The position numbers and the translations under genes were made by a program. 64,000 nt of DNA, from assembly GCA_016181765.1 (NCBI GenBank), contig JACOYR010000001.1:93062-157061 (forward strand), read 5' to 3'. The notes beneath the pieces are model-generated. The model ran no database searches, had not been told where the DNA came from, and was given only the letters and a program-made list of their open reading frames with translations. Position 1 is the first letter of the stretch. Each line of letters begins with the position of its first letter. Shown one piece after another: positions 1 through 64,000 of the stretch. This stretch comes from Parcubacteria group bacterium (GTDB lineage: Bacteria > Patescibacteriota > Patescibacteriia > UBA2169).

Positions 1-324
1 ATCTATCACCACCTGCGTGCCAAACACGTTGGTTTGGATGAACTCATGGCTTGAGTGGATGGAGCGGTCAACGTGCGACTCCGCCGCAAAGTGCACCACC
101 GCATCAACCCCTCCTGATGCGCCAGCGACCGCATCATAGTCGCACACATCGCCTTTTATGAAAGAGTACCGCTTGTCATCCTTAAACTCCTGCAGATTTT
201 CAAGGTTGCCCGCGTAGGTCAGCTTGTCAAAATTTAACACGCTATCTTCTGGATAGTTCTTGAGAATGTAGCGGATAAAGTTGGAGCCGATAAATCCAGC
301 TCCTCCGGTGACTAATAATTTCAT
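1..324 (-). CDS. rfbB: dTDP-glucose 4,6-dehydratase, N-terminal fragment truncated by the window edge
   Basis: My translation of the reverse complement of 1-324 is [44 protein letters not shown]...[25 protein letters not shown]. This shows the Rossmann GGAGFIGS motif and the conserved [10 protein letters not shown] block of the RfbB/RmlB family. Its ATG overlaps the stop of the downstream kinase gene (ATGA). Confidence 0.8.
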
Positions 325-1271
325 ACTAACGGGCTTTCCGCATTAAAATTCTTTTTGTACCGCTCCTTGAACTCCCGCATGGTAAAACAATGCTCCTGGG
401 TGCCATACTTCTCAACCGCATATGAGGCAATAGTTGCCGCGACCTGCCCGGTTTCCTTCCAGCTCCACTCGTTCATATACCCGGCCACGATTCCGGCGCG
501 AAACGCATCCCCGGCTCCGGTCGGATCAATCACCTCGCGAGGCTTTGCCGCCCCAATTTCCAAATCATAATCCAAGTCTTTTGAATAGATCACCGAGCCT
601 TGAGCCCCCTGCGTCACCATAACCACGGTTCCCTTGCTGGTGAGATCTTCCAGCTCCACACCCGCCTTCTCGCGGAACATCTGCCACTCGTAGTCGTTGA
701 AAATCGCGATTGCCGCGGTTTCGGCGCCGTACAAGAGCTCTTCTGTGGAAAGCGCGGTCATCTGCTGCCCGGGGTCAAACAAATACGGGATCTTGCGGTC
801 GCGCGCCTCTTTGCAGCGCTTGATGATTTCCTGCTTGGACGAAGCAGCCACCACCAGGAAATCGCCCCTGCCGAACTGCCTCGGAATGCCGGATTCGCCG
901 CCGCGGCCAAGCGCGCCCGGATAAAACGCGCTGATCTGGTTGTCGTCCAAATCAGTGATGATGGTAGCAACCGCCGTGTACTCATCCTCGTGGGTTGTGA
1001 TGTGGCTCGTGCCAATAGAAAGGCTCTTGAGGTACTCCGCGTACCTGCCGAAGTCCTTCCCAACGCTTCCGATGATGACTGGATCAAAACCCAGGAGCTT
1101 GAGGTTGTACGCGATATTGCCGGCCGTGCCCCCGAACTTTTCCTCCAGCCGCTCCAGCACAAACGACACATTCAGCATGTGGATTTTATCCGGAATGATG
1201 TGGTTCCGGAAGCGGTCGTTAAAATCCATGATCCGGTCGTACGCGAGCGATCCGGTTACCGCGATGTTCAT
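321..1271 (-). CDS. PfkB-family carbohydrate/nucleoside kinase (ribokinase-like)
   Basis: The 316 aa ORF has a Gly-rich N-terminal region and the C-terminal DPTGAGDAF anion-hole motif typical of PfkB kinases. Confidence 0.75.
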
Positions 1272-1320
1272 ATTTCACACGTCACCCTGAACGAAGTGAA
1301 GGGTCTAATGCCTTTACTGA

Positions 1321-1728
1321 TTAGAGATTCTTCTTAATATCTTCCGCAACCTTTGCAAGCTCGCCTTGATTGGTCTGCGTGCCGTGCCACAGTTGATGCC
1401 CATCTCCGGCGAACCGCGGCATGATATGGAAGTGCGCGTGGAACACAATCTGTCCGGCTCCGGACCCGTTGTTTACGCCGAGGTTGAAGCTGTCAGCCCC
1501 AACGCCCGCAAGAACCGCGGGAGCGATTTTCTGGATGGCATTCATGAGTTTGGCGCCAAGCTCCGGGGGCATATCCAGCACATCTCTATGGTGCGCTTTG
1601 GGAATCACGAGCGTGTGCCCGGGATTTACTGGATTGATGTCCAAAAACGCAAGCACCTCTCTATCCTCATATACCTTATGAGACGGAATGTCTCCGGAAA
1701 CTATTTTGCAAAAAATGCAATCCTGCAT
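1321..1728 (-). CDS. HIT-family (histidine triad) nucleotide hydrolase
   Basis: The 135 aa ORF contains the HAHFHIMPR histidine-triad motif. Confidence 0.8.
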   Translation of the reverse strand: MQDCIFCKIVSGDIPSHKVYEDREVLAFLDINPVNPGHTLVIPKAHHRDVLDMPPELGAKLMNAIQKIAPAVLAGVGADSFNLGVNNGSGAGQIVFHAHFHIMPRFAGDGHQLWHGTQTNQGELAKVAEDIKKNL

Positions 1729-1772
1729 AATGATTTTCGTCTATAGTTTTTCCCTGTCCAGCCCTGCCCGTT

Positions 1773-1970
1773 TCAAACTGGAATTGGCTTATGGCGCTCG
1801 TGCAATGTCTCAATATAAACTTCAATAGCTTCACGAATATTCACCTTTGCCTGCTCCAAGGTATCTCCCTCTGAAATGCATCCAGGAAGGTCCGGGACTT
1901 CCACGGTATACCCGCCTTCTGTTTGAGACATACATACGGCTTCGTATCGTAATGATTTTATAGTATTCAT
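1773..1970 (-). CDS. HicB-like (UPF0150) antitoxin-domain protein, orphan
   Basis: The 65 aa ORF reads YTVEVPDLPGCISEGDTLEQAKVNIREAIEVY, which is characteristic of the HicB N-domain. No HicA partner is visible. The start overlaps the methyltransferase stop (ATGA). The region is low in GC. Confidence 0.55.
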   Translation of the reverse strand: MNTIKSLRYEAVCMSQTEGGYTVEVPDLPGCISEGDTLEQAKVNIREAIEVYIETLHERHKPIPV

Positions 1971-3151
1971 ATTCTAACGTTCGCGTATATCTGATGTTTT
2001 TCGGAGTATAGCGGAGCAAAATAGGGGTGGAGGCTTTTTTCTTTTTCCATTAAAAACAGGTACTCATGATGTTTGCTGTCGCTATGTATCCATTCATTTG
2101 TCCAGCGCATGCCACCCATAACATTTACTTTATAGTTAATCTCAACCACATTCAGCAGCTTCCCTGATTCATGCATTAAATCACTTAATTCTTGCTTCGT
2201 TGCTCTTCCGCCAGAACTATATGAAAGAAGAATGTAGCGAGATTTAGTTTCTTGGATAAGTTTTTTTAAGGCTTCCATGGCGATAAAAAATCCTTCTTCG
2301 TTTTTTCTAAATTCTTCAAATACGGAAGCGGAGAGTAAATCTCTTGTGTCTACTCTGCGATTGACCTTCCCGAACAATTCCGGTTTATCGTTTTTGATAA
2401 TGGTAGTCCAAATATGATAATAAGAAGCATATCTAACCCTGCTGGGGGGCATTTTTTCATTATTTGATCCGTACGGCGGGTCAAAATACGCAAGATCAAA
2501 TTCATTTTTTGATATGGTGTCAAAAATGTCCCCGCGAATTATGCGATGTTGTTTGTTAGTTTTAAATCTTTTTGGCAATTTTAAGAATAAATCATTGTGC
2601 GATCTTGGAGACCATTTTGCCAAATATGACACATAGTGGCCGAGCGTGCTGTCAACGGAATCAAGGGCATAAATCAAGCTTGTCAGAATAACGCATTTGT
2701 CTTCCCACCCTAAATTGAGTTTATCTATTTCATCTCTGATGGCATCTAGTTTCCTGGTATTTTTAGCTTGGAACGGTTTTTTGCCTTCATCTAATTCCGC
2801 GCCATAGTGTTTTGTGTACCAACCATCATATCCTTTTAGATTGTTTAAATGATCTAAAATTTCTTGGTAATACTTATCTTCTTTTTCTGATTTTAAGTAG
2901 CATGTGCCAAAAACTTCAGACCAAGCTGAAATATCGCTGACAGTCGTATTGTACCCAAGTTGAGCAAGCGCTTGTGACACTCTGGTCGTTCCGCTAAATC
3001 CATCAAGTATATTTTTTACTCCGTCAAGTTCGCTTAGAAGTTGGACAATATACGGCAATATTTTTAATTTTGACCCCGCATACTTAATCCCTTCTGTTTT
3101 GGGAACACTCAATTTTTTATTGCCGAAAATATCTATTTGCTGGCCGCTCAT
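1967..3151 (-). CDS. N6-adenine DNA methyltransferase, D12/Dam-like class, of a type II restriction-modification system
   Basis: The 394 aa ORF has an N-terminal FxGxG-like SAM-binding region (DGFSGTT) and the catalytic DPPY motif (FDPPYGS). It is ATGA-coupled to the upstream endonuclease gene. GC is about 38%, against more than 55% in flanking genes. Confidence 0.8.
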   Translation of the reverse strand: MSGQQIDIFGNKKLSVPKTEGIKYAGSKLKILPYIVQLLSELDGVKNILDGFSGTTRVSQALAQLGYNTTVSDISAWSEVFGTCYLKSEKEDKYYQEILDHLNNLKGYDGWYTKHYGAELDEGKKPFQAKNTRKLDAIRDEIDKLNLGWEDKCVILTSLIYALDSVDSTLGHYVSYLAKWSPRSHNDLFLKLPKRFKTNKQHRIIRGDIFDTISKNEFDLAYFDPPYGSNNEKMPPSRVRYASYYHIWTTIIKNDKPELFGKVNRRVDTRDLLSASVFEEFRKNEEGFFIAMEALKKLIQETKSRYILLSYSSGGRATKQELSDLMHESGKLLNVVEINYKVNVMGGMRWTNEWIHSDSKHHEYLFLMEKEKSLHPYFAPLYSEKHQIYANVRI

Positions 3152-4011
3152 AATTTTTTAAGCCTATCAATGTCTTTTTGCAAAATTTCATTTACTGCCT
3201 TATGGCCCTGTTCGGAACTGTTTAATGCAAGGCTGAATAACGTAACAAGCGTGTGATTATGCGAATAATCTATCCATCCGTTTGTCAGAGAATCAAAGTA
3301 ATCTACGGCATTTTTTGTGTGGGTCCAAAGTCCCCGCTGTAACGCATTGGCAGACGCTCCGCCGTATCTCACTTCGCATAGGTAACGGTTTTTTGAGTCA
3401 ACAAACATGTAAATTGGGTGCGAACGACCCTTGCCTGGAACAATATTGCCAGTCAAAAAATCGAATCTCTGCCCTTTTCCCACAAATATAATTCTTTTGG
3501 TCTTGGCCATCGCTTTTTTGTGGTCAAAAATCATTATATTACAACGTTGATTTTTTTCATCGTAAATCAATGGCATAATGTTTATAGCCCCAAATTCAGA
3601 AAATTCAGCTGATTCAAAAATGTTGGCTATGTGCGCAACGCCCTTAATCTCTGATCCGTGTTTTTGGAGAAATGGGAACATTTTTTGATTGCTGTCGGTG
3701 GATAGCTGGAGCGGCCCGTCGCCATAAGCTTTTAAGCTGACTGGAAATTTTGTTTTACTGACTTCGTTTATTATCATTATGTCTTCTTCGTGCTCTTTTG
3801 CCCGAAAAAGATCTTTGCCGACATGAATACTCTTAAAATCGTACATGAATTGATTAATAAATTCAGCCATGCCGATTTCCGCCAAATCGCCATGTGTTTT
3901 ATTGCCTATCAGCCGCATTGTAAAAATATTGGATAGTGTATTGACCACCAAATGACGATTTTTGCTTGCCAGTAGTTTGAACCGATTTTTAAAATCTTCG
4001 TAATTACTCAT
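3148..4011 (-). CDS. Putative type II restriction endonuclease (DpnII/MboI-like, probably GATC-specific)
   Basis: The 287 aa ORF lies immediately upstream of, and is translationally coupled to, the Dam-like methyltransferase. Its size and an RFDF...YLCEVRYGG region recall the DpnII/MboI family from memory, which is unverified. GC is low. Confidence 0.5.
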   Translation of the reverse strand: MSNYEDFKNRFKLLASKNRHLVVNTLSNIFTMRLIGNKTHGDLAEIGMAEFINQFMYDFKSIHVGKDLFRAKEHEEDIMIINEVSKTKFPVSLKAYGDGPLQLSTDSNQKMFPFLQKHGSEIKGVAHIANIFESAEFSEFGAINIMPLIYDEKNQRCNIMIFDHKKAMAKTKRIIFVGKGQRFDFLTGNIVPGKGRSHPIYMFVDSKNRYLCEVRYGGASANALQRGLWTHTKNAVDYFDSLTNGWIDYSHNHTLVTLFSLALNSSEQGHKAVNEILQKDIDRLKKL

Positions 4012-4472
4012 AATATCTTGTTATTAATTTTAAACGGCGCGCCAGGTTCCTGCTCCCAGCGTATCTCGTCAACCGCATCCTGCTTGCCCTCGCCTTTGTA
4101 GAGTTGATTCGGCAGATTGACGTAGTAGCCCGGCTCTTTTGAAATGCACTTATACCCGTGCACCACCCCAGGAGGCACCATAATCATGCACGGGTTGTCC
4201 TCGCCCACTTCCATGGTTGAAAGTTCCCGGTACCCAAGTCTTCCCTCGCGGTTCTCCCAGAGGTACATGCGGAAGTTCCCGGGACCCGTAAAAATAAAGC
4301 AGTCTGACTGCTCCTTGTGCTCGTGCGGCCCCCGCACGGCTCCGGGCTCGGTCTTTGAGATATATGCCATGCTCGGCTGGAAATCTGATTCATCATTCCG
4401 CCACGCCTCGCAGAGCCATCCGCGCTCATCAGAAAAGCGCTCCAATGGTTTGATGACAACGCCCTCTATCAT
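4008..4472 (-). CDS. rfbC: dTDP-4-dehydrorhamnose 3,5-epimerase (cupin)
   Basis: The 154 aa ORF shows RmlC-like motifs (ERGWLCEAWR; VVHGYKCISKEPGYYVNLPNQLY). Its stop overlaps the endonuclease ATG (ATGA). Confidence 0.85.
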   Translation of the reverse strand: MIEGVVIKPLERFSDERGWLCEAWRNDESDFQPSMAYISKTEPGAVRGPHEHKEQSDCFIFTGPGNFRMYLWENREGRLGYRELSTMEVGEDNPCMIMVPPGVVHGYKCISKEPGYYVNLPNQLYKGEGKQDAVDEIRWEQEPGAPFKINNKIL

Positions 4473-4666
4473 ACCCCTACTCTACCAGAATCAGGCGTAA
4501 AAAGCCAGATTGCGCCGGTTGCGATAAACACCGCGAGCGCTATGGCCGGATTGATGAAAAACGACACATATCCGTCCTTCAGCGTTTCCAAGAGGTATAG
4601 GATGAGCGTGAGGCTGCCTGATGCGCGGAACAGTTCTGTGTTGAGTTGTAGGATGAGTGGTTTCAT
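4469..4666 (-). CDS. Small hydrophobic protein (65 aa), hypothetical
   Basis: The ORF has 4-nt overlaps with both neighbours and one predicted transmembrane segment. No recognisable family. Confidence 0.35.
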   Translation of the reverse strand: MKPLILQLNTELFRASGSLTLILYLLETLKDGYVSFFINPAIALAVFIATGAIWLFTPDSGRVGV

Positions 4667-5475
4667 TTTTTAAGGCGCTTGAGTTGGTTGGCGACATACT
4701 CAACAAATCCATCCCAATCCAATGGGTCGCGCAAGAGCCGGATGGAAATGTCTGCGAGCACAATTTGCCCGTGCCCTTTGTTAAGCTCGGGCGCGGAAAT
4801 GAGAAAACTGATCTCATTGATGTACAGCTCAAAGTCGCTCCAATCATAGGTAACGCTAGCCTGGTACCAGCCATCTCCAAATGACTCGGGGGGCGTGTAT
4901 GTTGCCACCAGATAATTATATTGATTGATATCTGTGTTCACATTCATCACATCATGCTTGACATTCGCGGGAAGCGCATAGTTGTACGCAAGAACCGGCT
5001 CGCTCGGCGGCTGGGCAAGGAGCGCTGAAAGATTTGCGTAACGTTCTTGTTTTTGGCAAAACACCACCCCATCATACCGCTGGCACGGCCAATTGACGCC
5101 ATCAATGATTTTGTTCTGCAAGGGCTTCATCACAAATCCCCAAGATCCGCGCAGCTTGCGCGCCCCCAATTCCAAAATGGGCTGGGACTGATTCTGGAAC
5201 GCCATGGTGACCGTGACATGATTAAACTCGCGCGGCACCTTTGCGTCAAAGTACACGGGGTCTATGAAAAAACTCTGGTTATTATCATCCAAATCAATCA
5301 CCCGCTTCTCCGGATGGATGTCCGAAATCGGGGAAATGGCGCTCCCCTTCTTGTACTCAAGAACGAACTCGCCGCTCGGCACCAGGTTCTGGAAAAAGAG
5401 CCACCCTAAAAGCAAGCATGCCCCTCCCCACAGGACTGCCCGCCATGCAATGACAATACGTTGTTCGTGATTCAT
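4663..5475 (-). CDS. Hypothetical membrane-anchored protein (270 aa)
   Basis: N-terminal hydrophobic anchor (AVLWGGACLLLGWLFF) followed by an extracytoplasmic domain. No family recognised. Confidence 0.5.
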   Translation of the reverse strand: MNHEQRIVIAWRAVLWGGACLLLGWLFFQNLVPSGEFVLEYKKGSAISPISDIHPEKRVIDLDDNNQSFFIDPVYFDAKVPREFNHVTVTMAFQNQSQPILELGARKLRGSWGFVMKPLQNKIIDGVNWPCQRYDGVVFCQKQERYANLSALLAQPPSEPVLAYNYALPANVKHDVMNVNTDINQYNYLVATYTPPESFGDGWYQASVTYDWSDFELYINEISFLISAPELNKGHGQIVLADISIRLLRDPLDWDGFVEYVANQLKRLKK

Positions 5476-5584
5476 ATACCACTACAGTACCAGATACTGG
5501 AGAAAACACAAAAAAATCAACTGCCCAAGACAATGGGCCGCGTTGAGAAAAGAATTATTCCCAGTGTCTTTTTGAAACACCCAA

Positions 5585-5812
5585 CTAAGCCGCCAAACGC
5601 AAAGACTTGGCAACGGGTTTCAGCACTTGTGACGCGTTCAGCACCTCCACGCCAATGGCGCGGCCAAATTTGTCCAGTTCAACGCTCACCCCGGGCGCGA
5701 CTTCCGCGAACTCCTCTTCCGCGCCGCGCTTAACCCCAAAGTAGAGCACGTCGCTCTCCTTGTCGTAGTATACGTTTTTCTTTGCAATGGATTGGTTCAT
5801 AATTTTTTCCAT
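5585..5812 (-). CDS. DUF2283-family small protein (putative antitoxin-like partner)
   Basis: The 75 aa ORF contains YYDKESDVLYFGV...GVSVELDKFGRAIGVEV, which is typical of DUF2283. It overlaps the upstream DUF4258-like ORF by 16 nt. Confidence 0.55.
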   Translation of the reverse strand: MEKIMNQSIAKKNVYYDKESDVLYFGVKRGAEEEFAEVAPGVSVELDKFGRAIGVEVLNASQVLKPVAKSLRLAA

Positions 5813-6081
5813 CTCCCGGATTTTATCCGGCTGTTCTTTTGGCCCGGCTTGAGCGGATGTATGGTGATGAGCCGCGCCTCTTTGGCTGTCTCGCGGTACA
5901 CCAGAGCCACTTCCCGCACCTTGCCCCGGTATGCAGTTTTGTTGATGGCGACCGACAGTTGGGTTATGGCGTCAGTGTATCGCTCGCTGGATGTTTGGTA
6001 TATGATGCGAGGCAGTTCATGGTGGATTGACCGCAGTTTTAATCGTAACTCCAAGTGTTTTGAATAGACCACCTCCCTCAT
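5797..6081 (-). CDS. DUF4258-family protein (putative toxin-like partner of DUF2283)
   Basis: The 94 aa ORF forms the canonical two-gene arrangement with DUF2283. The sequence assignment itself is tentative. Confidence 0.45.
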   Translation of the reverse strand: MREVVYSKHLELRLKLRSIHHELPRIIYQTSSERYTDAITQLSVAINKTAYRGKVREVALVYRETAKEARLITIHPLKPGQKNSRIKSGRWKKL

Positions 6082-6194
6082 GCAACCAGTATATCAAAAT
6101 TGCCTAAAAAGAAAAGCGCCCGGATCCTCCGAAGAGAACCCGGGCGCGGAACAGTCGGGCGGCGTGGCTACCGATCAAATGCTGACGCGATGGG

Positions 6195-6569
6195 TCAGCC
6201 GGGGAGCCACTCCCCCATCCCCCTCTTGGATGGCGCCTGCGTATCCCGGGAGTGCTGCTCGCCGCACTCGAAACCCGCCGCGAAAATCGTGGCAAGCAAG
6301 TCGGAGACCACAGGAGTCTCGCCGAGAACATCCAGAGCCAGGACTGCTTCGAGAGTCTCGTGCACGTGACCTTCCGAAACGGCGTTATTCCAGATTGCCG
6401 GAACCTCGAACCACCCGGTTACCGTCACCGAAACACCGGAACATTCACTCCACCAGCTGATGAAAGCCTCGCGGCTTTCAGCTGCCTCGCCGCTTACCAG
6501 CATGGAGAGGGGATCGTTCCAACTCCCTTCACCATGACTCTCCATAAAACGAACGAACGCATACTTCAT
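6195..6569 (-). CDS. Hypothetical acidic protein (124 aa)
   Basis: A strong AGGAGG ribosome-binding site lies 5-6 nt upstream of the ATG. The segment is GC-rich (about 60%), unlike its neighbours. No family recognised. Confidence 0.45.
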   Translation of the reverse strand: MKYAFVRFMESHGEGSWNDPLSMLVSGEAAESREAFISWWSECSGVSVTVTGWFEVPAIWNNAVSEGHVHETLEAVLALDVLGETPVVSDLLATIFAAGFECGEQHSRDTQAPSKRGMGEWLPG

Positions 6570-6629
6570 GCCTTTCCTCCTGATTTATCGCATGATTGCG
6601 ATTTATTACCATATCATAGTATTATATTT

Positions 6630-6659
6630 TTGTCAAATACCTCTTGTAAATGCTAATAT
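6630..6659 (+). promoter_or_regulatory. Putative sigma70-like promoter giving a near-leaderless transcript for the GT2 gene: TTGTCA-N18-TAATAT
   Basis: TTGTCA at 6630-6635 and TAATAT at 6654-6659 lie in an AT-rich divergent intergenic region. The likely start codon at 6668 is only about 8 nt downstream. Confidence 0.3.
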
Positions 6660-6667
6660 GGAATCAC

Positions 6668-7540
6668 ATGAAACAACCATATATCTCAATTATTGTGCTC
6701 CACTACAAAAACCTTGATGATACCCAGGCCTGCTTAAAGTCGTTGGAAAAAATTGACTACCCGAAATACTCAGTGATTGTGGTGAATAATGACGCGGTTG
6801 AACACGGGCGAACGCTGAAAAACGAATTTTCGGACATTACACTGATTCAAAACCAGAGCAATGCGGGGTTTGCCGAAGGCAATAATGTCGGTATTCGGCA
6901 CGCACTTGCAGACAGCCGAACAGACGCGGTGTTGATATTGAACAATGACACCGAAGTTGAATCGGATTTTTTGTCTGAAATGGCACATGCCAAGGGCGAT
7001 ATGATAGCCGCTTGCATGATGCAGTATGACAAACGCGATACAGTGGATAATCTCGGCGTGGTCATGATGAAGAGCGGCCTGCCCTTCAACCGGCGTGATG
7101 AACATCAGAAGCTCTTCTGCCCGTCTGCCGGATGCGCACTCTACTCTCGGAAACTTTTGGAAACAGTCGCAATGTATGTCCCCTCCTTTACTAAGGAGGG
7201 GGTGAGGAAGTGGTATTTTGACCCGCTCTACTTTGCGTACGCCGAAGACCTGGATCTCGGCTTCCGGGCGCGGCTACAAGGCTTTGAGCCTGGGTATGCA
7301 AAAGGCGCAATAGTATACCACAAAGGCTCCGCATCAACCTCAAAACTTTCCGACCTTGCGGTGTACCATACCTACCGGAATCTAATATGGACGCAATACA
7401 AAAACTATCCCTTGACGTTATGCCTGCGAAACCTATTCTGGCTCATCCTGGGCTGGAAACTCATCTTCTTAGGCTATGTGTTCAAAGGCAGGCCCCTGGT
7501 GATGATAAGAGCCGTATTTGACGGCATACGCGGACCCTAA
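6668..7540 (+). CDS. Family 2 glycosyltransferase (GT-A fold)
   Basis: The ORF begins MKQPYISIIVLHYKN and has a DxD-like VNNDAVE region plus a LILNNDTE motif. The ORF-track start at 6650 is likely an N-terminal over-extension. The gene contains in-frame palindromic element A at 7180-7214. Confidence 0.8.
   Translation: MKQPYISIIVLHYKNLDDTQACLKSLEKIDYPKYSVIVVNNDAVEHGRTLKNEFSDITLIQNQSNAGFAEGNNVGIRHALADSRTDAVLILNNDTEVESDFLSEMAHAKGDMIAACMMQYDKRDTVDNLGVVMMKSGLPFNRRDEHQKLFCPSAGCALYSRKLLETVAMYVPSFTKEGVRKWYFDPLYFAYAEDLDLGFRARLQGFEPGYAKGAIVYHKGSASTSKLSDLAVYHTYRNLIWTQYKNYPLTLCLRNLFWLILGWKLIFLGYVFKGRPLVMIRAVFDGIRGP
7180..7214. repeat. In-frame SD/anti-SD palindromic element, copy A
   Basis: CCCCTCCTT-TACT-AAGGAGGGGG followed by TGAGGAAGTGGT. 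It lies inside the GT2 coding sequence and encodes PSFTKEGV. Confidence 0.8.
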
Positions 7541-7551
7541 AAATCTCCTAT

Positions 7552-7596
7552 AAAAAAATGAGCTTCCCTCTCTCTCCGGAGAAGAAAGCTCACTCA
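7552..7596 (-). terminator. Intrinsic terminator hairpin for the minus-strand HNH-like gene
   Basis: TGAGCTTCCCTCTCTCTCCGGAGAAGAAAGCTCA forms an imperfect stem-loop at 7559-7593. It is followed on the minus strand by a run of seven T (7552-7558), directly after the stop at 7597. Confidence 0.45.
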
Positions 7597-8052
7597 TCAT
7601 GCGGCAAGGACAAGCGCCTCTTGCCTCACGAGCAGAAACGACCAGCGCGGATCTAGGAACCACGCGTTGATGGCATCAACGGCTGTTTGGGGATCCGTCC
7701 CCGGAGGGAACAGCTCAAACCACGCGTCCAGGTTCGGCGGCTGCTTGAGCCGGAACCGCTTGTGCCGGATCGGCTCGGGGTCCCTGCGTCGTCCCCAGAG
7801 CAGGACCGGCCTGATCCGGGAACCTTCCAGCGGGTACTTGCGGGTCAGGTCATCCGCAATCCAGTCCCCCCGCCAGGCAAACACCATGTGGTGCCAGAGC
7901 TGGTGCGGCGTTTCCGGGATCAGCTCCGCATTGCCTTTCGGCCACCGGCGTGTGCCCCCCAAACAGCTCGGAAAGCGGTGGTGTACAGTAATGCGGTCCC
8001 CCCTCCACCGGTCCATGAAACCGGCTAGACTGCCGTTCACCCCAATATCCAA
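7597..8052 (-). CDS. Putative HNH-family endonuclease (151 aa)
   Basis: VHHRFPSCLGGTRRWPKGNAELIPETPHQLWHH matches the HH-x3-S-x-GG...N...H...H architecture of the HNH motif. The segment is GC-rich. Antisense ORFs here are Arg/Pro-rich shadows. Confidence 0.45.
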   Translation of the reverse strand: MDIGVNGSLAGFMDRWRGDRITVHHRFPSCLGGTRRWPKGNAELIPETPHQLWHHMVFAWRGDWIADDLTRKYPLEGSRIRPVLLWGRRRDPEPIRHKRFRLKQPPNLDAWFELFPPGTDPQTAVDAINAWFLDPRWSFLLVRQEALVLAA

Positions 8053-8117
8053 ACGTCAAGGAACATCCCTGCCCTCCTCTCATTTTGTTAGGCCCTATTG
8101 CCTGGTTTCATTATACC

Positions 8118-8273
8118 CTAATTGCGGCTGACTCTCCATATGTGCACATCCCCCACGCGCCGCGGCTCGCCCAGGAGCTCAACTGTCTTATCTAAAACAA
8201 CATCATTGATCCACTTGTTCTCGGTCATGTAGTAGCATACATCTGCTCCGGTAATGCGGAATGCGGCGCTCAT
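8118..8273 (-). CDS. Possible 51 aa small protein, translationally coupled
   Basis: An ATG at 8273-8271 overlaps the TGA of the upstream 706 aa membrane-protein gene (ATGA). MSAAFRITGADVCYYMTENKWINDVVLDKTVELLGEP... is protein-like but has no known family. Confidence 0.25.
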   Translation of the reverse strand: MSAAFRITGADVCYYMTENKWINDVVLDKTVELLGEPRRVGDVHIWRVSRN

Positions 8274-10390
8274 CCAGGCTTGGGACGGGGATTTTGACAT
8301 GCCGCTTCCAAGCCAAGCAAGGGCCAGGTGTTGGCGATGACGCAATAAGGTTCCCCGTCTTTTTGATGCTCTTGCCATACCAGGCGGCTCGCTTCCAGTT
8401 CATCTGTAGTTACGACTTCAAGCTTGGGGCCCGAGGCATAGGTTGATGTTGCCCCGAATGCGAGCAGAAATGTGATGGCAAGTATTTTTTTACGCATGGG
8501 AATCTTGATGCGCTTCTCGTGGAGGAAGAGCCATATCCCCCACCCCAAAAACAGAATCATAAAAAACACAATGGTCTCGTTCAGCCTGCGCGCGAGGATG
8601 TGCACGCCCTCGGTGAATGACCAGGAAATGAAGTACGCGCCGAGCGTTACTCCGAACAGGACCGCAAGCAGGACAATAACGCGCCGCTCGCGCTTCCGCC
8701 TCAAAAGGCGATACAGCGCCCAACAAATCACAAGCCACGCGCCCATGGAGACAATGAACGGCACGATGCGGTACGAGAACAAGGGCAGCCGCGACAGTGA
8801 TTCTTTACTCTGGTTATATAAAAAGTTCCCCTGGTCAATGAAATCCGGGGGCACCACGATTCCGATGAACCCGGACAGCCTGCCGAACGCGTCAGCCAGA
8901 GCGTCAATGACGCCTGGAATTGAGAGAGAGCCTGGCGCATAACTGGAAAGGCCCTGGAAGAGCTCCAAAAACGGAATCGCGAACACGGACGCGATGACGA
9001 GCAAACCGAAAATGGTTTTGTCGCGCAGCGCTATCCTGCGGTCGCTGAATCCGAACTTGAGCTTGAGCTTGTACCAGTGGTTGCGCTCCATAAAGAGCTT
9101 CCGCCAGCCGACAGCGAGAATGCCGAACAGGGCAAGCGCAAAAAAATTCAGGATGTACCCCCAGTAAAATGCGAACGAGAAGAAGCTTGCCGCAACAAGC
9201 GTGGAGCGCCTGCCCTCTGTTGCGTAGTGCGCCCACACGAGCAACACGAAAAAGAAAAACAAGTGCCCGAACGAAACCGGAATCGTGATGGCCCCTTCTG
9301 ACTGGAAGGTGTAGAAAAGCGTTGGCAAAAACGCGAACAGCAAACCTATTCGTTCCCCCTCCTTACCAAGGAGGGGGCCGGGGGGTGGTCCTTCATCAAA
9401 AACCAGCCGCCCGAACCAGTATAAAATGAGCGGCAGAAACAGCGACCAGAGCGCAAAAACAAGCAGCAGATCAACCCAGAACAAGCTCACCCCAAGGGAT
9501 TCGCTCAAAAAAATTGTTGATGCCCACTGTGATGCGTATGATGTTTTGTTGCCCGCAACCAGGGCCTCGGGCACTGCAATGGGCCCAAAGTAAATATTTG
9601 ACCGTTCTTCGCCCCAGATGCTCGGGGTGTAGATGTTCCCCTCCTGGAGCCACTCTTCCGCGCCCAGGTGCCGCCACTTGTCCCCTCCGAATCCGGTTTC
9701 ATACACCACCGGCAGATACGCGTGCGAGAGGTACGAGAATAGGATAATGAGGCCGAGCACGAGCTTGACGGAGCCGCGGGTAAACACCATATACCCAAGC
9801 AGAAACACGAGCCCGAAAAACAGCATCAATGTGAATGATGAGAGCGCGGCCCACGGGGAGAGGATGTACACCCCGGTGCGGCTGTGGAAGATGAAAAACG
9901 CGAACAGCGCCGAGAGGGCTATAAAACCAATGACCTGCCAGTCCCGTGTCATTGCGAGCGAACGTACTCGTGAGCGAAGCAATCTTAACGTCGCGCCTAA
10001 GAATGTCCTTTTGACACCAAGCCATCGTCGCGTTGATAGGATTGCTTCGCCTCGCTGTCGCTCGGCTCGCAATGACAAGAGCACTCCAACCAGCCCGACA
10101 ACAAGCAACGCCGCGGCAACCGCAATCCTATCGTACTTCCACACCACCACCGGAATGCCAATGGCAAACGCGGAGAGATAGAATCCAGTGAGAAATCCAA
10201 ACACTCGCGCCCATGCGGCGCTAAACGGAAGCACGCGTTCCAGAACCGCGCCCCAGGCCATGGCGTTCACGCCATAGTACAGGATCAAGCCAAAAACGCC
10301 GACCAAAAACGACTGGCCCCCGGTCCAGTTTCCGTACAAGAGCGCAACTGACGCTATGAGGAGCAGTGTGCGTGTTATGATCCGCCACAT
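8270..10390 (-). CDS. Large polytopic integral membrane protein (706 aa), possibly a GT-C-like glycosyltransferase or polymerase
   Basis: At least 12 hydrophobic helices with a hydrophilic C-terminal domain. It is embedded among glycosyltransferase genes. It contains in-frame palindromic element B (9355-9390, encoding GPPPGPLLGKEGE). Confidence 0.65.
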   Translation of the reverse strand: MWRIITRTLLLIASVALLYGNWTGGQSFLVGVFGLILYYGVNAMAWGAVLERVLPFSAAWARVFGFLTGFYLSAFAIGIPVVVWKYDRIAVAAALLVVGLVGVLLSLRAERQRGEAILSTRRWLGVKRTFLGATLRLLRSRVRSLAMTRDWQVIGFIALSALFAFFIFHSRTGVYILSPWAALSSFTLMLFFGLVFLLGYMVFTRGSVKLVLGLIILFSYLSHAYLPVVYETGFGGDKWRHLGAEEWLQEGNIYTPSIWGEERSNIYFGPIAVPEALVAGNKTSYASQWASTIFLSESLGVSLFWVDLLLVFALWSLFLPLILYWFGRLVFDEGPPPGPLLGKEGERIGLLFAFLPTLFYTFQSEGAITIPVSFGHLFFFFVLLVWAHYATEGRRSTLVAASFFSFAFYWGYILNFFALALFGILAVGWRKLFMERNHWYKLKLKFGFSDRRIALRDKTIFGLLVIASVFAIPFLELFQGLSSYAPGSLSIPGVIDALADAFGRLSGFIGIVVPPDFIDQGNFLYNQSKESLSRLPLFSYRIVPFIVSMGAWLVICWALYRLLRRKRERRVIVLLAVLFGVTLGAYFISWSFTEGVHILARRLNETIVFFMILFLGWGIWLFLHEKRIKIPMRKKILAITFLLAFGATSTYASGPKLEVVTTDELEASRLVWQEHQKDGEPYCVIANTWPLLGLEAACQNPRPKPG
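9355..9390. repeat. In-frame SD/anti-SD palindromic element, copy B
   Basis: CCCCCTCCTT-ACC-AAGGAGGGGG followed by CCGGGGGGTGGTC. It lies inside the 706 aa membrane-protein gene and encodes GPPPGPLLGKEGE on the minus strand. Confidence 0.8.
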
Positions 10391-11526
10391 AGTGCGAGCA
10401 ATTGTTTTCCAATACTATCCCAATTATACCTCTTTTCCGCAAGTGCGCGAGCAGCTTTCCCCATGACTGCGCGCTTTGACGGATCAGCAAGCACAGTGCT
10501 GATTGCGGCAGCGAGCGCTTGTTCGTCCTTAATAGGCACTGTGATGCCGGACACGCCATCCTCGTACACGGACCGGACCCCGGGTAAATTTGACGTAATC
10601 ACCGGCGTGCCAGCTGCCATGGATTCAGCCAAAACAATCCCGAATGATTCTGACTGGTCAATGGACGGCAAAACCGTGACTGCCGCGGTTTGATACAGCT
10701 TCATCAATTCCTCATCTGATACGCCGCCTGCAAAGTTGACGCGGCCACTGACACCCAACTCTTGGGCTAATTTTTTGTACTGTTCCGCCAACTCCCCTTT
10801 TCCGGCTATGACAAGCCTTACTTCCCCCCTTGTATTCAGGAGGGGACCAAGGGGGGGTCTCGCAACCAACGAAAATGCCTTAATCAGGTATTCCACGCCC
10901 TTAAAATAGTGCGCCCTATCCAAACCCCCCACGAACAAAACTATATTCTCCCGCGGCGCGGGATTGAACGTAAACCGCTCAAAATCAACGCCAATGGGAA
11001 TGACGCGGAATTTTTTGTCATCTGACCAAAAGCGCCGCAAATCCGAATGCCGCGCATAATCTTCACTTGATGCGAGCACCGCATCTGCGGCGTTGATGAT
11101 CCGCGGCAGAAAAAATGCCGTGGCATACCAAAATACTAAGCCTTTCAACCCCGAACCTACCACATCCATGTTGTAGTTGAGGATAAGCTTGAACCCATAT
11201 TTCTTTTTTGCGCGATACACGGCCCGCATGCCCCCGAAAAACGGGTACTGCAAAATGACTGCATCAAAACCGCGCAGTTGACGTTCCAACTGCGGCACCC
11301 AAGCCGCGTTCCCGTATTTGAGCTTAGGCTCAAGCAGAATCACCTCCCCCTCCTTTATTAAGGAGGGGGTCGGGGGGTGGTCAGGTGCGGGGCTATATCC
11401 GTAATTCGGCGTAAACACGGACACACTCTGCCCTTGGCCCGCCAAAAGCCGCGCATGATGGTACGCGATGGTCCCCATGCCTCCGCGGTACGGAGGAAAT
11501 ACCGGCGTGACAACGGCTATCTTCAT
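10375..11526 (-). CDS. Family 4 glycosyltransferase (GT-B fold)
   Basis: The ORF has the ESFGIVLAESMAAGTPVI nucleotide-sugar-binding motif. It carries two in-frame palindromic elements: C (10824-10860) in the interdomain linker and D (11346-11385) near the N-terminus. Confidence 0.85.
   Translation of the reverse strand: MKIAVVTPVFPPYRGGMGTIAYHHARLLAGQGQSVSVFTPNYGYSPAPDHPPTPSLIKEGEVILLEPKLKYGNAAWVPQLERQLRGFDAVILQYPFFGGMRAVYRAKKKYGFKLILNYNMDVVGSGLKGLVFWYATAFFLPRIINAADAVLASSEDYARHSDLRRFWSDDKKFRVIPIGVDFERFTFNPAPRENIVLFVGGLDRAHYFKGVEYLIKAFSLVARPPLGPLLNTRGEVRLVIAGKGELAEQYKKLAQELGVSGRVNFAGGVSDEELMKLYQTAAVTVLPSIDQSESFGIVLAESMAAGTPVITSNLPGVRSVYEDGVSGITVPIKDEQALAAAISTVLADPSKRAVMGKAARALAEKRYNWDSIGKQLLALCGGS
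10824..10860. repeat. In-frame palindromic element, degenerate copy C
   Basis: CCCCCCTTGTATTCAGGAGGGGACCAAGGGGGGGTCT lies inside GT4 and encodes RPPLGPLLNTRGEV. Confidence 0.6.
11346..11385. repeat. In-frame SD/anti-SD palindromic element, copy D
   Basis: CCCCCTCCTT-TATT-AAGGAGGGGG followed by TCGGGGGGTGGTCAGG. It lies inside GT4 and encodes PDHPPTPSLIKEGEV. Confidence 0.8.
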
Positions 11527-12563
11527 ATGAGTCGCACGATATGGAAATACAGTGACGAAAACGGGCTCATGACATAGGTGAGCGCCGGATTCCTGATTTC
11601 GGAAAACGAAAATCCCGCATCCATGGTCCTAAAAATCTTTCGGTCATTGACCGTGCGCATTGACTGCACGCGCCTGCGTTGGCGCGCGATTGAGGGAATA
11701 TTCACCAAAATCCAACCATAGCTTCTCAATTTCTTCCCGAGCCAGCCGCCCGCAATGCTGTACAAGAGCATCATCGCCTCAATCGCCAAAAGCATGGGGC
11801 TAAGCAATACCAGCGACTTGACGCTGTAGTTCTGCAAAAGCACGGCCCACCGGTTGCGCTCGGTCCAGTAAAACATTTCCTTGTTGCGGTTGAACTGGTA
11901 GTAGTGGTATGCAACCGCGCGTGGCGCGAGCATCACGCGGTAGCCGGCCAGTTTCGCGCGCCAGCACAAATCCAGATCCTCGTGGTACATAAAAAACTTC
12001 TCATCCAGCACGCCAATGCGCTCTAAGGCGCTGCGTTTGACGAGAAGCGCGGCGCCGGACGCATACCCAATGGAAAGCGGCTCGCGATCCTTCCATCGCT
12101 CCAGAGGCTCGCGATAATGCGAAACAAATCCGAATCCAAGGTAGTGCAAGGCATTGCCCGCGTTATTCGCCAATGACCGCTCATCGCCCAAAACCAGCAT
12201 CCCCTGCACGATTCCGACATCATCCGGTGACGCGGCTTTTACGATTTCAGACAAAAAATCAGGCGCAACTTCCATATCCTGGTTCAGCATCAAAATATAT
12301 TCGTACTTGTGGCGAAGCGCCTCCTTGATGCCGAGATTGCTGCCTCCCACAAACCCGAGATTCTTTACGGAACGGATTACATCAACATCAGGAAATTCTT
12401 TTTCCACGATGTCCGCAGTCCCGTCGGATGAAGCGTTGTCAACGACAATGACGCCAAAGCCCCCCGTGTACGCATTCCGAAAAACGGAAGCTAGGCATTT
12501 CTGTATCCACCTGCTTCCGTTGTAGGTAACGATAATTACTGCGACTTTATTCTTCATCACCAA
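11523..12563 (-). CDS. Family 2 glycosyltransferase (rhamnosyltransferase-like)
   Basis: KVAVIIVTYNGSRWI and VVDNASSDGT are a typical GT2 N-terminus. Confidence 0.8.
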   Translation of the reverse strand: MVMKNKVAVIIVTYNGSRWIQKCLASVFRNAYTGGFGVIVVDNASSDGTADIVEKEFPDVDVIRSVKNLGFVGGSNLGIKEALRHKYEYILMLNQDMEVAPDFLSEIVKAASPDDVGIVQGMLVLGDERSLANNAGNALHYLGFGFVSHYREPLERWKDREPLSIGYASGAALLVKRSALERIGVLDEKFFMYHEDLDLCWRAKLAGYRVMLAPRAVAYHYYQFNRNKEMFYWTERNRWAVLLQNYSVKSLVLLSPMLLAIEAMMLLYSIAGGWLGKKLRSYGWILVNIPSIARQRRRVQSMRTVNDRKIFRTMDAGFSFSEIRNPALTYVMSPFSSLYFHIVRLI

Positions 12564-12921
12564 TCACCCCGGACGATTCCTCTGGAATCGCCGGGGGCCC
12601 CGATTTCATGGCCACATGGCGCACGATTTTCGTAATGTCGCGCTCCACGCGCTCAATGTGCACGAATAACCGGAAGATGAGGTAAAACGCCAATGCAACG
12701 GCAATGTAAACGACCAAATCAATTCCGGTTGCCGTCTGCAACCCAATGTATGATGCAACGCGGTCCGCAAGCTGGGGGTACAGCGCCACCATGCCCACGC
12801 CAAACCACAGGAGCGCCCAAAACACAGCTTCCCGAAACGTGATTTCGCGCCGCTTGAGCTTGGCGCCAACGCGCGTAATCAGGAACAGAACGACAATGAT
12901 GGTAACAACTTGTATAAGCAT
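12547..12921 (-). CDS. Small membrane protein, DUF2304-like
   Basis: The 124 aa ORF has three predicted transmembrane helices and lies downstream of a polyprenol-phosphate GT2. This is the usual DUF2304 context. Confidence 0.5.
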   Translation of the reverse strand: MLIQVVTIIVVLFLITRVGAKLKRREITFREAVFWALLWFGVGMVALYPQLADRVASYIGLQTATGIDLVVYIAVALAFYLIFRLFVHIERVERDITKIVRHVAMKSGPPAIPEESSGVIGDEE

Positions 12922-12927
12922 AGGAAT

Positions 12928-13014
12928 AAGGTGTACAGGGTGTGTAAAATTTTTCGCGAGAATGCATGGGCAAAGCCCCCTTCGGAGCGAAAAATTTTAC
13001 ACACCCGAACACCT
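12928..13014. repeat. Intergenic palindromic element, copy 1
   Basis: 26-nt inverted arms AGGTGTACAGGGTGTGTAAAATTTTT / AAAAATTTTACACACCCGAACACCT flank the core CGCGAGAATGCATGGGCAAAGCCCCCTTCGGAGCG. Related copies lie at 17018-17116 and 31937-32040. Confidence 0.8.
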
Positions 13015-13026
13015 ATTACGGAAACA

Positions 13027-13698
13027 TTATTTTATCACTTTCCCCCATAAGAATCTGACCCCGAGCAGCACTTTCTTTATATTACTCTCTCCTTTCGCTT
13101 TTGAGTAGTCCGTGTACGCGATAGTCACCGGAACTTCGCAGACGGATAATCCATGCTCCGCGATCTGGTCAATCACCTCGGACGCATAGGACATGCCGTC
13201 CTGCCTGCAGTCAATAGCCTCCAGAGCGCGCGCCGAAAACGCGCGGAACCCGTTGTGGCTGTCCGTGAGCCTGATGCCGGAAAACGCCCACGTAAAAATA
13301 ATGGCAATCTTGATGAGAACTTTACGTACGAACGGCGTTGACGCATTGCCACGCAAAAATCGCGACCCAACCACCACATCAGCCTCGCCCGCCTGAATCG
13401 GCCCGATAACCCGGGCAATCTCGCCCGCATCATGCTGGCCGTCCCCGTCAAAGTGCACCACAATATCGTACCCATGCCCCAAGGCGTACTGATTTCCGGT
13501 TTCCAAAGCAGCGCCATACCCCCGGTTGACGAAATGGCGAAGTACCGCAGCACCGGCGCGACGAGCCTCATCCGCCGTGGCATCTAAAGACGCGTCATCA
13601 ACCACAAGCACCCCGTACCCGAGCTCCCGCACGGAGCGGACAACGCCAAAAATTTTTCGGGACTCATGGTATGCTGGAACAACGACGAGCGTGCGCAT
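13027..13698 (-). CDS. Polyprenol-phosphate glycosyltransferase (GT2, GtrB/ArnC/DPM1-like)
   Basis: The 223 aa ORF reads VVVPAYHES...VVDDASLDAT...DGDGQHD, which is a DPM1-like GT2 pattern. Confidence 0.8.
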   Translation of the reverse strand: MRTLVVVPAYHESRKIFGVVRSVRELGYGVLVVDDASLDATADEARRAGAAVLRHFVNRGYGAALETGNQYALGHGYDIVVHFDGDGQHDAGEIARVIGPIQAGEADVVVGSRFLRGNASTPFVRKVLIKIAIIFTWAFSGIRLTDSHNGFRAFSARALEAIDCRQDGMSYASEVIDQIAEHGLSVCEVPVTIAYTDYSKAKGESNIKKVLLGVRFLWGKVIK

Positions 13699-13705
13699 AA
13701 TTGGG

Positions 13706-13735
13706 GTCCCCAGAAACTGCCGAAGGCATTTCTGG
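13706..13735. other. Stem-loop between the ugd stop and the GT2 start
   Basis: CCCCAGAAACTGCCGAAGGCATTTCTGGGG gives a 9-bp stem with a structured loop. There is no T-run, so it may act as an attenuator or processing site. Confidence 0.3.
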
Positions 13736-13744
13736 GGTGATATA

Positions 13745-15037
13745 TTAGCGGCCTATCCCCTCGTACTCAAAACCAAGCTTTTTCATCTCGCGGGGGTCAA
13801 GCAAATTCCGGGCGTCAATCACCAAAGGCTTGCGCATGATGGTCCGGATTTTAGCCCAGTCCAGCTCCCTGAATTCCGGCCACTCGGTCGCAATTACAAT
13901 GGCATCAGCTCCCAACGCGCCCTCGTGGGCATCACGCACCAAAATGACCAGGTCATTCAAAACTTTTTTCGCGTTCAATAAGGCGAGCGGGTCATAGGCG
14001 CTGATGTTGGCGCCCTGCTGCTGCAGCCGGCCGATGATGTCAATGGCGCCGGATTCGCGCACGTCATCCGTGTGCGCCTTAAACGCCAAACCCAGCACCA
14101 GGATATTCTTGCCGTTCAAAATTTTCAGGCGCTTATTCACCTTGTCAACCACTATTCTCCGCTGCTGCTCGTTCACCTCTATCACGGATTTCAAAAGTTT
14201 GAACGCGTACCCTTCGGCATCAGAAAACTGGTGCAGGGCGCGCACGTCTTTGGGGAAGCAGGAGCCGCCGTAGCCCATGCCCGCTTTCAGGAACGCCTTG
14301 CCGATGCGGGGGTCGGTTCCAATCCCTTCCGCGACTTTGTCCACGTCAGCGCCGGTCAGCTCGCAGATGTTCGCCACTTCGTTGATGAACGAAATCTTGG
14401 TCGCCAAAAACGCGTTTGCCGCGTACTTGATCATTTCAGCGGTCGCAAGGTCCGTCATGACAACCGGAGCTTTCACTCCCTGGTACATGTCCGCAACCGT
14501 CTGTGCCGCTTCCTCGTCATTGGAACCCACCACAATGCGGTCGGGCCGCATCATGTCCGCGACTGCCTGCGACTCGCGCAAAAATTCCGGATTTGAAACC
14601 ACGCTGAACTCGCCCTTAAACGCCTGGCGGATGGTGCGAGCCACGAGCTTGCCCGTACCCACAGGCACCGTGCTCTTGGTCACGACAATCGGCGTTTTCA
14701 CCTTCAGTTTTGCAAATTGCTTCCCGAGCTCGCGGGCAACCGCGCGCACCGCGGACAAATCAGCGCCCCCGTCCAGAAGGGGCGGGGTCCACACGCAGAT
14801 GAAGTGCACCCACGATTCGCGCACCGCCTCTTCCATGTTGGTAGTGTACGAGATGCGGTCCGCGTTCTTGTTCAGGAGCCGCTCCAGTCCGGGCTCGTGG
14901 ATGGGAATAATGCCGCGCTCAAGCTTCTCAATCTTCTCACGGTCAATATCCATGATGATGACCTCATGCCCAAACTCCGCGAATGCGGCCCCGGAAACGA
15001 GACCCACGTACCCGGCTCCAATGATGGATAGTTTCAT
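13745..15037 (-). CDS. ugd: UDP-glucose 6-dehydrogenase / nucleotide-sugar dehydrogenase
   Basis: The 430 aa ORF has an N-terminal GAGYVG Rossmann motif and the GGSCFPKD catalytic-Cys motif. Confidence 0.9.
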   Translation of the reverse strand: MKLSIIGAGYVGLVSGAAFAEFGHEVIIMDIDREKIEKLERGIIPIHEPGLERLLNKNADRISYTTNMEEAVRESWVHFICVWTPPLLDGGADLSAVRAVARELGKQFAKLKVKTPIVVTKSTVPVGTGKLVARTIRQAFKGEFSVVSNPEFLRESQAVADMMRPDRIVVGSNDEEAAQTVADMYQGVKAPVVMTDLATAEMIKYAANAFLATKISFINEVANICELTGADVDKVAEGIGTDPRIGKAFLKAGMGYGGSCFPKDVRALHQFSDAEGYAFKLLKSVIEVNEQQRRIVVDKVNKRLKILNGKNILVLGLAFKAHTDDVRESGAIDIIGRLQQQGANISAYDPLALLNAKKVLNDLVILVRDAHEGALGADAIVIATEWPEFRELDWAKIRTIMRKPLVIDARNLLDPREMKKLGFEYEGIGR

Positions 15038-15945
15038 ACGTTTGTCCTAAACCACTCCCAGGTCACCCCAAGCCCTTCCTGAATGCCAACGCTCGGCTGC
15101 CAGCCGAGTTCTCGGGCCGCGAGACCATTATCCAAACTATTCCGCACTACCTCTCCTGCAACTGGTTTGGTACGCTCAATAGTAGTATCTTTTTGCGCTT
15201 CCTGCAAGAGTATGGAAGCAATCGTGTTAATGCTGGTTTCTATGCCCGTTGAAACATTATACATGCCAAATTTCTGGTTTGATGACAATGCCTTGATGTT
15301 TGCGCGTACTACGTCATCCACAAACACAAAATCCCTGGTCTGCTCCCCGTCTCCAAAAATAGTTAATGACGATCCAACCGCCAATTTCTTGCAGAAAACT
15401 GCCACCACTCCGCCCTCTCCCATGGTTCCCTGGCGCGGGCCGTACACGTTTGAATATCGCAATATGATTGACGGAATGCCGGACTCTTTCAACGCTCTTT
15501 CTATCTCTGCTTTCTGCTCTCCATAAGGTGATGTCGGCGCAACTGCTTCTGACTCTTTGATGGGCAGATTCTGGTTGTCCCCGTACACTGCCGCTGACGA
15601 CGCGAAGATGAACTTTGTGACACCCGCGGCTTTTGACGCGTTGATGACGTTCATTGATCCCGTGACATTCACGCCGTACGCAGCTTTAGGATCCTTGAAA
15701 CTCTCCCGAAGCTCAATCATAGCAGCCAAATGGAACACTGCTTCTGGCTTGTGTTCTGCAAACGCGCGACTGACGCTATCAGCATCACGAATATCAGCTT
15801 TTATGACCGTTGCCGCGGGGTTAATGAATTCGCGATTCCCCGCGCTAAAATCATCAAGGATCACGATTTCGTGACCCTCGCTGATCAAACCATCAACAAT
15901 GTGCGAACCGATGAACCCCGCTCCGCCGGTGACCAGGACGTTCAT
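15034..15945 (-). CDS. NAD-dependent sugar epimerase (UDP-glucose 4-epimerase-like)
   Basis: The real start is the internal Met ([15 protein letters not shown]) at 15945. The ORF-track N-terminal extension is Arg/Ser-rich out-of-frame-like sequence. A YxxxK (YGEQK) motif is present. Confidence 0.8.
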   Translation of the reverse strand: MNVLVTGGAGFIGSHIVDGLISEGHEIVILDDFSAGNREFINPAATVIKADIRDADSVSRAFAEHKPEAVFHLAAMIELRESFKDPKAAYGVNVTGSMNVINASKAAGVTKFIFASSAAVYGDNQNLPIKESEAVAPTSPYGEQKAEIERALKESGIPSIILRYSNVYGPRQGTMGEGGVVAVFCKKLAVGSSLTIFGDGEQTRDFVFVDDVVRANIKALSSNQKFGMYNVSTGIETSINTIASILLQEAQKDTTIERTKPVAGEVVRNSLDNGLAARELGWQPSVGIQEGLGVTWEWFRTNV

Positions 15946-15946
15946 G

Positions 15947-17008
15947 CTACTCTTTCCTGTCAAGCGTGCTCTCCTCCCACAAGCCCTGCTGCTCGTAACT
16001 GGATTTGACGCTGCGCATGTACTCAATGGTTTCTTTGAGCCCTTGTTCCATCTTGACCACCGGAAACCATCCGAGCGAATCTTTGGCGCGTTTGATGTCC
16101 GGAAGACCCTGGTCATGCATGTCCGGCAACGGCTTATCAAAAATGACCTTGGATGCGGAACCGACCAGGGTGATGACCTGCTCGGCGATGTCCGCAAGAT
16201 GGTGCTCCTCATCGCTCCCGATGTTCACCGGCCCCTGCTCTTTGGGGAACTCCATGAGCTTCAGGATGCCCTCAACCGTGTCCCGCACGTAGCAGAACGT
16301 GCTCGCTTTTTCTTTTTCCCCGTAGATGGTGATGTCGTTCCCGTCAATGGCAGCGGCAATAAAATCCGGAATGTGCCGCCCCTCGGCCATGATCATGCGC
16401 GGCCCGTACGTGCTGAATATGCGGGCTATGGAAACGTCAACTCCTGCCTGATCGCGGTACACCGTGCACAGGGCCTCGCTGAAGCGCTTGCCCTCGTTGT
16501 ACGCGGCGCGCGAGCCAACCGGGTCAATGAACCCCCAGTAGTCTTCCTTGAAGTGCCCGTCCTCGGGGGGCGGGTCGCCGTAGATCGCGGATGACGAAAG
16601 GTGTACAACCCGCGCGCCATACTGCTTGGCAAGGTCAAGCACGTGTTTGGCGCCCAGAGAGTGCACGAGCGCAGTTTCCATGGCAAAGCGCTTGGGGTCT
16701 TTGTACGAGGTCGGGGTCGCGCAGTTGTAGATCTCCTGGATGCCCGCGAACTCAACCTCAAACACTTTCAACTCCGGGAACCGTACCAAGTTAATGGACT
16801 CGGTGATGTCGTGCCGCAGAAATTTGAAATTCGGCAGTGCTAGCTGCCGCTCAATGTTCATCACGGTGCCCGAAACCAGGTTATCAATGCAAATCACGTT
16901 CACGCCCGCATCGGACGCGAGCGCCTCGCAGATGTGCGAACCGATGAACCCCGCCCCTCCCGCAACAATCACATTCTTTTTTTTGAATACTCCTTGAGTG
17001 TTTGACAT
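15947..17008 (-). CDS. UDP-glucuronate decarboxylase-like (UXS / UDP-xylose synthase family) SDR
   Basis: The start is the internal Met ([25 protein letters not shown]). The YNEGKR motif is typical of UXS. The gene is adjacent to ugd, which would supply UDP-GlcA. Confidence 0.7.
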   Translation of the reverse strand: MSNTQGVFKKKNVIVAGGAGFIGSHICEALASDAGVNVICIDNLVSGTVMNIERQLALPNFKFLRHDITESINLVRFPELKVFEVEFAGIQEIYNCATPTSYKDPKRFAMETALVHSLGAKHVLDLAKQYGARVVHLSSSAIYGDPPPEDGHFKEDYWGFIDPVGSRAAYNEGKRFSEALCTVYRDQAGVDVSIARIFSTYGPRMIMAEGRHIPDFIAAAIDGNDITIYGEKEKASTFCYVRDTVEGILKLMEFPKEQGPVNIGSDEEHHLADIAEQVITLVGSASKVIFDKPLPDMHDQGLPDIKRAKDSLGWFPVVKMEQGLKETIEYMRSVKSSYEQQGLWEESTLDRKE

Positions 17009-17017
17009 ATAGTAACG

Positions 17018-17116
17018 CAGTAATGAATTTTCAGGGGTACAAATTTCGTAGCGAGAATGATGAAGCGAAGCTTCCCTTCGGAGCGGAGAAATTTCGTACC
17101 CCTGACAATTCATTGC
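17018..17116. repeat. Intergenic palindromic element, copy 2 (divergent arms, same core)
   Basis: Arms GCAGTAATGAATTTTCAGGGGTACAAATTTC / GAAATTTCGTACCCCTGACAATTCATTGCC flank the core GTAGCGAGAATGATGAAGCGAAGCTTCCCTTCGGAGCGGAG. It sits between the S8 peptidase stop and the UXS-like start. Confidence 0.75.
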
Positions 17117-17121
17117 CTAAT

Positions 17122-19200
17122 CTATGTTCCAACATTCACCCCCCCCTTATAACCATCTTCAAAAACTTTGAACACGGAATCCTGCGCAAAGTCAACGCCG
17201 AACTTGCTGAACACCCGTACCTCGGTAGCCCTGCCCCGGCCTGACCCCGCGATAATCTCTGCCGTAGCATCCGCATCCACATTTCCGACCGCGAGGTTGG
17301 TGCCGCCCCGGAACGAAGGCTCAAATGCGAAGAACTGGGTTTCCACGTCTCCGTTTGATGAGAACACGCGCACCTGGGGCCCTCCCCCGAACCCGGCCGC
17401 GGTGACCACTTCAAGCGCCCCGTCCCCATCCACATCCCCCACCGCAACATTGAGGCCTCCGCGGAAGAACTTGGGATACGCGAGCCATGATGCCTCCTGC
17501 ACTCCCATCTTATCAAAAATCTGGACCAGCGGCAACGAGCCGCCTCCGGTACCTGTAATAACCTCAACTTCGCCGTCTTTGTCAATATCAGCCGCTTGCA
17601 CCGTAACCCCGCCGACCAAGCCGTCTGCTGTAACTTTGAATGACCATTTGATTGCGCCGCCTTTGTCAACGATTTTAACCTCGCTTGAGAGCCCGGAGCC
17701 GGCTGATGCCACAATCTCGTCAATTCCGTCTTTGTCAAAATCAGCCACTGCCACGTGCACGCCCCCGCGGAAATGCGAATCATACGCAAAGAACTGGCCC
17801 TCCACTTCCCCGCGAGTATTGAATATGCGCACTTGCGGCCCGCCTCCACCCCCTGCTCCGGTGATGATTTCCAGCTCCCCGTCTCCGTCCACGTCCCCGG
17901 AAACAACTTCAGCGCCGCCTCGGAAAAACGCGGGGTAGGCGCGCCACGAAAATGCCCCTTCTCCGCCCGGCCCGGACATACGCACGTCAACGGTGCGGTT
18001 CTGGCCGGATGAGGCAAGAATGCGCTTCGGCGCTTGCGAAATTGCTGAACGCGCCGGTGATGCGGTCCGCTTTGAGCCGTCCCCCGCTGTTTCAGCGGCT
18101 TTCTTGACTGCTGCAGCCGCGTTCAAAAGCCCGGCGCCGAGCTGGCCGCCATAGATGCCGTTGGCACGATCTATGTTTATCGCGGTCTCGCGGACAATGG
18201 AAATAACTTGGCTGTTGGAGAGCGTTGGGTTTATTGACTTCATTAAGCCCGCAACTCCAGACGCAATAGGTGCGGCGACTGACGTGCCCTGCCAGCCTCC
18301 GCGGTACCGGTTCTCAAAATCTTTGCCTAAAGCCGGGTCATAGAGCTGGGGCCCGGCAATGCCGTCCCCCGGCGTGTTGATGTCAATGCACGAAAACCCG
18401 TAATTGGAAAAATCGGACTTAGCGTTGTTGCTGCCGAGAGACCCCACGCCCAGGACGCGGTTTGCGCCTCCGTCCAAACACACCGGGTACAAAGGCCTGA
18501 AATCCAGGTCCCCTGCAATAAACCCACTGTCCGCGTCATTGCCCACTGCCGCAACCAGGATCACGCCCGCCTCGTACGCCCGAGCCACAGCATCGGAGAG
18601 GGCCGCGTCCGTGAGCGCTCCCACAAAGCTCATGTTGATGATGTCAGCCCCGTTTGCCACGGCATAATCAATGGCTTTCGCAATGTGCGCGGTGTCGCCC
18701 TCGCCGTTTGAGTCCAGGGCGCGCAAAGCCATGATCTTGCAGGTCCAGCACACCCCGGCCAAGCCGATCCCGTTGTTGGTGGCAGCAGCCGCGACCCCAG
18801 CCACGGTGGTGCCATGGTTTGCCCCGCCGAACGTATAGCCATTCCCAAACTTCGGGTGCGGATCAGAAACCTCATCCAAAAAATCCCAGCCGTTCAAATC
18901 ATCAACATAGCCGTTCTGGTCGTCATCAATGCCGTTGAGGGGTTTTTCCCCTCGGTTGAACCACATGTTTCCGATGAGGTCAGGGTGATCTGTGTCCGTG
19001 CCCGCGTCAATCACCGCAATAATGACGCCGCGCGACCCAGTAGTCAAATCCCAGGCTCCGGGAAGCTGTATCTGGTTAAAATCCGCTGCCTGTTCCTCGG
19101 CATAGAACGGGTCATTGGGCGCCACAGCCGCGAACGCAAAAACCGGCGCGAGCAGGCCCGCAATAGAAGCAAGGAGCAGTTGTGGCGCTCGCTTCCGCAT
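17122..19200 (-). CDS. Secreted subtilisin-like serine peptidase (S8) with four C-terminal FG-GAP/VCBS-type repeats
   Basis: Signal peptide (MRKRAPQLLLASIAGLLAPVFAFAA). S8 triad motifs VIDAGTD, HGTTVAGV and GTSVAAP. Four tandem repeats of roughly FFRGG..VAVGDVDGDG.EV.TGAG.GGGPQVR.F. Confidence 0.85.
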   Translation of the reverse strand: MRKRAPQLLLASIAGLLAPVFAFAAVAPNDPFYAEEQAADFNQIQLPGAWDLTTGSRGVIIAVIDAGTDTDHPDLIGNMWFNRGEKPLNGIDDDQNGYVDDLNGWDFLDEVSDPHPKFGNGYTFGGANHGTTVAGVAAAATNNGIGLAGVCWTCKIMALRALDSNGEGDTAHIAKAIDYAVANGADIINMSFVGALTDAALSDAVARAYEAGVILVAAVGNDADSGFIAGDLDFRPLYPVCLDGGANRVLGVGSLGSNNAKSDFSNYGFSCIDINTPGDGIAGPQLYDPALGKDFENRYRGGWQGTSVAAPIASGVAGLMKSINPTLSNSQVISIVRETAINIDRANGIYGGQLGAGLLNAAAAVKKAAETAGDGSKRTASPARSAISQAPKRILASSGQNRTVDVRMSGPGGEGAFSWRAYPAFFRGGAEVVSGDVDGDGELEIITGAGGGGGPQVRIFNTRGEVEGQFFAYDSHFRGGVHVAVADFDKDGIDEIVASAGSGLSSEVKIVDKGGAIKWSFKVTADGLVGGVTVQAADIDKDGEVEVITGTGGGSLPLVQIFDKMGVQEASWLAYPKFFRGGLNVAVGDVDGDGALEVVTAAGFGGGPQVRVFSSNGDVETQFFAFEPSFRGGTNLAVGNVDADATAEIIAGSGRGRATEVRVFSKFGVDFAQDSVFKVFEDGYKGGVNVGT

Positions 19201-19202
19201 AG

Positions 19203-19874
19203 TTACTCTCCAACGCCCAGCGCGCGCCCGAGCCGCTCAACGTGCGCGGCCGCATCTTTATTGTCCGGCTCCGCAACACTCACCTCGCTCCAGTACACCC
19301 ATGCCTGCCGAATGTCGCCGCGGTCTTCCAAAAATTGCGCGTACTCTGCCCAGATTTCAGGGCTTGCGGTGTAGTCGCTCGCGGCCCGAAAAATGTTCTC
19401 AAGCTCGTCCGATCTCCCTGGGAAATGGCGCTTGTAGAGCGTAATCAGCGCTTGGAACGGCTTGGGGTCGCGCGGCTCAAGCTGGGTTGCGGCGCGGAGC
19501 GCGCTGTTCGCATCCTCAAAACGCTCCATGTCGCCGTATAATATACCGAGGTGCATGTAGACGATATAATCGCGGCTGTTGATTTTGAGCGCTGATTTGA
19601 ATGCCCGTTCCGCAGCCGAAAGCCGCCCGAGCTTTTGTTCCAGGATGCCCATGGAAATGCGAGCATCAACGTCTTGGGAATTTTCAAGTGATTTTTGGCG
19701 CACGCTTGCAAGTTCAGCCTCAAGCTCTTCGCGGTATTCGTCCGTAATGTTGGGCAGAACCACAACATCCGGCTTTAGCTTTTGGTATGCTCCAAACCCG
19801 GCTCCCCCCACGAGCGCCAATGCCCCAAACGCGCCCAGAGCGAGTATGATTTTTTCTTTCTTCTTAAGCCGCAT
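19203..19874 (-). CDS. Membrane-anchored TPR-repeat protein
   Basis: N-terminal transmembrane anchor followed by TPR-like helical repeats. Confidence 0.6.
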   Translation of the reverse strand: MRLKKKEKIILALGAFGALALVGGAGFGAYQKLKPDVVVLPNITDEYREELEAELASVRQKSLENSQDVDARISMGILEQKLGRLSAAERAFKSALKINSRDYIVYMHLGILYGDMERFEDANSALRAATQLEPRDPKPFQALITLYKRHFPGRSDELENIFRAASDYTASPEIWAEYAQFLEDRGDIRQAWVYWSEVSVAEPDNKDAAAHVERLGRALGVGE

Positions 19875-19879
19875 GCCCG

Positions 19880-22207
19880 TTACTCACTGATAAAATCAGC
19901 GGCCCCGCTTTTCACTTTTTGCACAAAATCATCAACCTGGCCTTTGAGCGATGGATCAGCGGCTACCACGTCCTCTGTCGCAACAATGGCTTCCTCGGTT
20001 CTTCCCATCTGCGCGAGAGTCGCCGCAACTTTTGCGTATGCATTGCCGCTTCCAGTATCTTTCGCGACTTTTTGGTAAAGCCGGAGCAGGCGCTCCCAAT
20101 CGCCCTGCCCTGCAAGCGCGGAAGCGACCGGCTGGGCTTCGCTCTCGCTCCGAAACGTGTAGCCCGCGGAAAGGGCTGCGTCCGCGCTTGCAATGCCGGG
20201 CCCATACTCGCCTGCCTGCAGGTACGCGAACGCCAATAACCAATGGGTTATCCCGTTGTCCGGATTAATCTCTGTGGTCGCAACAAGTGTGCTAATTCCC
20301 TTTTCTCGGTCGCCCATAATCAAGTAGGTGTTCGCGAGCGAGTGGAACACCTGCTGCCGCGCGCTCCCGAGTTCTGCCGCCTCCGTAAGGATGCGTTCGG
20401 CTTTCTGCAGGACGCGTCGCGAGGCTTGCGCATCCTGCTGTTGCCGCAGTACCTCGCCGTACACGTTTAACGTGTTCCCGTAGGAGAGCAAAAGCCTCAC
20501 GTCCTTGGGATTGCGCTCAATAATCTGGTCAAGCGCATCCATAAGAAACGAGTACCCGCGCTGTAGTTCCGCAACCGTCAGTTCCCCGGAAAGAGCGCGT
20601 TGGCCTAGGTACTGCGAGAGCTTGATGCCCACTTCGCGGCTGTCAAAACCGGAAAGTTCAAAAATTGTTTTGTAGCTTTCCATGGTTTTTGAAAAGGGCT
20701 GGGCCTGCGCGTACGCAAGGTTCGTAAGCAACAGCCGGTTGTGGGTGACGAGCTTGATGTTGCCCGCGTATGCGACCGGCGCCATGAGCCCGAGCGCTAC
20801 CAGCCCGCCAACCCACCAGTGCCGCTCCGGAATGCGGGGAAGGAATTCGCGCGCCTGGTCAAGAGTTCCGGAAAGCAAGCGCCCAAGCGCGCCTCCCGCG
20901 TCCCCGGCTTTGCCAGTGCGCGCCACAATGTAGCCAACGAGCGCCGTAAGCATTACGTACGAGCTGACCGTATCAAACACAAATAAATTCTGGATGAAGT
21001 AGCCGGCCAGAAACGCCAGAATAACGAGCGCTTCCATGCGGTGTTCTAGCTCGCGTACGCCCATCCGGTACAAGCTGTATGCGAGCGCAATCCCCACCCC
21101 AAGGTACGCAAGCAACCCGAAAATGCCCATGGTCACCGCAACCTCAAGCACCATATTGTGCGCCCGATCCCACCAGGTCTCATCCCCTACAAGCCCGTAA
21201 AACGCGGGGTCAAAATACTGGTTAAACACCACGTCAAATTTTTGCGGTCCCACGCCCAACCAGAAGTTGTCCTTAAACCCGGCCACAGCCCCGCGCCAGG
21301 AAACCAAACGCGTCTGGATGGTTGAGTCAGCCAGGTCAATCCTAAAGAGCCGGCCGAAGTTCTGGGTCACGAGTGCGCTCTTGCCCACCAAGCCATAGAG
21401 CAAGGCGAGCGCCACAACGAACGCGAAAAATCCCTGCCCCACCCTGCGTTTTATGCGCGCGGTAGTGCCCCACAGGAGCGTGCCTAGGAAAAATATAATA
21501 ACCGAAGCAATAAAGCCGAGAAACGCGCCCCGCACTCCAGTTAAAAGGTACGCGCTAAAAATTAAAACCAATGCAGCTCCGGCCGAGCCGCGCCACCACA
21601 TGCCGATTGAGCGCTCAATGATTATGATCAGCGCAAAGGTAATGTTAAACAAAAGGTATACCGCGAGGAATGCGGGATTTGCAATGGTGCCGGTAATACG
21701 GCCGAGGTCAGTTTCATAAATAGTCAAGGGCCCAAACGTTGCAACCCCGGCGCGCTGCAGGAACCCATAGCCCGATATCAAGCTTGCCGCGGCAATGGAC
21801 CAAGAGAGTAGCACGAGCCAGTCCCTGCGGCTCCGCAGTACGCTTGGAGCGATAACAATCACAGCCCAGTAGTGCAGCCAGCTGAAGATGCCATCCATGC
21901 GCTCGTAGTTGCCCCAAAAACTGTAACTGAAGTTCTCGCCCGCAAGCGAAGTCAAAAGCACCAAGGCCGCGAACACAACCAGCGCCGCATACGCCACATG
22001 GTAGCGCGGCCGGAACGCCGGTGACAAGATTGCCAGCGCAACATATGCAACCACTGCGACCTCAATCAAAAGCCGAAAGTACACGGCTTTCGGAAAAATG
22101 GCCGGAAAAAAGTAATCAGCCGAAAGCAAAAGCGGCGCCAAAACCGCAAGGCACAAACACGCCTTAATAATCCGTGCCAATACTCGCTCAATGGTTGCCT
22201 GGTGCAT
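19880..22207 (-). CDS. O-antigen ligase/polymerase-family membrane protein (Wzy_C-like) fused to C-terminal TPR repeats
   Basis: The 775 aa ORF has about 11 transmembrane helices with a periplasmic-loop region, then about 300 aa of TPR repeats. The exact start is uncertain. Confidence 0.7.
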   Translation of the reverse strand: MHQATIERVLARIIKACLCLAVLAPLLLSADYFFPAIFPKAVYFRLLIEVAVVAYVALAILSPAFRPRYHVAYAALVVFAALVLLTSLAGENFSYSFWGNYERMDGIFSWLHYWAVIVIAPSVLRSRRDWLVLLSWSIAAASLISGYGFLQRAGVATFGPLTIYETDLGRITGTIANPAFLAVYLLFNITFALIIIIERSIGMWWRGSAGAALVLIFSAYLLTGVRGAFLGFIASVIIFFLGTLLWGTTARIKRRVGQGFFAFVVALALLYGLVGKSALVTQNFGRLFRIDLADSTIQTRLVSWRGAVAGFKDNFWLGVGPQKFDVVFNQYFDPAFYGLVGDETWWDRAHNMVLEVAVTMGIFGLLAYLGVGIALAYSLYRMGVRELEHRMEALVILAFLAGYFIQNLFVFDTVSSYVMLTALVGYIVARTGKAGDAGGALGRLLSGTLDQAREFLPRIPERHWWVGGLVALGLMAPVAYAGNIKLVTHNRLLLTNLAYAQAQPFSKTMESYKTIFELSGFDSREVGIKLSQYLGQRALSGELTVAELQRGYSFLMDALDQIIERNPKDVRLLLSYGNTLNVYGEVLRQQQDAQASRRVLQKAERILTEAAELGSARQQVFHSLANTYLIMGDREKGISTLVATTEINPDNGITHWLLAFAYLQAGEYGPGIASADAALSAGYTFRSESEAQPVASALAGQGDWERLLRLYQKVAKDTGSGNAYAKVAATLAQMGRTEEAIVATEDVVAADPSLKGQVDDFVQKVKSGAADFISE

Positions 22208-22299
22208 TGCTTAATTGTACCCAATCCGCGGCCCCTATGCAAATGGGGTACCTTGATTTTTGCACGGCGCTGTGGTATAGTCCATTACTTGATTATTGT

Positions 22300-24081
22300 A
22301 TGAATTTCGTCAACGCCATGCCAAATAAGGAAAAACGGCTCAAGCGCCTCCGCATTGCCATGTTCGTGGTTGGCACAGCGCTCGCGGTTGCCGTGGGAGC
22401 CGCCGCAAAACAAGCCTTACAGCCAAGCAAGGCATCTGACGCGCCAGCCATATCAGAGCTTAAAACCATACAGGTCAAAACCATTTCAGTCGGCGACCAG
22501 GCCTCGGGGGAGATTGTTTCCACGGCTGGCGTGGTAACCGCAAAGACTAAAATTGATGTGTCAGCGCTTGCCGGAGGCACGGTGCAGGAACTGCTCTTTA
22601 GTGTGGGCGACAGCGTTTCCCCGAACCAACTGCTTGCGACTTTGTACGACGGCAGCACGCTTACCAGCTACCAGACTACCAGCGCAAACTACCAAAACGT
22701 GGCGCAGTCCGTTGCCGCAGCCAAGCAATCCGCCCAAGAAGCGGTAAGGCTGGCCCAGATTTCTGTTGAACAGGCGAACCAGTCCGTTGCAAGCGCGGAA
22801 ACAAGCTTGGCGAGCGCCGAGGAAAGCTACCAAGCCACCCTGCCCATCCACGAGCAGCAGTTAAAAAAAACCATCCAGGATGCCCTGGTTTCGTACCACA
22901 CGAACCTTGCAGGCGTGCAGGCAAGCTTGGATGACATCAACTACATCATACGGGCCGAGGGAACGGGCCAATTGGAAGATATTTCACCCACGCTCTCCAT
23001 AAACGACCCCGCGTCCCTGGTTCGTGCGCGCGAAAGCTGGAAAACCGCAAAAGCGGGCTATAACAGCCAGATTCTCCGAGAAACTTCCGAGGAAAACATC
23101 AAAGAGCGGCTCGCGGAGCTCGCGGGCGTACTCGGGCAAACGCTCGCAGCCGCCAATGACGCGGTCGCGGTATTGCAGTACACGGCTCCGAATTTCCTGT
23201 TTACGGAAAGCGAGCTGAAGGCCGAGCAAACCGCAATGGTCAGCTTAAAGACGGGCGTGGCCCAGAACAGAGCATTGGTCACGATCAGCCTTGACGCAAT
23301 TGGCGCTATAAAAACCAGCCAGCAAAAAGAGCAAACCGCGCTCCAAAACGCCGCCAAAACCGCGGAAAACCAGCTGGAGGCCAGCCGCATTGCCCGCGAC
23401 TCCGCCGAAGCCCAGCTTTCAAGCGCCCGTGCGGGCTACGACCGCGAGCTTGCGGGCGCCCAAACGTCGCTCAATAGCGCGTCTGGAAGCCGCAACCTGG
23501 CGTCCCAGGCAGTTGCGGATTTGTCCGTGCGCTCGCCCATCAGCGGCACGGCCACGGCGCGCTACGTTGAAATCGGGACCAAAGTCGCGCCCGGCCAAAA
23601 AATCGCCGAAGTGTCGCAAACTGATTTGGCCGCCATTGAAGTAGGGCTCTCCCTTGAACTGGCCAAGCGCGTCCGGATCGGGGACGCCGCGGTGATAGAG
23701 GGAACCTTCTATGGAGTCATAAGCCGCATTGATCCAACCGCAGACTCGTTCAGCCGGAAAATCAATATGGAAATCGCCTTTGACAACACTAACAAGGACC
23801 TCATTCCGGAAACGTTCGTCAACGTTGAAATTCCGCTCGCCCCCGCAAACAAAGAAACCAACGAAAGCGTCCTTGTTCCGCTCAAAGCGGTTTCCATTGC
23901 CCCAGCCGAGCGGTACGTGTTTGTCGTGCAAGAGGGAAAAGCGAAAAAAGTCCTCGTTGAAACCGGGGCAACCGCAGGCCTTGACATTGAAATCACGAGG
24001 GGGCTCGCACGGGGAGACGAGCTGATTGTTGAAGGGAACCGCGGGCTCCGGGACGGGCAAGAGGTGTATGCTGACCAATAA
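22300..24081 (+). CDS. Efflux transporter periplasmic adaptor (membrane fusion protein, HlyD/RND-adaptor family)
   Basis: Transmembrane anchor, a lipoyl-like hairpin region, a long coiled-coil and a C-terminal beta-barrel. The start could be 22300 or 22318. The stop overlaps the RND pump start. Confidence 0.7.
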   Translation: MNFVNAMPNKEKRLKRLRIAMFVVGTALAVAVGAAAKQALQPSKASDAPAISELKTIQVKTISVGDQASGEIVSTAGVVTAKTKIDVSALAGGTVQELLFSVGDSVSPNQLLATLYDGSTLTSYQTTSANYQNVAQSVAAAKQSAQEAVRLAQISVEQANQSVASAETSLASAEESYQATLPIHEQQLKKTIQDALVSYHTNLAGVQASLDDINYIIRAEGTGQLEDISPTLSINDPASLVRARESWKTAKAGYNSQILRETSEENIKERLAELAGVLGQTLAAANDAVAVLQYTAPNFLFTESELKAEQTAMVSLKTGVAQNRALVTISLDAIGAIKTSQQKEQTALQNAAKTAENQLEASRIARDSAEAQLSSARAGYDRELAGAQTSLNSASGSRNLASQAVADLSVRSPISGTATARYVEIGTKVAPGQKIAEVSQTDLAAIEVGLSLELAKRVRIGDAAVIEGTFYGVISRIDPTADSFSRKINMEIAFDNTNKDLIPETFVNVEIPLAPANKETNESVLVPLKAVSIAPAERYVFVVQEGKAKKVLVETGATAGLDIEITRGLARGDELIVEGNRGLRDGQEVYADQ

Positions 24082-27000
24082 CCACCGCAACAAAGCAGAG
24101 CGCGAAGCGAGGTCGCTATTCGGATTTTTCATTGCCAAATTCCGGCTCACCTACCTCATTCTTGGGGCAATCATCCTTCTGGGCTCGTTCTCGCTCTTCA
24201 CCCTGCCGCGCGAAGCTGACCCGGAAGTCCAAATTCCTTTTGCCGTCGTGAGCGCCGTATACCCGGGTGCCACACCCCAGGATGTGGAAGCCCTCGTCAC
24301 GGACAAACTGGAAGACAAAATAGCAACCCTGGAGCAGGTGCGCAGGTTCACCTCAAGCTCAAACACGGGCATCTCCTCCATCTTTGTTGAGTACGAGGCC
24401 GAAGCAGACCTCGCGGAAAGCATCCGCAAGCTTGAGGACGCGGTGAGCGAGGCCGCGCCGTCCCTGCCCTCGGACGCCCTTGACCCCGTGGTCACCGAGA
24501 TACGCGCCAATGACTTCCCGATCGTCACCTACAGCCTGGTGGGCGGCTATAGCGGCCAGGAACTAAAAGATTTCGCCGAAACCCTGCAGGCCGCATTTGA
24601 AAACATCAGAGGAGTTTCCAAGGTTCCGATTCTCGGGGGAACCGCGCGCGAATTCCAAATCATCGCGGATCCCGCGCGGCTTGCGAACTTCGGCATCTCC
24701 TTGGGCCAGGTGGCTGGAGCAATCGGAAGGGCCAATATAAACGTTCCCGCGGGCAGCATTGATATTGACGGCTTCTCCTATAACGTCCGCGTGCAGGGCT
24801 CTTTCCAGGCCGCCGAAGAGCTCGCGGGCGTGGTCATCGCAACCGCGCAAAACACTCCGGTGTATGTTTCAGACGTTGCCCGGATTTTGGATACCACGGC
24901 GTCCAAGCGAACCGAATCCCGCATCGGTTTTCCGGGCCAGGAACCCCAGAACACCATCTCGCTCCAAATTTTCAAGCGGACCGGCGGCAACATTTTGGAC
25001 ATTGTTGATGAATCCAAGGAGGCCGTGGAAACCCTGCAGGCGAACCAATCGCTCCCCAACGGGCTGCATGTTGAAAAAACCAACGACAACGCGGTCTTCA
25101 TCAGGGACGATCTCGCAACGCTCGGAACAAACGGCATCCAAACCATGCTCCTGATTTTCATTCTGCTCGCCCTGGTCATCGGGTTCCGTGAAGCCGTGAT
25201 CACTGGGCTTTCGGTCCCCATTGCGTTCCTCGCGGCGTTTATCGCGCTCCAGATCCAGGGCATGACCTTGAACGGCATCGTGCTCTTTGCATTGGTGCTC
25301 TCGCTCGGGCTTATGGTTGACAACTCAATCGTCATCATTGAGGGCATCAACGAGTTTATGGAAAAACACGGCATGAATTCCCGGGACGCGGCCTTGGCGA
25401 GCATTGCGGCCTACAAGTGGCCCATTGTATCCGGAACCCTCACCACGGTTGCCGCGTTTTTGCCCATGCTCCTCGTTTCCGGCATTGTGGGAGACTACCT
25501 CTCCTACATGCCGAAAACAATTACCTGGACCCTGCTCGCCTCCCTGTTCGTGGCGCTCGTGATCCTGCCGACCATTATCTCCCGCGCCCTCAAGAACGGC
25601 ACGAAAAAAATACAGGCCGAAACTCGCCGAGGCATTGTGCATAGGCTCATTGAGAGCAACAAAGAGCCCTACGCCCGGCTCCTTGTAGGCATCCTGCCGA
25701 GCAAGAAAAAGCGGCGCGCCATACTCGCGGCTGTGTGGGTGCTCTTTATGGTAAGCCTTGCCCTGCCTATTTCCGGGCTCATGAAAATAGAAATGTTCCC
25801 CCGGATCAACTTGGACTACTTCGTCATCAACGTGGAACTCCCGGAGGGCAGCGTGCTCGCCTCAACGGACCGCATCACGCAAGCGGCGGAACGCGTCGTC
25901 GCCCGCATTCCGGAACTCAAGAACTACGTCACCAACCTCGGCACCTCGGCTTCGCTTGGCCTTACGGATGCGTTCTCATCAGGAGGCGGAGACTCCGGCA
26001 ACCGCGCAACCATCACGGTCAACCTTGTTGATAAAGGCGAGCGCGAGCGCACGAGTTTTGCAGTCGCGGATGCGGTCCGCAAAGAGCTTGAAGCAATCCA
26101 GGGCGGGACGGTCCGCGTGCAGGAATTGTCCGCAGGGCCCCCCACGGGCGCGCCCATTGAAATGCGCATCATCGGCAACGACAGCGAGGCGCTCGCCGAG
26201 GCGGCGCGCGATATCACTGCGGCGCTTGAAAGTATCCCGGGCGCTATCAATGTGGAGACGAGCATCAGCGAATCCCCGGCTGAATTTACCTACACCATAG
26301 ACAAGCAAAAAGCCAACTACTACGGCCTGGATATCGCGGCCGTGGCCGCCTCCGCGCGCACGGCCATTTTTGGGGCCACCGCGTCCACAGCAACCATTGC
26401 CGGGGAAGACGTTGACATTATGGTCAAGTATGATGATGCGGCGTTTGGCACCAGTTCAAGCCTGGAGCACATCATCCTGGAAACGCCGTCCGGAGCCGCC
26501 ATTCCCCTCTCCTCGGTGGCGCGCCTTTCGCTTGAGCCCGCTTCCGCATCCATCAGCCACCGCAATGGCGACAAAGTCATAACCGTGCGCGCGGAGGCAG
26601 CTGAGGGAGCGAGCGTGCCGGGCATTCTTGACGCCTTCAACCAGGCGCGCGAGGGCAGTGCCCTGCCCGAGGGCATAAGCCTTGAAATCGGCGGGGAAGT
26701 GGAGGATATCCAGCAGTCGTTTACGGAAATGTTCTACTCCATGATCCTTGCGGTGCTCTTGATCCTCATCATTCTGGTGCTGCAGTTCAATTCGTTCCGC
26801 CAGCCGTTCATCATCATGTTCACCCTGCCCTTGGCCATGATCGGCGTTATCGCGGGCTTGATGGCAACGCGCCAGCCATTTTCGTTTCCCGTATTCATTG
26901 GCCTGGTCTCGCTCGCCGGCATCGCGGTCAACGACGCCATTGTGCTGATTGATAAAATCAACAGCAACATCGCGGAAGGCAAAGAATTCCTGGATGCGAT

Positions 27001-27226
27001 CATTGATGCCGGCACCTCCCGCGTCCAACCCATACTCTTAACGACCTTCACCACGGTGGCGGGCATTTTTCCGCTCATCTGGTCCAGCGAGCTCTGGCGC
27101 GGCTTGAGTATTACCATTGTGTTCGGCCTCCTGTCCGCGACATTCCTGACCCTCGTCATCATTCCGGTCTTGTATGCGGGATTCGGCCGCAAAGAAGCGC
27201 TGGCGCGCCAACTCGGCGAACACTAA
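24068..27226 (+). CDS. RND-superfamily efflux permease (AcrB-like, 12 transmembrane segments)
   Basis: About 1050 aa with the typical two-large-loop architecture and conserved RND transmembrane motifs (GLMVDNSIVIIE; AVNDAIVLIDK). A GAGG ribosome-binding site precedes the ATG at 24068. Confidence 0.85.
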   Translation: MLTNNHRNKAEREARSLFGFFIAKFRLTYLILGAIILLGSFSLFTLPREADPEVQIPFAVVSAVYPGATPQDVEALVTDKLEDKIATLEQVRRFTSSSNTGISSIFVEYEAEADLAESIRKLEDAVSEAAPSLPSDALDPVVTEIRANDFPIVTYSLVGGYSGQELKDFAETLQAAFENIRGVSKVPILGGTAREFQIIADPARLANFGISLGQVAGAIGRANINVPAGSIDIDGFSYNVRVQGSFQAAEELAGVVIATAQNTPVYVSDVARILDTTASKRTESRIGFPGQEPQNTISLQIFKRTGGNILDIVDESKEAVETLQANQSLPNGLHVEKTNDNAVFIRDDLATLGTNGIQTMLLIFILLALVIGFREAVITGLSVPIAFLAAFIALQIQGMTLNGIVLFALVLSLGLMVDNSIVIIEGINEFMEKHGMNSRDAALASIAAYKWPIVSGTLTTVAAFLPMLLVSGIVGDYLSYMPKTITWTLLASLFVALVILPTIISRALKNGTKKIQAETRRGIVHRLIESNKEPYARLLVGILPSKKKRRAILAAVWVLFMVSLALPISGLMKIEMFPRINLDYFVINVELPEGSVLASTDRITQAAERVVARIPELKNYVTNLGTSASLGLTDAFSSGGGDSGNRATITVNLVDKGERERTSFAVADAVRKELEAIQGGTVRVQELSAGPPTGAPIEMRIIGNDSEALAEAARDITAALESIPGAINVETSISESPAEFTYTIDKQKANYYGLDIAAVAASARTAIFGATASTATIAGEDVDIMVKYDDAAFGTSSSLEHIILETPSGAAIPLSSVARLSLEPASASISHRNGDKVITVRAEAAEGASVPGILDAFNQAREGSALPEGISLEIGGEVEDIQQSFTEMFYSMILAVLLILIILVLQFNSFRQPFIIMFTLPLAMIGVIAGLMATRQPFSFPVFIGLVSLAGIAVNDAIVLIDKINSNIAEGKEFLDAIIDAGTSRVQPILLTTFTTVAGIFPLIWSSELWRGLSITIVFGLLSATFLTLVIIPVLYAGFGRKEALARQLGEH

Positions 27227-27280
27227 AACGATTGTCATTGCGAGGAGGCGTACTCGCCGACAAAACAATCTTACCAATCA

Positions 27281-27314
27281 AAAACAGCCTGCCGAATCGG
27301 CGGGCTGTTTTTAT
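27281..27314. terminator. Bidirectional intrinsic terminator
   Basis: AAAAACAGCCTGCCGAATCGGCGGGCTGTTTTTAT gives a GC-rich stem flanked by an A-run and a T-run. It lies between the convergent RND gene and the secreted-protein gene. Confidence 0.7.
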
Positions 27315-27336
27315 AACATCAAACTATACTTTCTGG

Positions 27337-28476
27337 CTATCTGGTCGCGCCGCTGTAGGCGATCGCCCGCACCGCGTCCCAGGCAGTTGCAGTCTCGGGA
27401 GTGCGCTTAAAGATTGCCTCATAGCTCTTGATGGCTGCCTTTTCGCTGTCCAACTTCCGGCCGCTCGGGCGCAAGCCATACGCCATCACCACCACTGCGG
27501 CGTCATCCCGCGCATTGGTCCGCACCGGAGCGCGCTTGTAGATGACTCTAAAGTTCGCTTCTGCGGTTGCCTCGCGGTCCGTATCCGTCTGCCCGGGCCA
27601 GCGGCCGTTTGCGATCTTTACCACATCTTCCCAGTCAGTATCGCTCGCCGGCAAACGTCCGAACGCTTCTTTGAACGAGTTCACGACTCCTCCGCGCTCA
27701 CCTGCGCCCAGCGTGGTGGTCGTCGGCGTCCCGTAGGTCACGAAACTCACCAGTTTTTCCCGCACTGCGCTTGAAACGCTCGGCTCGCTTGCCACAACCT
27801 TGCTCACGATTGATTTATCATACGAAGCCTCTTGCGCCGCATCAACAACCTTGTTCACTCTGGCCGCAATGTCCGCTTTCAGGCTCTGCGCGATGCTTGC
27901 GGCGTCTGACTTGACATTCGCGAGGTTCGTGTCCCCTGAAGCCGCAGGAGCTGATGCCGCCGGTGCTGCAGAAGCTGACTCGCTAGTGGTCAATTCTCCT
28001 GTTGTCGGATTGTACGTCTGTTGGGTTGTTTTGCCGCCGCCGCCACCTCCACCTCCGCCGCCCGTGGAAACGCCGCCTCCGCCGCAATCATTGGAACGAG
28101 GAACCACTGTATACGTCGCAGCTGTAGTGGGGAGCGTTATTTGAGTGGTTCCCGGGTTGCCGTTTCCGGAGCACGTAACCTTGATGCCGCTGTTATCAAT
28201 TTGAATTGACCGCACCGCAACATCAGATGAACCAACATTGAACGTGCCGGGATTGGTAACGCTGAACGTGCCGCTTGAGAATGACCATGATTCTGTTGTG
28301 GAGCCGCTGAAGATAATCATGTCTACCGTAGCGCCAGTTGTTGCGTCAATAGTAACGCCGGTTACGGTAATGTTCGCGTCTGCTGTAAAGTCCGTGGTTG
28401 CAGCCTGAACGGCAACACTGAACATAAGCGGAGTAATAAGCAGGGCGACCAGCGCTGCTATGGATATTTTTCTCAT
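27337..28476 (-). CDS. Secreted or cell-surface protein with a poly-Gly linker and C-terminal tandem repeats
   Basis: Signal peptide (MRKISIAALVALLITPLMFSVAVQA), a Thr/Ser-rich beta-rich N-domain, a GGGGVSTGGGGGGGGGG linker and three C-terminal repeats of about 35 aa (..F.RxP....W..V..IAY.G). Confidence 0.6.
   Translation of the reverse strand: MRKISIAALVALLITPLMFSVAVQAATTDFTADANITVTGVTIDATTGATVDMIIFSGSTTESWSFSSGTFSVTNPGTFNVGSSDVAVRSIQIDNSGIKVTCSGNGNPGTTQITLPTTAATYTVVPRSNDCGGGGVSTGGGGGGGGGGKTTQQTYNPTTGELTTSESASAAPAASAPAASGDTNLANVKSDAASIAQSLKADIAARVNKVVDAAQEASYDKSIVSKVVASEPSVSSAVREKLVSFVTYGTPTTTTLGAGERGGVVNSFKEAFGRLPASDTDWEDVVKIANGRWPGQTDTDREATAEANFRVIYKRAPVRTNARDDAAVVVMAYGLRPSGRKLDSEKAAIKSYEAIFKRTPETATAWDAVRAIAYSGATR
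28031..28087. repeat. GCC/ACC trinucleotide simple-sequence tract encoding poly-Gly
   Basis: GCCGCCGCCGCCACCTCCACCTCCGCCGCC... lies within the secreted-protein gene and could allow in-frame length variation. Confidence 0.7.
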
Positions 28477-28515
28477 AGGTATGTGTTATGGTTACTCTTC
28501 ATGAATACCTATGCC

Positions 28516-29247
28516 TTAGAAGCAACTGGTGGTGGAAGTCGCCCATCCGCCGAGCGTGTTGTCCACATCCGGCCACATGTAGTAGTTAATAACCGTACCA
28601 TCGGCTTTGTATGACTTAACACGGAAGCAGGGCAAACCCACATCAATAGATGAAGTGGCGTTTGCTTGCGGATCGCCTATCGAAAGCAGTGCCTGCGGAG
28701 TGCTGGATCCGATACCGACCCTATCAGCCGATGCATCAACCATGAATAAATTATTGAGTGAATCACCCTCCCACCTCAAATCAGCAAAAGCCAGAGAATC
28801 TTCATTGCCAACAGTCACGCCGCTTGCATTAATAGTAAGTAATTCCGCGGTAGTTGAACCAACCATGAAAGCCGTCTTCCCTGCTGCCGCTTGAACCGCG
28901 AGCGTGGCATTTGGCGTGGAGCTTGCAACGCCCACATTGCCGCCATCCAGAACCGTAAAGACCTCGGTTTGCCCGTCAATTATATTCACCAAATCGCCGG
29001 TGCTGGAGTTGTATACCGCAAACGTGGTTGATGATGTGGCGCCATTAACTGTCAGCGGGGTGTCGGCGCTGGCGGTTATGTCAACAATACCCGTGGCAGT
29101 AACCGTCCCGGTTGAGACATTGTTGCCGATGGTGGTGGCCGCACTGGTCATAGTAACCACAACCAAGGCAACAAAAAAAGTAGCCAGCGCACTCTGCAGA
29201 GCTACTCTCGTGTGTTGTTTTATTTTCATATGCATTTGGTTAAGCAT
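28516..29247 (-). CDS. Ser/Thr-rich surface protein with an N-terminal signal anchor
   Basis: Hydrophobic N-terminus (ALATFFVALVVVTMTSAA). Recurring V-G-x-x-S-S-T-P-x-A-x-L motifs resemble tail-fibre or adhesin-like repeats. The start may be the internal MKIKQ at 29229. Confidence 0.5.
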   Translation of the reverse strand: MLNQMHMKIKQHTRVALQSALATFFVALVVVTMTSAATTIGNNVSTGTVTATGIVDITASADTPLTVNGATSSTTFAVYNSSTGDLVNIIDGQTEVFTVLDGGNVGVASSTPNATLAVQAAAGKTAFMVGSTTAELLTINASGVTVGNEDSLAFADLRWEGDSLNNLFMVDASADRVGIGSSTPQALLSIGDPQANATSSIDVGLPCFRVKSYKADGTVINYYMWPDVDNTLGGWATSTTSCF

Positions 29248-29275
29248 AGTTTAGCTTTAAGCGTTTTAATAAAAT

Positions 29276-29345
29276 TGTGGATAAATATTTTTATCCATAT
29301 CCAGTATACCATATTCTTGACAGTCAAGTGAAAAGTTATCCACAT
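29276..29345. promoter_or_regulatory. Cluster of DnaA-box-like 9-mers and an inverted repeat in a bidirectional promoter region
   Basis: TTATCCACA lies on the minus strand at 29277-29285 and on the plus strand at 29336-29344. A one-mismatch copy TTATCCATA lies at 29292-29300. TGTGGATAAATATTTTTATCCATA is itself an inverted repeat. TTGACA is at 29318-29323. Confidence 0.35.
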
Positions 29346-29417
29346 AGTGAACAAATTAAGTCCAAGCGCACTCAAGCTTTACAAAATGCAAAAAATTGGG
29401 TAGATTAGTGATGTTGT

Positions 29418-30782
29418 ATGACTGAAAAATTCCGACAATTTATCCTGTTTTTGGGGGATATTGCACTTCTTTATGCCTCTCTGTTCCTGGCGCTCTCCGC
29501 AAGAAACCAGTCCATTATCTCGGGCCAAGACTGGTCAAGCCACTGGCCCGTGTTTTCCATTGCCTTTGCCATTTGGATCATTATCTTCTATATCACCGGG
29601 GTCTATGACCTCAACAACATCAGGAACGATTTGCGGTTCTACGCCACCGCGAGCCAGGCCATGGGAGTCAATATCCTGCTTGCTATTGCCTTTTTCTACG
29701 TTCTCCCGCAGGCCCAATTGGCCCCTAAAACGATTCTGGTGCTGAATGGAGTGTTGTTCTTTGTCCTGTTCGTGGGCTGGCGCCAGCTCGCGCATAGGTG
29801 GATTTCCAAAACCGCGCTCAAGCGCAATGTGCTCATTATCGGGGAGGGCGCCATTGCCCGGGAACTCACCGAGCTTCTGGACCACAACCCGCAGTTCGGG
29901 TACCAGATTGCGGCGATTTTGAACCACAACGCAAACGACCACCACGGGAACCTCGCGGACTACCGCGACCCGGGCCAGCTCTCCGGAGTGCTCGCTCATC
30001 ACCGCATCTCGGTTGTGGTGCTGGATAGCGAAGGCCGGAAATCAAAACAGCTCATCGCTAACCTCTACCGCCACTTGGGCGAACCTTTGGAATTTATCGC
30101 CCTGGACCGGTTCTACGAGGCAATCGCCAAGCGCATTTCCCTGGATACCATAGACCAGTTCTGGTTCCTGGAAAACCTCCAGGAGGGCAAAAAACGGCTC
30201 TACGACCTTGGAAAACGCACGGTTGATATGGTTGCCGCGGCAATCGGCCTTGTGTTCGGTATTGCCTTGATTCCGCTCATAGGCCTCATTATTTTGATAT
30301 TCCACGGCAGGCCCGTCTTTTTCACACAGACGCGCCTGGGTAAAAACGCAAAACCATTCCGGGCCATCAAATTCAGGACCATGGTCCCAGACGCGGAAAA
30401 GCACGGCCCCCAGCTCGCGGTAAAAGACGACAGCCGCGTCACTAGGCTCGGCAGAATCCTGCGCAAGAGCAGGCTGGACGAAATTCCGCAGCTGTTTAAT
30501 ATTTTCAAGGGCGAAATGAGCTTTGTGGGCCCTAGGCCGGAGCGGCCTGAATTCGTGGAACAACTGGAACGGGACGTGCCGTTTTACCGCGAACGTTTGC
30601 TTGTAAAACCGGGCTTGACTGGCTGGGACCAAATCTCCGGGGAATACCACTCCGCAAGCCGGCCTGACTCCTTGAAAAAGCTTCAGTACGATCTGTACTA
30701 CATCAAAAACCGTTCTCTATTCCTGGATATCACCATCATCCTTAAAACCATTAAAACCGTGCTCGCCGGAGCCGGGCGCTAA
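29418..30782 (+). CDS. Undecaprenyl-phosphate sugar phosphotransferase (WbaP/CpsE-like initiating transferase)
   Basis: N-terminal transmembrane segments, then the conserved bacterial sugar-transferase C-domain (FKFRTM...RLDEIPQLFNIFKGEMSFVGPRPE). Confidence 0.85.
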   Translation: MTEKFRQFILFLGDIALLYASLFLALSARNQSIISGQDWSSHWPVFSIAFAIWIIIFYITGVYDLNNIRNDLRFYATASQAMGVNILLAIAFFYVLPQAQLAPKTILVLNGVLFFVLFVGWRQLAHRWISKTALKRNVLIIGEGAIARELTELLDHNPQFGYQIAAILNHNANDHHGNLADYRDPGQLSGVLAHHRISVVVLDSEGRKSKQLIANLYRHLGEPLEFIALDRFYEAIAKRISLDTIDQFWFLENLQEGKKRLYDLGKRTVDMVAAAIGLVFGIALIPLIGLIILIFHGRPVFFTQTRLGKNAKPFRAIKFRTMVPDAEKHGPQLAVKDDSRVTRLGRILRKSRLDEIPQLFNIFKGEMSFVGPRPERPEFVEQLERDVPFYRERLLVKPGLTGWDQISGEYHSASRPDSLKKLQYDLYYIKNRSLFLDITIILKTIKTVLAGAGR

Positions 30783-30785
30783 CCT

Positions 30786-31955
30786 ATGGCTGGACAACCA
30801 CGCGTTTTATTCTGCACCGGCGTGTTTCCGCCCGCAATCGGCGGACCAGGTAAAATTGTTGAACAATTGGCTGGTGCGCTCTCGGGAAATGGATACGAAT
30901 GCCGTGTATTGACGTTTGGCAGGGATGATGGAGCGAGCCAGCCGTATGACGTCAATCGGATACCACTCGCAATCCCCCAACCCTTGCGATTAATGATGAC
31001 ACTGTTTAAGACGCTTTGGCTTGGCCGACGCGCTGACATCATCTATTCCCTGGATACGTACTCAAGCGGCTTTGCCGCCGCAATCGCATCACAAATACTC
31101 CGCAAACCTTTGATTCAGCGGTTCAGCGGAGACTCGGCCTGGGAAAGCGCCTTTAATGCCGGAGAGACGGATGATGATATAGCCACATTCCAGAACAGGC
31201 CCCATGGCGTGAGGACGAAACTATTGATGTGGCGTAGGAATTTTGTTCTCAAAACAGCGCGGACAATTATTACGGACAGTGAATTCCTCAAAAATTTCCT
31301 CCAAACAATCGGGATTGATGCAAGCAAGGTGATAGTCATCCGAAATCCGGTTGAAGCGCAATCCTCTTTTGACTTTGACAGAGAAGCTTTCAAACAAGAA
31401 CATGGCTTCAAGCAAAACGTCATACTGACCATGGCGCGTCTGGTTCCTTGGAAAGGAATTTCTGCTCTAATTGAGAGCATGCCTGATATTCTTGCCAGCC
31501 ACCCGGACACAACACTGGTTATCGCAGGCGTTGGCCCGAGCGAACAGGAGCTTAAAAAATTGGTAAATGACCAAAAGATTGGTAATTCTGTTTTATTCCT
31601 TGGGAACGTGACAGATAGGCAAGAAAAGCAGAAGCTGTACGCCGCAACTGACGTATTCGTGCTCAACACGTTCTACGAAAGCATGTCCAATGTGTTGCTT
31701 GAAGCAATGGCAGCGGGTCGCGCGATTGTGACAACCCGGGCAGGCGGCAATCCGGAATTTGTGAATGATGAGAATGGCATGCTCGTGCGCTATAATGATA
31801 ATGTCCAGATGACAAGCGCCATCGCAAATCTCCTGGATGATGCGGCGCTTCGGCAAAAGCTCGGCCAACAAGCCCGCCAGACGGTCCAGCAGTTCACTGT
31901 GGAAAATTTTGTAAATGAGAATACTAAAATTTTAACAGGTGTGCAGGGTGTGTAA
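30786..31955 (+). CDS. Family 4 glycosyltransferase
   Basis: GT-B fold with an E-x7-E region (NVLLEAMAAGRAIVTT). Its last six codons and the stop lie inside the left arm of palindromic element copy 3. Confidence 0.8.
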   Translation: MAGQPRVLFCTGVFPPAIGGPGKIVEQLAGALSGNGYECRVLTFGRDDGASQPYDVNRIPLAIPQPLRLMMTLFKTLWLGRRADIIYSLDTYSSGFAAAIASQILRKPLIQRFSGDSAWESAFNAGETDDDIATFQNRPHGVRTKLLMWRRNFVLKTARTIITDSEFLKNFLQTIGIDASKVIVIRNPVEAQSSFDFDREAFKQEHGFKQNVILTMARLVPWKGISALIESMPDILASHPDTTLVIAGVGPSEQELKKLVNDQKIGNSVLFLGNVTDRQEKQKLYAATDVFVLNTFYESMSNVLLEAMAAGRAIVTTRAGGNPEFVNDENGMLVRYNDNVQMTSAIANLLDDAALRQKLGQQARQTVQQFTVENFVNENTKILTGVQGV

Positions 31956-32040
31956 ATTTTGAAACGAGAATGCATGGAGCCCGCCGAATCGGCGGGCGAC
32001 CCTTCGGAGTTGAAAAATTTATACACCCGAACACCCTGCA
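31937..32040. repeat. Intergenic palindromic element, copy 3 (with an inserted GC hairpin)
   Basis: Arms AGGTGTGCAGGGTGTGTAAATTTT / AAAAATTTATACACCCGAACACCCTGC flank the core GAAACGAGAATGCATGGAG[CCCGCCGAATCGGCGGGC]GACCCTTCGGAGTTG. The inserted hairpin resembles the terminator at 27285. Confidence 0.8.
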
Positions 32041-32053
32041 AAATCCCATTCAT

Positions 32054-32982
<929 letters not shown>

Positions 32983-32986
<4 letters not shown>

Positions 32987-33933
32987 CTGTGCTTGTAACC
33001 GGCTCTGCCGGATTCATCGGATTCCACGTTGCCAAATCCCTGCTTGACCGGGGCGATGTTGTGGTTGGCATTGACAACTTCAACTCCTATTATAACCCCA
33101 AACTCAAAGAAGACCGGAATGCGATTTTGGAAAAGTACGACAATTACAAACTTTACCGCGTTGACATCACGGACCGGAACTCACTCAACGATGTATTCAG
33201 TAAAGAAAAAATTGACATAGTGTGCCACCTCGCGGCCCAAGCAGGAGCGCGCTATTCCATTGATCATCCAGCCGAATACGTGCAAACAAACATTCAGGGC
33301 ACACTGAATATTTTTGAAGCGGCACGCGACCATGGCGTAAAAAACATTATATTTGCCTCAAGCTCTTCGGTGTACGGGAACAATCCGGTTCCTTGGAGCG
33401 AATCCCAGGCAGTTGACGAACCTATTAACCCATACGGTGCCTCAAAACGCGCAACTGAACTCTTAGCCTACACCTACCACACGCTGTACGGCCTCAATAT
33501 GACTGCCTTGCGTTTTTTTACGGTCTACGGCCCTTGGGGCAGGCCTGACATGGCTTACTTTAAGTGGACCCAGGCAATCACTAAAGGCGAGCCTATTGAT
33601 GTCTATAACAATGGCAACATGAAGCGCGACTTCACATACATTGATGACATTGTGGCAGGAACCCTGGCCGTGATTGACAATCCGAAGCCGTACGAAATCT
33701 ACAACCTCGGCAACCACGCCAGCGAAGAGCTTGGCGCTATGATTGGGCTGATTGAACGAGAGCTGAAAAAACAAGCGCAAAAAAATCTCCTGCCCATGCA
33801 AGCCGGGGACTTTTTAGAAAACTTTGCGGACATTACAAAAGCAAAACGCGACCTGGATTTTGAACCCAAAACGCGGCTAGAAGAAGGAATCAAAAAATTT
33901 GTGGCCTGGTACAAAGAGTACTACCAGCTATGA
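32983..33933 (+). CDS. UDP-glucuronate 4-epimerase-like NAD-dependent epimerase
   Basis: The 316 aa ORF has GSAGFIG, YGASK and the FFTVYGPWGRPDMA motif typical of UDP-GlcA/GalA epimerases. Confidence 0.7.
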
Positions 33934-34902
33934 TAAACGCTTGAGGTCCGCATCCATCATCATCGCAACCAACTCACTAAATGAAACTTTCGGCTCCCAG
34001 CCAAGTATGTGCTGGGATTTTCGGTAGTCCCCGCACAGGTCCTTCACGTCCGAAGGCCGTTTAAAACGCGGGTCTATAACCACATAGCGCTCCCAATCCG
34101 TGATTCCCGCATGCCGAAACGCGGCATCCACAAACTCCCGGACCGAATGCGACTCCCCGGTCGCAACCACAAAATTATCCGGCTCATTCTGCTGGAGCAT
34201 GAGCCACATGGCTTCCACCTCATCCCCGGCAAACCCCCAGTCGCGCTTGGCATCAAGATTTCCGAGCCGCAACTCGCTCGCTTTTCCGAGTTTGATGCGC
34301 GCCACGCCGTCCGTGATTTTCCGCGTCACAAATTCGCGCCCGCGGATTGGTGATTCGTGGTTGAAGAGGATGCCGTTGGCGCAAAACATGCCGTATGATT
34401 CTTTGTAGTTATTCACCATCCAGTAGGCATACAGCTTGCTGATGGCATACGGGCTCTGGGGCGCGAATGGCGACCCTTCGTTGAGAGGCTCGCCGTTGCC
34501 GGAATGCCCAAACATTTCGCTGGTTGATGCCTGGTAAAATTTGGTGGCCGGGCTGTGCAACTTGATTGCATTCAAAAGGTACAGCACCCCGAGCGCATTC
34601 ACCTCGGTGGTAAGTTTTGCCAAATGCCACGAAGAGCCTACGAACGACTGGGCCGCAAGATTATACACCTCATCCGGACGGATGTTTTTGATGACGTGAA
34701 TCAAGGAGGATTCATCGGTTAAGTCCCCGCTCACAAACTCAATCTGGTTCGTAACCCCGAGGTAATCCGTGTTCTCAAAGTTCGGATTCGTGTACCGCCG
34801 GATCATGCCATACACCTTGTAGCCCTTCGTAAGCAAGAGCTTGGCAAGGTACGGCCCGTCCTGGCCCAAAATCCCTGTGATGAGCGCTGTTTTTTGGTCC
34901 AT
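33928..34902 (-). CDS. gmd: GDP-mannose 4,6-dehydratase
   Basis: The start is the internal Met (MDQKTALITGILGQDGPYLAKLL). STSEMFG and YAISKLYAYWMVNNYKESYGMFCANGILFNHESPIRG are highly conserved Gmd blocks. Confidence 0.85.
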   Translation of the reverse strand: MDQKTALITGILGQDGPYLAKLLLTKGYKVYGMIRRYTNPNFENTDYLGVTNQIEFVSGDLTDESSLIHVIKNIRPDEVYNLAAQSFVGSSWHLAKLTTEVNALGVLYLLNAIKLHSPATKFYQASTSEMFGHSGNGEPLNEGSPFAPQSPYAISKLYAYWMVNNYKESYGMFCANGILFNHESPIRGREFVTRKITDGVARIKLGKASELRLGNLDAKRDWGFAGDEVEAMWLMLQQNEPDNFVVATGESHSVREFVDAAFRHAGITDWERYVVIDPRFKRPSDVKDLCGDYRKSQHILGWEPKVSFSELVAMMMDADLKRLS

Positions 34903-34906
34903 GAGG

Positions 34907-35584
34907 TTAATGGTTAGGATCAAACAACACCTCCTCTTGCGTCTGCCGGAGTTTGACAATTTTGTTTGATTCAATAAACCCGCGCAACACTGCGCCCGGG
35001 TAGCCATACACATTCTTGCCGATGAATGTGGCGGGCTGGGTCACGGTGTTGCATCCGAGCGAGCTTCCGTCCCCAATAATGGCTCCGATTTTCTCCAGGC
35101 CGGTTTTGACGCCCGCGACCTCAATCTCGTCCATGGTGACTTTTAAGTTGGAGAGCTTGGTGCCGGCGCCCAAATTGACCTTGTTGCCTAAAATACTATT
35201 CCCTACAAACGCGAAGTGCGGGGCGCGCGACTCATTCAGAAACACGGAACTGCCCACCTCGGATGCATGGCCAATGACTACGTGATCGCCGGTGAGCGTG
35301 TTGGCGCCAACGTACGCGCCATGCCTAATCTGGCAGTCCTCTCCGATAATGGCGGGCCCTGCCACCCATGCCCCGGGCTGTACCACGCTCCCTTTGCCAA
35401 GATAGACATTACTCCCGATAAACGCGCCGTCCATAACCTCCCCTAGAATCTCGGGCTTGAGGTTGTCTTTAATGTACTGTTCAAGACGCTTGATAAAATC
35501 AAACACATACTCGCTATTCTCAAATAGCGTTTTGTGCTTGAAATTTGAAAGGTCAAAGTAGTACGACAGGTCTCTTATTTCCAT
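34907..35584 (-). CDS. Hexapeptide-repeat (left-handed beta-helix) transferase, probably a sugar acyltransferase
   Basis: Repeating [LIV]-G-x-x-x-x hexapeptides run throughout the 225 aa ORF. Confidence 0.55.
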   Translation of the reverse strand: MEIRDLSYYFDLSNFKHKTLFENSEYVFDFIKRLEQYIKDNLKPEILGEVMDGAFIGSNVYLGKGSVVQPGAWVAGPAIIGEDCQIRHGAYVGANTLTGDHVVIGHASEVGSSVFLNESRAPHFAFVGNSILGNKVNLGAGTKLSNLKVTMDEIEVAGVKTGLEKIGAIIGDGSSLGCNTVTQPATFIGKNVYGYPGAVLRGFIESNKIVKLRQTQEEVLFDPNH

Positions 35585-36072
35585 ATTTTTAGAAAATCCT
35601 TAATGGCGCGCTGGTTGCTCTTGAAAGCTATTTTTTTCGGCATGTCTTTCTTCGCGAACCACTTGCTCTCAGACACGTCGTCAAACGCCCCGAGCGAGCT
35701 GGCTTTCGCCGCGGCAACATAAATGATGCACAGGGTGTGAAACGAATCAGAGCCGTGCGTATATTCATCCGGGTAAATGCCAAAAATTTTCTTTACGCTA
35801 ATGTCCAACCTGGTCTCTTCTTTCAGCTCCCGCACCACCGCGCGTTTTGGATCTTCTCCGCGGTCAATGAAGCCTCCAGGCAAATCCCATGATCCTTTAT
35901 ACGGCGCCCGGGCTCGCCTGGTCAAAAGTAGTTTATTCTTGTGCAGCACCAAAGCTGTTGCCGTAGGACGAGGATTTCGGTAGTTCACAAAATCGCACTT
36001 CGTGCACGCGAGATTATCGTCCGGCCGCAGCTTGAGTCGGCCGCCGCAGATTGAACAGAATTTATAAGACAT
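35575..36072 (-). CDS. NUDIX hydrolase with an N-terminal zinc ribbon
   Basis: Zinc ribbon CSICGG...CTKC plus the Nudix box GGFIDRGEDPKRAVVRELKEETRL. The start is uncertain (36072 or 36108). Confidence 0.7.
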   Translation of the reverse strand: MSYKFCSICGGRLKLRPDDNLACTKCDFVNYRNPRPTATALVLHKNKLLLTRRARAPYKGSWDLPGGFIDRGEDPKRAVVRELKEETRLDISVKKIFGIYPDEYTHGSDSFHTLCIIYVAAAKASSLGAFDDVSESKWFAKKDMPKKIAFKSNQRAIKDFLKIWK

Positions 36073-36116
36073 AGGGTGAATAATACATTTAATTATTATA
36101 ATCGACAAGTATTACT

Positions 36117-37046
36117 TTACTGTGCGCGAACAATTTTTTCTGCAATAATCAAATCAGTTACAGCTCTAGATTCTTGAGTAAACCCGCCGATATGGGGGGT
36201 GATGACAACATTGTTGTGCAATTTGGCATATTTGACGATTGGGTGGTTGGACGCATTGTTTCCAAATTCAGTCTCTCCTACTAGAACATCGGCCCCATAT
36301 CCGGCGATGATTTTATGCTCCAGCGCTTCCAATAAATCCGATTCATTCACTAGTGCTCCGCGGCTGGTATTGATGAGATAGGCACCGGATTTCATTTGTC
36401 TGAATGTTTCTTTATTAAATAAATCCTTGGTCTCTTCGTTGAGAGGCGCATGGATGGAAACAACATCGGACTCCGAAAGCAACATATTAAAATCAACAAT
36501 TTTGGCGCTATCAGACTCCTCCTTGTGTGGATCATGCGCTATAACGCGCATGCCAAATGCCTTGCCATACTGTGCCACCATGGAACCCAAACGGCCAAGT
36601 CCAACAATGCCGAGCATCTTTCCGGAAAGGTTATTGCCTAAAAATTTTTCCCTGCTCCAATTTCCGGATTTGACATCGTCAAATGATTCCGGAATGCGCC
36701 GCACAAGTGAAAGCAATAATCCAAACGCAAGCTCCGCGGTTCCGGTGACTTCACGTAAATCTTCATCCTGCAAACTTAATACTTCAATACCTTTCTCTTG
36801 CGCGTACGAAACATCAATATGGTCCAGTCCGGTTGTTGCGGTTGCGATAAGCTTTACATTAGGTCCGGCATCAATTATGCCCGCGTCCAAACGCAATCCA
36901 AGGCCAACGACAATTGCGTTACAATTTTTGATTGCGCCTTTAAGCTCGTCTTGCGCAAGCGCGCGATACTCAACTTCTCCGGCTTGCTCTAAAATCTTTT
37001 TCGCCTCAGGATTAAACTGATCTCCTATGGTATTAAGAATTTTCAT
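36117..37046 (-). CDS. D-isomer-specific 2-hydroxyacid dehydrogenase family protein
   Basis: GIVGLGRLG NAD-binding motif and a catalytic His region (ITPHIGG). Confidence 0.75.
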   Translation of the reverse strand: MKILNTIGDQFNPEAKKILEQAGEVEYRALAQDELKGAIKNCNAIVVGLGLRLDAGIIDAGPNVKLIATATTGLDHIDVSYAQEKGIEVLSLQDEDLREVTGTAELAFGLLLSLVRRIPESFDDVKSGNWSREKFLGNNLSGKMLGIVGLGRLGSMVAQYGKAFGMRVIAHDPHKEESDSAKIVDFNMLLSESDVVSIHAPLNEETKDLFNKETFRQMKSGAYLINTSRGALVNESDLLEALEHKIIAGYGADVLVGETEFGNNASNHPIVKYAKLHNNVVITPHIGGFTQESRAVTDLIIAEKIVRAQ

Positions 37047-37759
37047 ACTTTTTTTGAAAGTAAAAACTCTGCAAACTCCAAATCCTGCGGCTCGTTGATG
37101 TCAACAGAACGCTCGCTCGGCATACTATATGCACGCGACACCGTGCCGAACAAATCATTGTTCATAATATGCTCCGTCTTAGTAAGATAAATGGCGCAGT
37201 TGCGCTTGTATGCTTTTTTGCCGTTCTGCCGCAAGGCGGATGACGCGCCCTCATCGCCAAACAGAGGGCGGATAACGTCGCCGTCTATCTCTTTAACCTT
37301 AACCGGGTCAAAATCAGAAAGCGCAACCATGCTCATCACGGAATCCGCATCTGTCTCAACTGCTTTTTTGATAGCCGAGTCAATATCGTCCGCCGTGCGC
37401 AGAGGTGAAGTTGGTTGGAGAATCATTACATAATCATATGCTTGTCCCTCGTTATCCTTGAGCCATGCAAGCGCATGCTGGACAACAGGAAGGTGTGGCG
37501 TGTCATCTTGTGCGAGTTCAACAGGCCGCATAAACGGAATATCAGCTCCGTACTCACGACTTACCCGCGCGATTTCCTGATTATCTGTTGAGACAACGGT
37601 GCGTGTGAGCAACCGGCTTTTTTGCGCGGCATCAATCGTATACCAAATCAACGGCTTGCCGGAAAGCTCGGCAAGATTTTTGCGCGGAATGCTTGTTGAG
37701 CCGCCCCGCGCCGTGATAATGCCTATAATGCGCTTATCTTTGTACATACTAGTCAACAA
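37043..37759 (-). CDS. CMP-nonulosonate synthetase (acylneuraminate cytidylyltransferase family), copy 1
   Basis: IGIITARGGSTSIPRKNL...GKPLI is the NeuA/CTP_transf_3 N-terminal signature. Confidence 0.8.
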   Translation of the reverse strand: MLTSMYKDKRIIGIITARGGSTSIPRKNLAELSGKPLIWYTIDAAQKSRLLTRTVVSTDNQEIARVSREYGADIPFMRPVELAQDDTPHLPVVQHALAWLKDNEGQAYDYVMILQPTSPLRTADDIDSAIKKAVETDADSVMSMVALSDFDPVKVKEIDGDVIRPLFGDEGASSALRQNGKKAYKRNCAIYLTKTEHIMNNDLFGTVSRAYSMPSERSVDINEPQDLEFAEFLLSKKV

Positions 37760-38897
37760 ACTTTTTCTGCGAATACAATTTTATCTTGGCAAGCGTTTGC
37801 GCGATTTTGGCGCTGGTTCCTTTTTTGTAATAGATGGATGACGGCTCGTATGGCCCGTGGCTAACCTGCCGCTTGATGGCGCGCTTGATTTCAGCTTTGC
37901 CGTAACCAACGTCAACCACATTTCCAGCCCGCATGCGCCGGTTCTGGCGCGTGCCGATGTTCACCACCGGAACCCCGAGATATGAGCACTCTTTAATGCC
38001 GGCCGATGAATTGCCAACGAGGCATGACGCGCGCTTGAGAAGCCCAATGAACTGCTCCGGCGGCAAATGCTTGAGGAACCGCATGTGGTGCGGCTTTTTG
38101 AGCTCCCGAAACTCGCGGATTGCCTTGGAAACCTCGTCCGCGCCCGCGTCCACGTTCGGCCAGAACCAAACAGTCGGAATGTTAAGCGAACGGACGGCCT
38201 CAAGCGTTTCTGTAAGGTGAGCGCGGTTAGCGCCAATCTCACTCGTAACCGGGTGCTGCATTGCTATCAGAAACGGCTTGTCAATATCAACAACATCCCC
38301 CACGCCGAGCTGGTTGATGAGCTTCTCTGAAACGCGGAACCGATTGCGCGCCACGAACTCAATGTCAGTCGCACCCACGTTGAACACATACTTCGGATTC
38401 TCGCCCATGCGGATAATGCGCTCTGCCGACTGTTCATTAGTGGGAAAATGGATGTGGCTAAGCTTGCTAATGGCATGGCGCACGCTCTCGTCTATGGTGC
38501 CAGAAACGTCCCCGCCCTCTAGGTGCGCAACCGGAATGTTAAGGTATGCGGCAGCCACTGCGGCGGAGAGCACCTCGTACCGATCTCCGCGCACCACAAC
38601 AATGTCGGGCTTGAGGTTATCAAACGCGGTCGTAAATTCCATAATGCCAACACCCGCTGTTTTCGCCATGGCAACCGTGTTGCCGCCCTCAAGCGTCATG
38701 ACAATTTTATTGTTGACGGCAAAACCGTCACGTTCCAAATCATCCAAAACATTTCCATACATATCCAAGAGCGCGGAGGCGGCAACCACGATTGAAAGTT
38801 CCACGTCCGCGCGCTTGCGCAAGTGGAGAAGCACGAGCTTGCTGCGGCCGTAGTGGATTTTGGAAGTGATGACAAAACAAACTTTTCTCTTCTTCAT
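37749..38897 (-). CDS. Hydrolysing UDP-N-acetylglucosamine 2-epimerase (NeuC-type), copy 1
   Basis: The 382 aa ORF has blocks conserved in the NeuC family (DIVVVRGDRYEVLSAAVAAAYLNIPVAHLEGGDVSG; HFPTNE). Confidence 0.8.
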   Translation of the reverse strand: MKKRKVCFVITSKIHYGRSKLVLLHLRKRADVELSIVVAASALLDMYGNVLDDLERDGFAVNNKIVMTLEGGNTVAMAKTAGVGIMEFTTAFDNLKPDIVVVRGDRYEVLSAAVAAAYLNIPVAHLEGGDVSGTIDESVRHAISKLSHIHFPTNEQSAERIIRMGENPKYVFNVGATDIEFVARNRFRVSEKLINQLGVGDVVDIDKPFLIAMQHPVTSEIGANRAHLTETLEAVRSLNIPTVWFWPNVDAGADEVSKAIREFRELKKPHHMRFLKHLPPEQFIGLLKRASCLVGNSSAGIKECSYLGVPVVNIGTRQNRRMRAGNVVDVGYGKAEIKRAIKRQVSHGPYEPSSIYYKKGTSAKIAQTLAKIKLYSQKKFVD

Positions 38898-38902
38898 ATT
38901 GC

Positions 38903-39985
38903 TTAACTGATTGAATCAGCGGTTATGGGATCATATTTTTTAAAATCTTTTGCTGCTTTCTTGCCGACAACATTCTCATACTCCTCGGAGGGTAAACCCC
39001 CTGCGTACTGCTGCGGCCGCATGGCATACACCATCTCTTTGGTGATAACTGTCCCTGACGGGATGTCTTGTCCGGCCATAAGCGACTTCCTGAATACCGG
39101 GCGGAATGACTTTTCGTGTTCATCCATCTCCTTAATTCCCAAACCATACGGCGCACTATCGCGCCTTTCAGTCTTCTGAATGGCCCGTATCATTTCCCGC
39201 AACTCATCCGGAGTCTGCGAAACCTTGTGGTCCGAACCCCATAAATCACGGCTTGCGGTAAAATGTTTTTCAATAATAGCCGCACCCTTCTCAACTGCCA
39301 CAAGCGCCGCATCATATCCCAGTGAATGGTCGGAAAACCCAACCGGCACGCCGTACCGCTTCTTAAGGTATGGAATAGTGTCCAAAAACAATTCTTCCGG
39401 CGGGCACGGATATTTTGAGACGCAGTGCAGGATTGCAATCTTATCAGTCCGCTCTTTAAGGAACGCCACGGACCGATCCAGTTCTTCTATAGTGCTCATA
39501 CCCGAAGAAAGGATAATGGGCTTTTTTGTTTCCGCGAGATAATCAAGCAGTACGAAATCCAGCATATCCCCGGAGCCAACTTTCCAAAGTGGAAAATCAA
39601 GAGATGCAACGCGCTGTGCCGCGCCCCGGCTCATAGGCGTCGTGAACATCACGATATCCAAACTGTCTGCGTACTCTTTCAATGCTTTCCAGAATTCCAG
39701 CGGAGTTGCTTCGGTATTTCGTTTTACCCAAGAATATCGGTCTGCGCCGTCAAAATGCGGAGACGTAATCTGAATATTCAGCTGCTCATCTTCTACATTG
39801 TGCGTCTGAAACTTGACTGCGTCGGCGCCCGCGTCTTTTGCCGCCTTTATCAAATTCTTAGCATTTTCAAGATACACCTTGCGATCATCCTCTTCTTTCT
39901 GGATGAAATTCTTTCCAATTTCCGCAACCACAAACACGCCTTCTTGTGTCTTCTTCCAAATTACATCATGGTCGCGCATATGCAT
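38903..39985 (-). CDS. NeuB-family nonulosonic acid synthase (N-acetylneuraminate, legionaminate or pseudaminate synthase), copy 1
   Basis: TIM-barrel synthase motifs (AEIGKNF; KFQT; GFSDHS) and a C-terminal SAF domain. Confidence 0.8.
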   Translation of the reverse strand: MHMRDHDVIWKKTQEGVFVVAEIGKNFIQKEEDDRKVYLENAKNLIKAAKDAGADAVKFQTHNVEDEQLNIQITSPHFDGADRYSWVKRNTEATPLEFWKALKEYADSLDIVMFTTPMSRGAAQRVASLDFPLWKVGSGDMLDFVLLDYLAETKKPIILSSGMSTIEELDRSVAFLKERTDKIAILHCVSKYPCPPEELFLDTIPYLKKRYGVPVGFSDHSLGYDAALVAVEKGAAIIEKHFTASRDLWGSDHKVSQTPDELREMIRAIQKTERRDSAPYGLGIKEMDEHEKSFRPVFRKSLMAGQDIPSGTVITKEMVYAMRPQQYAGGLPSEEYENVVGKKAAKDFKKYDPITADSIS

Positions 39986-39988
39986 CTG

Positions 39989-41242
39989 TTAACTCACTTT
40001 GTACCGCAACTGCCAGGTATCCCCTTCTTTCTTCCAGAGCAACGGGTCGCGGAATGTATCAACCGTCTCCCAAAACTTCTCTTCCGTAATATCAGCGTAC
40101 TCTAAAAATTCCTTAAAGTACTTCTTGGGGAACTCCCCGTCAAACCGATTTACCAGCGCAACGCCCTCCTCCCGCGTGATGTGCCGATGCCGGATTTCCG
40201 ACGCCGCATCCTGTGTGGCGCGGCCGTAGCCGAACTTGATGTACGTAGTGTAATAGAAAAACCCGTCTGTCTTGTCATCCAAACTTACATACTTGGTGTA
40301 CGTGCCTTCGGTGCGCATGGGGTTTGTTTCAAAACCCGCGTTCTCTACGGCGTAGTAATAGCACTCCTGCGGAATCCATTTGAGATAGTACCCTAAAAAA
40401 TGAAACTCAATTCCCGATTCTCGCGCAAGCCGCGGGTCAAGCGGCAGGTACGGTGATAAATCCCCTTCTGAAACACCCGCCTTCAGATACTCTGAAACCT
40501 TTTTTCCGCCGAGATATATTTTGTCGTAATCAGTCGTATCATCCACATAATCAAGCCGAAATCCCGAACTTTTGTGGCCCGTGCTTTCTGCTTCTTTCAA
40601 GATATACCTGTTCTGCGTAATGGGCGTGTTGCCTCCGTTTTCTCCCGGGCTTGGGCCGTAGAACACCAGCGGTATGCCGAACCGGGCCGCCATTTTAATG
40701 GGAAACGTCTTTTGCCCCAGAATGAACGGCTGGAACGGGTGCAAGAGGTTCAAGAAAGCGTTCTTGGTGAGCAGGCGGTGCACCTCCCCGTTCGGGGTAA
40801 ACAAATAGTTGTCGTGCCCTGCGATATGTATCCAGTTCTGGAAATTCTTCCATCCGATATCCGTGTACAAATGCGGCGCCCAGGTCACGGTTAAGGGGTG
40901 CATATTGTATTTTGTCTTGAGGATGTGGGACGCGTACACGCTGTCCTTGCCTCCGCTCCCCGGAACCAAACAGTCGTATGAGCCGTCCTTTGAACGGTAC
41001 TTATCCAGCAACGCACATAATTCTTCCTCCCGCTCTTTCCAATTTATGGTTCCGTCAAATTTTGCATCGCAAAACCGGCACGCGCTACATACGCCTTCTT
41101 CATCAAACTCAATATAGTCGTGCCCGCGCGCTACCTGGTGCGTGTACTCGTTTGAGGCCGTGGGCCTGGTGTTCGGGATAACGCACCGCTTGCAGAATTT
41201 TACCTCTTGCGGAAGGCCGTATTTTGGTTCTTGGCGTATCAT
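39989..41242 (-). CDS. N-acetyl sugar amidotransferase (WbpG/PseA-like PP-loop ATPase)
   Basis: SGGKDS PP-loop and Cys-rich N-terminal zinc ribbons. It is followed by HisH and HisF homologues, which is the canonical acetamidino-forming trio. Confidence 0.75.
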   Translation of the reverse strand: MIRQEPKYGLPQEVKFCKRCVIPNTRPTASNEYTHQVARGHDYIEFDEEGVCSACRFCDAKFDGTINWKEREEELCALLDKYRSKDGSYDCLVPGSGGKDSVYASHILKTKYNMHPLTVTWAPHLYTDIGWKNFQNWIHIAGHDNYLFTPNGEVHRLLTKNAFLNLLHPFQPFILGQKTFPIKMAARFGIPLVFYGPSPGENGGNTPITQNRYILKEAESTGHKSSGFRLDYVDDTTDYDKIYLGGKKVSEYLKAGVSEGDLSPYLPLDPRLARESGIEFHFLGYYLKWIPQECYYYAVENAGFETNPMRTEGTYTKYVSLDDKTDGFFYYTTYIKFGYGRATQDAASEIRHRHITREEGVALVNRFDGEFPKKYFKEFLEYADITEEKFWETVDTFRDPLLWKKEGDTWQLRYKVS

Positions 41243-41874
41243 ACGAGTGAAAAAAAATTCTTGAAAATCTGAATGCCGAGAGTGCCGCTTTTCTCCGGAT
41301 GGAACTGGACTCCGTAGGTATTTTCTTTCTCAATTACAGCTGGAATTGAACTTTTACAATACCACGTATTGGCTGCTACGTCAACTAAATTAGTAGGATA
41401 TCCGGCATATGAATGAACAAAATATGCCTGCGAGCCCGGCTTTATTCCCTTAAGCAAGTGGCCGCGAAATTCATCCCCGTCTGGAGGCAGAAGCGTGTTC
41501 CAGCCGATGTGCGGAATTTTACAGAACGGCTCATTGGGAACTGAAATCTTTTTTACTTCACCGGGGATAATGCCAAGCCCCTGCTGCTCCCCGAACTCAT
41601 AGCTCTTGTCAAATAAAAATTGCATGCCCAAACAAATTCCCAAAAGCGGCTTGCCGGCCTTGACCTCATCAAGAACAGCTTGTTTAAAACCCCGCTTTTC
41701 AAATTCAGCCATGCCGTCTCCAAATGCGCCCACTCCGGGCAGAACCAGCGCATCCGCGCCGGATATATCCTCGGGATGTTCGGATGGGGAAACGTCTGCG
41801 CCCGCGTACGCGAGCGCTTTTTTGAGGCCGAACAAATTGCCGAGTCCGTAGTCAATGATGAGTATTTTTTTCAT
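41239..41874 (-). CDS. Glutamine amidotransferase, HisH-like (WbuY-type)
   Basis: Class I glutamine amidotransferase triad context: GICLGMQ, then H and E near the C-terminus (FHPEKS). Confidence 0.8.
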   Translation of the reverse strand: MKKILIIDYGLGNLFGLKKALAYAGADVSPSEHPEDISGADALVLPGVGAFGDGMAEFEKRGFKQAVLDEVKAGKPLLGICLGMQFLFDKSYEFGEQQGLGIIPGEVKKISVPNEPFCKIPHIGWNTLLPPDGDEFRGHLLKGIKPGSQAYFVHSYAGYPTNLVDVAANTWYCKSSIPAVIEKENTYGVQFHPEKSGTLGIQIFKNFFSLV

Positions 41875-42638
41875 ATCCGAACCGGTATGGAATTATTCCG
41901 TAACGCTTCTTTTACTGATTGAATGGAGTGCTTGTTGTAATGGAATATGTGCGCCGCAGACACCGCGTCCGCGCATCCCGCCGTAATGACTTCAACCATG
42001 TCTTTGGGCTTTCCAGCGCCGCCGCACGCAATTACCGGAACCGGAACGTGCGGCGCGATGCGTGCAACGAGCTCCACATCATACCCCTTAGCAGTGCCCT
42101 CCTGGTCTATTGAGGTAACAAGCAGCTCCCCGGCCCCAAGATCAACAAGTTTTTGGGCCCACGTAACCGCGTCCAGGCCGGTTTCAACTCGGCCGTTGTC
42201 CGTGTATGCCTCCCACCTTCCTTCGCCAACGCGCTTTGCCTCAATGGATCCCACAATGCACTGCGCCCCGAACGCATGCGCCGCTTTGGTGATGAATGCG
42301 GGGTTTTTAACCGCATAGGTATTAATGGCGACCTTGTCCGCCCCGGCGCGCAGAATGCGCTTAATATCCTCAATGGACCGGATGCCGCCGCCTGCGGTAA
42401 GCGGGATAAATATGCGCTCTGAAGCTTTTTCCACGATATCCAGCAAATTGTTGCGGCCGTACAAACTGGCAACAATGTCCATATAGATAAGCTCGTCAGC
42501 GCCCCCTTCATAATAGCGCTTTGCCATGTCCTCGGGATCGCCGACCACGCGCAACGCTTCAAGATGCACGCCCTTTATGACGTTGGGGCCTTTTACATCC
42601 AAACGCGGGATGACTCTAATTGTTTTTGGAATGCCCAT
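41871..42638 (-). CDS. HisF-like cyclase subunit (WbuZ-type)
   Basis: (beta/alpha)8 HisA/HisF family blocks (DVKGPNVIKGV; TAGGGIRSIEDI; VIACGGAG). Confidence 0.8.
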   Translation of the reverse strand: MGIPKTIRVIPRLDVKGPNVIKGVHLEALRVVGDPEDMAKRYYEGGADELIYMDIVASLYGRNNLLDIVEKASERIFIPLTAGGGIRSIEDIKRILRAGADKVAINTYAVKNPAFITKAAHAFGAQCIVGSIEAKRVGEGRWEAYTDNGRVETGLDAVTWAQKLVDLGAGELLVTSIDQEGTAKGYDVELVARIAPHVPVPVIACGGAGKPKDMVEVITAGCADAVSAAHIFHYNKHSIQSVKEALRNNSIPVRI

Positions 42639-42662
42639 GGTATCATCTGTGAAGCTGAAAAT

Positions 42663-43343
42663 TTAAGAAAACCAGCCGCGCACTTTAAAGTAGTATTTCC
42701 TTGTAAAAACAAGCGTTTCCCAGAACATGAAATCCAGCCACCTCGCAATCGCTGAATGCGAGCGCTTGCAGCGCACTTCTAGTCCGCCCACCCATTTTTT
42801 GCCTTGGACGTATATTTGCTTGTGCACCCGAAACGCGCATACGTACTTTTTCTGGAGCGCCCGGCGGACCAGATCGCGCTGCAGCCCGCGGTACCCTTCT
42901 ATATATACCGCATCTACTGAATCCAGATATTCCAAAAACAACTGCGCCGCCAGAGGATACCCTCCGTCCCCCACGAGCCCGTTGCCGCCGTCAATAACCA
43001 CCACGCCATAATATTTTCCTGGCGGCAGCATCCGGTAGGTATCAATGATCTGGAAACGACCCTCAAATTCGGCTAAATTCTTTTTAAGCTCCCTGCGGCA
43101 AAATTCATTATCTTCGTAGATATCCAGAAAAGCATTGGAATGTTTTAACAGAGTATAGCTCAACGCGCCAATACCGCCACCCATCTCCAAAATCCTCTCA
43201 GGATTCGTGTCCCTGCAAATGTTGATAAGCGCATCTATGCTCACGGGCTTGCCAATATGTTCAGAACCGGGAAAACCTTGAAAACGGTTATAAATTCCAA
43301 CTGATTCACTTGAAGGTTGAATATTCATGTATTGTTTAATCAC
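42663..43343 (-). CDS. Class I SAM-dependent methyltransferase
   Basis: Motif I is ILEMGGGIG. Confidence 0.6.
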   Translation of the reverse strand: MIKQYMNIQPSSESVGIYNRFQGFPGSEHIGKPVSIDALINICRDTNPERILEMGGGIGALSYTLLKHSNAFLDIYEDNEFCRRELKKNLAEFEGRFQIIDTYRMLPPGKYYGVVVIDGGNGLVGDGGYPLAAQLFLEYLDSVDAVYIEGYRGLQRDLVRRALQKKYVCAFRVHKQIYVQGKKWVGGLEVRCKRSHSAIARWLDFMFWETLVFTRKYYFKVRGWFS

Positions 43344-43360
43344 TGCTAATCACACTCTTG

Positions 43361-44188
43361 CTATTTAACTCCCACCATAAAATGTTCTTGGGAAAGCAAA
43401 GCAGAACTTTTAAAAGGATGCTGCAGAAAACGATCGCGAACCCGGAATATGCGTTCGTATAATGCGGCAAGGCGCTGTTCGGCGGGCTGGCTGACGGGAG
43501 TGAATATGGGGAACGGGTTTGCGTGGAATGTATACACGTCCGTAAAGCCCGCTGCCCGCGCTTTTGCGGCATACTGGGCCGGAGTTTCACTGGTTCGGAA
43601 ATAATCTTTTTTGTGCTCCTCTTTATGGTGGGCAATCCTACGCGCCGCGCGGTAGATACGGTTAAGAGCCTGGACTGATGCCTTTTTAGGGATGTTGATG
43701 GAAACCAGCACCCCGCCTTTTTTAAGGACGCGGTACTGTTCGCGCAAAAGCGACATATAGTCCGGAACATGCTCAAGCAGGCCCACGGACATGGTCATAT
43801 CAAACGAATCATCCGCGAATGGAAGCCTTGCCGCATCCGCGCGGAGAATGTCTCCTTCGCCGTTGTGGAGCGCGAAATTTTCTTTTGCCAGCGCAACCGC
43901 GTCCTCCGAAATATCGGTTGCCGCAACGCGGACGCCAAAATAGCGGTTAAGGTACAGCGCCATGGTGCCGCGTCCGCAGCCGATTTCAAGCGCTGTTTTT
44001 ACTCCGTGCTTTTTCGCAATCTCGGCAATCAGCTCAAACTCACGGAACAGGATAAACTGGCGCTGCGTATGCGGAACATAACCCTGTGGCACAAACACGG
44101 AACGCTCTTCCTGATAGCCGCCCTTGAGCGCAGATGCCCATTTTGATTCAAATGCCTTGTTGTTATTTTCCATAGTGTGCTTGCGCAC
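43361..44188 (-). CDS. Class I SAM-dependent methyltransferase (Methyltransf_11-like)
   Basis: Motif I is ALEIGCGRG and the post-I acidic residue is ATDISEDA. Confidence 0.7.
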   Translation of the reverse strand: MRKHTMENNNKAFESKWASALKGGYQEERSVFVPQGYVPHTQRQFILFREFELIAEIAKKHGVKTALEIGCGRGTMALYLNRYFGVRVAATDISEDAVALAKENFALHNGEGDILRADAARLPFADDSFDMTMSVGLLEHVPDYMSLLREQYRVLKKGGVLVSINIPKKASVQALNRIYRAARRIAHHKEEHKKDYFRTSETPAQYAAKARAAGFTDVYTFHANPFPIFTPVSQPAEQRLAALYERIFRVRDRFLQHPFKSSALLSQEHFMVGVK

Positions 44189-45557
44189 CGCACGCTACGG
44201 CGTCCGCATACCGTTCGCCGCTCTTACCATCCAACTTAAAGCAGAGGCGCGCGCATACCGCCTTCTGGCTGTCCGCCAGCCGGTTTGATTCGCGCAGAAG
44301 CGTATTAATGGTTTCGCGAAGCGATTCGGGGTCACGCGCAACCAAAGCGGGGCGGTAGCGCATAAGCTCCGTATAGTAATCGCACACATACCAGCGCGCG
44401 CTGCTGGCATGGAATGGTTTTTTCTCGTATCCATCAAAGGTAATAAGTACTGTAGGCGTGCCGAGCGCTGCCGCATCCAGCGTAAGTGTTGAGCCGGTAT
44501 TCACCAGGACATCGGCATGGCGCACCACACTTAAAAAATGGTTCATGTGTCCCGTGGAATAGTCCCACTCATCTCGAAATCCCTTTGAAGGATGATTGTA
44601 TGTATCTATAACCACGCCGGGCTTGCCTGCCAGCGAACCAAACTTTTTTTCGTCATTTTTGTATCCGAAGTGGGGGCGGATAAACAGCTGGCAGTCTTGG
44701 CACAACATGCGTTTGTCCACGAAATCAGATAGCATCTCCGCAATAGGAACATCAGACAGCATCACTTTTCCTTCTGAACCAAAACATATAATCTTCTTTT
44801 TTGGATTAAGCCCCACCCGCAAGCAAAAATCTTCGCGCGACTCATGCCGGGAACGGTCCGTGTAGTAATCAAACTGGGGTATGCCCATCACCTCCACTTC
44901 GGTATCTCGATAATCCTGAAGCCGCATCATTTGCTCCTTCATATACGGACTCCACACGAACACCTTATCGGCTTTTGCACGGAAGTAGCGTTTTGAGGGG
45001 TTGTCCCACGTCTTTGGCATGGCAAAAACCGGAATCTGTTGGCGGCGCGCCGCTTTTATGATTGCTTCTTCTTCTATAATATTGGTAGCAAATACGACAC
45101 TTGGCTGGTATTTTTCAAATAACTGCTTATAGTGCGCGACTGCTTGCTTCTGTAAAAACAAATAATCAAGTCGCTGCAAGGCGCGGCGCGCCCAGGAGAC
45201 ATGTGAGAGGGGTTGGAACACCATCCGGATCGCGGTAAACTTAACCAGCTTAAAAATCCACGCAAGCCTCCCAGATATTTCTATGTACCAGTATAATCCC
45301 CGGCCAACAGTACTCTCGTTGAATATCAGGAACTTATACAATCGCGTAACCAGCGTGTCCCAAAACGTATCCTGTTCCACGGGCATGGAAACCATTTCCA
45401 CGTTGGGCGCGCCAAACGCCTCGCGAAAGCGCGCGTCATGCGCCGCGGGCGTCACAATCACAACCTTTTCAAAACGCCGCTTTACCGAATCGTAAAACGC
45501 GTTCTGCAGCATGTTGCGCGCAATTGCGCCGCGTGAAATAGTGAGGAGGAGGGTCAT
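44163..45557 (-). CDS. Putative GT-B-like transferase, TagF/CDP-glycerol glycerophosphotransferase-like or capsule-type transferase, paralog 1
   Basis: About 464 aa from the internal Met at 45557. It shares conserved blocks with the ORF at 56090-57523 (IPV..MPK.WDN; FGSEG; N.GSTLTLDAA). The family assignment is tentative. Confidence 0.45.
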   Translation of the reverse strand: MTLLLTISRGAIARNMLQNAFYDSVKRRFEKVVIVTPAAHDARFREAFGAPNVEMVSMPVEQDTFWDTLVTRLYKFLIFNESTVGRGLYWYIEISGRLAWIFKLVKFTAIRMVFQPLSHVSWARRALQRLDYLFLQKQAVAHYKQLFEKYQPSVVFATNIIEEEAIIKAARRQQIPVFAMPKTWDNPSKRYFRAKADKVFVWSPYMKEQMMRLQDYRDTEVEVMGIPQFDYYTDRSRHESREDFCLRVGLNPKKKIICFGSEGKVMLSDVPIAEMLSDFVDKRMLCQDCQLFIRPHFGYKNDEKKFGSLAGKPGVVIDTYNHPSKGFRDEWDYSTGHMNHFLSVVRHADVLVNTGSTLTLDAAALGTPTVLITFDGYEKKPFHASSARWYVCDYYTELMRYRPALVARDPESLRETINTLLRESNRLADSQKAVCARLCFKLDGKSGERYADAVACGAQAHYGK

Positions 45558-45567
45558 GGCAAAAAAA

Positions 45568-46593
45568 TTATCCGTTCTGCTGCATCCGCTGCAGCATTTT
45601 TTTAATTTCATCCACAGAAAGCTTTTTAACATTCTTGGAACTATACTCCGTAACCTGCCCCTTTTTTGCGCCGGGATACAGCGGTGCCTTTTTTTTGGCA
45701 TCCGGAACTTCCTGTGGAACAATAACAAACATGTCCTTGGTTTCGAGAGAATTCTCTGCCTCCTCTGCGGTGAGCAGCTTTTCGTGTATGCGCTCTCCGT
45801 TCCGCTTGCCAATCGTCTTAATGGCAACCTTCAGCGCCGCGCTGTTGCCACCGTTTTCCAGCTCCACAACCGCTTTTGCCAGATCTTTAATTTTCAAGGC
45901 AGGCATCTTAAAAATAAAAATCTCCCGGTCCCTCATGAGTGTTGCGGCCTTAAACACAAGGCTGACTGCATCCTGAATAGTCATAAAAAACCTGGTCATG
46001 CTTGGGTCGGTAATAGTAAGGGGTCCGCCTTGCCGAATCTGGCTTTGCAGGAGCGGCACTACGGAACCGCGACTGCCCAGCACATTACCAAAACGCACAA
46101 AACAGAACTTAGTCCTATGCGCGCCTTTGTAAAAATATGTGGCAAGCATAATCTTCTCCGCAAGAAGCTTGGTGCATCCCATAACACTCATAGGGCTTGC
46201 CGCTTTGTCCGTTGAAATGCCGATGACCTTTTCGACATCGTTCGCGAATGCGCAGTCAATCACGTTCTGCGTTCCCTGCACATTGGTTTTAACCGCCTCA
46301 AACGGATTATTCTCACAAGAGGTAACATGCTTAAGCGCGGCTGCATGAAATACAATATCAACATTTTCCATGGCCATATTGAGCCGCTCCTTGTCCCGGA
46401 TGTCGCCAACCAAAAACCTGACTCTCGAATCGCCTCCAAGCTCCTGTTCCAGCTCAAACTGCTTGCTCTCGTCCCGGCTATATATTCGGACCTGTTTCGG
46501 ATTGTAGGTTAAAAGCTGGCGCACAATCGCCGACCCGATGGTGCCCGTTCCTCCGGTCACTAAAATCCGTTTGCCGATAAATTCATTTTTCAT
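45568..46593 (-). CDS. UDP-N-acetylglucosamine 4,6-dehydratase-like (PseB/CapD short form), paralog 1
   Basis: ILVTGGTGTIGS, YSRDESKQ and a YxxxK region are typical of PseB/FlaA1-type dehydratases. Confidence 0.7.
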   Translation of the reverse strand: MKNEFIGKRILVTGGTGTIGSAIVRQLLTYNPKQVRIYSRDESKQFELEQELGGDSRVRFLVGDIRDKERLNMAMENVDIVFHAAALKHVTSCENNPFEAVKTNVQGTQNVIDCAFANDVEKVIGISTDKAASPMSVMGCTKLLAEKIMLATYFYKGAHRTKFCFVRFGNVLGSRGSVVPLLQSQIRQGGPLTITDPSMTRFFMTIQDAVSLVFKAATLMRDREIFIFKMPALKIKDLAKAVVELENGGNSAALKVAIKTIGKRNGERIHEKLLTAEEAENSLETKDMFVIVPQEVPDAKKKAPLYPGAKKGQVTEYSSKNVKKLSVDEIKKMLQRMQQNG

Positions 46594-46640
46594 ACAGTTC
46601 ACGCCGCTTAATAACAAATAATAAATACTCTTCCGCCAAG

Positions 46641-47045
46641 CTATACTGCTTCAAGGTTGCGCATGACTTTCGCAGGAACGCCATACGCAACAACATTATC
46701 CGGAATGTCTTTGGTTACAAAGGAGAAAGCCCCGACAATGGCATTCTCTCCTATGGTAACGCCCGGCATAATAACCGAATGGCTCCCGATTTTGCAATTT
46801 TTCTTAAGCGTCACTTTCCCCTCTTTGCCGTCAATGGTTGATATTGAATAAATCGAACAATGCGACCCAATCTGGACATGGTCCCCGATATCAACCCCGT
46901 TCTTAGCATTTATGTAGGTAAAAGCGCCAATATCGGTATGGGAACCCAGTATAAACTGCGGCACATGCCGCACAACCCAGTGCCAGCGGGTGGGTTTTCC
47001 TTCCTCAATAACCGGAGCTTCCCATGAATCAAATCGTGATTGCAT
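46641..47045 (-). CDS. Hexapeptide-repeat sugar acetyltransferase
   Basis: Left-handed beta-helix hexapeptide repeats (IGDHVQIGSHCSI...IGSHSVIMPGVTIGENAIVGA). The start is the internal Met at 47045. Confidence 0.65.
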   Translation of the reverse strand: MQSRFDSWEAPVIEEGKPTRWHWVVRHVPQFILGSHTDIGAFTYINAKNGVDIGDHVQIGSHCSIYSISTIDGKEGKVTLKKNCKIGSHSVIMPGVTIGENAIVGAFSFVTKDIPDNVVAYGVPAKVMRNLEAV

Positions 47046-47055
47046 ACAGTTCTTG

Positions 47056-47730
47056 TTACGTGTTATTAGAATGCTCAACTCCCCGTACGAGCATAAACGC
47101 TTCAGCAACCGCAACCCCGGCCTCAGAACCCCGAACTTTTGCCAGTGCTTCCAGAAGCTCCAAGGACCGCGGGTGGGGGTACTCCCGCATTTCAGAAGAA
47201 TATGCCTTCATTGCGCCTAGCTTTACCTGCAGACCCTCCTGCGAAATCCCTACATAATAGGTGGGAACAAAATTCCCCAGGATTCTCCCCCACTCGGTTT
47301 CTGATACGGTTTCGTAGCACAGGATTTTTTGTATGCGCAGACCATGGAGCGGTCTGGTTGCGACCAATCCTGCCTCAAAAACTAATCGGTGATCTTTGTT
47401 TAAGTCCCCTCCGTGGGGAAGGAGAACAACATCCGGATTAATTTCTTTAACTACGTCCAGCAAAGCGTTGTTCAGCTCTTTTTGCGGAATCGTATCCAGT
47501 TTTGCGGCGGGCAAATCTAAAAGAAACGTCTTTTTAATCTGAAGTATGCGGTGCGCATCTTCTATCTCGCGACGCCGATTTGTTATGAACTCCGCGGACC
47601 AATCCGGCGTGTATGCGCTCGTCACAATGCAGACGTACACGTGATGTCCGTCTTTGACGTATTGCGCAATTGAACCACCGCAACCAAGTACTTCATCATC
47701 AGCATGCGATGCAATAACAAGAATATTCAT
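47056..47730 (-). CDS. PIG-L/LmbE-family N-acetyl-sugar deacetylase
   Basis: ILVIASHADDEVLGCGG is the zinc-binding HxDD signature. Confidence 0.75.
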   Translation of the reverse strand: MNILVIASHADDEVLGCGGSIAQYVKDGHHVYVCIVTSAYTPDWSAEFITNRRREIEDAHRILQIKKTFLLDLPAAKLDTIPQKELNNALLDVVKEINPDVVLLPHGGDLNKDHRLVFEAGLVATRPLHGLRIQKILCYETVSETEWGRILGNFVPTYYVGISQEGLQVKLGAMKAYSSEMREYPHPRSLELLEALAKVRGSEAGVAVAEAFMLVRGVEHSNNT

Positions 47731-48830
47731 ACGTTCTTCTTGTATAAATTCTTAATAACCCGGCATACGTGCATTATTTCGCTGTTAGGCATGTGCGAAT
47801 ACAGCGGGACATCCAGAATAGCGCGTGCGAGCCTGTTGGTTTCCGGCAAAGGCACATTTTTATACTTCACATAGACTTTCTTTTGGTGCAGCGGCGGATC
47901 AAAATATGCCTTGGTCTGAATATTGTTTTTCTTAAGTTCGGCAAGCAGTTGGTCGCGGGACGCGCCGAATTTTTTCTTATCAATTACTATTGCCAAGTCT
48001 TTGTATACCGAAAATGCATTAGGCAGCACTTCCTGGAAAGAAATCCCGGCAACTGACGCCAACTCTTCTTTGTAACGCGCGACTTTGGCGCGACGCTCCT
48101 TGATTGCCGTGCGCAAAATCTTCAACCCCTCAATACCCAGGATAGCACTCGGCTCGCTCATACGGGCAGACAACCCCAAAAACTCCTCATTCCGGTTAAA
48201 GCTGTCGCCGTTGTGCTTGGCAAGCTGCAGTTTGTGCGCCAGCTGCCTGTTGTTGGTTGCAATAAGCCCGCCTTCTGCAGTGGTGAGCAGCTTTGTCGGG
48301 GTGAGACTGTAAATGGCGGCATCGCCGAACTGGGCCACTGATTTTTTATTGTAGCGCGCCCCGAACGCGTGCGCGGCATCATAGATGACTTTAAGCTTGT
48401 GCTTTTTTGCGATACGCCCTATTGCCCTAATGTCGCACGGATTTCCAAACACGTGCGTGGGCATAATCGCGGATGTTTTTTTGGTGATCTTTTTCTCAAT
48501 GACGTCCGGATCCACGTTAAAAGTGCCGGGATCAACATCAACAAACACGGGCTTAAGGTTATTCCAGAGGAGCGTGTGACCACCTGATGTGAACGTAAAG
48601 CTCGGAAGTATGACTTCGCCTTTCAAATCCATGCACTTGAGCGTTAAAAGAAGCGCGCTGGTTCCGCTATTCACGGCAACAACGTGCTTTACGCCCAAAA
48701 AACGCGCGCAACGATCTTCGAATTCCCGAGTAAACTTAAATTCGGTAATCATGCCCGAGCGGAACATCTCCTCCATCTTTTTATGTATTGATGAGAGGTC
48801 GGGTAAATTTGGTCTGGTGAGTGGAATCAT
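47727..48830 (-). CDS. DegT/DnrJ/EryC1-family PLP-dependent sugar aminotransferase (PseC/LegC-like)
   Basis: The 367 aa ORF has a GTSAL motif and a PLP-Lys region (SLTPTKLLTTAEGG). Confidence 0.85.
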   Translation of the reverse strand: MIPLTRPNLPDLSSIHKKMEEMFRSGMITEFKFTREFEDRCARFLGVKHVVAVNSGTSALLLTLKCMDLKGEVILPSFTFTSGGHTLLWNNLKPVFVDVDPGTFNVDPDVIEKKITKKTSAIMPTHVFGNPCDIRAIGRIAKKHKLKVIYDAAHAFGARYNKKSVAQFGDAAIYSLTPTKLLTTAEGGLIATNNRQLAHKLQLAKHNGDSFNRNEEFLGLSARMSEPSAILGIEGLKILRTAIKERRAKVARYKEELASVAGISFQEVLPNAFSVYKDLAIVIDKKKFGASRDQLLAELKKNNIQTKAYFDPPLHQKKVYVKYKNVPLPETNRLARAILDVPLYSHMPNSEIMHVCRVIKNLYKKNV

Positions 48831-48835
48831 AATAG

Positions 48836-49987
48836 TTAGTAGGTTATTTTTTTATGGAGTAATGCTTCGTCAATTTTTACTGTATCCAGTATGTCGACGA
48901 TTTTTTTTGCCGCATGTCCGTCTCCGTAAGGGCTCTTAAGGTGTTTGACCTTTCGCAGAAACCGCGTATCATGCAACGCTTTTTTTATCGCTTTTCGTAT
49001 GTGCTCCTTATTATAATCCACATCAATAACGTTTCCGGCGCGCTCTCTGCCGCCCTGCCGCGGACCAATGTTGACCGCAGGAACTCTGAATGAGGGCGCC
49101 TCTATAATTGCCGAGGATGAATTCCCCACAATAACTGAAGTGTGCTTCAGCAACCCAAGGTAATCTTCGAAAGGCACGTTTTTGTACGCATGCATAAACG
49201 GAAGCTTCTCAAATGCTTTTATGTCGCTCACCATGCGCCGGGCATAGGTATCTGAATTCGGATATACCACAATACTTGCCACATCCAGTTCCTTAAGCGC
49301 CCCCAAGGTCATGCGCATTTCATGCGGAGGTGCGCCGAATTCAAGCGTTAATGGATGCTGAATCACTAATGCATATGGTTTTCTAAAATCAATCTTATAC
49401 TTTTTAGCAAGCTCATCTTTGCCTGGCAAGAGCGCGTGCAGAATGGTATCCAGCGCAGGCGACCCGGTTCGGTGGACGCGCCATGGCTCTTCCCCCAGCT
49501 TTTTAATCCGCTCCGCGGATTGCTTAGTGCACGCAAAGTGGATATGCGAAAACTTGGTAATGGAAAAACGGATTGCCTCATCAATATGGCCGCCGGTTGC
49601 CACCTCTCCGCCGGCTATGTGCGCAACTGGAATATCGGAACAGAGCCCGGCAACTGCTGCGGCAAACGGCTCTTCCCGGTCTCCAAGCACCACAACGATA
49701 TCCGGCTTCAGGCGTTTAAAAATCTTGGTAAACTGGATTATGCCCGTTCCGGCGGACTGCGCCATGCGCGCGCCGGTGTCGCCCGTAAGGAGTGTATTAA
49801 ATGTTGCTGCAACTCGAAAACCGTCTTTCTTAATTTCGTTGATAGTGTAGCCAAACTGTTTCGAAAGATGCATGCCGCCAACCACGAGCTGCAGTTTAAG
49901 GCGGGGATGTTTTTGAATGGCAGAAAGCACGGGCTTTAAAATGCCATATTCAGACCGCGCTCCGGTTATGACTGCTATTTTTCTCAT
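48836..49987 (-). CDS. Hydrolysing UDP-N-acetylglucosamine 2-epimerase (NeuC/LegG-type), copy 2
   Basis: Paralog of the ORF at 37749-38897 (DIVVVLGDREEPFAAAVAGLCSDIPVAHIAGGEV; HFACTKQ). Confidence 0.8.
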   Translation of the reverse strand: MRKIAVITGARSEYGILKPVLSAIQKHPRLKLQLVVGGMHLSKQFGYTINEIKKDGFRVAATFNTLLTGDTGARMAQSAGTGIIQFTKIFKRLKPDIVVVLGDREEPFAAAVAGLCSDIPVAHIAGGEVATGGHIDEAIRFSITKFSHIHFACTKQSAERIKKLGEEPWRVHRTGSPALDTILHALLPGKDELAKKYKIDFRKPYALVIQHPLTLEFGAPPHEMRMTLGALKELDVASIVVYPNSDTYARRMVSDIKAFEKLPFMHAYKNVPFEDYLGLLKHTSVIVGNSSSAIIEAPSFRVPAVNIGPRQGGRERAGNVIDVDYNKEHIRKAIKKALHDTRFLRKVKHLKSPYGDGHAAKKIVDILDTVKIDEALLHKKITY

Positions 49988-50670
49988 AGTGTTTGGCTAA
50001 GTATCTCGCGGCTTTTTGGCCCACAATTAAAGAGTAAATCTACAATGGACATATTTGGCGCAAAACCGTCCTGGGGAAACTGCTGTTCATACACGGGATG
50101 GTTGAAATCTTGGAACTCGACTGCTATGCCTTCTTCTTCAAATCTCTTTAAATCCATATAATTTTTTCCACCTTCCCCGGAAAGGTAGAAATCTGCATTC
50201 ACTTTTTTGCAGATAGTAATAAGCAACTCTGTGCTTTTGCCCTCAACTCCGAGCTCGGATGATTTTTGAATGGGAACCGCTATATCCAGCATGCTCATAA
50301 GGTACTGCATCAGGTGCATATCAAGATCGGAAATATTTTGCCAGTCGCGGCTAAAGGTCTCCGTAAAAAAATCTGCATGCTTTTTAAAGAAAGGGGCGTT
50401 CGCATAATTATGCTGCAGCGTAAGCAAATGCTCACGTTTCCAGTCCGTCTGGTTATTGATTAGCACCGTGTTAATAGAGCTTCGGTGAAATTTGTGCATA
50501 ATGGGAACAGTCAGCCAATGGGTTCCATGCGGAGTCTTAATCCGATTCCGGTTAATGAACCCGCGCTGGTACTGAACATGGTCCAGTGCAACATACAAAT
50601 CACACGTGGTGAGTTTGTCGAAAAATCCAAGCCACGGGAGATACTCTGGTTGGTGAATGACGATCTTCAT
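49984..50670 (-). CDS. WbqC-family protein
   Basis: MKIVIHQPEYLPWLGFF is the characteristic WbqC N-terminus. The family is usually found in amino-sugar biosynthesis loci. Confidence 0.7.
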   Translation of the reverse strand: MKIVIHQPEYLPWLGFFDKLTTCDLYVALDHVQYQRGFINRNRIKTPHGTHWLTVPIMHKFHRSSINTVLINNQTDWKREHLLTLQHNYANAPFFKKHADFFTETFSRDWQNISDLDMHLMQYLMSMLDIAVPIQKSSELGVEGKSTELLITICKKVNADFYLSGEGGKNYMDLKRFEEEGIAVEFQDFNHPVYEQQFPQDGFAPNMSIVDLLFNCGPKSREILSQTL

Positions 50671-51599
50671 ACATTGTACTTTTTAAGTTCGCCGATATAT
50701 TGCTGTAATCCTTTATCCAGCGGCGTGGGCTTGAATCCCAGCAATCGTTTTGCCTTGGCAATATCAAAATAGAAGTGTGATGCGGGATTTTTAGCCAGCT
50801 TTGTGCCACATACAATGTTGGAGGCAGATTTGCTTATCCGAATAATTTTCTCCGCCAATTCTTTTATATTCACCTCTTTGCCGCTGCCGATATTAATGAT
50901 TTCAAACCCGAGCGTCCCTGCCTTTTTAAACGCCTGCTCATTTGCGCGGGCAATGTCCGGCGCGCTTACAATGTCCCAGTTGATATTATTATCAATCTTG
51001 ATTGGCGCGTCTTGGAGCGCATTGCTGGTAAAGTTTGCCAGCGCGCCCCAGTATCGCCGTAGGCCGTACGCGCCGACATACCGCAGTACGACAACATTGA
51101 TGCTGTGCGTTTTCGCGTAAAACTCGCACGACTGCTCTCCGAGCAGTTTGGTAAAACTGTAAAAATCATACGGCCGCGCCGGATGGGTTTCGCGGACCGG
51201 CAATTCTGTAACGCCGGTTCCGTATATACTCATTGAAGAACTATACACAAACGTTTTCACGCCGTGCAGCCTGCACGCCTCCAACAGATTGAGCGTGCCC
51301 TGCACATTTGCCTTAAAAAACGACTGAACGCTCTCTATTGGTTTTGGGGAATGCAGAGCCGCAACATGCACCACGCCCGCCGGCTGAATGCGTTTAACAA
51401 TGTTCGATACAGACCGAGCATTGGCAATATCGACCTTTGCAAGTTTAAAATTCTTTTTATACTCAAGATGGCGCGCCTTTTCTTTGGTGCTGTGGTAGAG
51501 CCCAACAACCGAATACCCTGCATTCACGAAACGCTCGCAAACATGGGACCCGAGGAATCCGCCGACACCGGTTATGAGTATTGTTTTCTTATTTGCCAT
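50667..51599 (-). CDS. NAD-dependent epimerase/dehydratase (SDR)
   Basis: ILITGVGGFLGSH and a YxxxK region. The start is the internal Met (MANKK) at 51599. Confidence 0.7.
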   Translation of the reverse strand: MANKKTILITGVGGFLGSHVCERFVNAGYSVVGLYHSTKEKARHLEYKKNFKLAKVDIANARSVSNIVKRIQPAGVVHVAALHSPKPIESVQSFFKANVQGTLNLLEACRLHGVKTFVYSSSMSIYGTGVTELPVRETHPARPYDFYSFTKLLGEQSCEFYAKTHSINVVVLRYVGAYGLRRYWGALANFTSNALQDAPIKIDNNINWDIVSAPDIARANEQAFKKAGTLGFEIINIGSGKEVNIKELAEKIIRISKSASNIVCGTKLAKNPASHFYFDIAKAKRLLGFKPTPLDKGLQQYIGELKKYNV

Positions 51600-52659
51600 A
51601 GTGCTTTTTGGTAAGTAACATATCAGCAGCAATGTCCTTTACTGCCTGTTTCCCAAGCAACACGGAATAATAACGCGGCGGCAATCCAGTCCCCGGCCGT
51701 TTAATTCCGATGTTTGTCCGCGTAAAGCGCTCGCCTTTTTTTATAACGGCCGTCGTAACCAAACTTTTCCGTGCGTTTTTAATCATGGGGATTTCGCAGA
51801 CAACCGGCTTTTTTTGGGATGATCCAAGTATGGCCGGAGTTTCGTGGATCGCACTCACCATACAAGCAAATTCTTCCGGCTCAAGGGACGCGGCATGGTC
51901 CGGGCCCTCTGCCTGTTTGTCGAGGGTGAGATGTTTTTCGATAACACATGCCCCGAGTGCTGCCGCCATAATCGGCACATGGATGCCGAGCGTATGGTCG
52001 GAATACCCAACTAATACGCCTAATTCATGCATCATGGTTTGCATTGCCGCAAGATTAACATCGCCTAAAGGGCATGGATAGCTGGTTGTGCAATGTAAAG
52101 CAATAATCTTATCATTCCCCGCTTTCTTAATGCATTGAATGGCATCCTTAACTTCTTGTAAGGTCGACATTCCAGTTCCCAATATCATTGGTTTTTTAAA
52201 TTTAGCAGCATATTCCAAAACCGGTAAATTCGCAAGATCGCCGGAGCCTATTTTAAATGCTTTAACGCCGAGCCTTTGCAAAAAATCAACTGATGAGAAT
52301 CCACTTCCCGGGGTTGATAAAAATAGTATGCCGCGCTTTTTACAGCGTTTGATTATTTTTTCATAATACTCTTCTTTAAGCTCCAGCGGACGCAGCATTT
52401 CCAATTGGCTTTGCTTTTTACCGATATTTTTTTTCTGGTATGCAGCCATAGGAACGCTTGCAGTTGTCACTTCCGCGGCCTTAAACGTCTGGAACTTTAC
52501 AGCATCAGCGCCGGCAATGGCCGCGGCATCCACGAGCCGTAATGCCACATCAAGCTTTCCGTTGTGGTTGACCCCTGCCTCGGCAATAATAAAAGTAGGA
52601 TGGCCATATCCGACTTTTTTTCTTCCTATCTTGATAGTTTGTGCGCGTGCGTGCTTCAT
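51589..52659 (-). CDS. NeuB-family nonulosonic acid synthase, copy 2
   Basis: FIIAEAGVNHNG, KFQTF, GYSDHT and a C-terminal SAF domain. Confidence 0.8.
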   Translation of the reverse strand: MKHARAQTIKIGRKKVGYGHPTFIIAEAGVNHNGKLDVALRLVDAAAIAGADAVKFQTFKAAEVTTASVPMAAYQKKNIGKKQSQLEMLRPLELKEEYYEKIIKRCKKRGILFLSTPGSGFSSVDFLQRLGVKAFKIGSGDLANLPVLEYAAKFKKPMILGTGMSTLQEVKDAIQCIKKAGNDKIIALHCTTSYPCPLGDVNLAAMQTMMHELGVLVGYSDHTLGIHVPIMAAALGACVIEKHLTLDKQAEGPDHAASLEPEEFACMVSAIHETPAILGSSQKKPVVCEIPMIKNARKSLVTTAVIKKGERFTRTNIGIKRPGTGLPPRYYSVLLGKQAVKDIAADMLLTKKHYGK

Positions 52660-53660
52660 ACGGTAATTCGTTTTCCTGTTCGCGAACTTTCTTCTAAAGC
52701 AAACATGGTTTTAAGCAGTTGGCTGTTCTCTTTAAAAGTGTAAGGATATTCTCCTTGACTGTTAATAGCGTCCACGAAGATTTTAATTTCCTCATTATAC
52801 ATCTCTTCTTCGTTGACATAGCCTTTTTCTGGATGTCCTTTGGGCACGGAAATTATTTCGGTCTTTTTTGATTCCGCGTCATACACGCGAATCTCCGAAT
52901 CAAACCGCTCCCACTCAAGAATACCTTCCGAGCCCAACACGCGCAACGTCCGAAACGGCTTGCGGGAAATAACGTCGATCATAATATTTCCCCTAATCCC
53001 GTTTTCGTATTTGATATTTGCCATAAACATATCATCCGCCTCCATGTCCAGATCAGAAACTTTTTCCACGGATCCTGAAATTTCTGCAACAGCTGAACCC
53101 ATCAGCCAATTAAGCAAAATCAGCTCAAATGGAAGCATTTCGCGGCACGCGCCGGTTTCTTTTTTAGAAAAATACACCTCGCGATAATCCTCCCATGGGT
53201 GCCAATCCGGCAGGTACTGGCCCATATGATATTGAAACGCCAAAATTTTACCGATTCTGCCTTCTTCTAAAATATTTTTCATCATCTTAATCGGGGTATA
53301 AAAACGCATAGTACACGAAGGCGCTTTGATAATATCCAAATCCGCGGATTTAAAAATGTCTTCATAACCATCATCATTAACCGGATGCTCAACAAAAAAG
53401 TGTTTGTTATGCTTGAGCGCGAAACGGATGTAATCCCCGTGCGCCTCCGGAGATGTCGAAATAATCACCACATCAAAATCATCCGGGGAAATATCTTTAA
53501 AATCGGCAATGATTTTGATTCCGTATTTTGACTTTGCTTCCTCGTTCCGATCAGGGCGGATATCAAAGCCAACGATATCGCGCTCGTTGTTCGCGAGTAG
53601 GTTCCGAATCCTGCGTTTTCCCATGGACCCCAAGCCCACGATTAAAAATCTCAATTTCAT
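52656..53660 (-). CDS. Gfo/Idh/MocA-family oxidoreductase
   Basis: N-terminal Rossmann motif (LIVGLGSMGKRR) and a Gfo-type fold of this length. Confidence 0.7.
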   Translation of the reverse strand: MKLRFLIVGLGSMGKRRIRNLLANNERDIVGFDIRPDRNEEAKSKYGIKIIADFKDISPDDFDVVIISTSPEAHGDYIRFALKHNKHFFVEHPVNDDGYEDIFKSADLDIIKAPSCTMRFYTPIKMMKNILEEGRIGKILAFQYHMGQYLPDWHPWEDYREVYFSKKETGACREMLPFELILLNWLMGSAVAEISGSVEKVSDLDMEADDMFMANIKYENGIRGNIMIDVISRKPFRTLRVLGSEGILEWERFDSEIRVYDAESKKTEIISVPKGHPEKGYVNEEEMYNEEIKIFVDAINSQGEYPYTFKENSQLLKTMFALEESSRTGKRITV

Positions 53661-54373
53661 ATCCGTTTAATGCGCGCTTTAATGCTCTTTCTGTTCTTAA
53701 ACAAAAGTTCCGCGACCACCCAATCCTCCGGAGTATCCAAATCAACCGAACGCCACGCAGCGCAGACAACGGCCTTGGTGTGTTTGGTAACCACCTGTTT
53801 TTCTTTCAAAAGCGCCTTTACTTTAACAATATACACAAAACAACCATTCAATAAATATCCCTTAGGCCAATCTTGTGCGTTAGTTGACGGGTGTGCTGAT
53901 TTATTCGCCAGAACTATATTTTGCTTGCTGTCCAAATGGTACAACCGGGGATGCGTAGGGCATACAGTAAGCACGGTGGTTGCGTTTGAGTCCCGCATAA
54001 GCTTCCATGAGCGCGCAATATCTTCCATCTCGCGCAGCGGCGAGGTCGTCTGCAGAATCATAACGTGCGTGGGCTCGTACCCCTCTTCCTTTTTGAGCCA
54101 GGCAAGTAGGTACAAAATCGCATCCACGCCCTGCGACGTGTCCTGCGCCAGGCGCTTGGGCCGCAAAAACGGGGCCTCCGCACCGAGCTTTTTTGCCAAC
54201 GCGGCAATCTTCGGCGAATCCGTATCAACAATCACCCGATCGGCGAACTTCACTTTTCTTGCCTGCTCAATAGTGTACGCAATAAGCGGCCTGCCTAAAA
54301 ACGGGCGGATATTCTTACGCGGAATCCGCTTGGAGCCGTAGCGTGCCGGAATGATAATAAGTAGCTTATGCAT
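53657..54373 (-). CDS. CMP-nonulosonate synthetase (cytidylyltransferase), copy 2
   Basis: IIIPARYGSKRIPRKNI...GRPLI. Confidence 0.8.
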   Translation of the reverse strand: MHKLLIIIPARYGSKRIPRKNIRPFLGRPLIAYTIEQARKVKFADRVIVDTDSPKIAALAKKLGAEAPFLRPKRLAQDTSQGVDAILYLLAWLKKEEGYEPTHVMILQTTSPLREMEDIARSWKLMRDSNATTVLTVCPTHPRLYHLDSKQNIVLANKSAHPSTNAQDWPKGYLLNGCFVYIVKVKALLKEKQVVTKHTKAVVCAAWRSVDLDTPEDWVVAELLFKNRKSIKARIKRI

Positions 54374-56059
54374 GTTTGATAATCAATGTTGTATTAAGCA
54401 GCAACGCATCCAAACCGGAATTGGTGAATGTATGCCAGGCATCTTCCGCGTTTCGCACAATGGGCTCTCCGTGCAGATTGAACGACGTATTCAGCAGCGC
54501 GCCGATGCCCGTCTTCTTCTCAAAATCCCGGATCAGCCCGTAGTAGTCCGGATTTGCTTCCTGGGTCACCATCTGCGGGCGCACCGTAAAATCCGCCGGG
54601 TGAATGGCCGCGGCAAGGTGCTCCTGCCCGAGCGGCGTGGTGTCGAACGCTATGGTCATGTACGGCGATTCAATGCCTTTCGGGTTCATCAGATAGTCAT
54701 TGGCGCGGTAATCCAGAATACTTGGCGTAAACGGCATCCAGAAATCCCTGAATTTTATTTTCTCGTTTATCAGCCGGATATTGTCGTAATTGGAGGGATT
54801 GCAGAGAATGGAACGATTTCCAAGCGCGCGTGCGCCAAATTCCATTGGTCCAACGCACCGCGCAACCACCTTATTGTCCACCAACAAATCCGCAATAACG
54901 TCTGTTGAGGTATTTTCTATGACTGCATACGAATTTCTGATGTGATATTTCTCAATCAACGCGGCCACCTCATCATCCGGCAAAGAAAAACCCAGATAAC
55001 CGTGGGAAAGCGGATTAACGGCAATATTGCGCTCCACACACACTGAATACGCGGCCCCAATGGCTGTTGACTCATCTCCCCCGCTCGGCGGCACAAAAAA
55101 ATTTTTAAGTCGTGGTATGCCCGCAATCGCCTGGTTGGTTTTAACATTCATGGAAAGCCCGCCGCTGTACGCCAAACTATCAACCTCCAAATGGTCCAGA
55201 ATGTTTGTCATCCACTCGACAACTAGTTCATCAACCCATTTCTGGAGTCCGGCGGCAATGCCGTCAAAACGCATTCCCTCAAGCTTTTCCCTAAAATAAA
55301 AGTACAAATCAGGCGGCTTATTATACCATTTGAAATCAATTCCGTCAACTACCAAAGTCTCTTTAAAAACTTTATATGCCGGCTCCATAATATAATCTTT
55401 TGCATACGGCGCAAGCCCCATGACTTTATATTCGTGCTCAAACGGCTTCATGCCCAAAATAAGGGTTACATAGCGGTAAATGCGCGCAAGGTTGCACATG
55501 TTGATTCCGTGGACTTTCTCCAGTTTTCCGTTTTCCGCGCGCCAGATGGTTGCGTTCTCTCCGTCGCCCCAGCCGTCGGCAGTAACCACTGCCGCAGGAG
55601 TGGTTTTGTCGATATTGGAAGCGTAATACGCAAACGAAGCATGGCAACGATGATGGTTATCGTTTCCAGGAAACCTAAATCATAGTACTGGTTTTCAAGA
55701 TTTTGGAATCGGGGTTCCCGCATAATCTTCTCCCAAAACGTTGAGGGCTTTTTTTCTATCAGTAGCGGTTTCCAATGCTCATGCATTTCCCGGACATAAT
55801 CCGCAATTTTAAATGTGGTAATCCGTTTGATCTTAAAATCAATAGGGCTTAAGGGCAGCGCGGATGTGTACACCACATAATCAATATCAGGGCCGGCCAA
55901 ACCGGTTTCCGCAAGCGCCCGCCGGATAGTCTGGTGCGGATAGCCAACATCATTTTTCAAACGCGTAATGCGCTCCTCGGATGCGGCATACAGAACCCTG
56001 CCGTCTTTGATGAGGGCGGCGGTTGCGTTGTGATTTTCGTTGATTCCAAGGACAATCAT
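54366..56059 (-). pseudogene. NodU/CmcH-family carbamoyltransferase interrupted by a -1 frameshift, either a pseudogene or an assembly error
   Basis: The N-terminal ORF (55466-56059, MIVLGINENHNATAA...) and the C-terminal ORF (54366-55589) belong to one approximately 564 aa carbamoyltransferase. The HHRCHASFAYYAS motif lies in the C-frame upstream of its called start. The frames join near 55655-55672 at a short A/T run. Confidence 0.65.
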
Positions 56060-56089
56060 ATACTTGTTAGGATTGGTTTAATGAATTAA

Positions 56090-57523
56090 TTATGCCGGTA
56101 GGCGCTTCCGCGAGCCATCTTCTAATATTTCATCTAAATAATCAACCATTCTCCGGGAAGATTTCCCGTCTACTTTATAACAAAGTTTCTCGCGCAATAA
56201 TGCCCTTTCTTGCGCTTTGTGTGTCGGGTTGTGCAAGTAGCCGTCTATCGCTTCTTTTAATGCGGCTGGAGTGTCCACTTTTGTTGTTGCTTCTGTTTCT
56301 AATACCCAAGTAAAATGATCAGAATCATACATCGTTGAAGTAATGTCTTTCCCGTTTCTATCCCCATCCTCATAGACGCAACCAAAACCAATGTTTATGA
56401 TTGGCTTATCAAAACAGGCGGCATCTAGTGTTAGCGTAGAAGCGGCATTAATCATAATATCACAGTGATAAAGCGTATTAACAAAATCAATGATTTCTTC
56501 CTTGTCTGGATCCCACCTATCCGGCATAAAATCAACTATCCGGTAGTCGTCTACGGCAACTCCTTTTTTATTTCGTAATTTTTTAAAAATATCCATATAT
56601 GCGTTAGTGTAATGGGCTCGCACCACTAATTGGCAAGGTTTTGTTAATTCGTTATTTGTCATCCATCCATATATCATTTCCGCAACTTCGTGGTCGCGTG
56701 TCGCCCAAACGCCCTCGGAGCCGAAAAAAATTAATGGAAGCGCCGGATCCAGGCCTTTCTTTTTAAAATGTTCTTCGCGGCTTTTAATAATATCTTCCCG
56801 AACATACCAATCAAACTGAGGAATGCCAACAATACGCACTCTTCTGGCAGGAATATTCTGCAGGTAAACTCCGGCATCTCTTGATGGTTTGTTTGGAACA
56901 ATAAAATAATCCGGCAAAAATTGCATGTATCCCACTGTTATATTGTCCCAACTTTTTGGCATGGAAACTACCGGAATCCTTCTCCGTTTCGCTTCTTTTA
57001 TGAAACTGGTATCCAGGTAAGACACAAAAGATGTGGAAAGTGCTATATTCGGCTTATATGTATCAAAATAAAATTGAATTTGGGGATGTTTTTGCGCAAA
57101 AAACTTTTGTTCTATAAACCGGTATAAATGTTTTATAGTTGTACTTTTACTCATGAGTATTAAATAAAGGTAACGCAGCCAAGGGATAATTTTTGTCTGT
57201 TTCAAAAATTTTTTTGAGGCAAAACGGGTTTTGGCGTTTTCATTAAAATCAAACGCGGAATGTTTCGCTGATTTGCTTAAAAGCAGATACCTAAAACTAA
57301 ATTTCGTAAATATGCGGTGCAATCGTGTTGAAGCAACCTGAACCGGAACTAATGTTACCTGATCATCTTCAAATTCATCTTTCAAATACGCAGGTATCTT
57401 CTTGGCTGGAAAAAAAACAAAAACACTGTAACCCTTCTTTTTAAGCAAATCCAACACTCCGCAACGCAAAATGTTTCTGGTGATGAATGATCTGGTAATG
57501 GTGATAAAAATCGTTTTCCGCAT
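56090..57523 (-). CDS. Putative GT-B-like transferase (TagF-like or capsule-type), paralog 2
   Basis: It shares IPVVSMPKSWDN, FFGSEG and NAASTLTLDAA blocks with the ORF at 44163-45557. The start is the internal Met (MRKTIF). Confidence 0.45.
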   Translation of the reverse strand: MRKTIFITITRSFITRNILRCGVLDLLKKKGYSVFVFFPAKKIPAYLKDEFEDDQVTLVPVQVASTRLHRIFTKFSFRYLLLSKSAKHSAFDFNENAKTRFASKKFLKQTKIIPWLRYLYLILMSKSTTIKHLYRFIEQKFFAQKHPQIQFYFDTYKPNIALSTSFVSYLDTSFIKEAKRRRIPVVSMPKSWDNITVGYMQFLPDYFIVPNKPSRDAGVYLQNIPARRVRIVGIPQFDWYVREDIIKSREEHFKKKGLDPALPLIFFGSEGVWATRDHEVAEMIYGWMTNNELTKPCQLVVRAHYTNAYMDIFKKLRNKKGVAVDDYRIVDFMPDRWDPDKEEIIDFVNTLYHCDIMINAASTLTLDAACFDKPIINIGFGCVYEDGDRNGKDITSTMYDSDHFTWVLETEATTKVDTPAALKEAIDGYLHNPTHKAQERALLREKLCYKVDGKSSRRMVDYLDEILEDGSRKRLPA

Positions 57524-57524
57524 A

Positions 57525-58379
57525 TTATAATGCCTCCAGCACAAACCCCACTTTGCGATGGCCGAATCCGCCCATGTTAAACGGCACGAGTAGCTCTACA
57601 TCGCCAACGTCGTTTTTGAGCGCGCGATTATCTGGAGTGTCTGTTTTTATGGCAACGCGGGAGAGGAGCTTAAATCCCGACTCGATAAAAAAATGTTCTA
57701 ATTCTTGATAGCGCCACTCATGCTCGCCGTTGTCGCGACGCGTCAAGGTCATGTTTTCATCAAGGTAATTTTTCCGCAGATACTCTTTGTCGTACACAAT
57801 ATTGAGCATACGCTCAATTTCCGAATCAGGAGTGCTGTTGTTGTGCGCTCGGTCGATAATAACAAGCCTGCCTCCCTTTTTAAGCACGCGGCGGCACTCG
57901 GAAAGTGTTTTCACGGGCTCGTACGAATGGTGGATGGAATCCCAGGAAACCGCAAAATCCATGCTCGCGTCCGGAAGCTCCAGATTGTTAAAGTCCCCAA
58001 CCACGGAAACAATTTTATCCGCGCGGTCGCCAAGAATGCTTTGTTTGATAATGGGCTGGCACAGCTTAACCAGCTCTTCGGTGTATTCCACGCAATGGAT
58101 GTCTTTAACTTCTTCTTTCCGCGCGATGATGGAGGAAATGCACGCAATACCGCCGCCCAGATCCACACCGCGGCCTTGAAAACTATCCCATGCCAATGGA
58201 AGGAGTTTGAATGTCTTTTCCACATCCTCGGGGGTAATAAAAATATATTGGATAGCAATGTCGCGGTAATGCTTGCCCGCGAGTTCATGCGCCAAGGTCT
58301 TTCCAACCAAAAACTCATGCTCATTGATTGGCTGCTGAATTTTTTTCCAAACTTGGTAGGTGTTGTTTTGCATACGCAC
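57525..58379 (-). CDS. Class I SAM-dependent methyltransferase
   Basis: Motif I is GVDLGGGIA and the acidic post-I residue is HCVEYTEE. Confidence 0.65.
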   Translation of the reverse strand: MRMQNNTYQVWKKIQQPINEHEFLVGKTLAHELAGKHYRDIAIQYIFITPEDVEKTFKLLPLAWDSFQGRGVDLGGGIACISSIIARKEEVKDIHCVEYTEELVKLCQPIIKQSILGDRADKIVSVVGDFNNLELPDASMDFAVSWDSIHHSYEPVKTLSECRRVLKKGGRLVIIDRAHNNSTPDSEIERMLNIVYDKEYLRKNYLDENMTLTRRDNGEHEWRYQELEHFFIESGFKLLSRVAIKTDTPDNRALKNDVGDVELLVPFNMGGFGHRKVGFVLEAL

Positions 58380-58382
58380 AAA

Positions 58383-58961
58383 TTACTTTTGACGGGCCAG
58401 CAGCTGGGCTTCGGCCTTTTTAAAATCTTCTTCAGTATGGATATCAACGGCATCGTCGACAATCAGCAGTTCCGGCTCCGGATTCCACGCGTCAAGATAA
58501 TTCTCCAAACGTTCCCGCGAAAGCGCCCACACGGAGCCGTACACGCAATTTTTTGGCTCGTAGCCGCGGATTGGGTATGTGGTCATGATTTCATTATACC
58601 CATAACGCTCCATAAGCTCTTTTGTTTGCTGGATGATTTCCGACCTGGTTGTCGGTGAGTCCGCCTTGACCGCGACAATGCCATCCGGGTTGTCCATGTG
58701 TTCAAAAGCGTGTTGGTACACATCAATGTTCGGCACATCGCTTTTGCATAGCTCGACCGGCCGCTTAATGGGGCAGGCGCCGAGCTTTTTGCTTTCTTCA
58801 AGAATAAAATCCGAATCAGAGCTTACATACACCTCATCAAACAAATCAAGGCACTTTTCCAAATTCCACACAAACATTGGTTTGCCGCAAAAATCCCTGA
58901 AATTTTTATCCGGCAAACGCTTGCTTTCTTTTTTGGCTATCATGAGTGCAACGGTTCTCAT
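58383..58961 (-). CDS. Short cytidylyltransferase-like protein (CTP_transf_3-like), copy 3
   Basis: MIAKKESKRLPDKNF...GKPMF resembles the NeuA/PseF N-terminus. The protein is shorter at 192 aa. Confidence 0.5.
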   Translation of the reverse strand: MRTVALMIAKKESKRLPDKNFRDFCGKPMFVWNLEKCLDLFDEVYVSSDSDFILEESKKLGACPIKRPVELCKSDVPNIDVYQHAFEHMDNPDGIVAVKADSPTTRSEIIQQTKELMERYGYNEIMTTYPIRGYEPKNCVYGSVWALSRERLENYLDAWNPEPELLIVDDAVDIHTEEDFKKAEAQLLARQK

Positions 58962-59608
58962 ACAATCTCCGGAGCTGCGCCATAGTTTGCGCGGATGCGC
59001 AAATGGCGGTGAATATTAAAACCTTTTTTGCTTTTGGCTTTCCAGTCGCAATACCGGCCAACGTATATCTGGTCGCCATTGCCATCCGTGTCTGAACACC
59101 AGATAAAATCATGTTTCCAGAGCGTGCCACCTTTTGTGTGCAGATAGTACGCAAAAAAGGTAAACGCGGCGAGTATTGCTGATGGAAACAATTTCCGGCC
59201 TTTTATGCGCGATGGCTCCTTGCCGCGCGTTGCGGATTTGATACTCGCGCTGACCAGGTGCCATTGCGCTCCCAAAGCCTGAGATGCAAATCTTTCTTTA
59301 AGGTACCAGTCCTGATTATAAAAACACGGCTGTTTTTTTGGATTCATCCCGAACCGATTACGCATATTGTTGATGGTTACATTTTTGCCGCTCTTAAACT
59401 TTGGAACACCCAGAATCAACACAGCGCTTGCGCGGTACTTTTTAAGTGTCTGCGCGGAAAAAGGAATTTTCGGTGATTTTAATACGCGCGCAATGCTCAG
59501 TTGTGAACTGATTGCATTAAGCTCATCCGGCCCAATAAAATTCCTGCCCATTATTTTTTTAGCTACTGCAATATCCATATATGACGTTATGCTTGCGCCT
59601 CTTTCCAT
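58958..59608 (-). CDS. Hypothetical protein
   Basis: The 216 aa ORF is in-operon with 4-nt overlaps. No family recognised. Confidence 0.4.
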   Translation of the reverse strand: MERGASITSYMDIAVAKKIMGRNFIGPDELNAISSQLSIARVLKSPKIPFSAQTLKKYRASAVLILGVPKFKSGKNVTINNMRNRFGMNPKKQPCFYNQDWYLKERFASQALGAQWHLVSASIKSATRGKEPSRIKGRKLFPSAILAAFTFFAYYLHTKGGTLWKHDFIWCSDTDGNGDQIYVGRYCDWKAKSKKGFNIHRHLRIRANYGAAPEIV

Positions 59609-60174
59609 TCTTGATATTTGAATGCGTCTTGGATTGATGCGACATGGCCCCTTGCGGAATATTCCTCTATCTTTTGAATCTCGCCTTCAAACAATTCTTT
59701 GCGATTCTTGTCAATGACTTTTGCAAACCACGCCAAATCTCGTGCGGGCGAATTATATATCTGAATCTTGAGATTGGCGTTTTTCATTGCCTGTAAAAAT
59801 GTGAGGTATGCCCGCAACTGGTGATAGTGTGAAGCAACCAGAATGATTTTCTGCCAACCGCGCTCGGCAATAATTTTCATAACTTCCGTACCTTGTTCAA
59901 ATGTGTTTTGTGATGCCGATTCAAGAATGATCTTTTCTTTGGGAATGTCTCTTGCGTACAGTTCCTCAGCAAGTCCCGGGGCTGGAATGGCAACTTCCGG
60001 GTTTCCCTCAAATCCACCCGAAACCACGACATAATCCGCGAGTCCTTGTTCAAAAATTCGAATAACTTCATCACGTCGCGCCAAACCATCCCCCTCAAGC
60101 AAAACAACTGCATCAGATTTTTTCACCGTGTCATTGCTCACGATAGCGACAATTATTGCAAGTTCTGTATTCAT
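59587..60174 (-). CDS. DUF218/YdcF-like (SanA/ElyC-family) protein
   Basis: The pattern DAVVLLEGDG...VVVSGG...ILVASHYHQLRA is consistent with DUF218. Confidence 0.55.
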   Translation of the reverse strand: MNTELAIIVAIVSNDTVKKSDAVVLLEGDGLARRDEVIRIFEQGLADYVVVSGGFEGNPEVAIPAPGLAEELYARDIPKEKIILESASQNTFEQGTEVMKIIAERGWQKIILVASHYHQLRAYLTFLQAMKNANLKIQIYNSPARDLAWFAKVIDKNRKELFEGEIQKIEEYSARGHVASIQDAFKYQEWKEAQA

Positions 60175-60178
60175 ACAT

Positions 60179-61243
60179 TTAAGCCACATCATCCCACTTA
60201 ATTGGCTCGCCCGCAGAAATGTCGCGCTTAGCCGGTTTGCCGATAATGTCTTTTTTGTGTTTCGGCAGAATACCGAGTGCCGGACGCAGTTCTATGACAT
60301 TCTCTCCACTAAATGCCTCGCCCTTTTTGACATCAACCTTGGCGCACAAACCGCGCCGCTGGACAATCACGGTTTCCGATTCTTCGGGGACAACTTCTTT
60401 TTTTGCGCTTCCGAGCGCTTGCTCCATCTCCCTGACTCTCCGGACCATTGCGCCAAACTCTTTTGGGTCCATTGAATGCGGATGATCCGGCCCGTGCGCG
60501 CTCTTATCAAGCGTAAAGTGCTTTTCAATCACTTTGCCGCCGAGCGCAATTGAGCCGAGCACCACCGTGTCCCCTGGCGTGTGGTCCGAGTATCCGGTAA
60601 TAATGCCATAGGATTCCTGGTACGTCTTTAGTACATTTAGGTTTGCGCTCTCGATTTTTGAAGGATAATTGGTAATGCATTGCAAAAGCGCCAAATCTAT
60701 ATTGCCGGTTGCGGCAATGGCGGCAACTGCCTCATCCACTTCCGCGAGTGTTGATGCTCCGGTGGCAAGAATTACCGGCTTTCCTTTGCGGGCAATGTAC
60801 TCAAGCATTTCAAGCCAGGTAATGTCCCCGGAGCCGATTTTATAAAAATCAACTCCGCATTCTTCCATAAGGTCAACCGCCTCAAAATCGTACGGCGCGC
60901 TGGATGCCATAATGCCGATTGATTTGCAGTAGTCAAAAAACTCTTTATGCCACTCGCGAGGAAATTCCGCTTCTTTAAAAATTTCATCGACTGGCCTGCC
61001 CCAGCTGCCGTGCACGCCTTTGAGTTGCATGGACGCAAAACCTTTGCCGGATACGATCTTGGGCGCGAGAAAGCTTTGGATTTTAACCACATCGCCGCCC
61101 GCTTGTTTGACCGCCAAAGCAAGCTCCTTTGCCTTATCCAAATTGCGGTCAAAATTCGCGCCAATATCAGCAATAATCAGTGCTGGCTGACCTTCGCCGA
61201 TTAACCTGCCCCCTATATTGATTGTTTTGGGAAAATTATACAT
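60179..61243 (-). CDS. NeuB-family nonulosonic acid synthase, copy 3
   Basis: The start is the internal Met (MYNFPKTINIGGRLIGEGQPALIIADIGANF). It has GYSDHT and a C-terminal SAF domain. Confidence 0.75.
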   Translation of the reverse strand: MYNFPKTINIGGRLIGEGQPALIIADIGANFDRNLDKAKELALAVKQAGGDVVKIQSFLAPKIVSGKGFASMQLKGVHGSWGRPVDEIFKEAEFPREWHKEFFDYCKSIGIMASSAPYDFEAVDLMEECGVDFYKIGSGDITWLEMLEYIARKGKPVILATGASTLAEVDEAVAAIAATGNIDLALLQCITNYPSKIESANLNVLKTYQESYGIITGYSDHTPGDTVVLGSIALGGKVIEKHFTLDKSAHGPDHPHSMDPKEFGAMVRRVREMEQALGSAKKEVVPEESETVIVQRRGLCAKVDVKKGEAFSGENVIELRPALGILPKHKKDIIGKPAKRDISAGEPIKWDDVA

Positions 61244-61247
61244 ACGC

Positions 61248-62024
61248 TTACGTAATCGTAAACCCTCCATCAACCGGTATGACCGCGCCGGAGATATAGC
61301 GCGAAGCATCGCTCGCCAAGAAAACCACAACGCCTTTTATGTCATCGGCCTCTGCCATGCGGCCCAGAGGAACTTTTTTAGTATACTGCTCAACAAACCG
61401 CTCGCTCTGATTATTAAACAACCCGCCCGGCGCAATACAGTTAACTCTGATGCCGTCTTTTGCAAGCAGAGAAGCCAGATACTTGGAAAACATAATCATG
61501 CCGCCCTTGTGATACGGATAATCCGGCTCTGTCTGCAAATCTGTCCTTTGGTAGACATTCTGATCCGGCGCAACCAATCCATAGATTGAGCTGACGTTGA
61601 TAATTGAGCCGCCTTTCTCTTTCATTGCTCGCGCGAATGCACGGCAGGTGATAAAGAGGCCGCGGGCGTTTACGGCCATGGAGCGATCCCAATTTTCTAC
61701 GGTATCGTCAAAAAATTTCTTCATAGGCCGCTCCACAGCACAATTGACCAGGATATCCGGCGTCTTGAATTTCTTGGTAACCTCCTGCAAGCACGATACG
61801 ACGCTGGCCTCGTCTGACTGGTCCATCGCAAACCCTTCAGCAATCAGACCTTGCGCCTTTAATCTGCCGGCCGCATCATCACACCGTTCTTTACTCTTGG
61901 ACGCAACGCACACATTCGCTCCTGCCTCTGCCAAGGCCTCGCTGATGGGGAGTCCGATTTTGCCGGCCCCGCCAATAACCACCGCACATTTCCCCTGCAA
62001 TGAATATAAATCCCTAATATGCAT
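61248..62024 (-). CDS. SDR-family oxidoreductase (FabG-like)
   Basis: VVIGGAGKIG, NVSS and YxxxK (YHKGGMIMFSK). Confidence 0.8.
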   Translation of the reverse strand: MHIRDLYSLQGKCAVVIGGAGKIGLPISEALAEAGANVCVASKSKERCDDAAGRLKAQGLIAEGFAMDQSDEASVVSCLQEVTKKFKTPDILVNCAVERPMKKFFDDTVENWDRSMAVNARGLFITCRAFARAMKEKGGSIINVSSIYGLVAPDQNVYQRTDLQTEPDYPYHKGGMIMFSKYLASLLAKDGIRVNCIAPGGLFNNQSERFVEQYTKKVPLGRMAEADDIKGVVVFLASDASRYISGAVIPVDGGFTIT

Positions 62025-62907
62025 ACTGACCTTCTAAAATTACGTTTGCTATCTTAACGGTATCGTTATACGAAACCGGCCTTTTTCCGGTTTCAACCAT
62101 ATTCACAAATGATTCCAGCATCTTGCGGAAACTGTAGAAGAAATCCGTAAACGGAACAACATACGGCTCTCTGTCTGCGGAAAACACCGTGAACTGAATG
62201 GGCAAATGCGCGTCTTTAATGCACTCCAGTATCACATTCAAACCTGATCGATATTTAATTTGGACAATATCGTGATCTTTTTTGCCTGGCAGAGGTTTGA
62301 CTGACTCAATATCTAATCCGAATATCTCCGCAATTCCCTCAAGTAAGTGGTGCCCATACCGCATCCACGATTCCCGGCTTACGCCGTGGACTGTCCGGAC
62401 AGAACCAAGATCTATGTCTTTTTTTGCTTTTGCAACGTCCCGTGTAAACCGGGAACTAGAGCCCGCCATAAACGGATATTCCAGGCCGGTCAGCTTTTCG
62501 AATTCGACAAGCTCCTGCTTGGTTGCCGCAATTTGCTTATCAATAAACAGCGGCACGCGCTTTTCTAAAAATGGCTTTGCCATCTCTAAATGATTCTCTA
62601 CATCATCCCGCGCAAGAATGACCGCATCAACCTTTCCGATTAAATCCGTATAATTATCAACGATATTCTGAATCTTTGATACTGCGGCAACATCTTCTGA
62701 AAGCTTCTTATCCTGCGTCCAGACGTGCGTGACTTTCGCGCTATCAAGCATGTTCTCGTTGCGGTGCTCACGGGGCAAATATTCGCGGATCAGCTCATAC
62801 GGACAGCGCTTTTCCAGCTCGCCGGGATCATACCCGTTAAAAATCGCGGAATACGAAAACGGATGCCCGTTGCCTTCGTTTAATCCTATAATGCCTAAGG
62901 TAATCAT
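62014..62907 (-). CDS. Putative oxidoreductase (divergent Gfo/Idh/MocA-like)
   Basis: N-terminal GIIGLNEGNGH Rossmann-like start. The family is uncertain. Confidence 0.4.
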   Translation of the reverse strand: MITLGIIGLNEGNGHPFSYSAIFNGYDPGELEKRCPYELIREYLPREHRNENMLDSAKVTHVWTQDKKLSEDVAAVSKIQNIVDNYTDLIGKVDAVILARDDVENHLEMAKPFLEKRVPLFIDKQIAATKQELVEFEKLTGLEYPFMAGSSSRFTRDVAKAKKDIDLGSVRTVHGVSRESWMRYGHHLLEGIAEIFGLDIESVKPLPGKKDHDIVQIKYRSGLNVILECIKDAHLPIQFTVFSADREPYVVPFTDFFYSFRKMLESFVNMVETGKRPVSYNDTVKIANVILEGQYAY

Positions 62908-63932
62908 ATATTCTCACCGCCGTCGACGTGTACTTTAATCAGCTCCCTAAGCTGTTCAGCCGAAAGCCATTCTTTGTTCTTGTCGCTTGTATACTCAAAC
63001 CCTTCTGCGCATCTGCTGCCTCCGAATTCTTGAATGTATTCCTCTTCGGACCACTTTTTTCGGGATGGCATAATAGCGAAACGGTCGCCAAAATCCACCG
63101 CCGAAAGCGAATCGTTTGCGGTTATCATTTCTTCGTGCAGTTTTTCGCCGGGGCGGACGCCGATTACCTCCTGTTTACAGTCAGGCGCGACCGCGGTTGC
63201 CAGGTCCGTAATTTTGTAGCTTGGGATCTTTGGGATAAATATCTCCCCGCCCCACATGCGGCTTAGGGTTTCCAGGACAAAACGCGCGCCCTGTTCTGCG
63301 GTAATATTAAAACGCGTCATCCGCGGATCCGTAACTGGCAGCACGCCCGAACCCTGCCGCTCGATAAAGTACGGGATCACGCTCCCCCTGCTTCCCATAA
63401 CATTGCCGTAGCGAACTACGGAAAATGCAATGTCCCGGCTGCCTTTAAAGTTATTGGCTGCCACAAACAGCTTGTCCGAACACAGTTTAGATGCTCCGTA
63501 CAGGTTAATAGGCGCTGCCGCCTTATCTGTGGAGAGCGCCACAACTTTTTTAACACTGGAATCAAGGCACGCCTCAATCACGTTCTGCGCGCCCATAATG
63601 TTGGTCTGTATGCACTCAAACGGATTGTACTCGGCGGTAGTAACCTGTTTTAAGGCCGCGGCATGGATTACGTAATCAATGCCTTCCATGGCCCGCCGCA
63701 GGCGGGCCTGATCGCGCACGTCACCGATAAAGTAGCGCATTTTGGCGTCGCGTCCGTACTCCCCGGCCGGATACTGCTTGGCCATTTCGTACTGCTTAAG
63801 CTCGTCACGCGAATAAATAACAACTCTCCGCACGCCGGGATACTGCTCGTGAATCACTTTCACCAGCGCATGGCCGAGAGATCCTGTCCCTCCGGTAATA
63901 AGTATGGAAGCGTTTTGTAAAGTAGTATCCAT
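62904..63932 (-). CDS. UDP-N-acetylglucosamine 4,6-dehydratase (PseB/FlaA1-like), paralog 2
   Basis: ILITGGTGSLG, YSRDELKQ and YGASK are strongly PseB-like. Confidence 0.8.
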   Translation of the reverse strand: MDTTLQNASILITGGTGSLGHALVKVIHEQYPGVRRVVIYSRDELKQYEMAKQYPAGEYGRDAKMRYFIGDVRDQARLRRAMEGIDYVIHAAALKQVTTAEYNPFECIQTNIMGAQNVIEACLDSSVKKVVALSTDKAAAPINLYGASKLCSDKLFVAANNFKGSRDIAFSVVRYGNVMGSRGSVIPYFIERQGSGVLPVTDPRMTRFNITAEQGARFVLETLSRMWGGEIFIPKIPSYKITDLATAVAPDCKQEVIGVRPGEKLHEEMITANDSLSAVDFGDRFAIMPSRKKWSEEEYIQEFGGSRCAEGFEYTSDKNKEWLSAEQLRELIKVHVDGGENI

Positions 63933-64000
63933 ATCGTTCTGATTAAAGACCCAAAGCGCTGGACAAGGCTTTGGATAAGTTAGTAAGATTATCGTCGTGG

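Follow-up and report, generated by a model that had tools for sequence, protein, structure and literature searches.

The synthase SpsE is genetically required to make legionaminic acid (Leg), one of the nonulosonic (sialic-acid-like) acids (NulOs), and a CapE/PseB-like short dehydratase, for example SpsM, can open a UDP-based Leg pathway (PMC7439481). The acetamidino groups on pseudaminic acid (Pse) and Leg have been attributed to the genes PseA and PtmG (PMC5378307). In Tannerella forsythia, genetic evidence points to TagB-like GT-B proteins as the transferases of Pse/Leg derivatives (PMC5420450); SpsB of B. subtilis is also TagB-like, yet it is dispensable for Leg transfer.

The locus described here lies in a 64,000-nucleotide stretch of DNA (the window). 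Its core is a minus-strand array of 33 genes set back to back (positions 33928-63932; gene calls checked with Pfam and NCBIfam), whose junctions are 4-11 nt overlaps or gaps no longer than 47 nt; all genes below lie on the minus strand unless stated otherwise. An earlier sequence-only reading correctly described these genes as co-directional, but position 63932 is not where the array begins. Co-directional genes run at least 10 kb past the window edge and encode a KpsC-like protein (which matches KpsC structures, E 3e-5), an ABC exporter, a sulfatase-like membrane protein, and NTP-transferase fusions, including one with a DHQS/Fe-ADH_2-like domain. The explanation that we favor as a whole, and consider probable though well short of certain, is that the array forms the larger part of a single-strand island for a surface glycan, 40 kb or more in length, in a Parcubacteria bacterium, and that it holds three old, non-redundant NulO modules, each built round its own NeuB and CMP-transferase. 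Methyltransferases, a carbamoyltransferase, and TagF-like GT-B proteins separate the modules. At least two further contigs of CPR type (L031 and L032/L033) have the same three-module order at 60-80% identity, indicating that the locus is not unique and that its module order recurs in uncultured relatives.

Pfam and NCBIfam bear out most of the inventory given by the earlier reading: three NeuB-family synthases, two NeuCs, three cytidylyltransferases, and two PseB-type dehydratases; a DegT protein, a hexapeptide acetyltransferase, PIG-L, WbqC, two GFO-like proteins, two SDRs, and a 2-hydroxyacid dehydrogenase; and, at the 3' end of the array, Gmd, a NUDIX protein, and a hexapeptide-repeat (LbH) protein. 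The three NeuB ORFs have Pfam NeuB E-values of 5e-70 (38903-39985), 1e-91 (51589-52659), and 4e-80 (60179-61243). Each also carries a SAF domain and keeps the catalytic residues K53, Q55, K129, S132, Y186, S213, H215, E234, H236, D247, and R314 (numbering of N. meningitidis NeuB), which argues against non-synthase TIM barrels. Pairwise identity is 30-39% among the NeuBs and 24-40% for the other paralog pairs of the array, values that do not fit recent pseudogenised duplicates. In a neighbor-joining tree the synthases fall into three separate, well populated clades (bootstrap 96% for NeuB#1 and 99% for NeuB#3; NeuB#2 groups with SpsE-type sequences). Together, the intact catalytic residues, the low identity, and the separate clades indicate that the three synthases are old, non-redundant paralogs rather than decayed duplicates.

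Judged by its gene content, module B (54373-45568) is the only complete canonical UDP-GlcNAc-based legionaminic-type pathway, with all six functions. The first is a PseB/CapE/Pen-like short UDP-GlcNAc 4,6-dehydratase (45568..46593; PF02719 E 3e-107), which scores 341 bits with the PseB equivalog (TIGR03589), below its cutoff of 408, and matches 6bwc (280 bits), PseB (261), and PglF (170) in the PDB. The DegT-family sugar aminotransferase (47727..48830; PF01041 E 3e-98) falls under the PseC, LegC, and DesI cutoffs; no second aminotransferase was found in the whole 74 kb examined. These are joined by a hexapeptide (NeuD/PglD-like) acetyltransferase (46641..47045; Hexapep E 9e-16; NeuD_NnaD model 72 bits) and by a NeuC/LegG-type hydrolysing 2-epimerase, NeuC2 (48836..49987; 441 bits with the NeuC model TIGR03568, cutoff 236), which among PDB entries is closest to the diNAcBac 2-epimerase (5xvs/5zlr, 259 bits vs 201 for GNE). 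NeuB#2 (51589..52659), a predicted legionaminic/neuraminic-type synthase, passes the NeuB model TIGR03569 (434 bits, cutoff 400) and is closest in the PDB to B. subtilis SpsE (1vli, 222 bits). The set is completed by a CMP-NulO synthetase (53657..54373; PF02348 E 1e-24), with 170 bits in the PseF model (cutoff 206). Extra genes encode a GFO/IDH/MocA oxidoreductase with three GFO domains (52656..53660; 74%-identity ortholog in L032), an extended SDR epimerase/dehydratase-like protein (50667..51599; PF01370 E 1e-41) that reaches no NCBIfam equivalog, and a WbqC-family protein (49984..50670; PF08889 E 3e-77) and PIG-L/LmbE-type de-N-acetylase (47056..47730; PF02585 E 3e-24), a pairing that recurs in L032/L033.

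Modules A and C, in comparison, are incomplete by canonical rules. Module A (63932-58383) opens with PseB, the inverting UDP-GlcNAc 4,6-dehydratase (62904..63932; identical to MBI2050330.1), which at 510 bits is the only one of the two Polysacc_synt_2 dehydratases to pass the PseB equivalog cutoff. A GFO/IDH/MocA-like oxidoreductase follows (62014..62907; weak match, PF01408 E 7e-6; orthologs 70-73% identical in L031 and L025), and then a classical SDR (adh_short_C2; 61248..62024; PF13561 E 1e-47), in a Pfam family that also contains the NulO epimerisation enzymes EpaB/AciE (PMC12053666). NeuB#3 (60179..61243) is a putative NulO synthase of a distinct clade, throughout which the signature A-D-x-G-x-N-F is conserved. 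It scores 306 bits with the NeuB model and 299 with the PseI model, both under the equivalog cutoff, and in the PDB it lies closest to PseI (8h2c, 199 bits). NeuB#3-type synthases always adjoin a DUF218 protein (59587..60174; PF02698 E 3e-16), with synteny in at least 12 loci, and are also always beside a protein like the uncharacterised 206-aa one of FGE/C-type-lectin-like fold (58958..59578). The last gene encodes a short, 192-aa CMP-sugar cytidylyltransferase-like protein (58383..58961; PF02348, CTP_transf_3, E 7e-14), whose match covers no more than the initial ~115 positions of the 217 in the profile and which reaches 67 bits in the PseF model. Pfam/NCBIfam annotation found no aminotransferase (PseC), acetyltransferase (PseH), PseG, or NeuC in module A.

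Module C (42638-36117) begins with the amidotransferase trio. The WbuX/PseA-type N-acetyl sugar amidotransferase (39989..41242; TIGR03573 347 bits, cutoff 203), predicted to form acetamidino groups, and the HisH-like glutaminase subunit (41239..41874; TIGR01855 201 bits, cutoff 105) are as first proposed; the HisF/WbuZ-like cyclase subunit (41871..42638) stops just short of both model cutoffs (hisF 292 bits vs 295, WbuZ 284 vs 300). NeuB#1 (38903..39985; NeuB and SAF domains) is a divergent putative NulO synthase within a large clade of CPR sequences (homologs 58-71% identical), with 267 bits in the NeuB model and 239 in the PseI model, both under the equivalog cutoff. Next come a NeuC-type hydrolysing 2-epimerase, NeuC1 (37749..38897; TIGR03568 381 bits; orthologs in L031/L033 at 77-80% identity), and a CMP-NulO synthetase (37043..37759; PF02348 E 2e-21; PseF model 153 bits). 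A D-2-hydroxyacid/phosphoglycerate dehydrogenase-like protein (36117..37046; PF02826 E 2e-55; PGDH model 228 bits) ends the module, and its L033 ortholog (67% identity) likewise follows the CMP-transferase. No dehydratase, aminotransferase, or acetyltransferase was found in module C by the same annotation.

The tailoring genes do not make up a standard pse or leg set, as the sequence-only reading had recognized. Two of its three SAM methyltransferases are clear (43361..44173, Methyltransf_11 E 2e-23; 57525..58373, Methyltransf_11 E 2e-15, with a 71%-identical L031 ortholog). The third (42663..43328) is probable, by a weak KsgA-like match (E 1.4e-5) and a LEMGGGIG (GxGxG) motif, and a Pfam search with it gave no match. 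ORF 43336-43776, which overlaps a methyltransferase out of frame, is probably spurious. The NodU/CmcH-type carbamoyltransferase (54366..56059) occupies two overlapping ORFs, 55466-56059 and 54366-55589, that carry Carbam_trans_N and Carbam_trans_C, with a -1 frameshift near 55658-55680. The gene is really split in this genome: the identical split is present in the independent Logan assemblies L001, L003, and L034, and contigs from other samples break exactly at 55659/55658. Beyond module C lie a NUDIX hydrolase (35575..36108; PF00293 E 2e-20), an LbH acetyltransferase domain that resembles archaeal-type GlmU over the C-terminal half of the latter (34907..35584; Arch_glmU positions 221-392, 138 bits), and the last array gene, GDP-mannose 4,6-dehydratase (Gmd; 33928..35013; PF16363 E 4e-123), which converges on a plus-strand gene (32983-33933). 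The true start of the 361-aa Gmd ORF is probably further downstream, since the Pfam match begins only at residue 43-44.

Both TagF-like paralogs of the earlier reading are present (44163..45611 and 56090..57523; 28% identical; the first with a 60% ortholog in L033), but their assignment is weak by sequence. They reach 26.6 and 23.0 bits with PF04464 (gathering score 22.1), and the first also has a weak MGDG_synth match; an AF2 model supports a GT-B fold. The second may act as a CMP-NulO transferase or else as a nucleotide-sugar hydrolase. Indeed, both proteins might be no NulO transferases, and be instead UDP-sugar hydrolases in the role of PseG, filling the gap in module A, or CDP-glycerol glycerophosphotransferases for a teichoic-acid-like polymer. 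Module A has neither NeuC nor PseG, fusions to a GNAT domain (PseH-type, the enzyme acting just before PseG) occur in some homologs, and the upstream NTP-transferase fusion and sulfatase-like protein might concern glycerophosphate chemistry. Structurally, the proteins are as near to UDP-GlcNAc 2-epimerases/NeuC as to TagF/TarL. However, most family members match PF04464 and not Epimerase_2 or GT28, and the motif order G-x-P-x-x-D ... R-P-H ... S-T-x-x-x-D, in an alignment read by eye, resembles that of TagF. In addition, there are two paralogs, yet just one module lacks a hydrolase, and T. forsythia offers the genetic precedent for transferases. We regard this proposal as a serious one that nevertheless has the odds against it.

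A somewhat less likely proposal, and a doubtful one, is a branched pathway of one or two backbones rather than three. The module B dehydratase, DegT, and acetyltransferase would feed one UDP-2,4-diacetamido-trideoxyhexose pool, from which the NeuC/NeuB/CMP sets of B and C would make differently N-acylated legionaminic-type sugars (5,7-diacetyl, acetamidino), and module A would use the same aminotransferase or be non-functional. Consistent with this idea are the lone DegT, the lack of early enzymes in module C, the position of HisF/HisH in L031 directly after the module B dehydratase, and the PDB matches of NeuC1, which is nearly as close to the diNAcBac epimerase (5zlr, 215 bits) as to GNE (226). 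However, NeuC, NeuB, and a CMP-transferase suffice for a complete Neu5Ac-type route from UDP-GlcNAc, so that module C can do without early enzymes. Module A opens with a true inverting PseB, whose product differs in stereochemistry from the Leg precursor, and its order is kept in L031 at 61-72% identity, which argues against decay. The three parallel pathways first suggested are seen as three NeuB/CMP-transferase modules, of which module B alone is a complete canonical set; with a single aminotransferase in 74 kb, either the modules share early steps or the sugars are not all 5,7-diamino.

The array proteins have exactly the sequences of MBI2050284-MBI2050330, which come from a 'Parcubacteria group bacterium' MAG from agricultural groundwater, whose samples belong to the run series that gave Ca. 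Azoamicus agrarius; the label Parcubacteria (CPR/Patescibacteria) is the depositor's binning, and membership in a CPR MAG agrees with the compact genome that had been guessed. It is very improbable that the island was mis-binned or recently transferred from a diderm such as a gammaproteobacterium, for although the window holds an AcrB/HlyD efflux pair (RND pump), the flanks differ from the array in GC (52-59% vs 41-52%) and GC3 (0.58-0.74 vs 0.37-0.68), and the closest NeuB#3 relative among GTDB representatives (86% identity) is in a MAG labelled Gammaproteobacteria, that contig is merely 7.8 kb and its bin assignment therefore weak, RND and HlyD-like proteins are found in monoderms too, array and flanks share one contig of 334,869 bp that carries the Parcubacteria label, and NeuB#1, NeuB#3, the FGE-like, and the TagF-like proteins have named close homologs in CPR MAGs.

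Under the favored explanation of three old modules, the cell would make no fewer than two, and probably three, distinct CMP-activated NulOs, among them one of Leg type and one acetamidino-modified. The two TagF-like proteins and the KpsC-like protein encoded upstream may transfer them as CMP-dependent GT-B enzymes, and the acceptor would be a glycan, lipid-linked or on the cell surface, that the adjacent ABC transporter would export. A Wzy_C protein (O-antigen ligase/O-oligosaccharyltransferase family) with TPR repeats (19880..22207; PF04932 E 3e-20) tentatively belongs with the array, and in 7 CPR loci its homologs are found no more than 10 kb away from the NeuB#3 module. These conserved neighbors (KpsC-like, ABC exporter, Wzy_C-TPR) speak for a lipid-linked glycan or polymer no less than for the Ser/Thr-rich proteins first named as targets. 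We found no description in the literature of such an arrangement of three NulO modules in CPR. A CPR bacterium with a tiny genome devotes about 40 kb of a single strand to three different gene sets for nine-carbon, sialic-acid-like sugars.

An unbroken array of 33 genes, with the split carbamoyltransferase counted as one, occupies the minus strand from 63932 down to 33928, as judged from the ORF listing and from Pfam and NCBIfam scans. Its junctions are overlaps of 4-11 nt or gaps of no more than 47 nt, and its 3' limit is Gmd (33928-35013), which is convergent with a plus-strand gene at 32983-33933. The Gmd ORF carries a Cys/Arg-rich N-terminal extension of 43 residues that reaches 107 nt into the gene before it, so that translation probably begins further in. 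A further ORF, 43336-43776 (146 aa), overlaps a methyltransferase in another frame and is without a family match. The array genes bear only automatic GenBank names.

Every gene class that the sequence-only reading had placed in the array was found by these scans where it had been placed. The three NeuB synthases (38903-39979, 51589-52659, and 60179-61243; NeuB#1, #2, and #3) all contain NeuB and SAF domains. Two NeuC hydrolysing 2-epimerases (NeuC1, 37749-38897, and NeuC2, 48836-49987) score 381 and 441 bits against TIGR03568 (cutoff 236), and three cytidylyltransferases match CTP_transf_3 (37043-37759, 53657-54373, and 58383-58961), one of them just 192 aa long. Single DegT, hexapeptide acetyltransferase, PIG-L, and WbqC genes are likewise present, as are GFO-like and SDR oxidoreductases and a 2-hydroxyacid dehydrogenase, while Gmd, a NUDIX protein, and an LbH protein lie at the 3' end. 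Three assignments hold only in part. Both supposed PseB-type dehydratases (45568-46593 and 62904-63932) are Polysacc_synt_2 proteins, but only the latter exceeds the PseB equivalog cutoff (510 versus 408 bits); two of the three methyltransferases are clear and the third is doubtful; and the two TagF-like paralogs (44163-45611 and 56090-57523) are there, although their likeness to TagF is weak.

The array also runs on upstream of PseB, past window position 64000 (67.7-kb Logan contig; positions 1-10000 of L007, a contig reaching upstream of the window). The first gene encountered encodes a 513-aa Capsule_synth (KpsC/KpsS-like) protein, followed by a fused ABC_membrane+ABC_tran exporter and a membrane sulfatase-like protein; after these come a 467-aa uncharacterised, methyltransferase-like protein with a 77-aa membrane peptide beside it, and two fusions, NTP_transferase+TylF methyltransferase and NTP_transferase+DHQS/Fe-ADH_2-like. 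All are co-directional with the array. Thus, the co-directional block is at least 40 kb, about 12% of the 335-kb contig.

All three synthases are intact by sequence. Their NeuB domains are matched with E values of 5e-70 to 1e-91 and their SAF domains with 3e-7 to 8e-12. In PDB-derived alignments with N. meningitidis NeuB, C. jejuni PseI (8h2c), and B. subtilis SpsE (1vli), residues K53, Q55, K129, S132, Y186, S213, H215, E234, H236, D247, and R314 of the SAF domain (N. meningitidis numbering) are kept in all three. These metal and PEP ligands are those of the NeuB structure work (1XUZ). E25 is replaced by D in NeuB#3, and E134 by D in all three. With SAF domain and catalytic residues present throughout, the ORFs are not non-synthase TIM barrels. 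Nor are the modules recent duplicates or pseudogenes, a possibility ruled out by paralog identities of 24-40% together with the intact catalytic residues; identity is 30-39% among the synthases, 39% between NeuC1 and NeuC2, 34% between the two long CMP-transferases, 40% between the dehydratases, and 28% within the TagF-like pair.

The synthases also differ in type. NeuB#2 exceeds the cutoff (399.65) of the NeuB/LegI-type equivalog TIGR03569 with 434 bits, and NeuB#3 (306) and NeuB#1 (267) fall below it; none reaches the cutoff (340) of the PseI equivalog TIGR03586 (299 for NeuB#3, 298 for NeuB#2, and 239 for NeuB#1). In a rough NJ tree (100 bootstraps, just three characterised references), the three fall in separate clades. 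The NeuB#1 clade (96%) consists of CPR sequences and joins N. meningitidis NeuB weakly (51%). NeuB#2 groups at low support with SpsE, its closest solved relative in the PDB. The NeuB#3 clade (99%) stands apart from C. jejuni PseI, and nearly all of its members, compared across the window and loci L011-L026 and L031, have A-D-[IL]-G-[AG]-N-F in place of the usual A-E-x-[GS]-x-N-H (the synthase of locus L018 keeps the Glu).

Module B (45568-54373) contains, contiguously, all six functions of a UDP-based legionaminic-type pathway: Polysacc_synt_2 (a putative retaining dehydratase), DegT, Hexapep, NeuC (441 bits), NeuB#2 (434 bits), and CTP_transf_3. GFO, SDR, WbqC, and PIG-L proteins are added to these. 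For NeuC2, the diNAcBac hydrolysing 2-epimerase is clearly the nearest match (259 bits versus 201 for GNE), and the module B dehydratase scores higher against Pen, PseB, and CapE (260-280 bits) than against PglF (170 bits). In B. subtilis (PMC7439481), SpsE is needed for legionaminic acid synthesis, and SpsM illustrates that a short dehydratase of this kind can serve as the retaining first step of a UDP-based Leg pathway.

Module C (42638-36117) has a formally complete Neu5Ac-type set of NeuC (381 bits), NeuB-family synthase (267 bits, below the cutoff), and CTP_transf_3. GNE is marginally closer to NeuC1 than is the diNAcBac epimerase (226 versus 215 bits). To this set are added a 2-hydroxyacid/phosphoglycerate dehydrogenase-like gene and the acetamidino-forming trio that had been read from the sequence: a WbuX amidotransferase (347 bits, cutoff 203) with HisH (201, cutoff 105) and a HisF/WbuZ-like partner, which is marginal (284 against a WbuZ cutoff of 300; 292 against a hisF cutoff of 295). 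No second aminotransferase was found in the window and the 10 kb upstream. With a single aminotransferase in all, early steps must be common to several modules, or else at least one of the three products is not a 5,7-diamino sugar.

Module A (63932-58383) starts with a true PseB (510 bits), yet domain scans of the module found no DegT aminotransferase, GNAT, or Glyco_tran_28 (PseG) protein, so that the canonical Pse pathway (PseB, C, H, G, I, F) is incomplete; synthase and cytidylyltransferase are both below their cutoffs. In place of the missing enzymes are a GFO-like protein, a classical SDR, a DUF218 protein, the short cytidylyltransferase, and a 206-aa protein (58958-59578) with a predicted FGE/C-type-lectin-like fold. 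The family of the latter has about 1000 members, almost all from CPR bacteria, lacks any Pfam domain, and has invariant Cys85, Cys161, and His190. Its neighbours are always a NeuB#3-type synthase and DUF218.

Together, the SDR, the GFO-like reductase, and the short cytidylyltransferase of module A recall EpaA/EpaB. An SDR of the adh_short_C2 family stands beside a Pse-type start, along with a second reductase and a short CTP_transf_3 domain; sets of this kind, known from the A. baumannii K-locus NulO modules with EpaA/EpaB and AciE, turn Pse into 8ePse (8-epi-Pse; PMC12053666). In A. baumannii, however, EpaA is a cytidylyltransferase fused to an aldo-keto reductase, whereas in the window the reductase is GFO-like and separate, and a phage collection search for likeness between the module A SDR and EpaB/AciE gave just generic SDR matches (32-35%). 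A speculative proposal, to which we give little weight, is that module A makes an undescribed type of NulO and that the CPR glycan bears three NulOs, each with its own CMP-dependent GT-B enzyme. One possible module A product would be a 5-acetamido-7-hydroxy-9-deoxy sugar, the 4-keto product of PseB being reduced rather than aminated; the DUF218 and FGE-like proteins would then be new pathway enzymes, and the KpsC-like protein and two TagF-like proteins would install the three sugars.

The function of the TagF-like pair may bear on module A. Both proteins match PF04464 just above its gathering score of 22.1 (26.6 and 23.0 bits; E 4e-6 and 5e-5), and structure comparison confirms a GT-B fold that is nonetheless equally near to 2-epimerases. 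The favoured reading, by a modest margin, is that they are CMP-NulO transferases. TagB-like proteins are genetically supported Pse/Leg-derivative transferases in T. forsythia (PMC5420450); in B. subtilis, however, TagB-like SpsB is dispensable for Leg transfer. Under the transferase reading, the KpsC-like protein and the pair would provide three transferases for three CMP-sugars. A TagF-like protein may instead be a PseG-like hydrolase, a role that would close the gap in module A. Among homologs of the 56090-57523 protein, several are fusions of about 620-630 aa that include a GNAT acetyltransferase domain (proteins P0143, P0161, P0162, P0166, and P0174; positions 10001-11881 of L032); such a fusion would fit either a PseH-PseG-like pairing or an acetylating transferase. 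The KpsC-like protein has just a "weak" precomputed Pfam match to Capsule_synth (PF05159), and KpsC structures match it with E 3e-5 over about 60 residues.

The carbamoyltransferase (NodU/CmcH) is frameshifted, as had been noticed from the sequence: it is split into 55466-56059 and 54366-55589, with Carbam_trans_N and Carbam_trans_C both found but not in one frame. The frameshift lies near 55658-55680, and one extra base at 55659/55658 would join the frames (...ACG AT? AAC CAT CAT...). Assemblies of runs SRR12113424 and SRR12113384 break exactly there, with contigs L035 and L037 ending at 55659 and L002 and L004 starting at 55658; L005 (SRR12113385) also starts at 55658. The frameshifted sequence is continuous in SRR12113430, SRR12113431, and the NCBI MAG. 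Because contigs break exactly where one base restores the frame, a population indel polymorphism, switching the enzyme on or off, is suggested at 55640-55700 (minus strand). No intact allele turned up, and JGI metagenome contigs, when scanned by pattern, had 0 matches to either allele.

Exact look-ups identify the array proteins with MBI2050284-MBI2050330 (locus tags HYT31_00xxx) of a "Parcubacteria group bacterium" MAG, on a contig of 334,869 bp. Thus, the guess of a compact genome was right, the label itself resting on the depositor's binning. The same locus recurs in Logan assemblies of runs SRR121133xx-SRR121134xx, whose samples were presumably groundwater. Run SRR12113421 of this series is the source of Ca. 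Azoamicus agrarius, a name that suggests an agricultural setting.

The three-synthase array is a recurrent CPR architecture, because the whole layout is carried by two further populations. The first, Logan contig L031, has a TagF-like protein (P0153) that is also found in an NCBI MAG labelled "bacterium" (tags Q8Q23_046xx). Its order is ABC, KpsC-like, PseB, GFO, SDR, an opposite-strand deacetylase with a short ORF, NeuB, DUF218, an uncharacterised gene, cytidylyltransferase, methyltransferase, and TagF, and then WbuX-like, cytidylyltransferase, NeuB, NeuC, Hexapep, DegT, dehydratase, HisF, HisH, deacetylase, and NeuC; identities to the window proteins are mostly 61-77%, with a few genes lower. 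The second is represented by the overlapping loci L032/L033 (contigs of 158,933 bp from ENA and 104,576 bp from JGI). Its first module is Pse-type, with DegT and a TagF+GNAT fusion; the second comprises cytidylyltransferase, GFO, NeuB, NeuC, DegT, WbqC, PIG-L, ATP-grasp, AKR, DegT, and dehydratase; and the third part has TagF-like, an Asn-synthase-type amidotransferase, a NeuB#1-type synthase, NeuC, cytidylyltransferase, 2-hydroxyacid dehydrogenase, and sulfotransferase and PAPS synthesis genes. The core is kept, and the tailoring genes (carbamoyl-, sulfo-, and methyltransferases, amidotransferases, ATP-grasp) are swapped between populations. At L033 13847-20514, a sulfotransferase comes after the module C genes, and with it a fused ATP-sulfurylase/APS-kinase (PAPS synthesis) and an AMP-binding enzyme; by this gene content, relatives of the window locus may have sulfated variants of the NulO or glycan.

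A scan with NeuB#3 of GTDB species representatives, which do not include the window's own genome, found 17 loci, most of them in Patescibacteria, Saccharibacteria, or Paceibacterota MAGs and at 62-79% identity. Most of these share the run NeuB#3-DUF218-206-aa protein, often together with PseB-like, KpsC-like, and ABC exporter genes. The closest GTDB relative is L025, a 7.8-kb contig from a Gammaproteobacteria-labelled MAG (NeuB#3 86%, GFO-like 73%, SDR 77%), in which an extra GFO, a DegT, and an uncharacterised segment lie between PseB and the GFO-like gene; it is either a horizontal transfer or a mis-binned CPR contig.

The array GC3 (0.37-0.68) is lower and more uneven than that of the flanks (0.58-0.74), suggesting a mosaic, exchange-prone island. 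The tRNA scan found no tRNA or tmRNA gene in the window. Gene content in the flanks is ordinary for envelope and glycan functions: transferases of the GT2 and GT4 families, a UDP-glucose dehydrogenase, a Bac_transf initiating transferase, a Wzy_C protein with TPR, a subtilase, an RND/HlyD pair, and Ser/Thr/Gly-rich proteins that are secreted. The Wzy_C protein (O-antigen ligase/O-OTase family, with C-terminal TPR; 19880-22207) could be the ligase that joins glycan to acceptor; in seven CPR loci (L013-L018 and L020), a homolog lies no more than 10 kb from the NeuB#3 module. At 27337-29247 (minus strand), two proteins that are secreted or anchored in the membrane have high contents of Thr, Ser, Ala, and Gly, and one includes a stretch of some 13 glycines; no Pfam domain was matched in either, nor were homologs found in the related loci compared. 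Positions 22174-27226 encode a membrane-fusion protein resembling HlyD and a full RND transporter of the AcrB family (643 bits), in a Parcubacteria-labelled genome, although an outer membrane would not be expected in such cells. A low-GC patch at 1967-4011 (38% versus 52-58% around it), with a D12-class N6-adenine DNA methyltransferase and an adjoining 287-aa uncharacterised protein, may be a restriction-modification or mobile insert.

Among known systems, the Campylobacter jejuni/coli flagellar island plus neuB1 likewise gives three NeuB paralogs in one small genome, with Pse-type and Leg-type (pse and leg/ptm) genes in one long locus. There, PseA/PtmG amidotransferases and the PtmH methyltransferase tailor N-acyl groups; the window has a WbuX/PseA-type enzyme and methyltransferases. 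However, the window Leg module looks UDP-based (short CapE-like dehydratase) rather than GDP-based, module A is without PseC, PseH, and PseG, and the array belongs to a CPR bacterium and has genes for a KpsC-like protein and an ABC exporter as its neighbours. A flagellar glycosylation island of the Campylobacter/Aeromonas type is ruled out, as neither Maf (PF01973) nor flagellin had a Pfam match among the scanned window ORFs or in the precomputed Pfam of the upstream genes.

The B. subtilis sps locus (SpsM/C/D/G/E/F and TagB-like SpsB) shares the short CapE/PseB-like dehydratase and a TagB/TagF-like GT-B gene beside the NulO genes; among these listed sps genes, none is named as a NeuC-type hydrolysing epimerase such as the window has. 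The window also has two more synthase modules and many more tailoring genes. In the Tannerella forsythia loci for Pse5Am7Gra/Leg-derivative O-glycans, NulO genes adjoin TagB-like GT-B candidate transferases, as they adjoin TagF-like candidates in the window. The T. forsythia sugar is acetimidoylated and glyceroylated, and one window module combines the amidotransferase trio with a glycerate/2-hydroxyacid dehydrogenase-like gene; T. forsythia strains, however, carry Pse or Leg rather than several, and are without a pseA/ptmG homolog. Group 2 (ABC-transporter-dependent) capsules with KpsC/KpsS beta-Kdo transferases likewise have a Capsule_synth-like protein adjoining an ABC exporter and CMP-ulosonic-acid genes, a grouping kept across the CPR loci. 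In contrast to these capsules, the KpsC similarity in the window is weak and local, the exporter is fused ABC_membrane+ABC_tran rather than KpsM/KpsT, no KpsD or KpsE was seen in the window or upstream genes, and the host is a CPR bacterium, a group from which no outer membrane is known.

Each component therefore has precedent: C. jejuni pse/leg/neu with PseA, PtmG, and PtmH; sps; T. forsythia; A. baumannii K loci with EpaA/EpaB; and KpsC capsules. What differs is the CPR host; the conserved three-module layout adjoining genes for a KpsC-like protein and an ABC exporter; a module that begins with PseB but lacks amination genes and is centred on a separate synthase clade; and the DUF218 and FGE-like proteins that accompany this clade across CPR bacteria. 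In a limited full-text literature search, no relevant paper was found that combines NulO terms with Patescibacteria, CPR, or Parcubacteria, which does not prove absence.

CPR/Patescibacteria have genomes of about 1 Mb, lack many biosynthetic pathways, and live attached to host cells; surface chemistry is therefore central to their biology, and to our knowledge almost nothing is known of it. Here, some 40 kb, about 12% of a 335-kb contig, is devoted to up to three sialic-acid-like sugars. The locus offers uncharacterised families in the NeuB#3 clade and its DUF218 and FGE-like partners, and the CPR TagF-like GT-B proteins are candidate Pse/Leg transferases, a class still poorly known. Because the three-module layout is kept at 60-80% identity in other CPR populations, NulO-rich surfaces seem to be under selection in these bacteria, and they may help the cells to attach to hosts, to evade phages, or to mask themselves in an immune-like manner.
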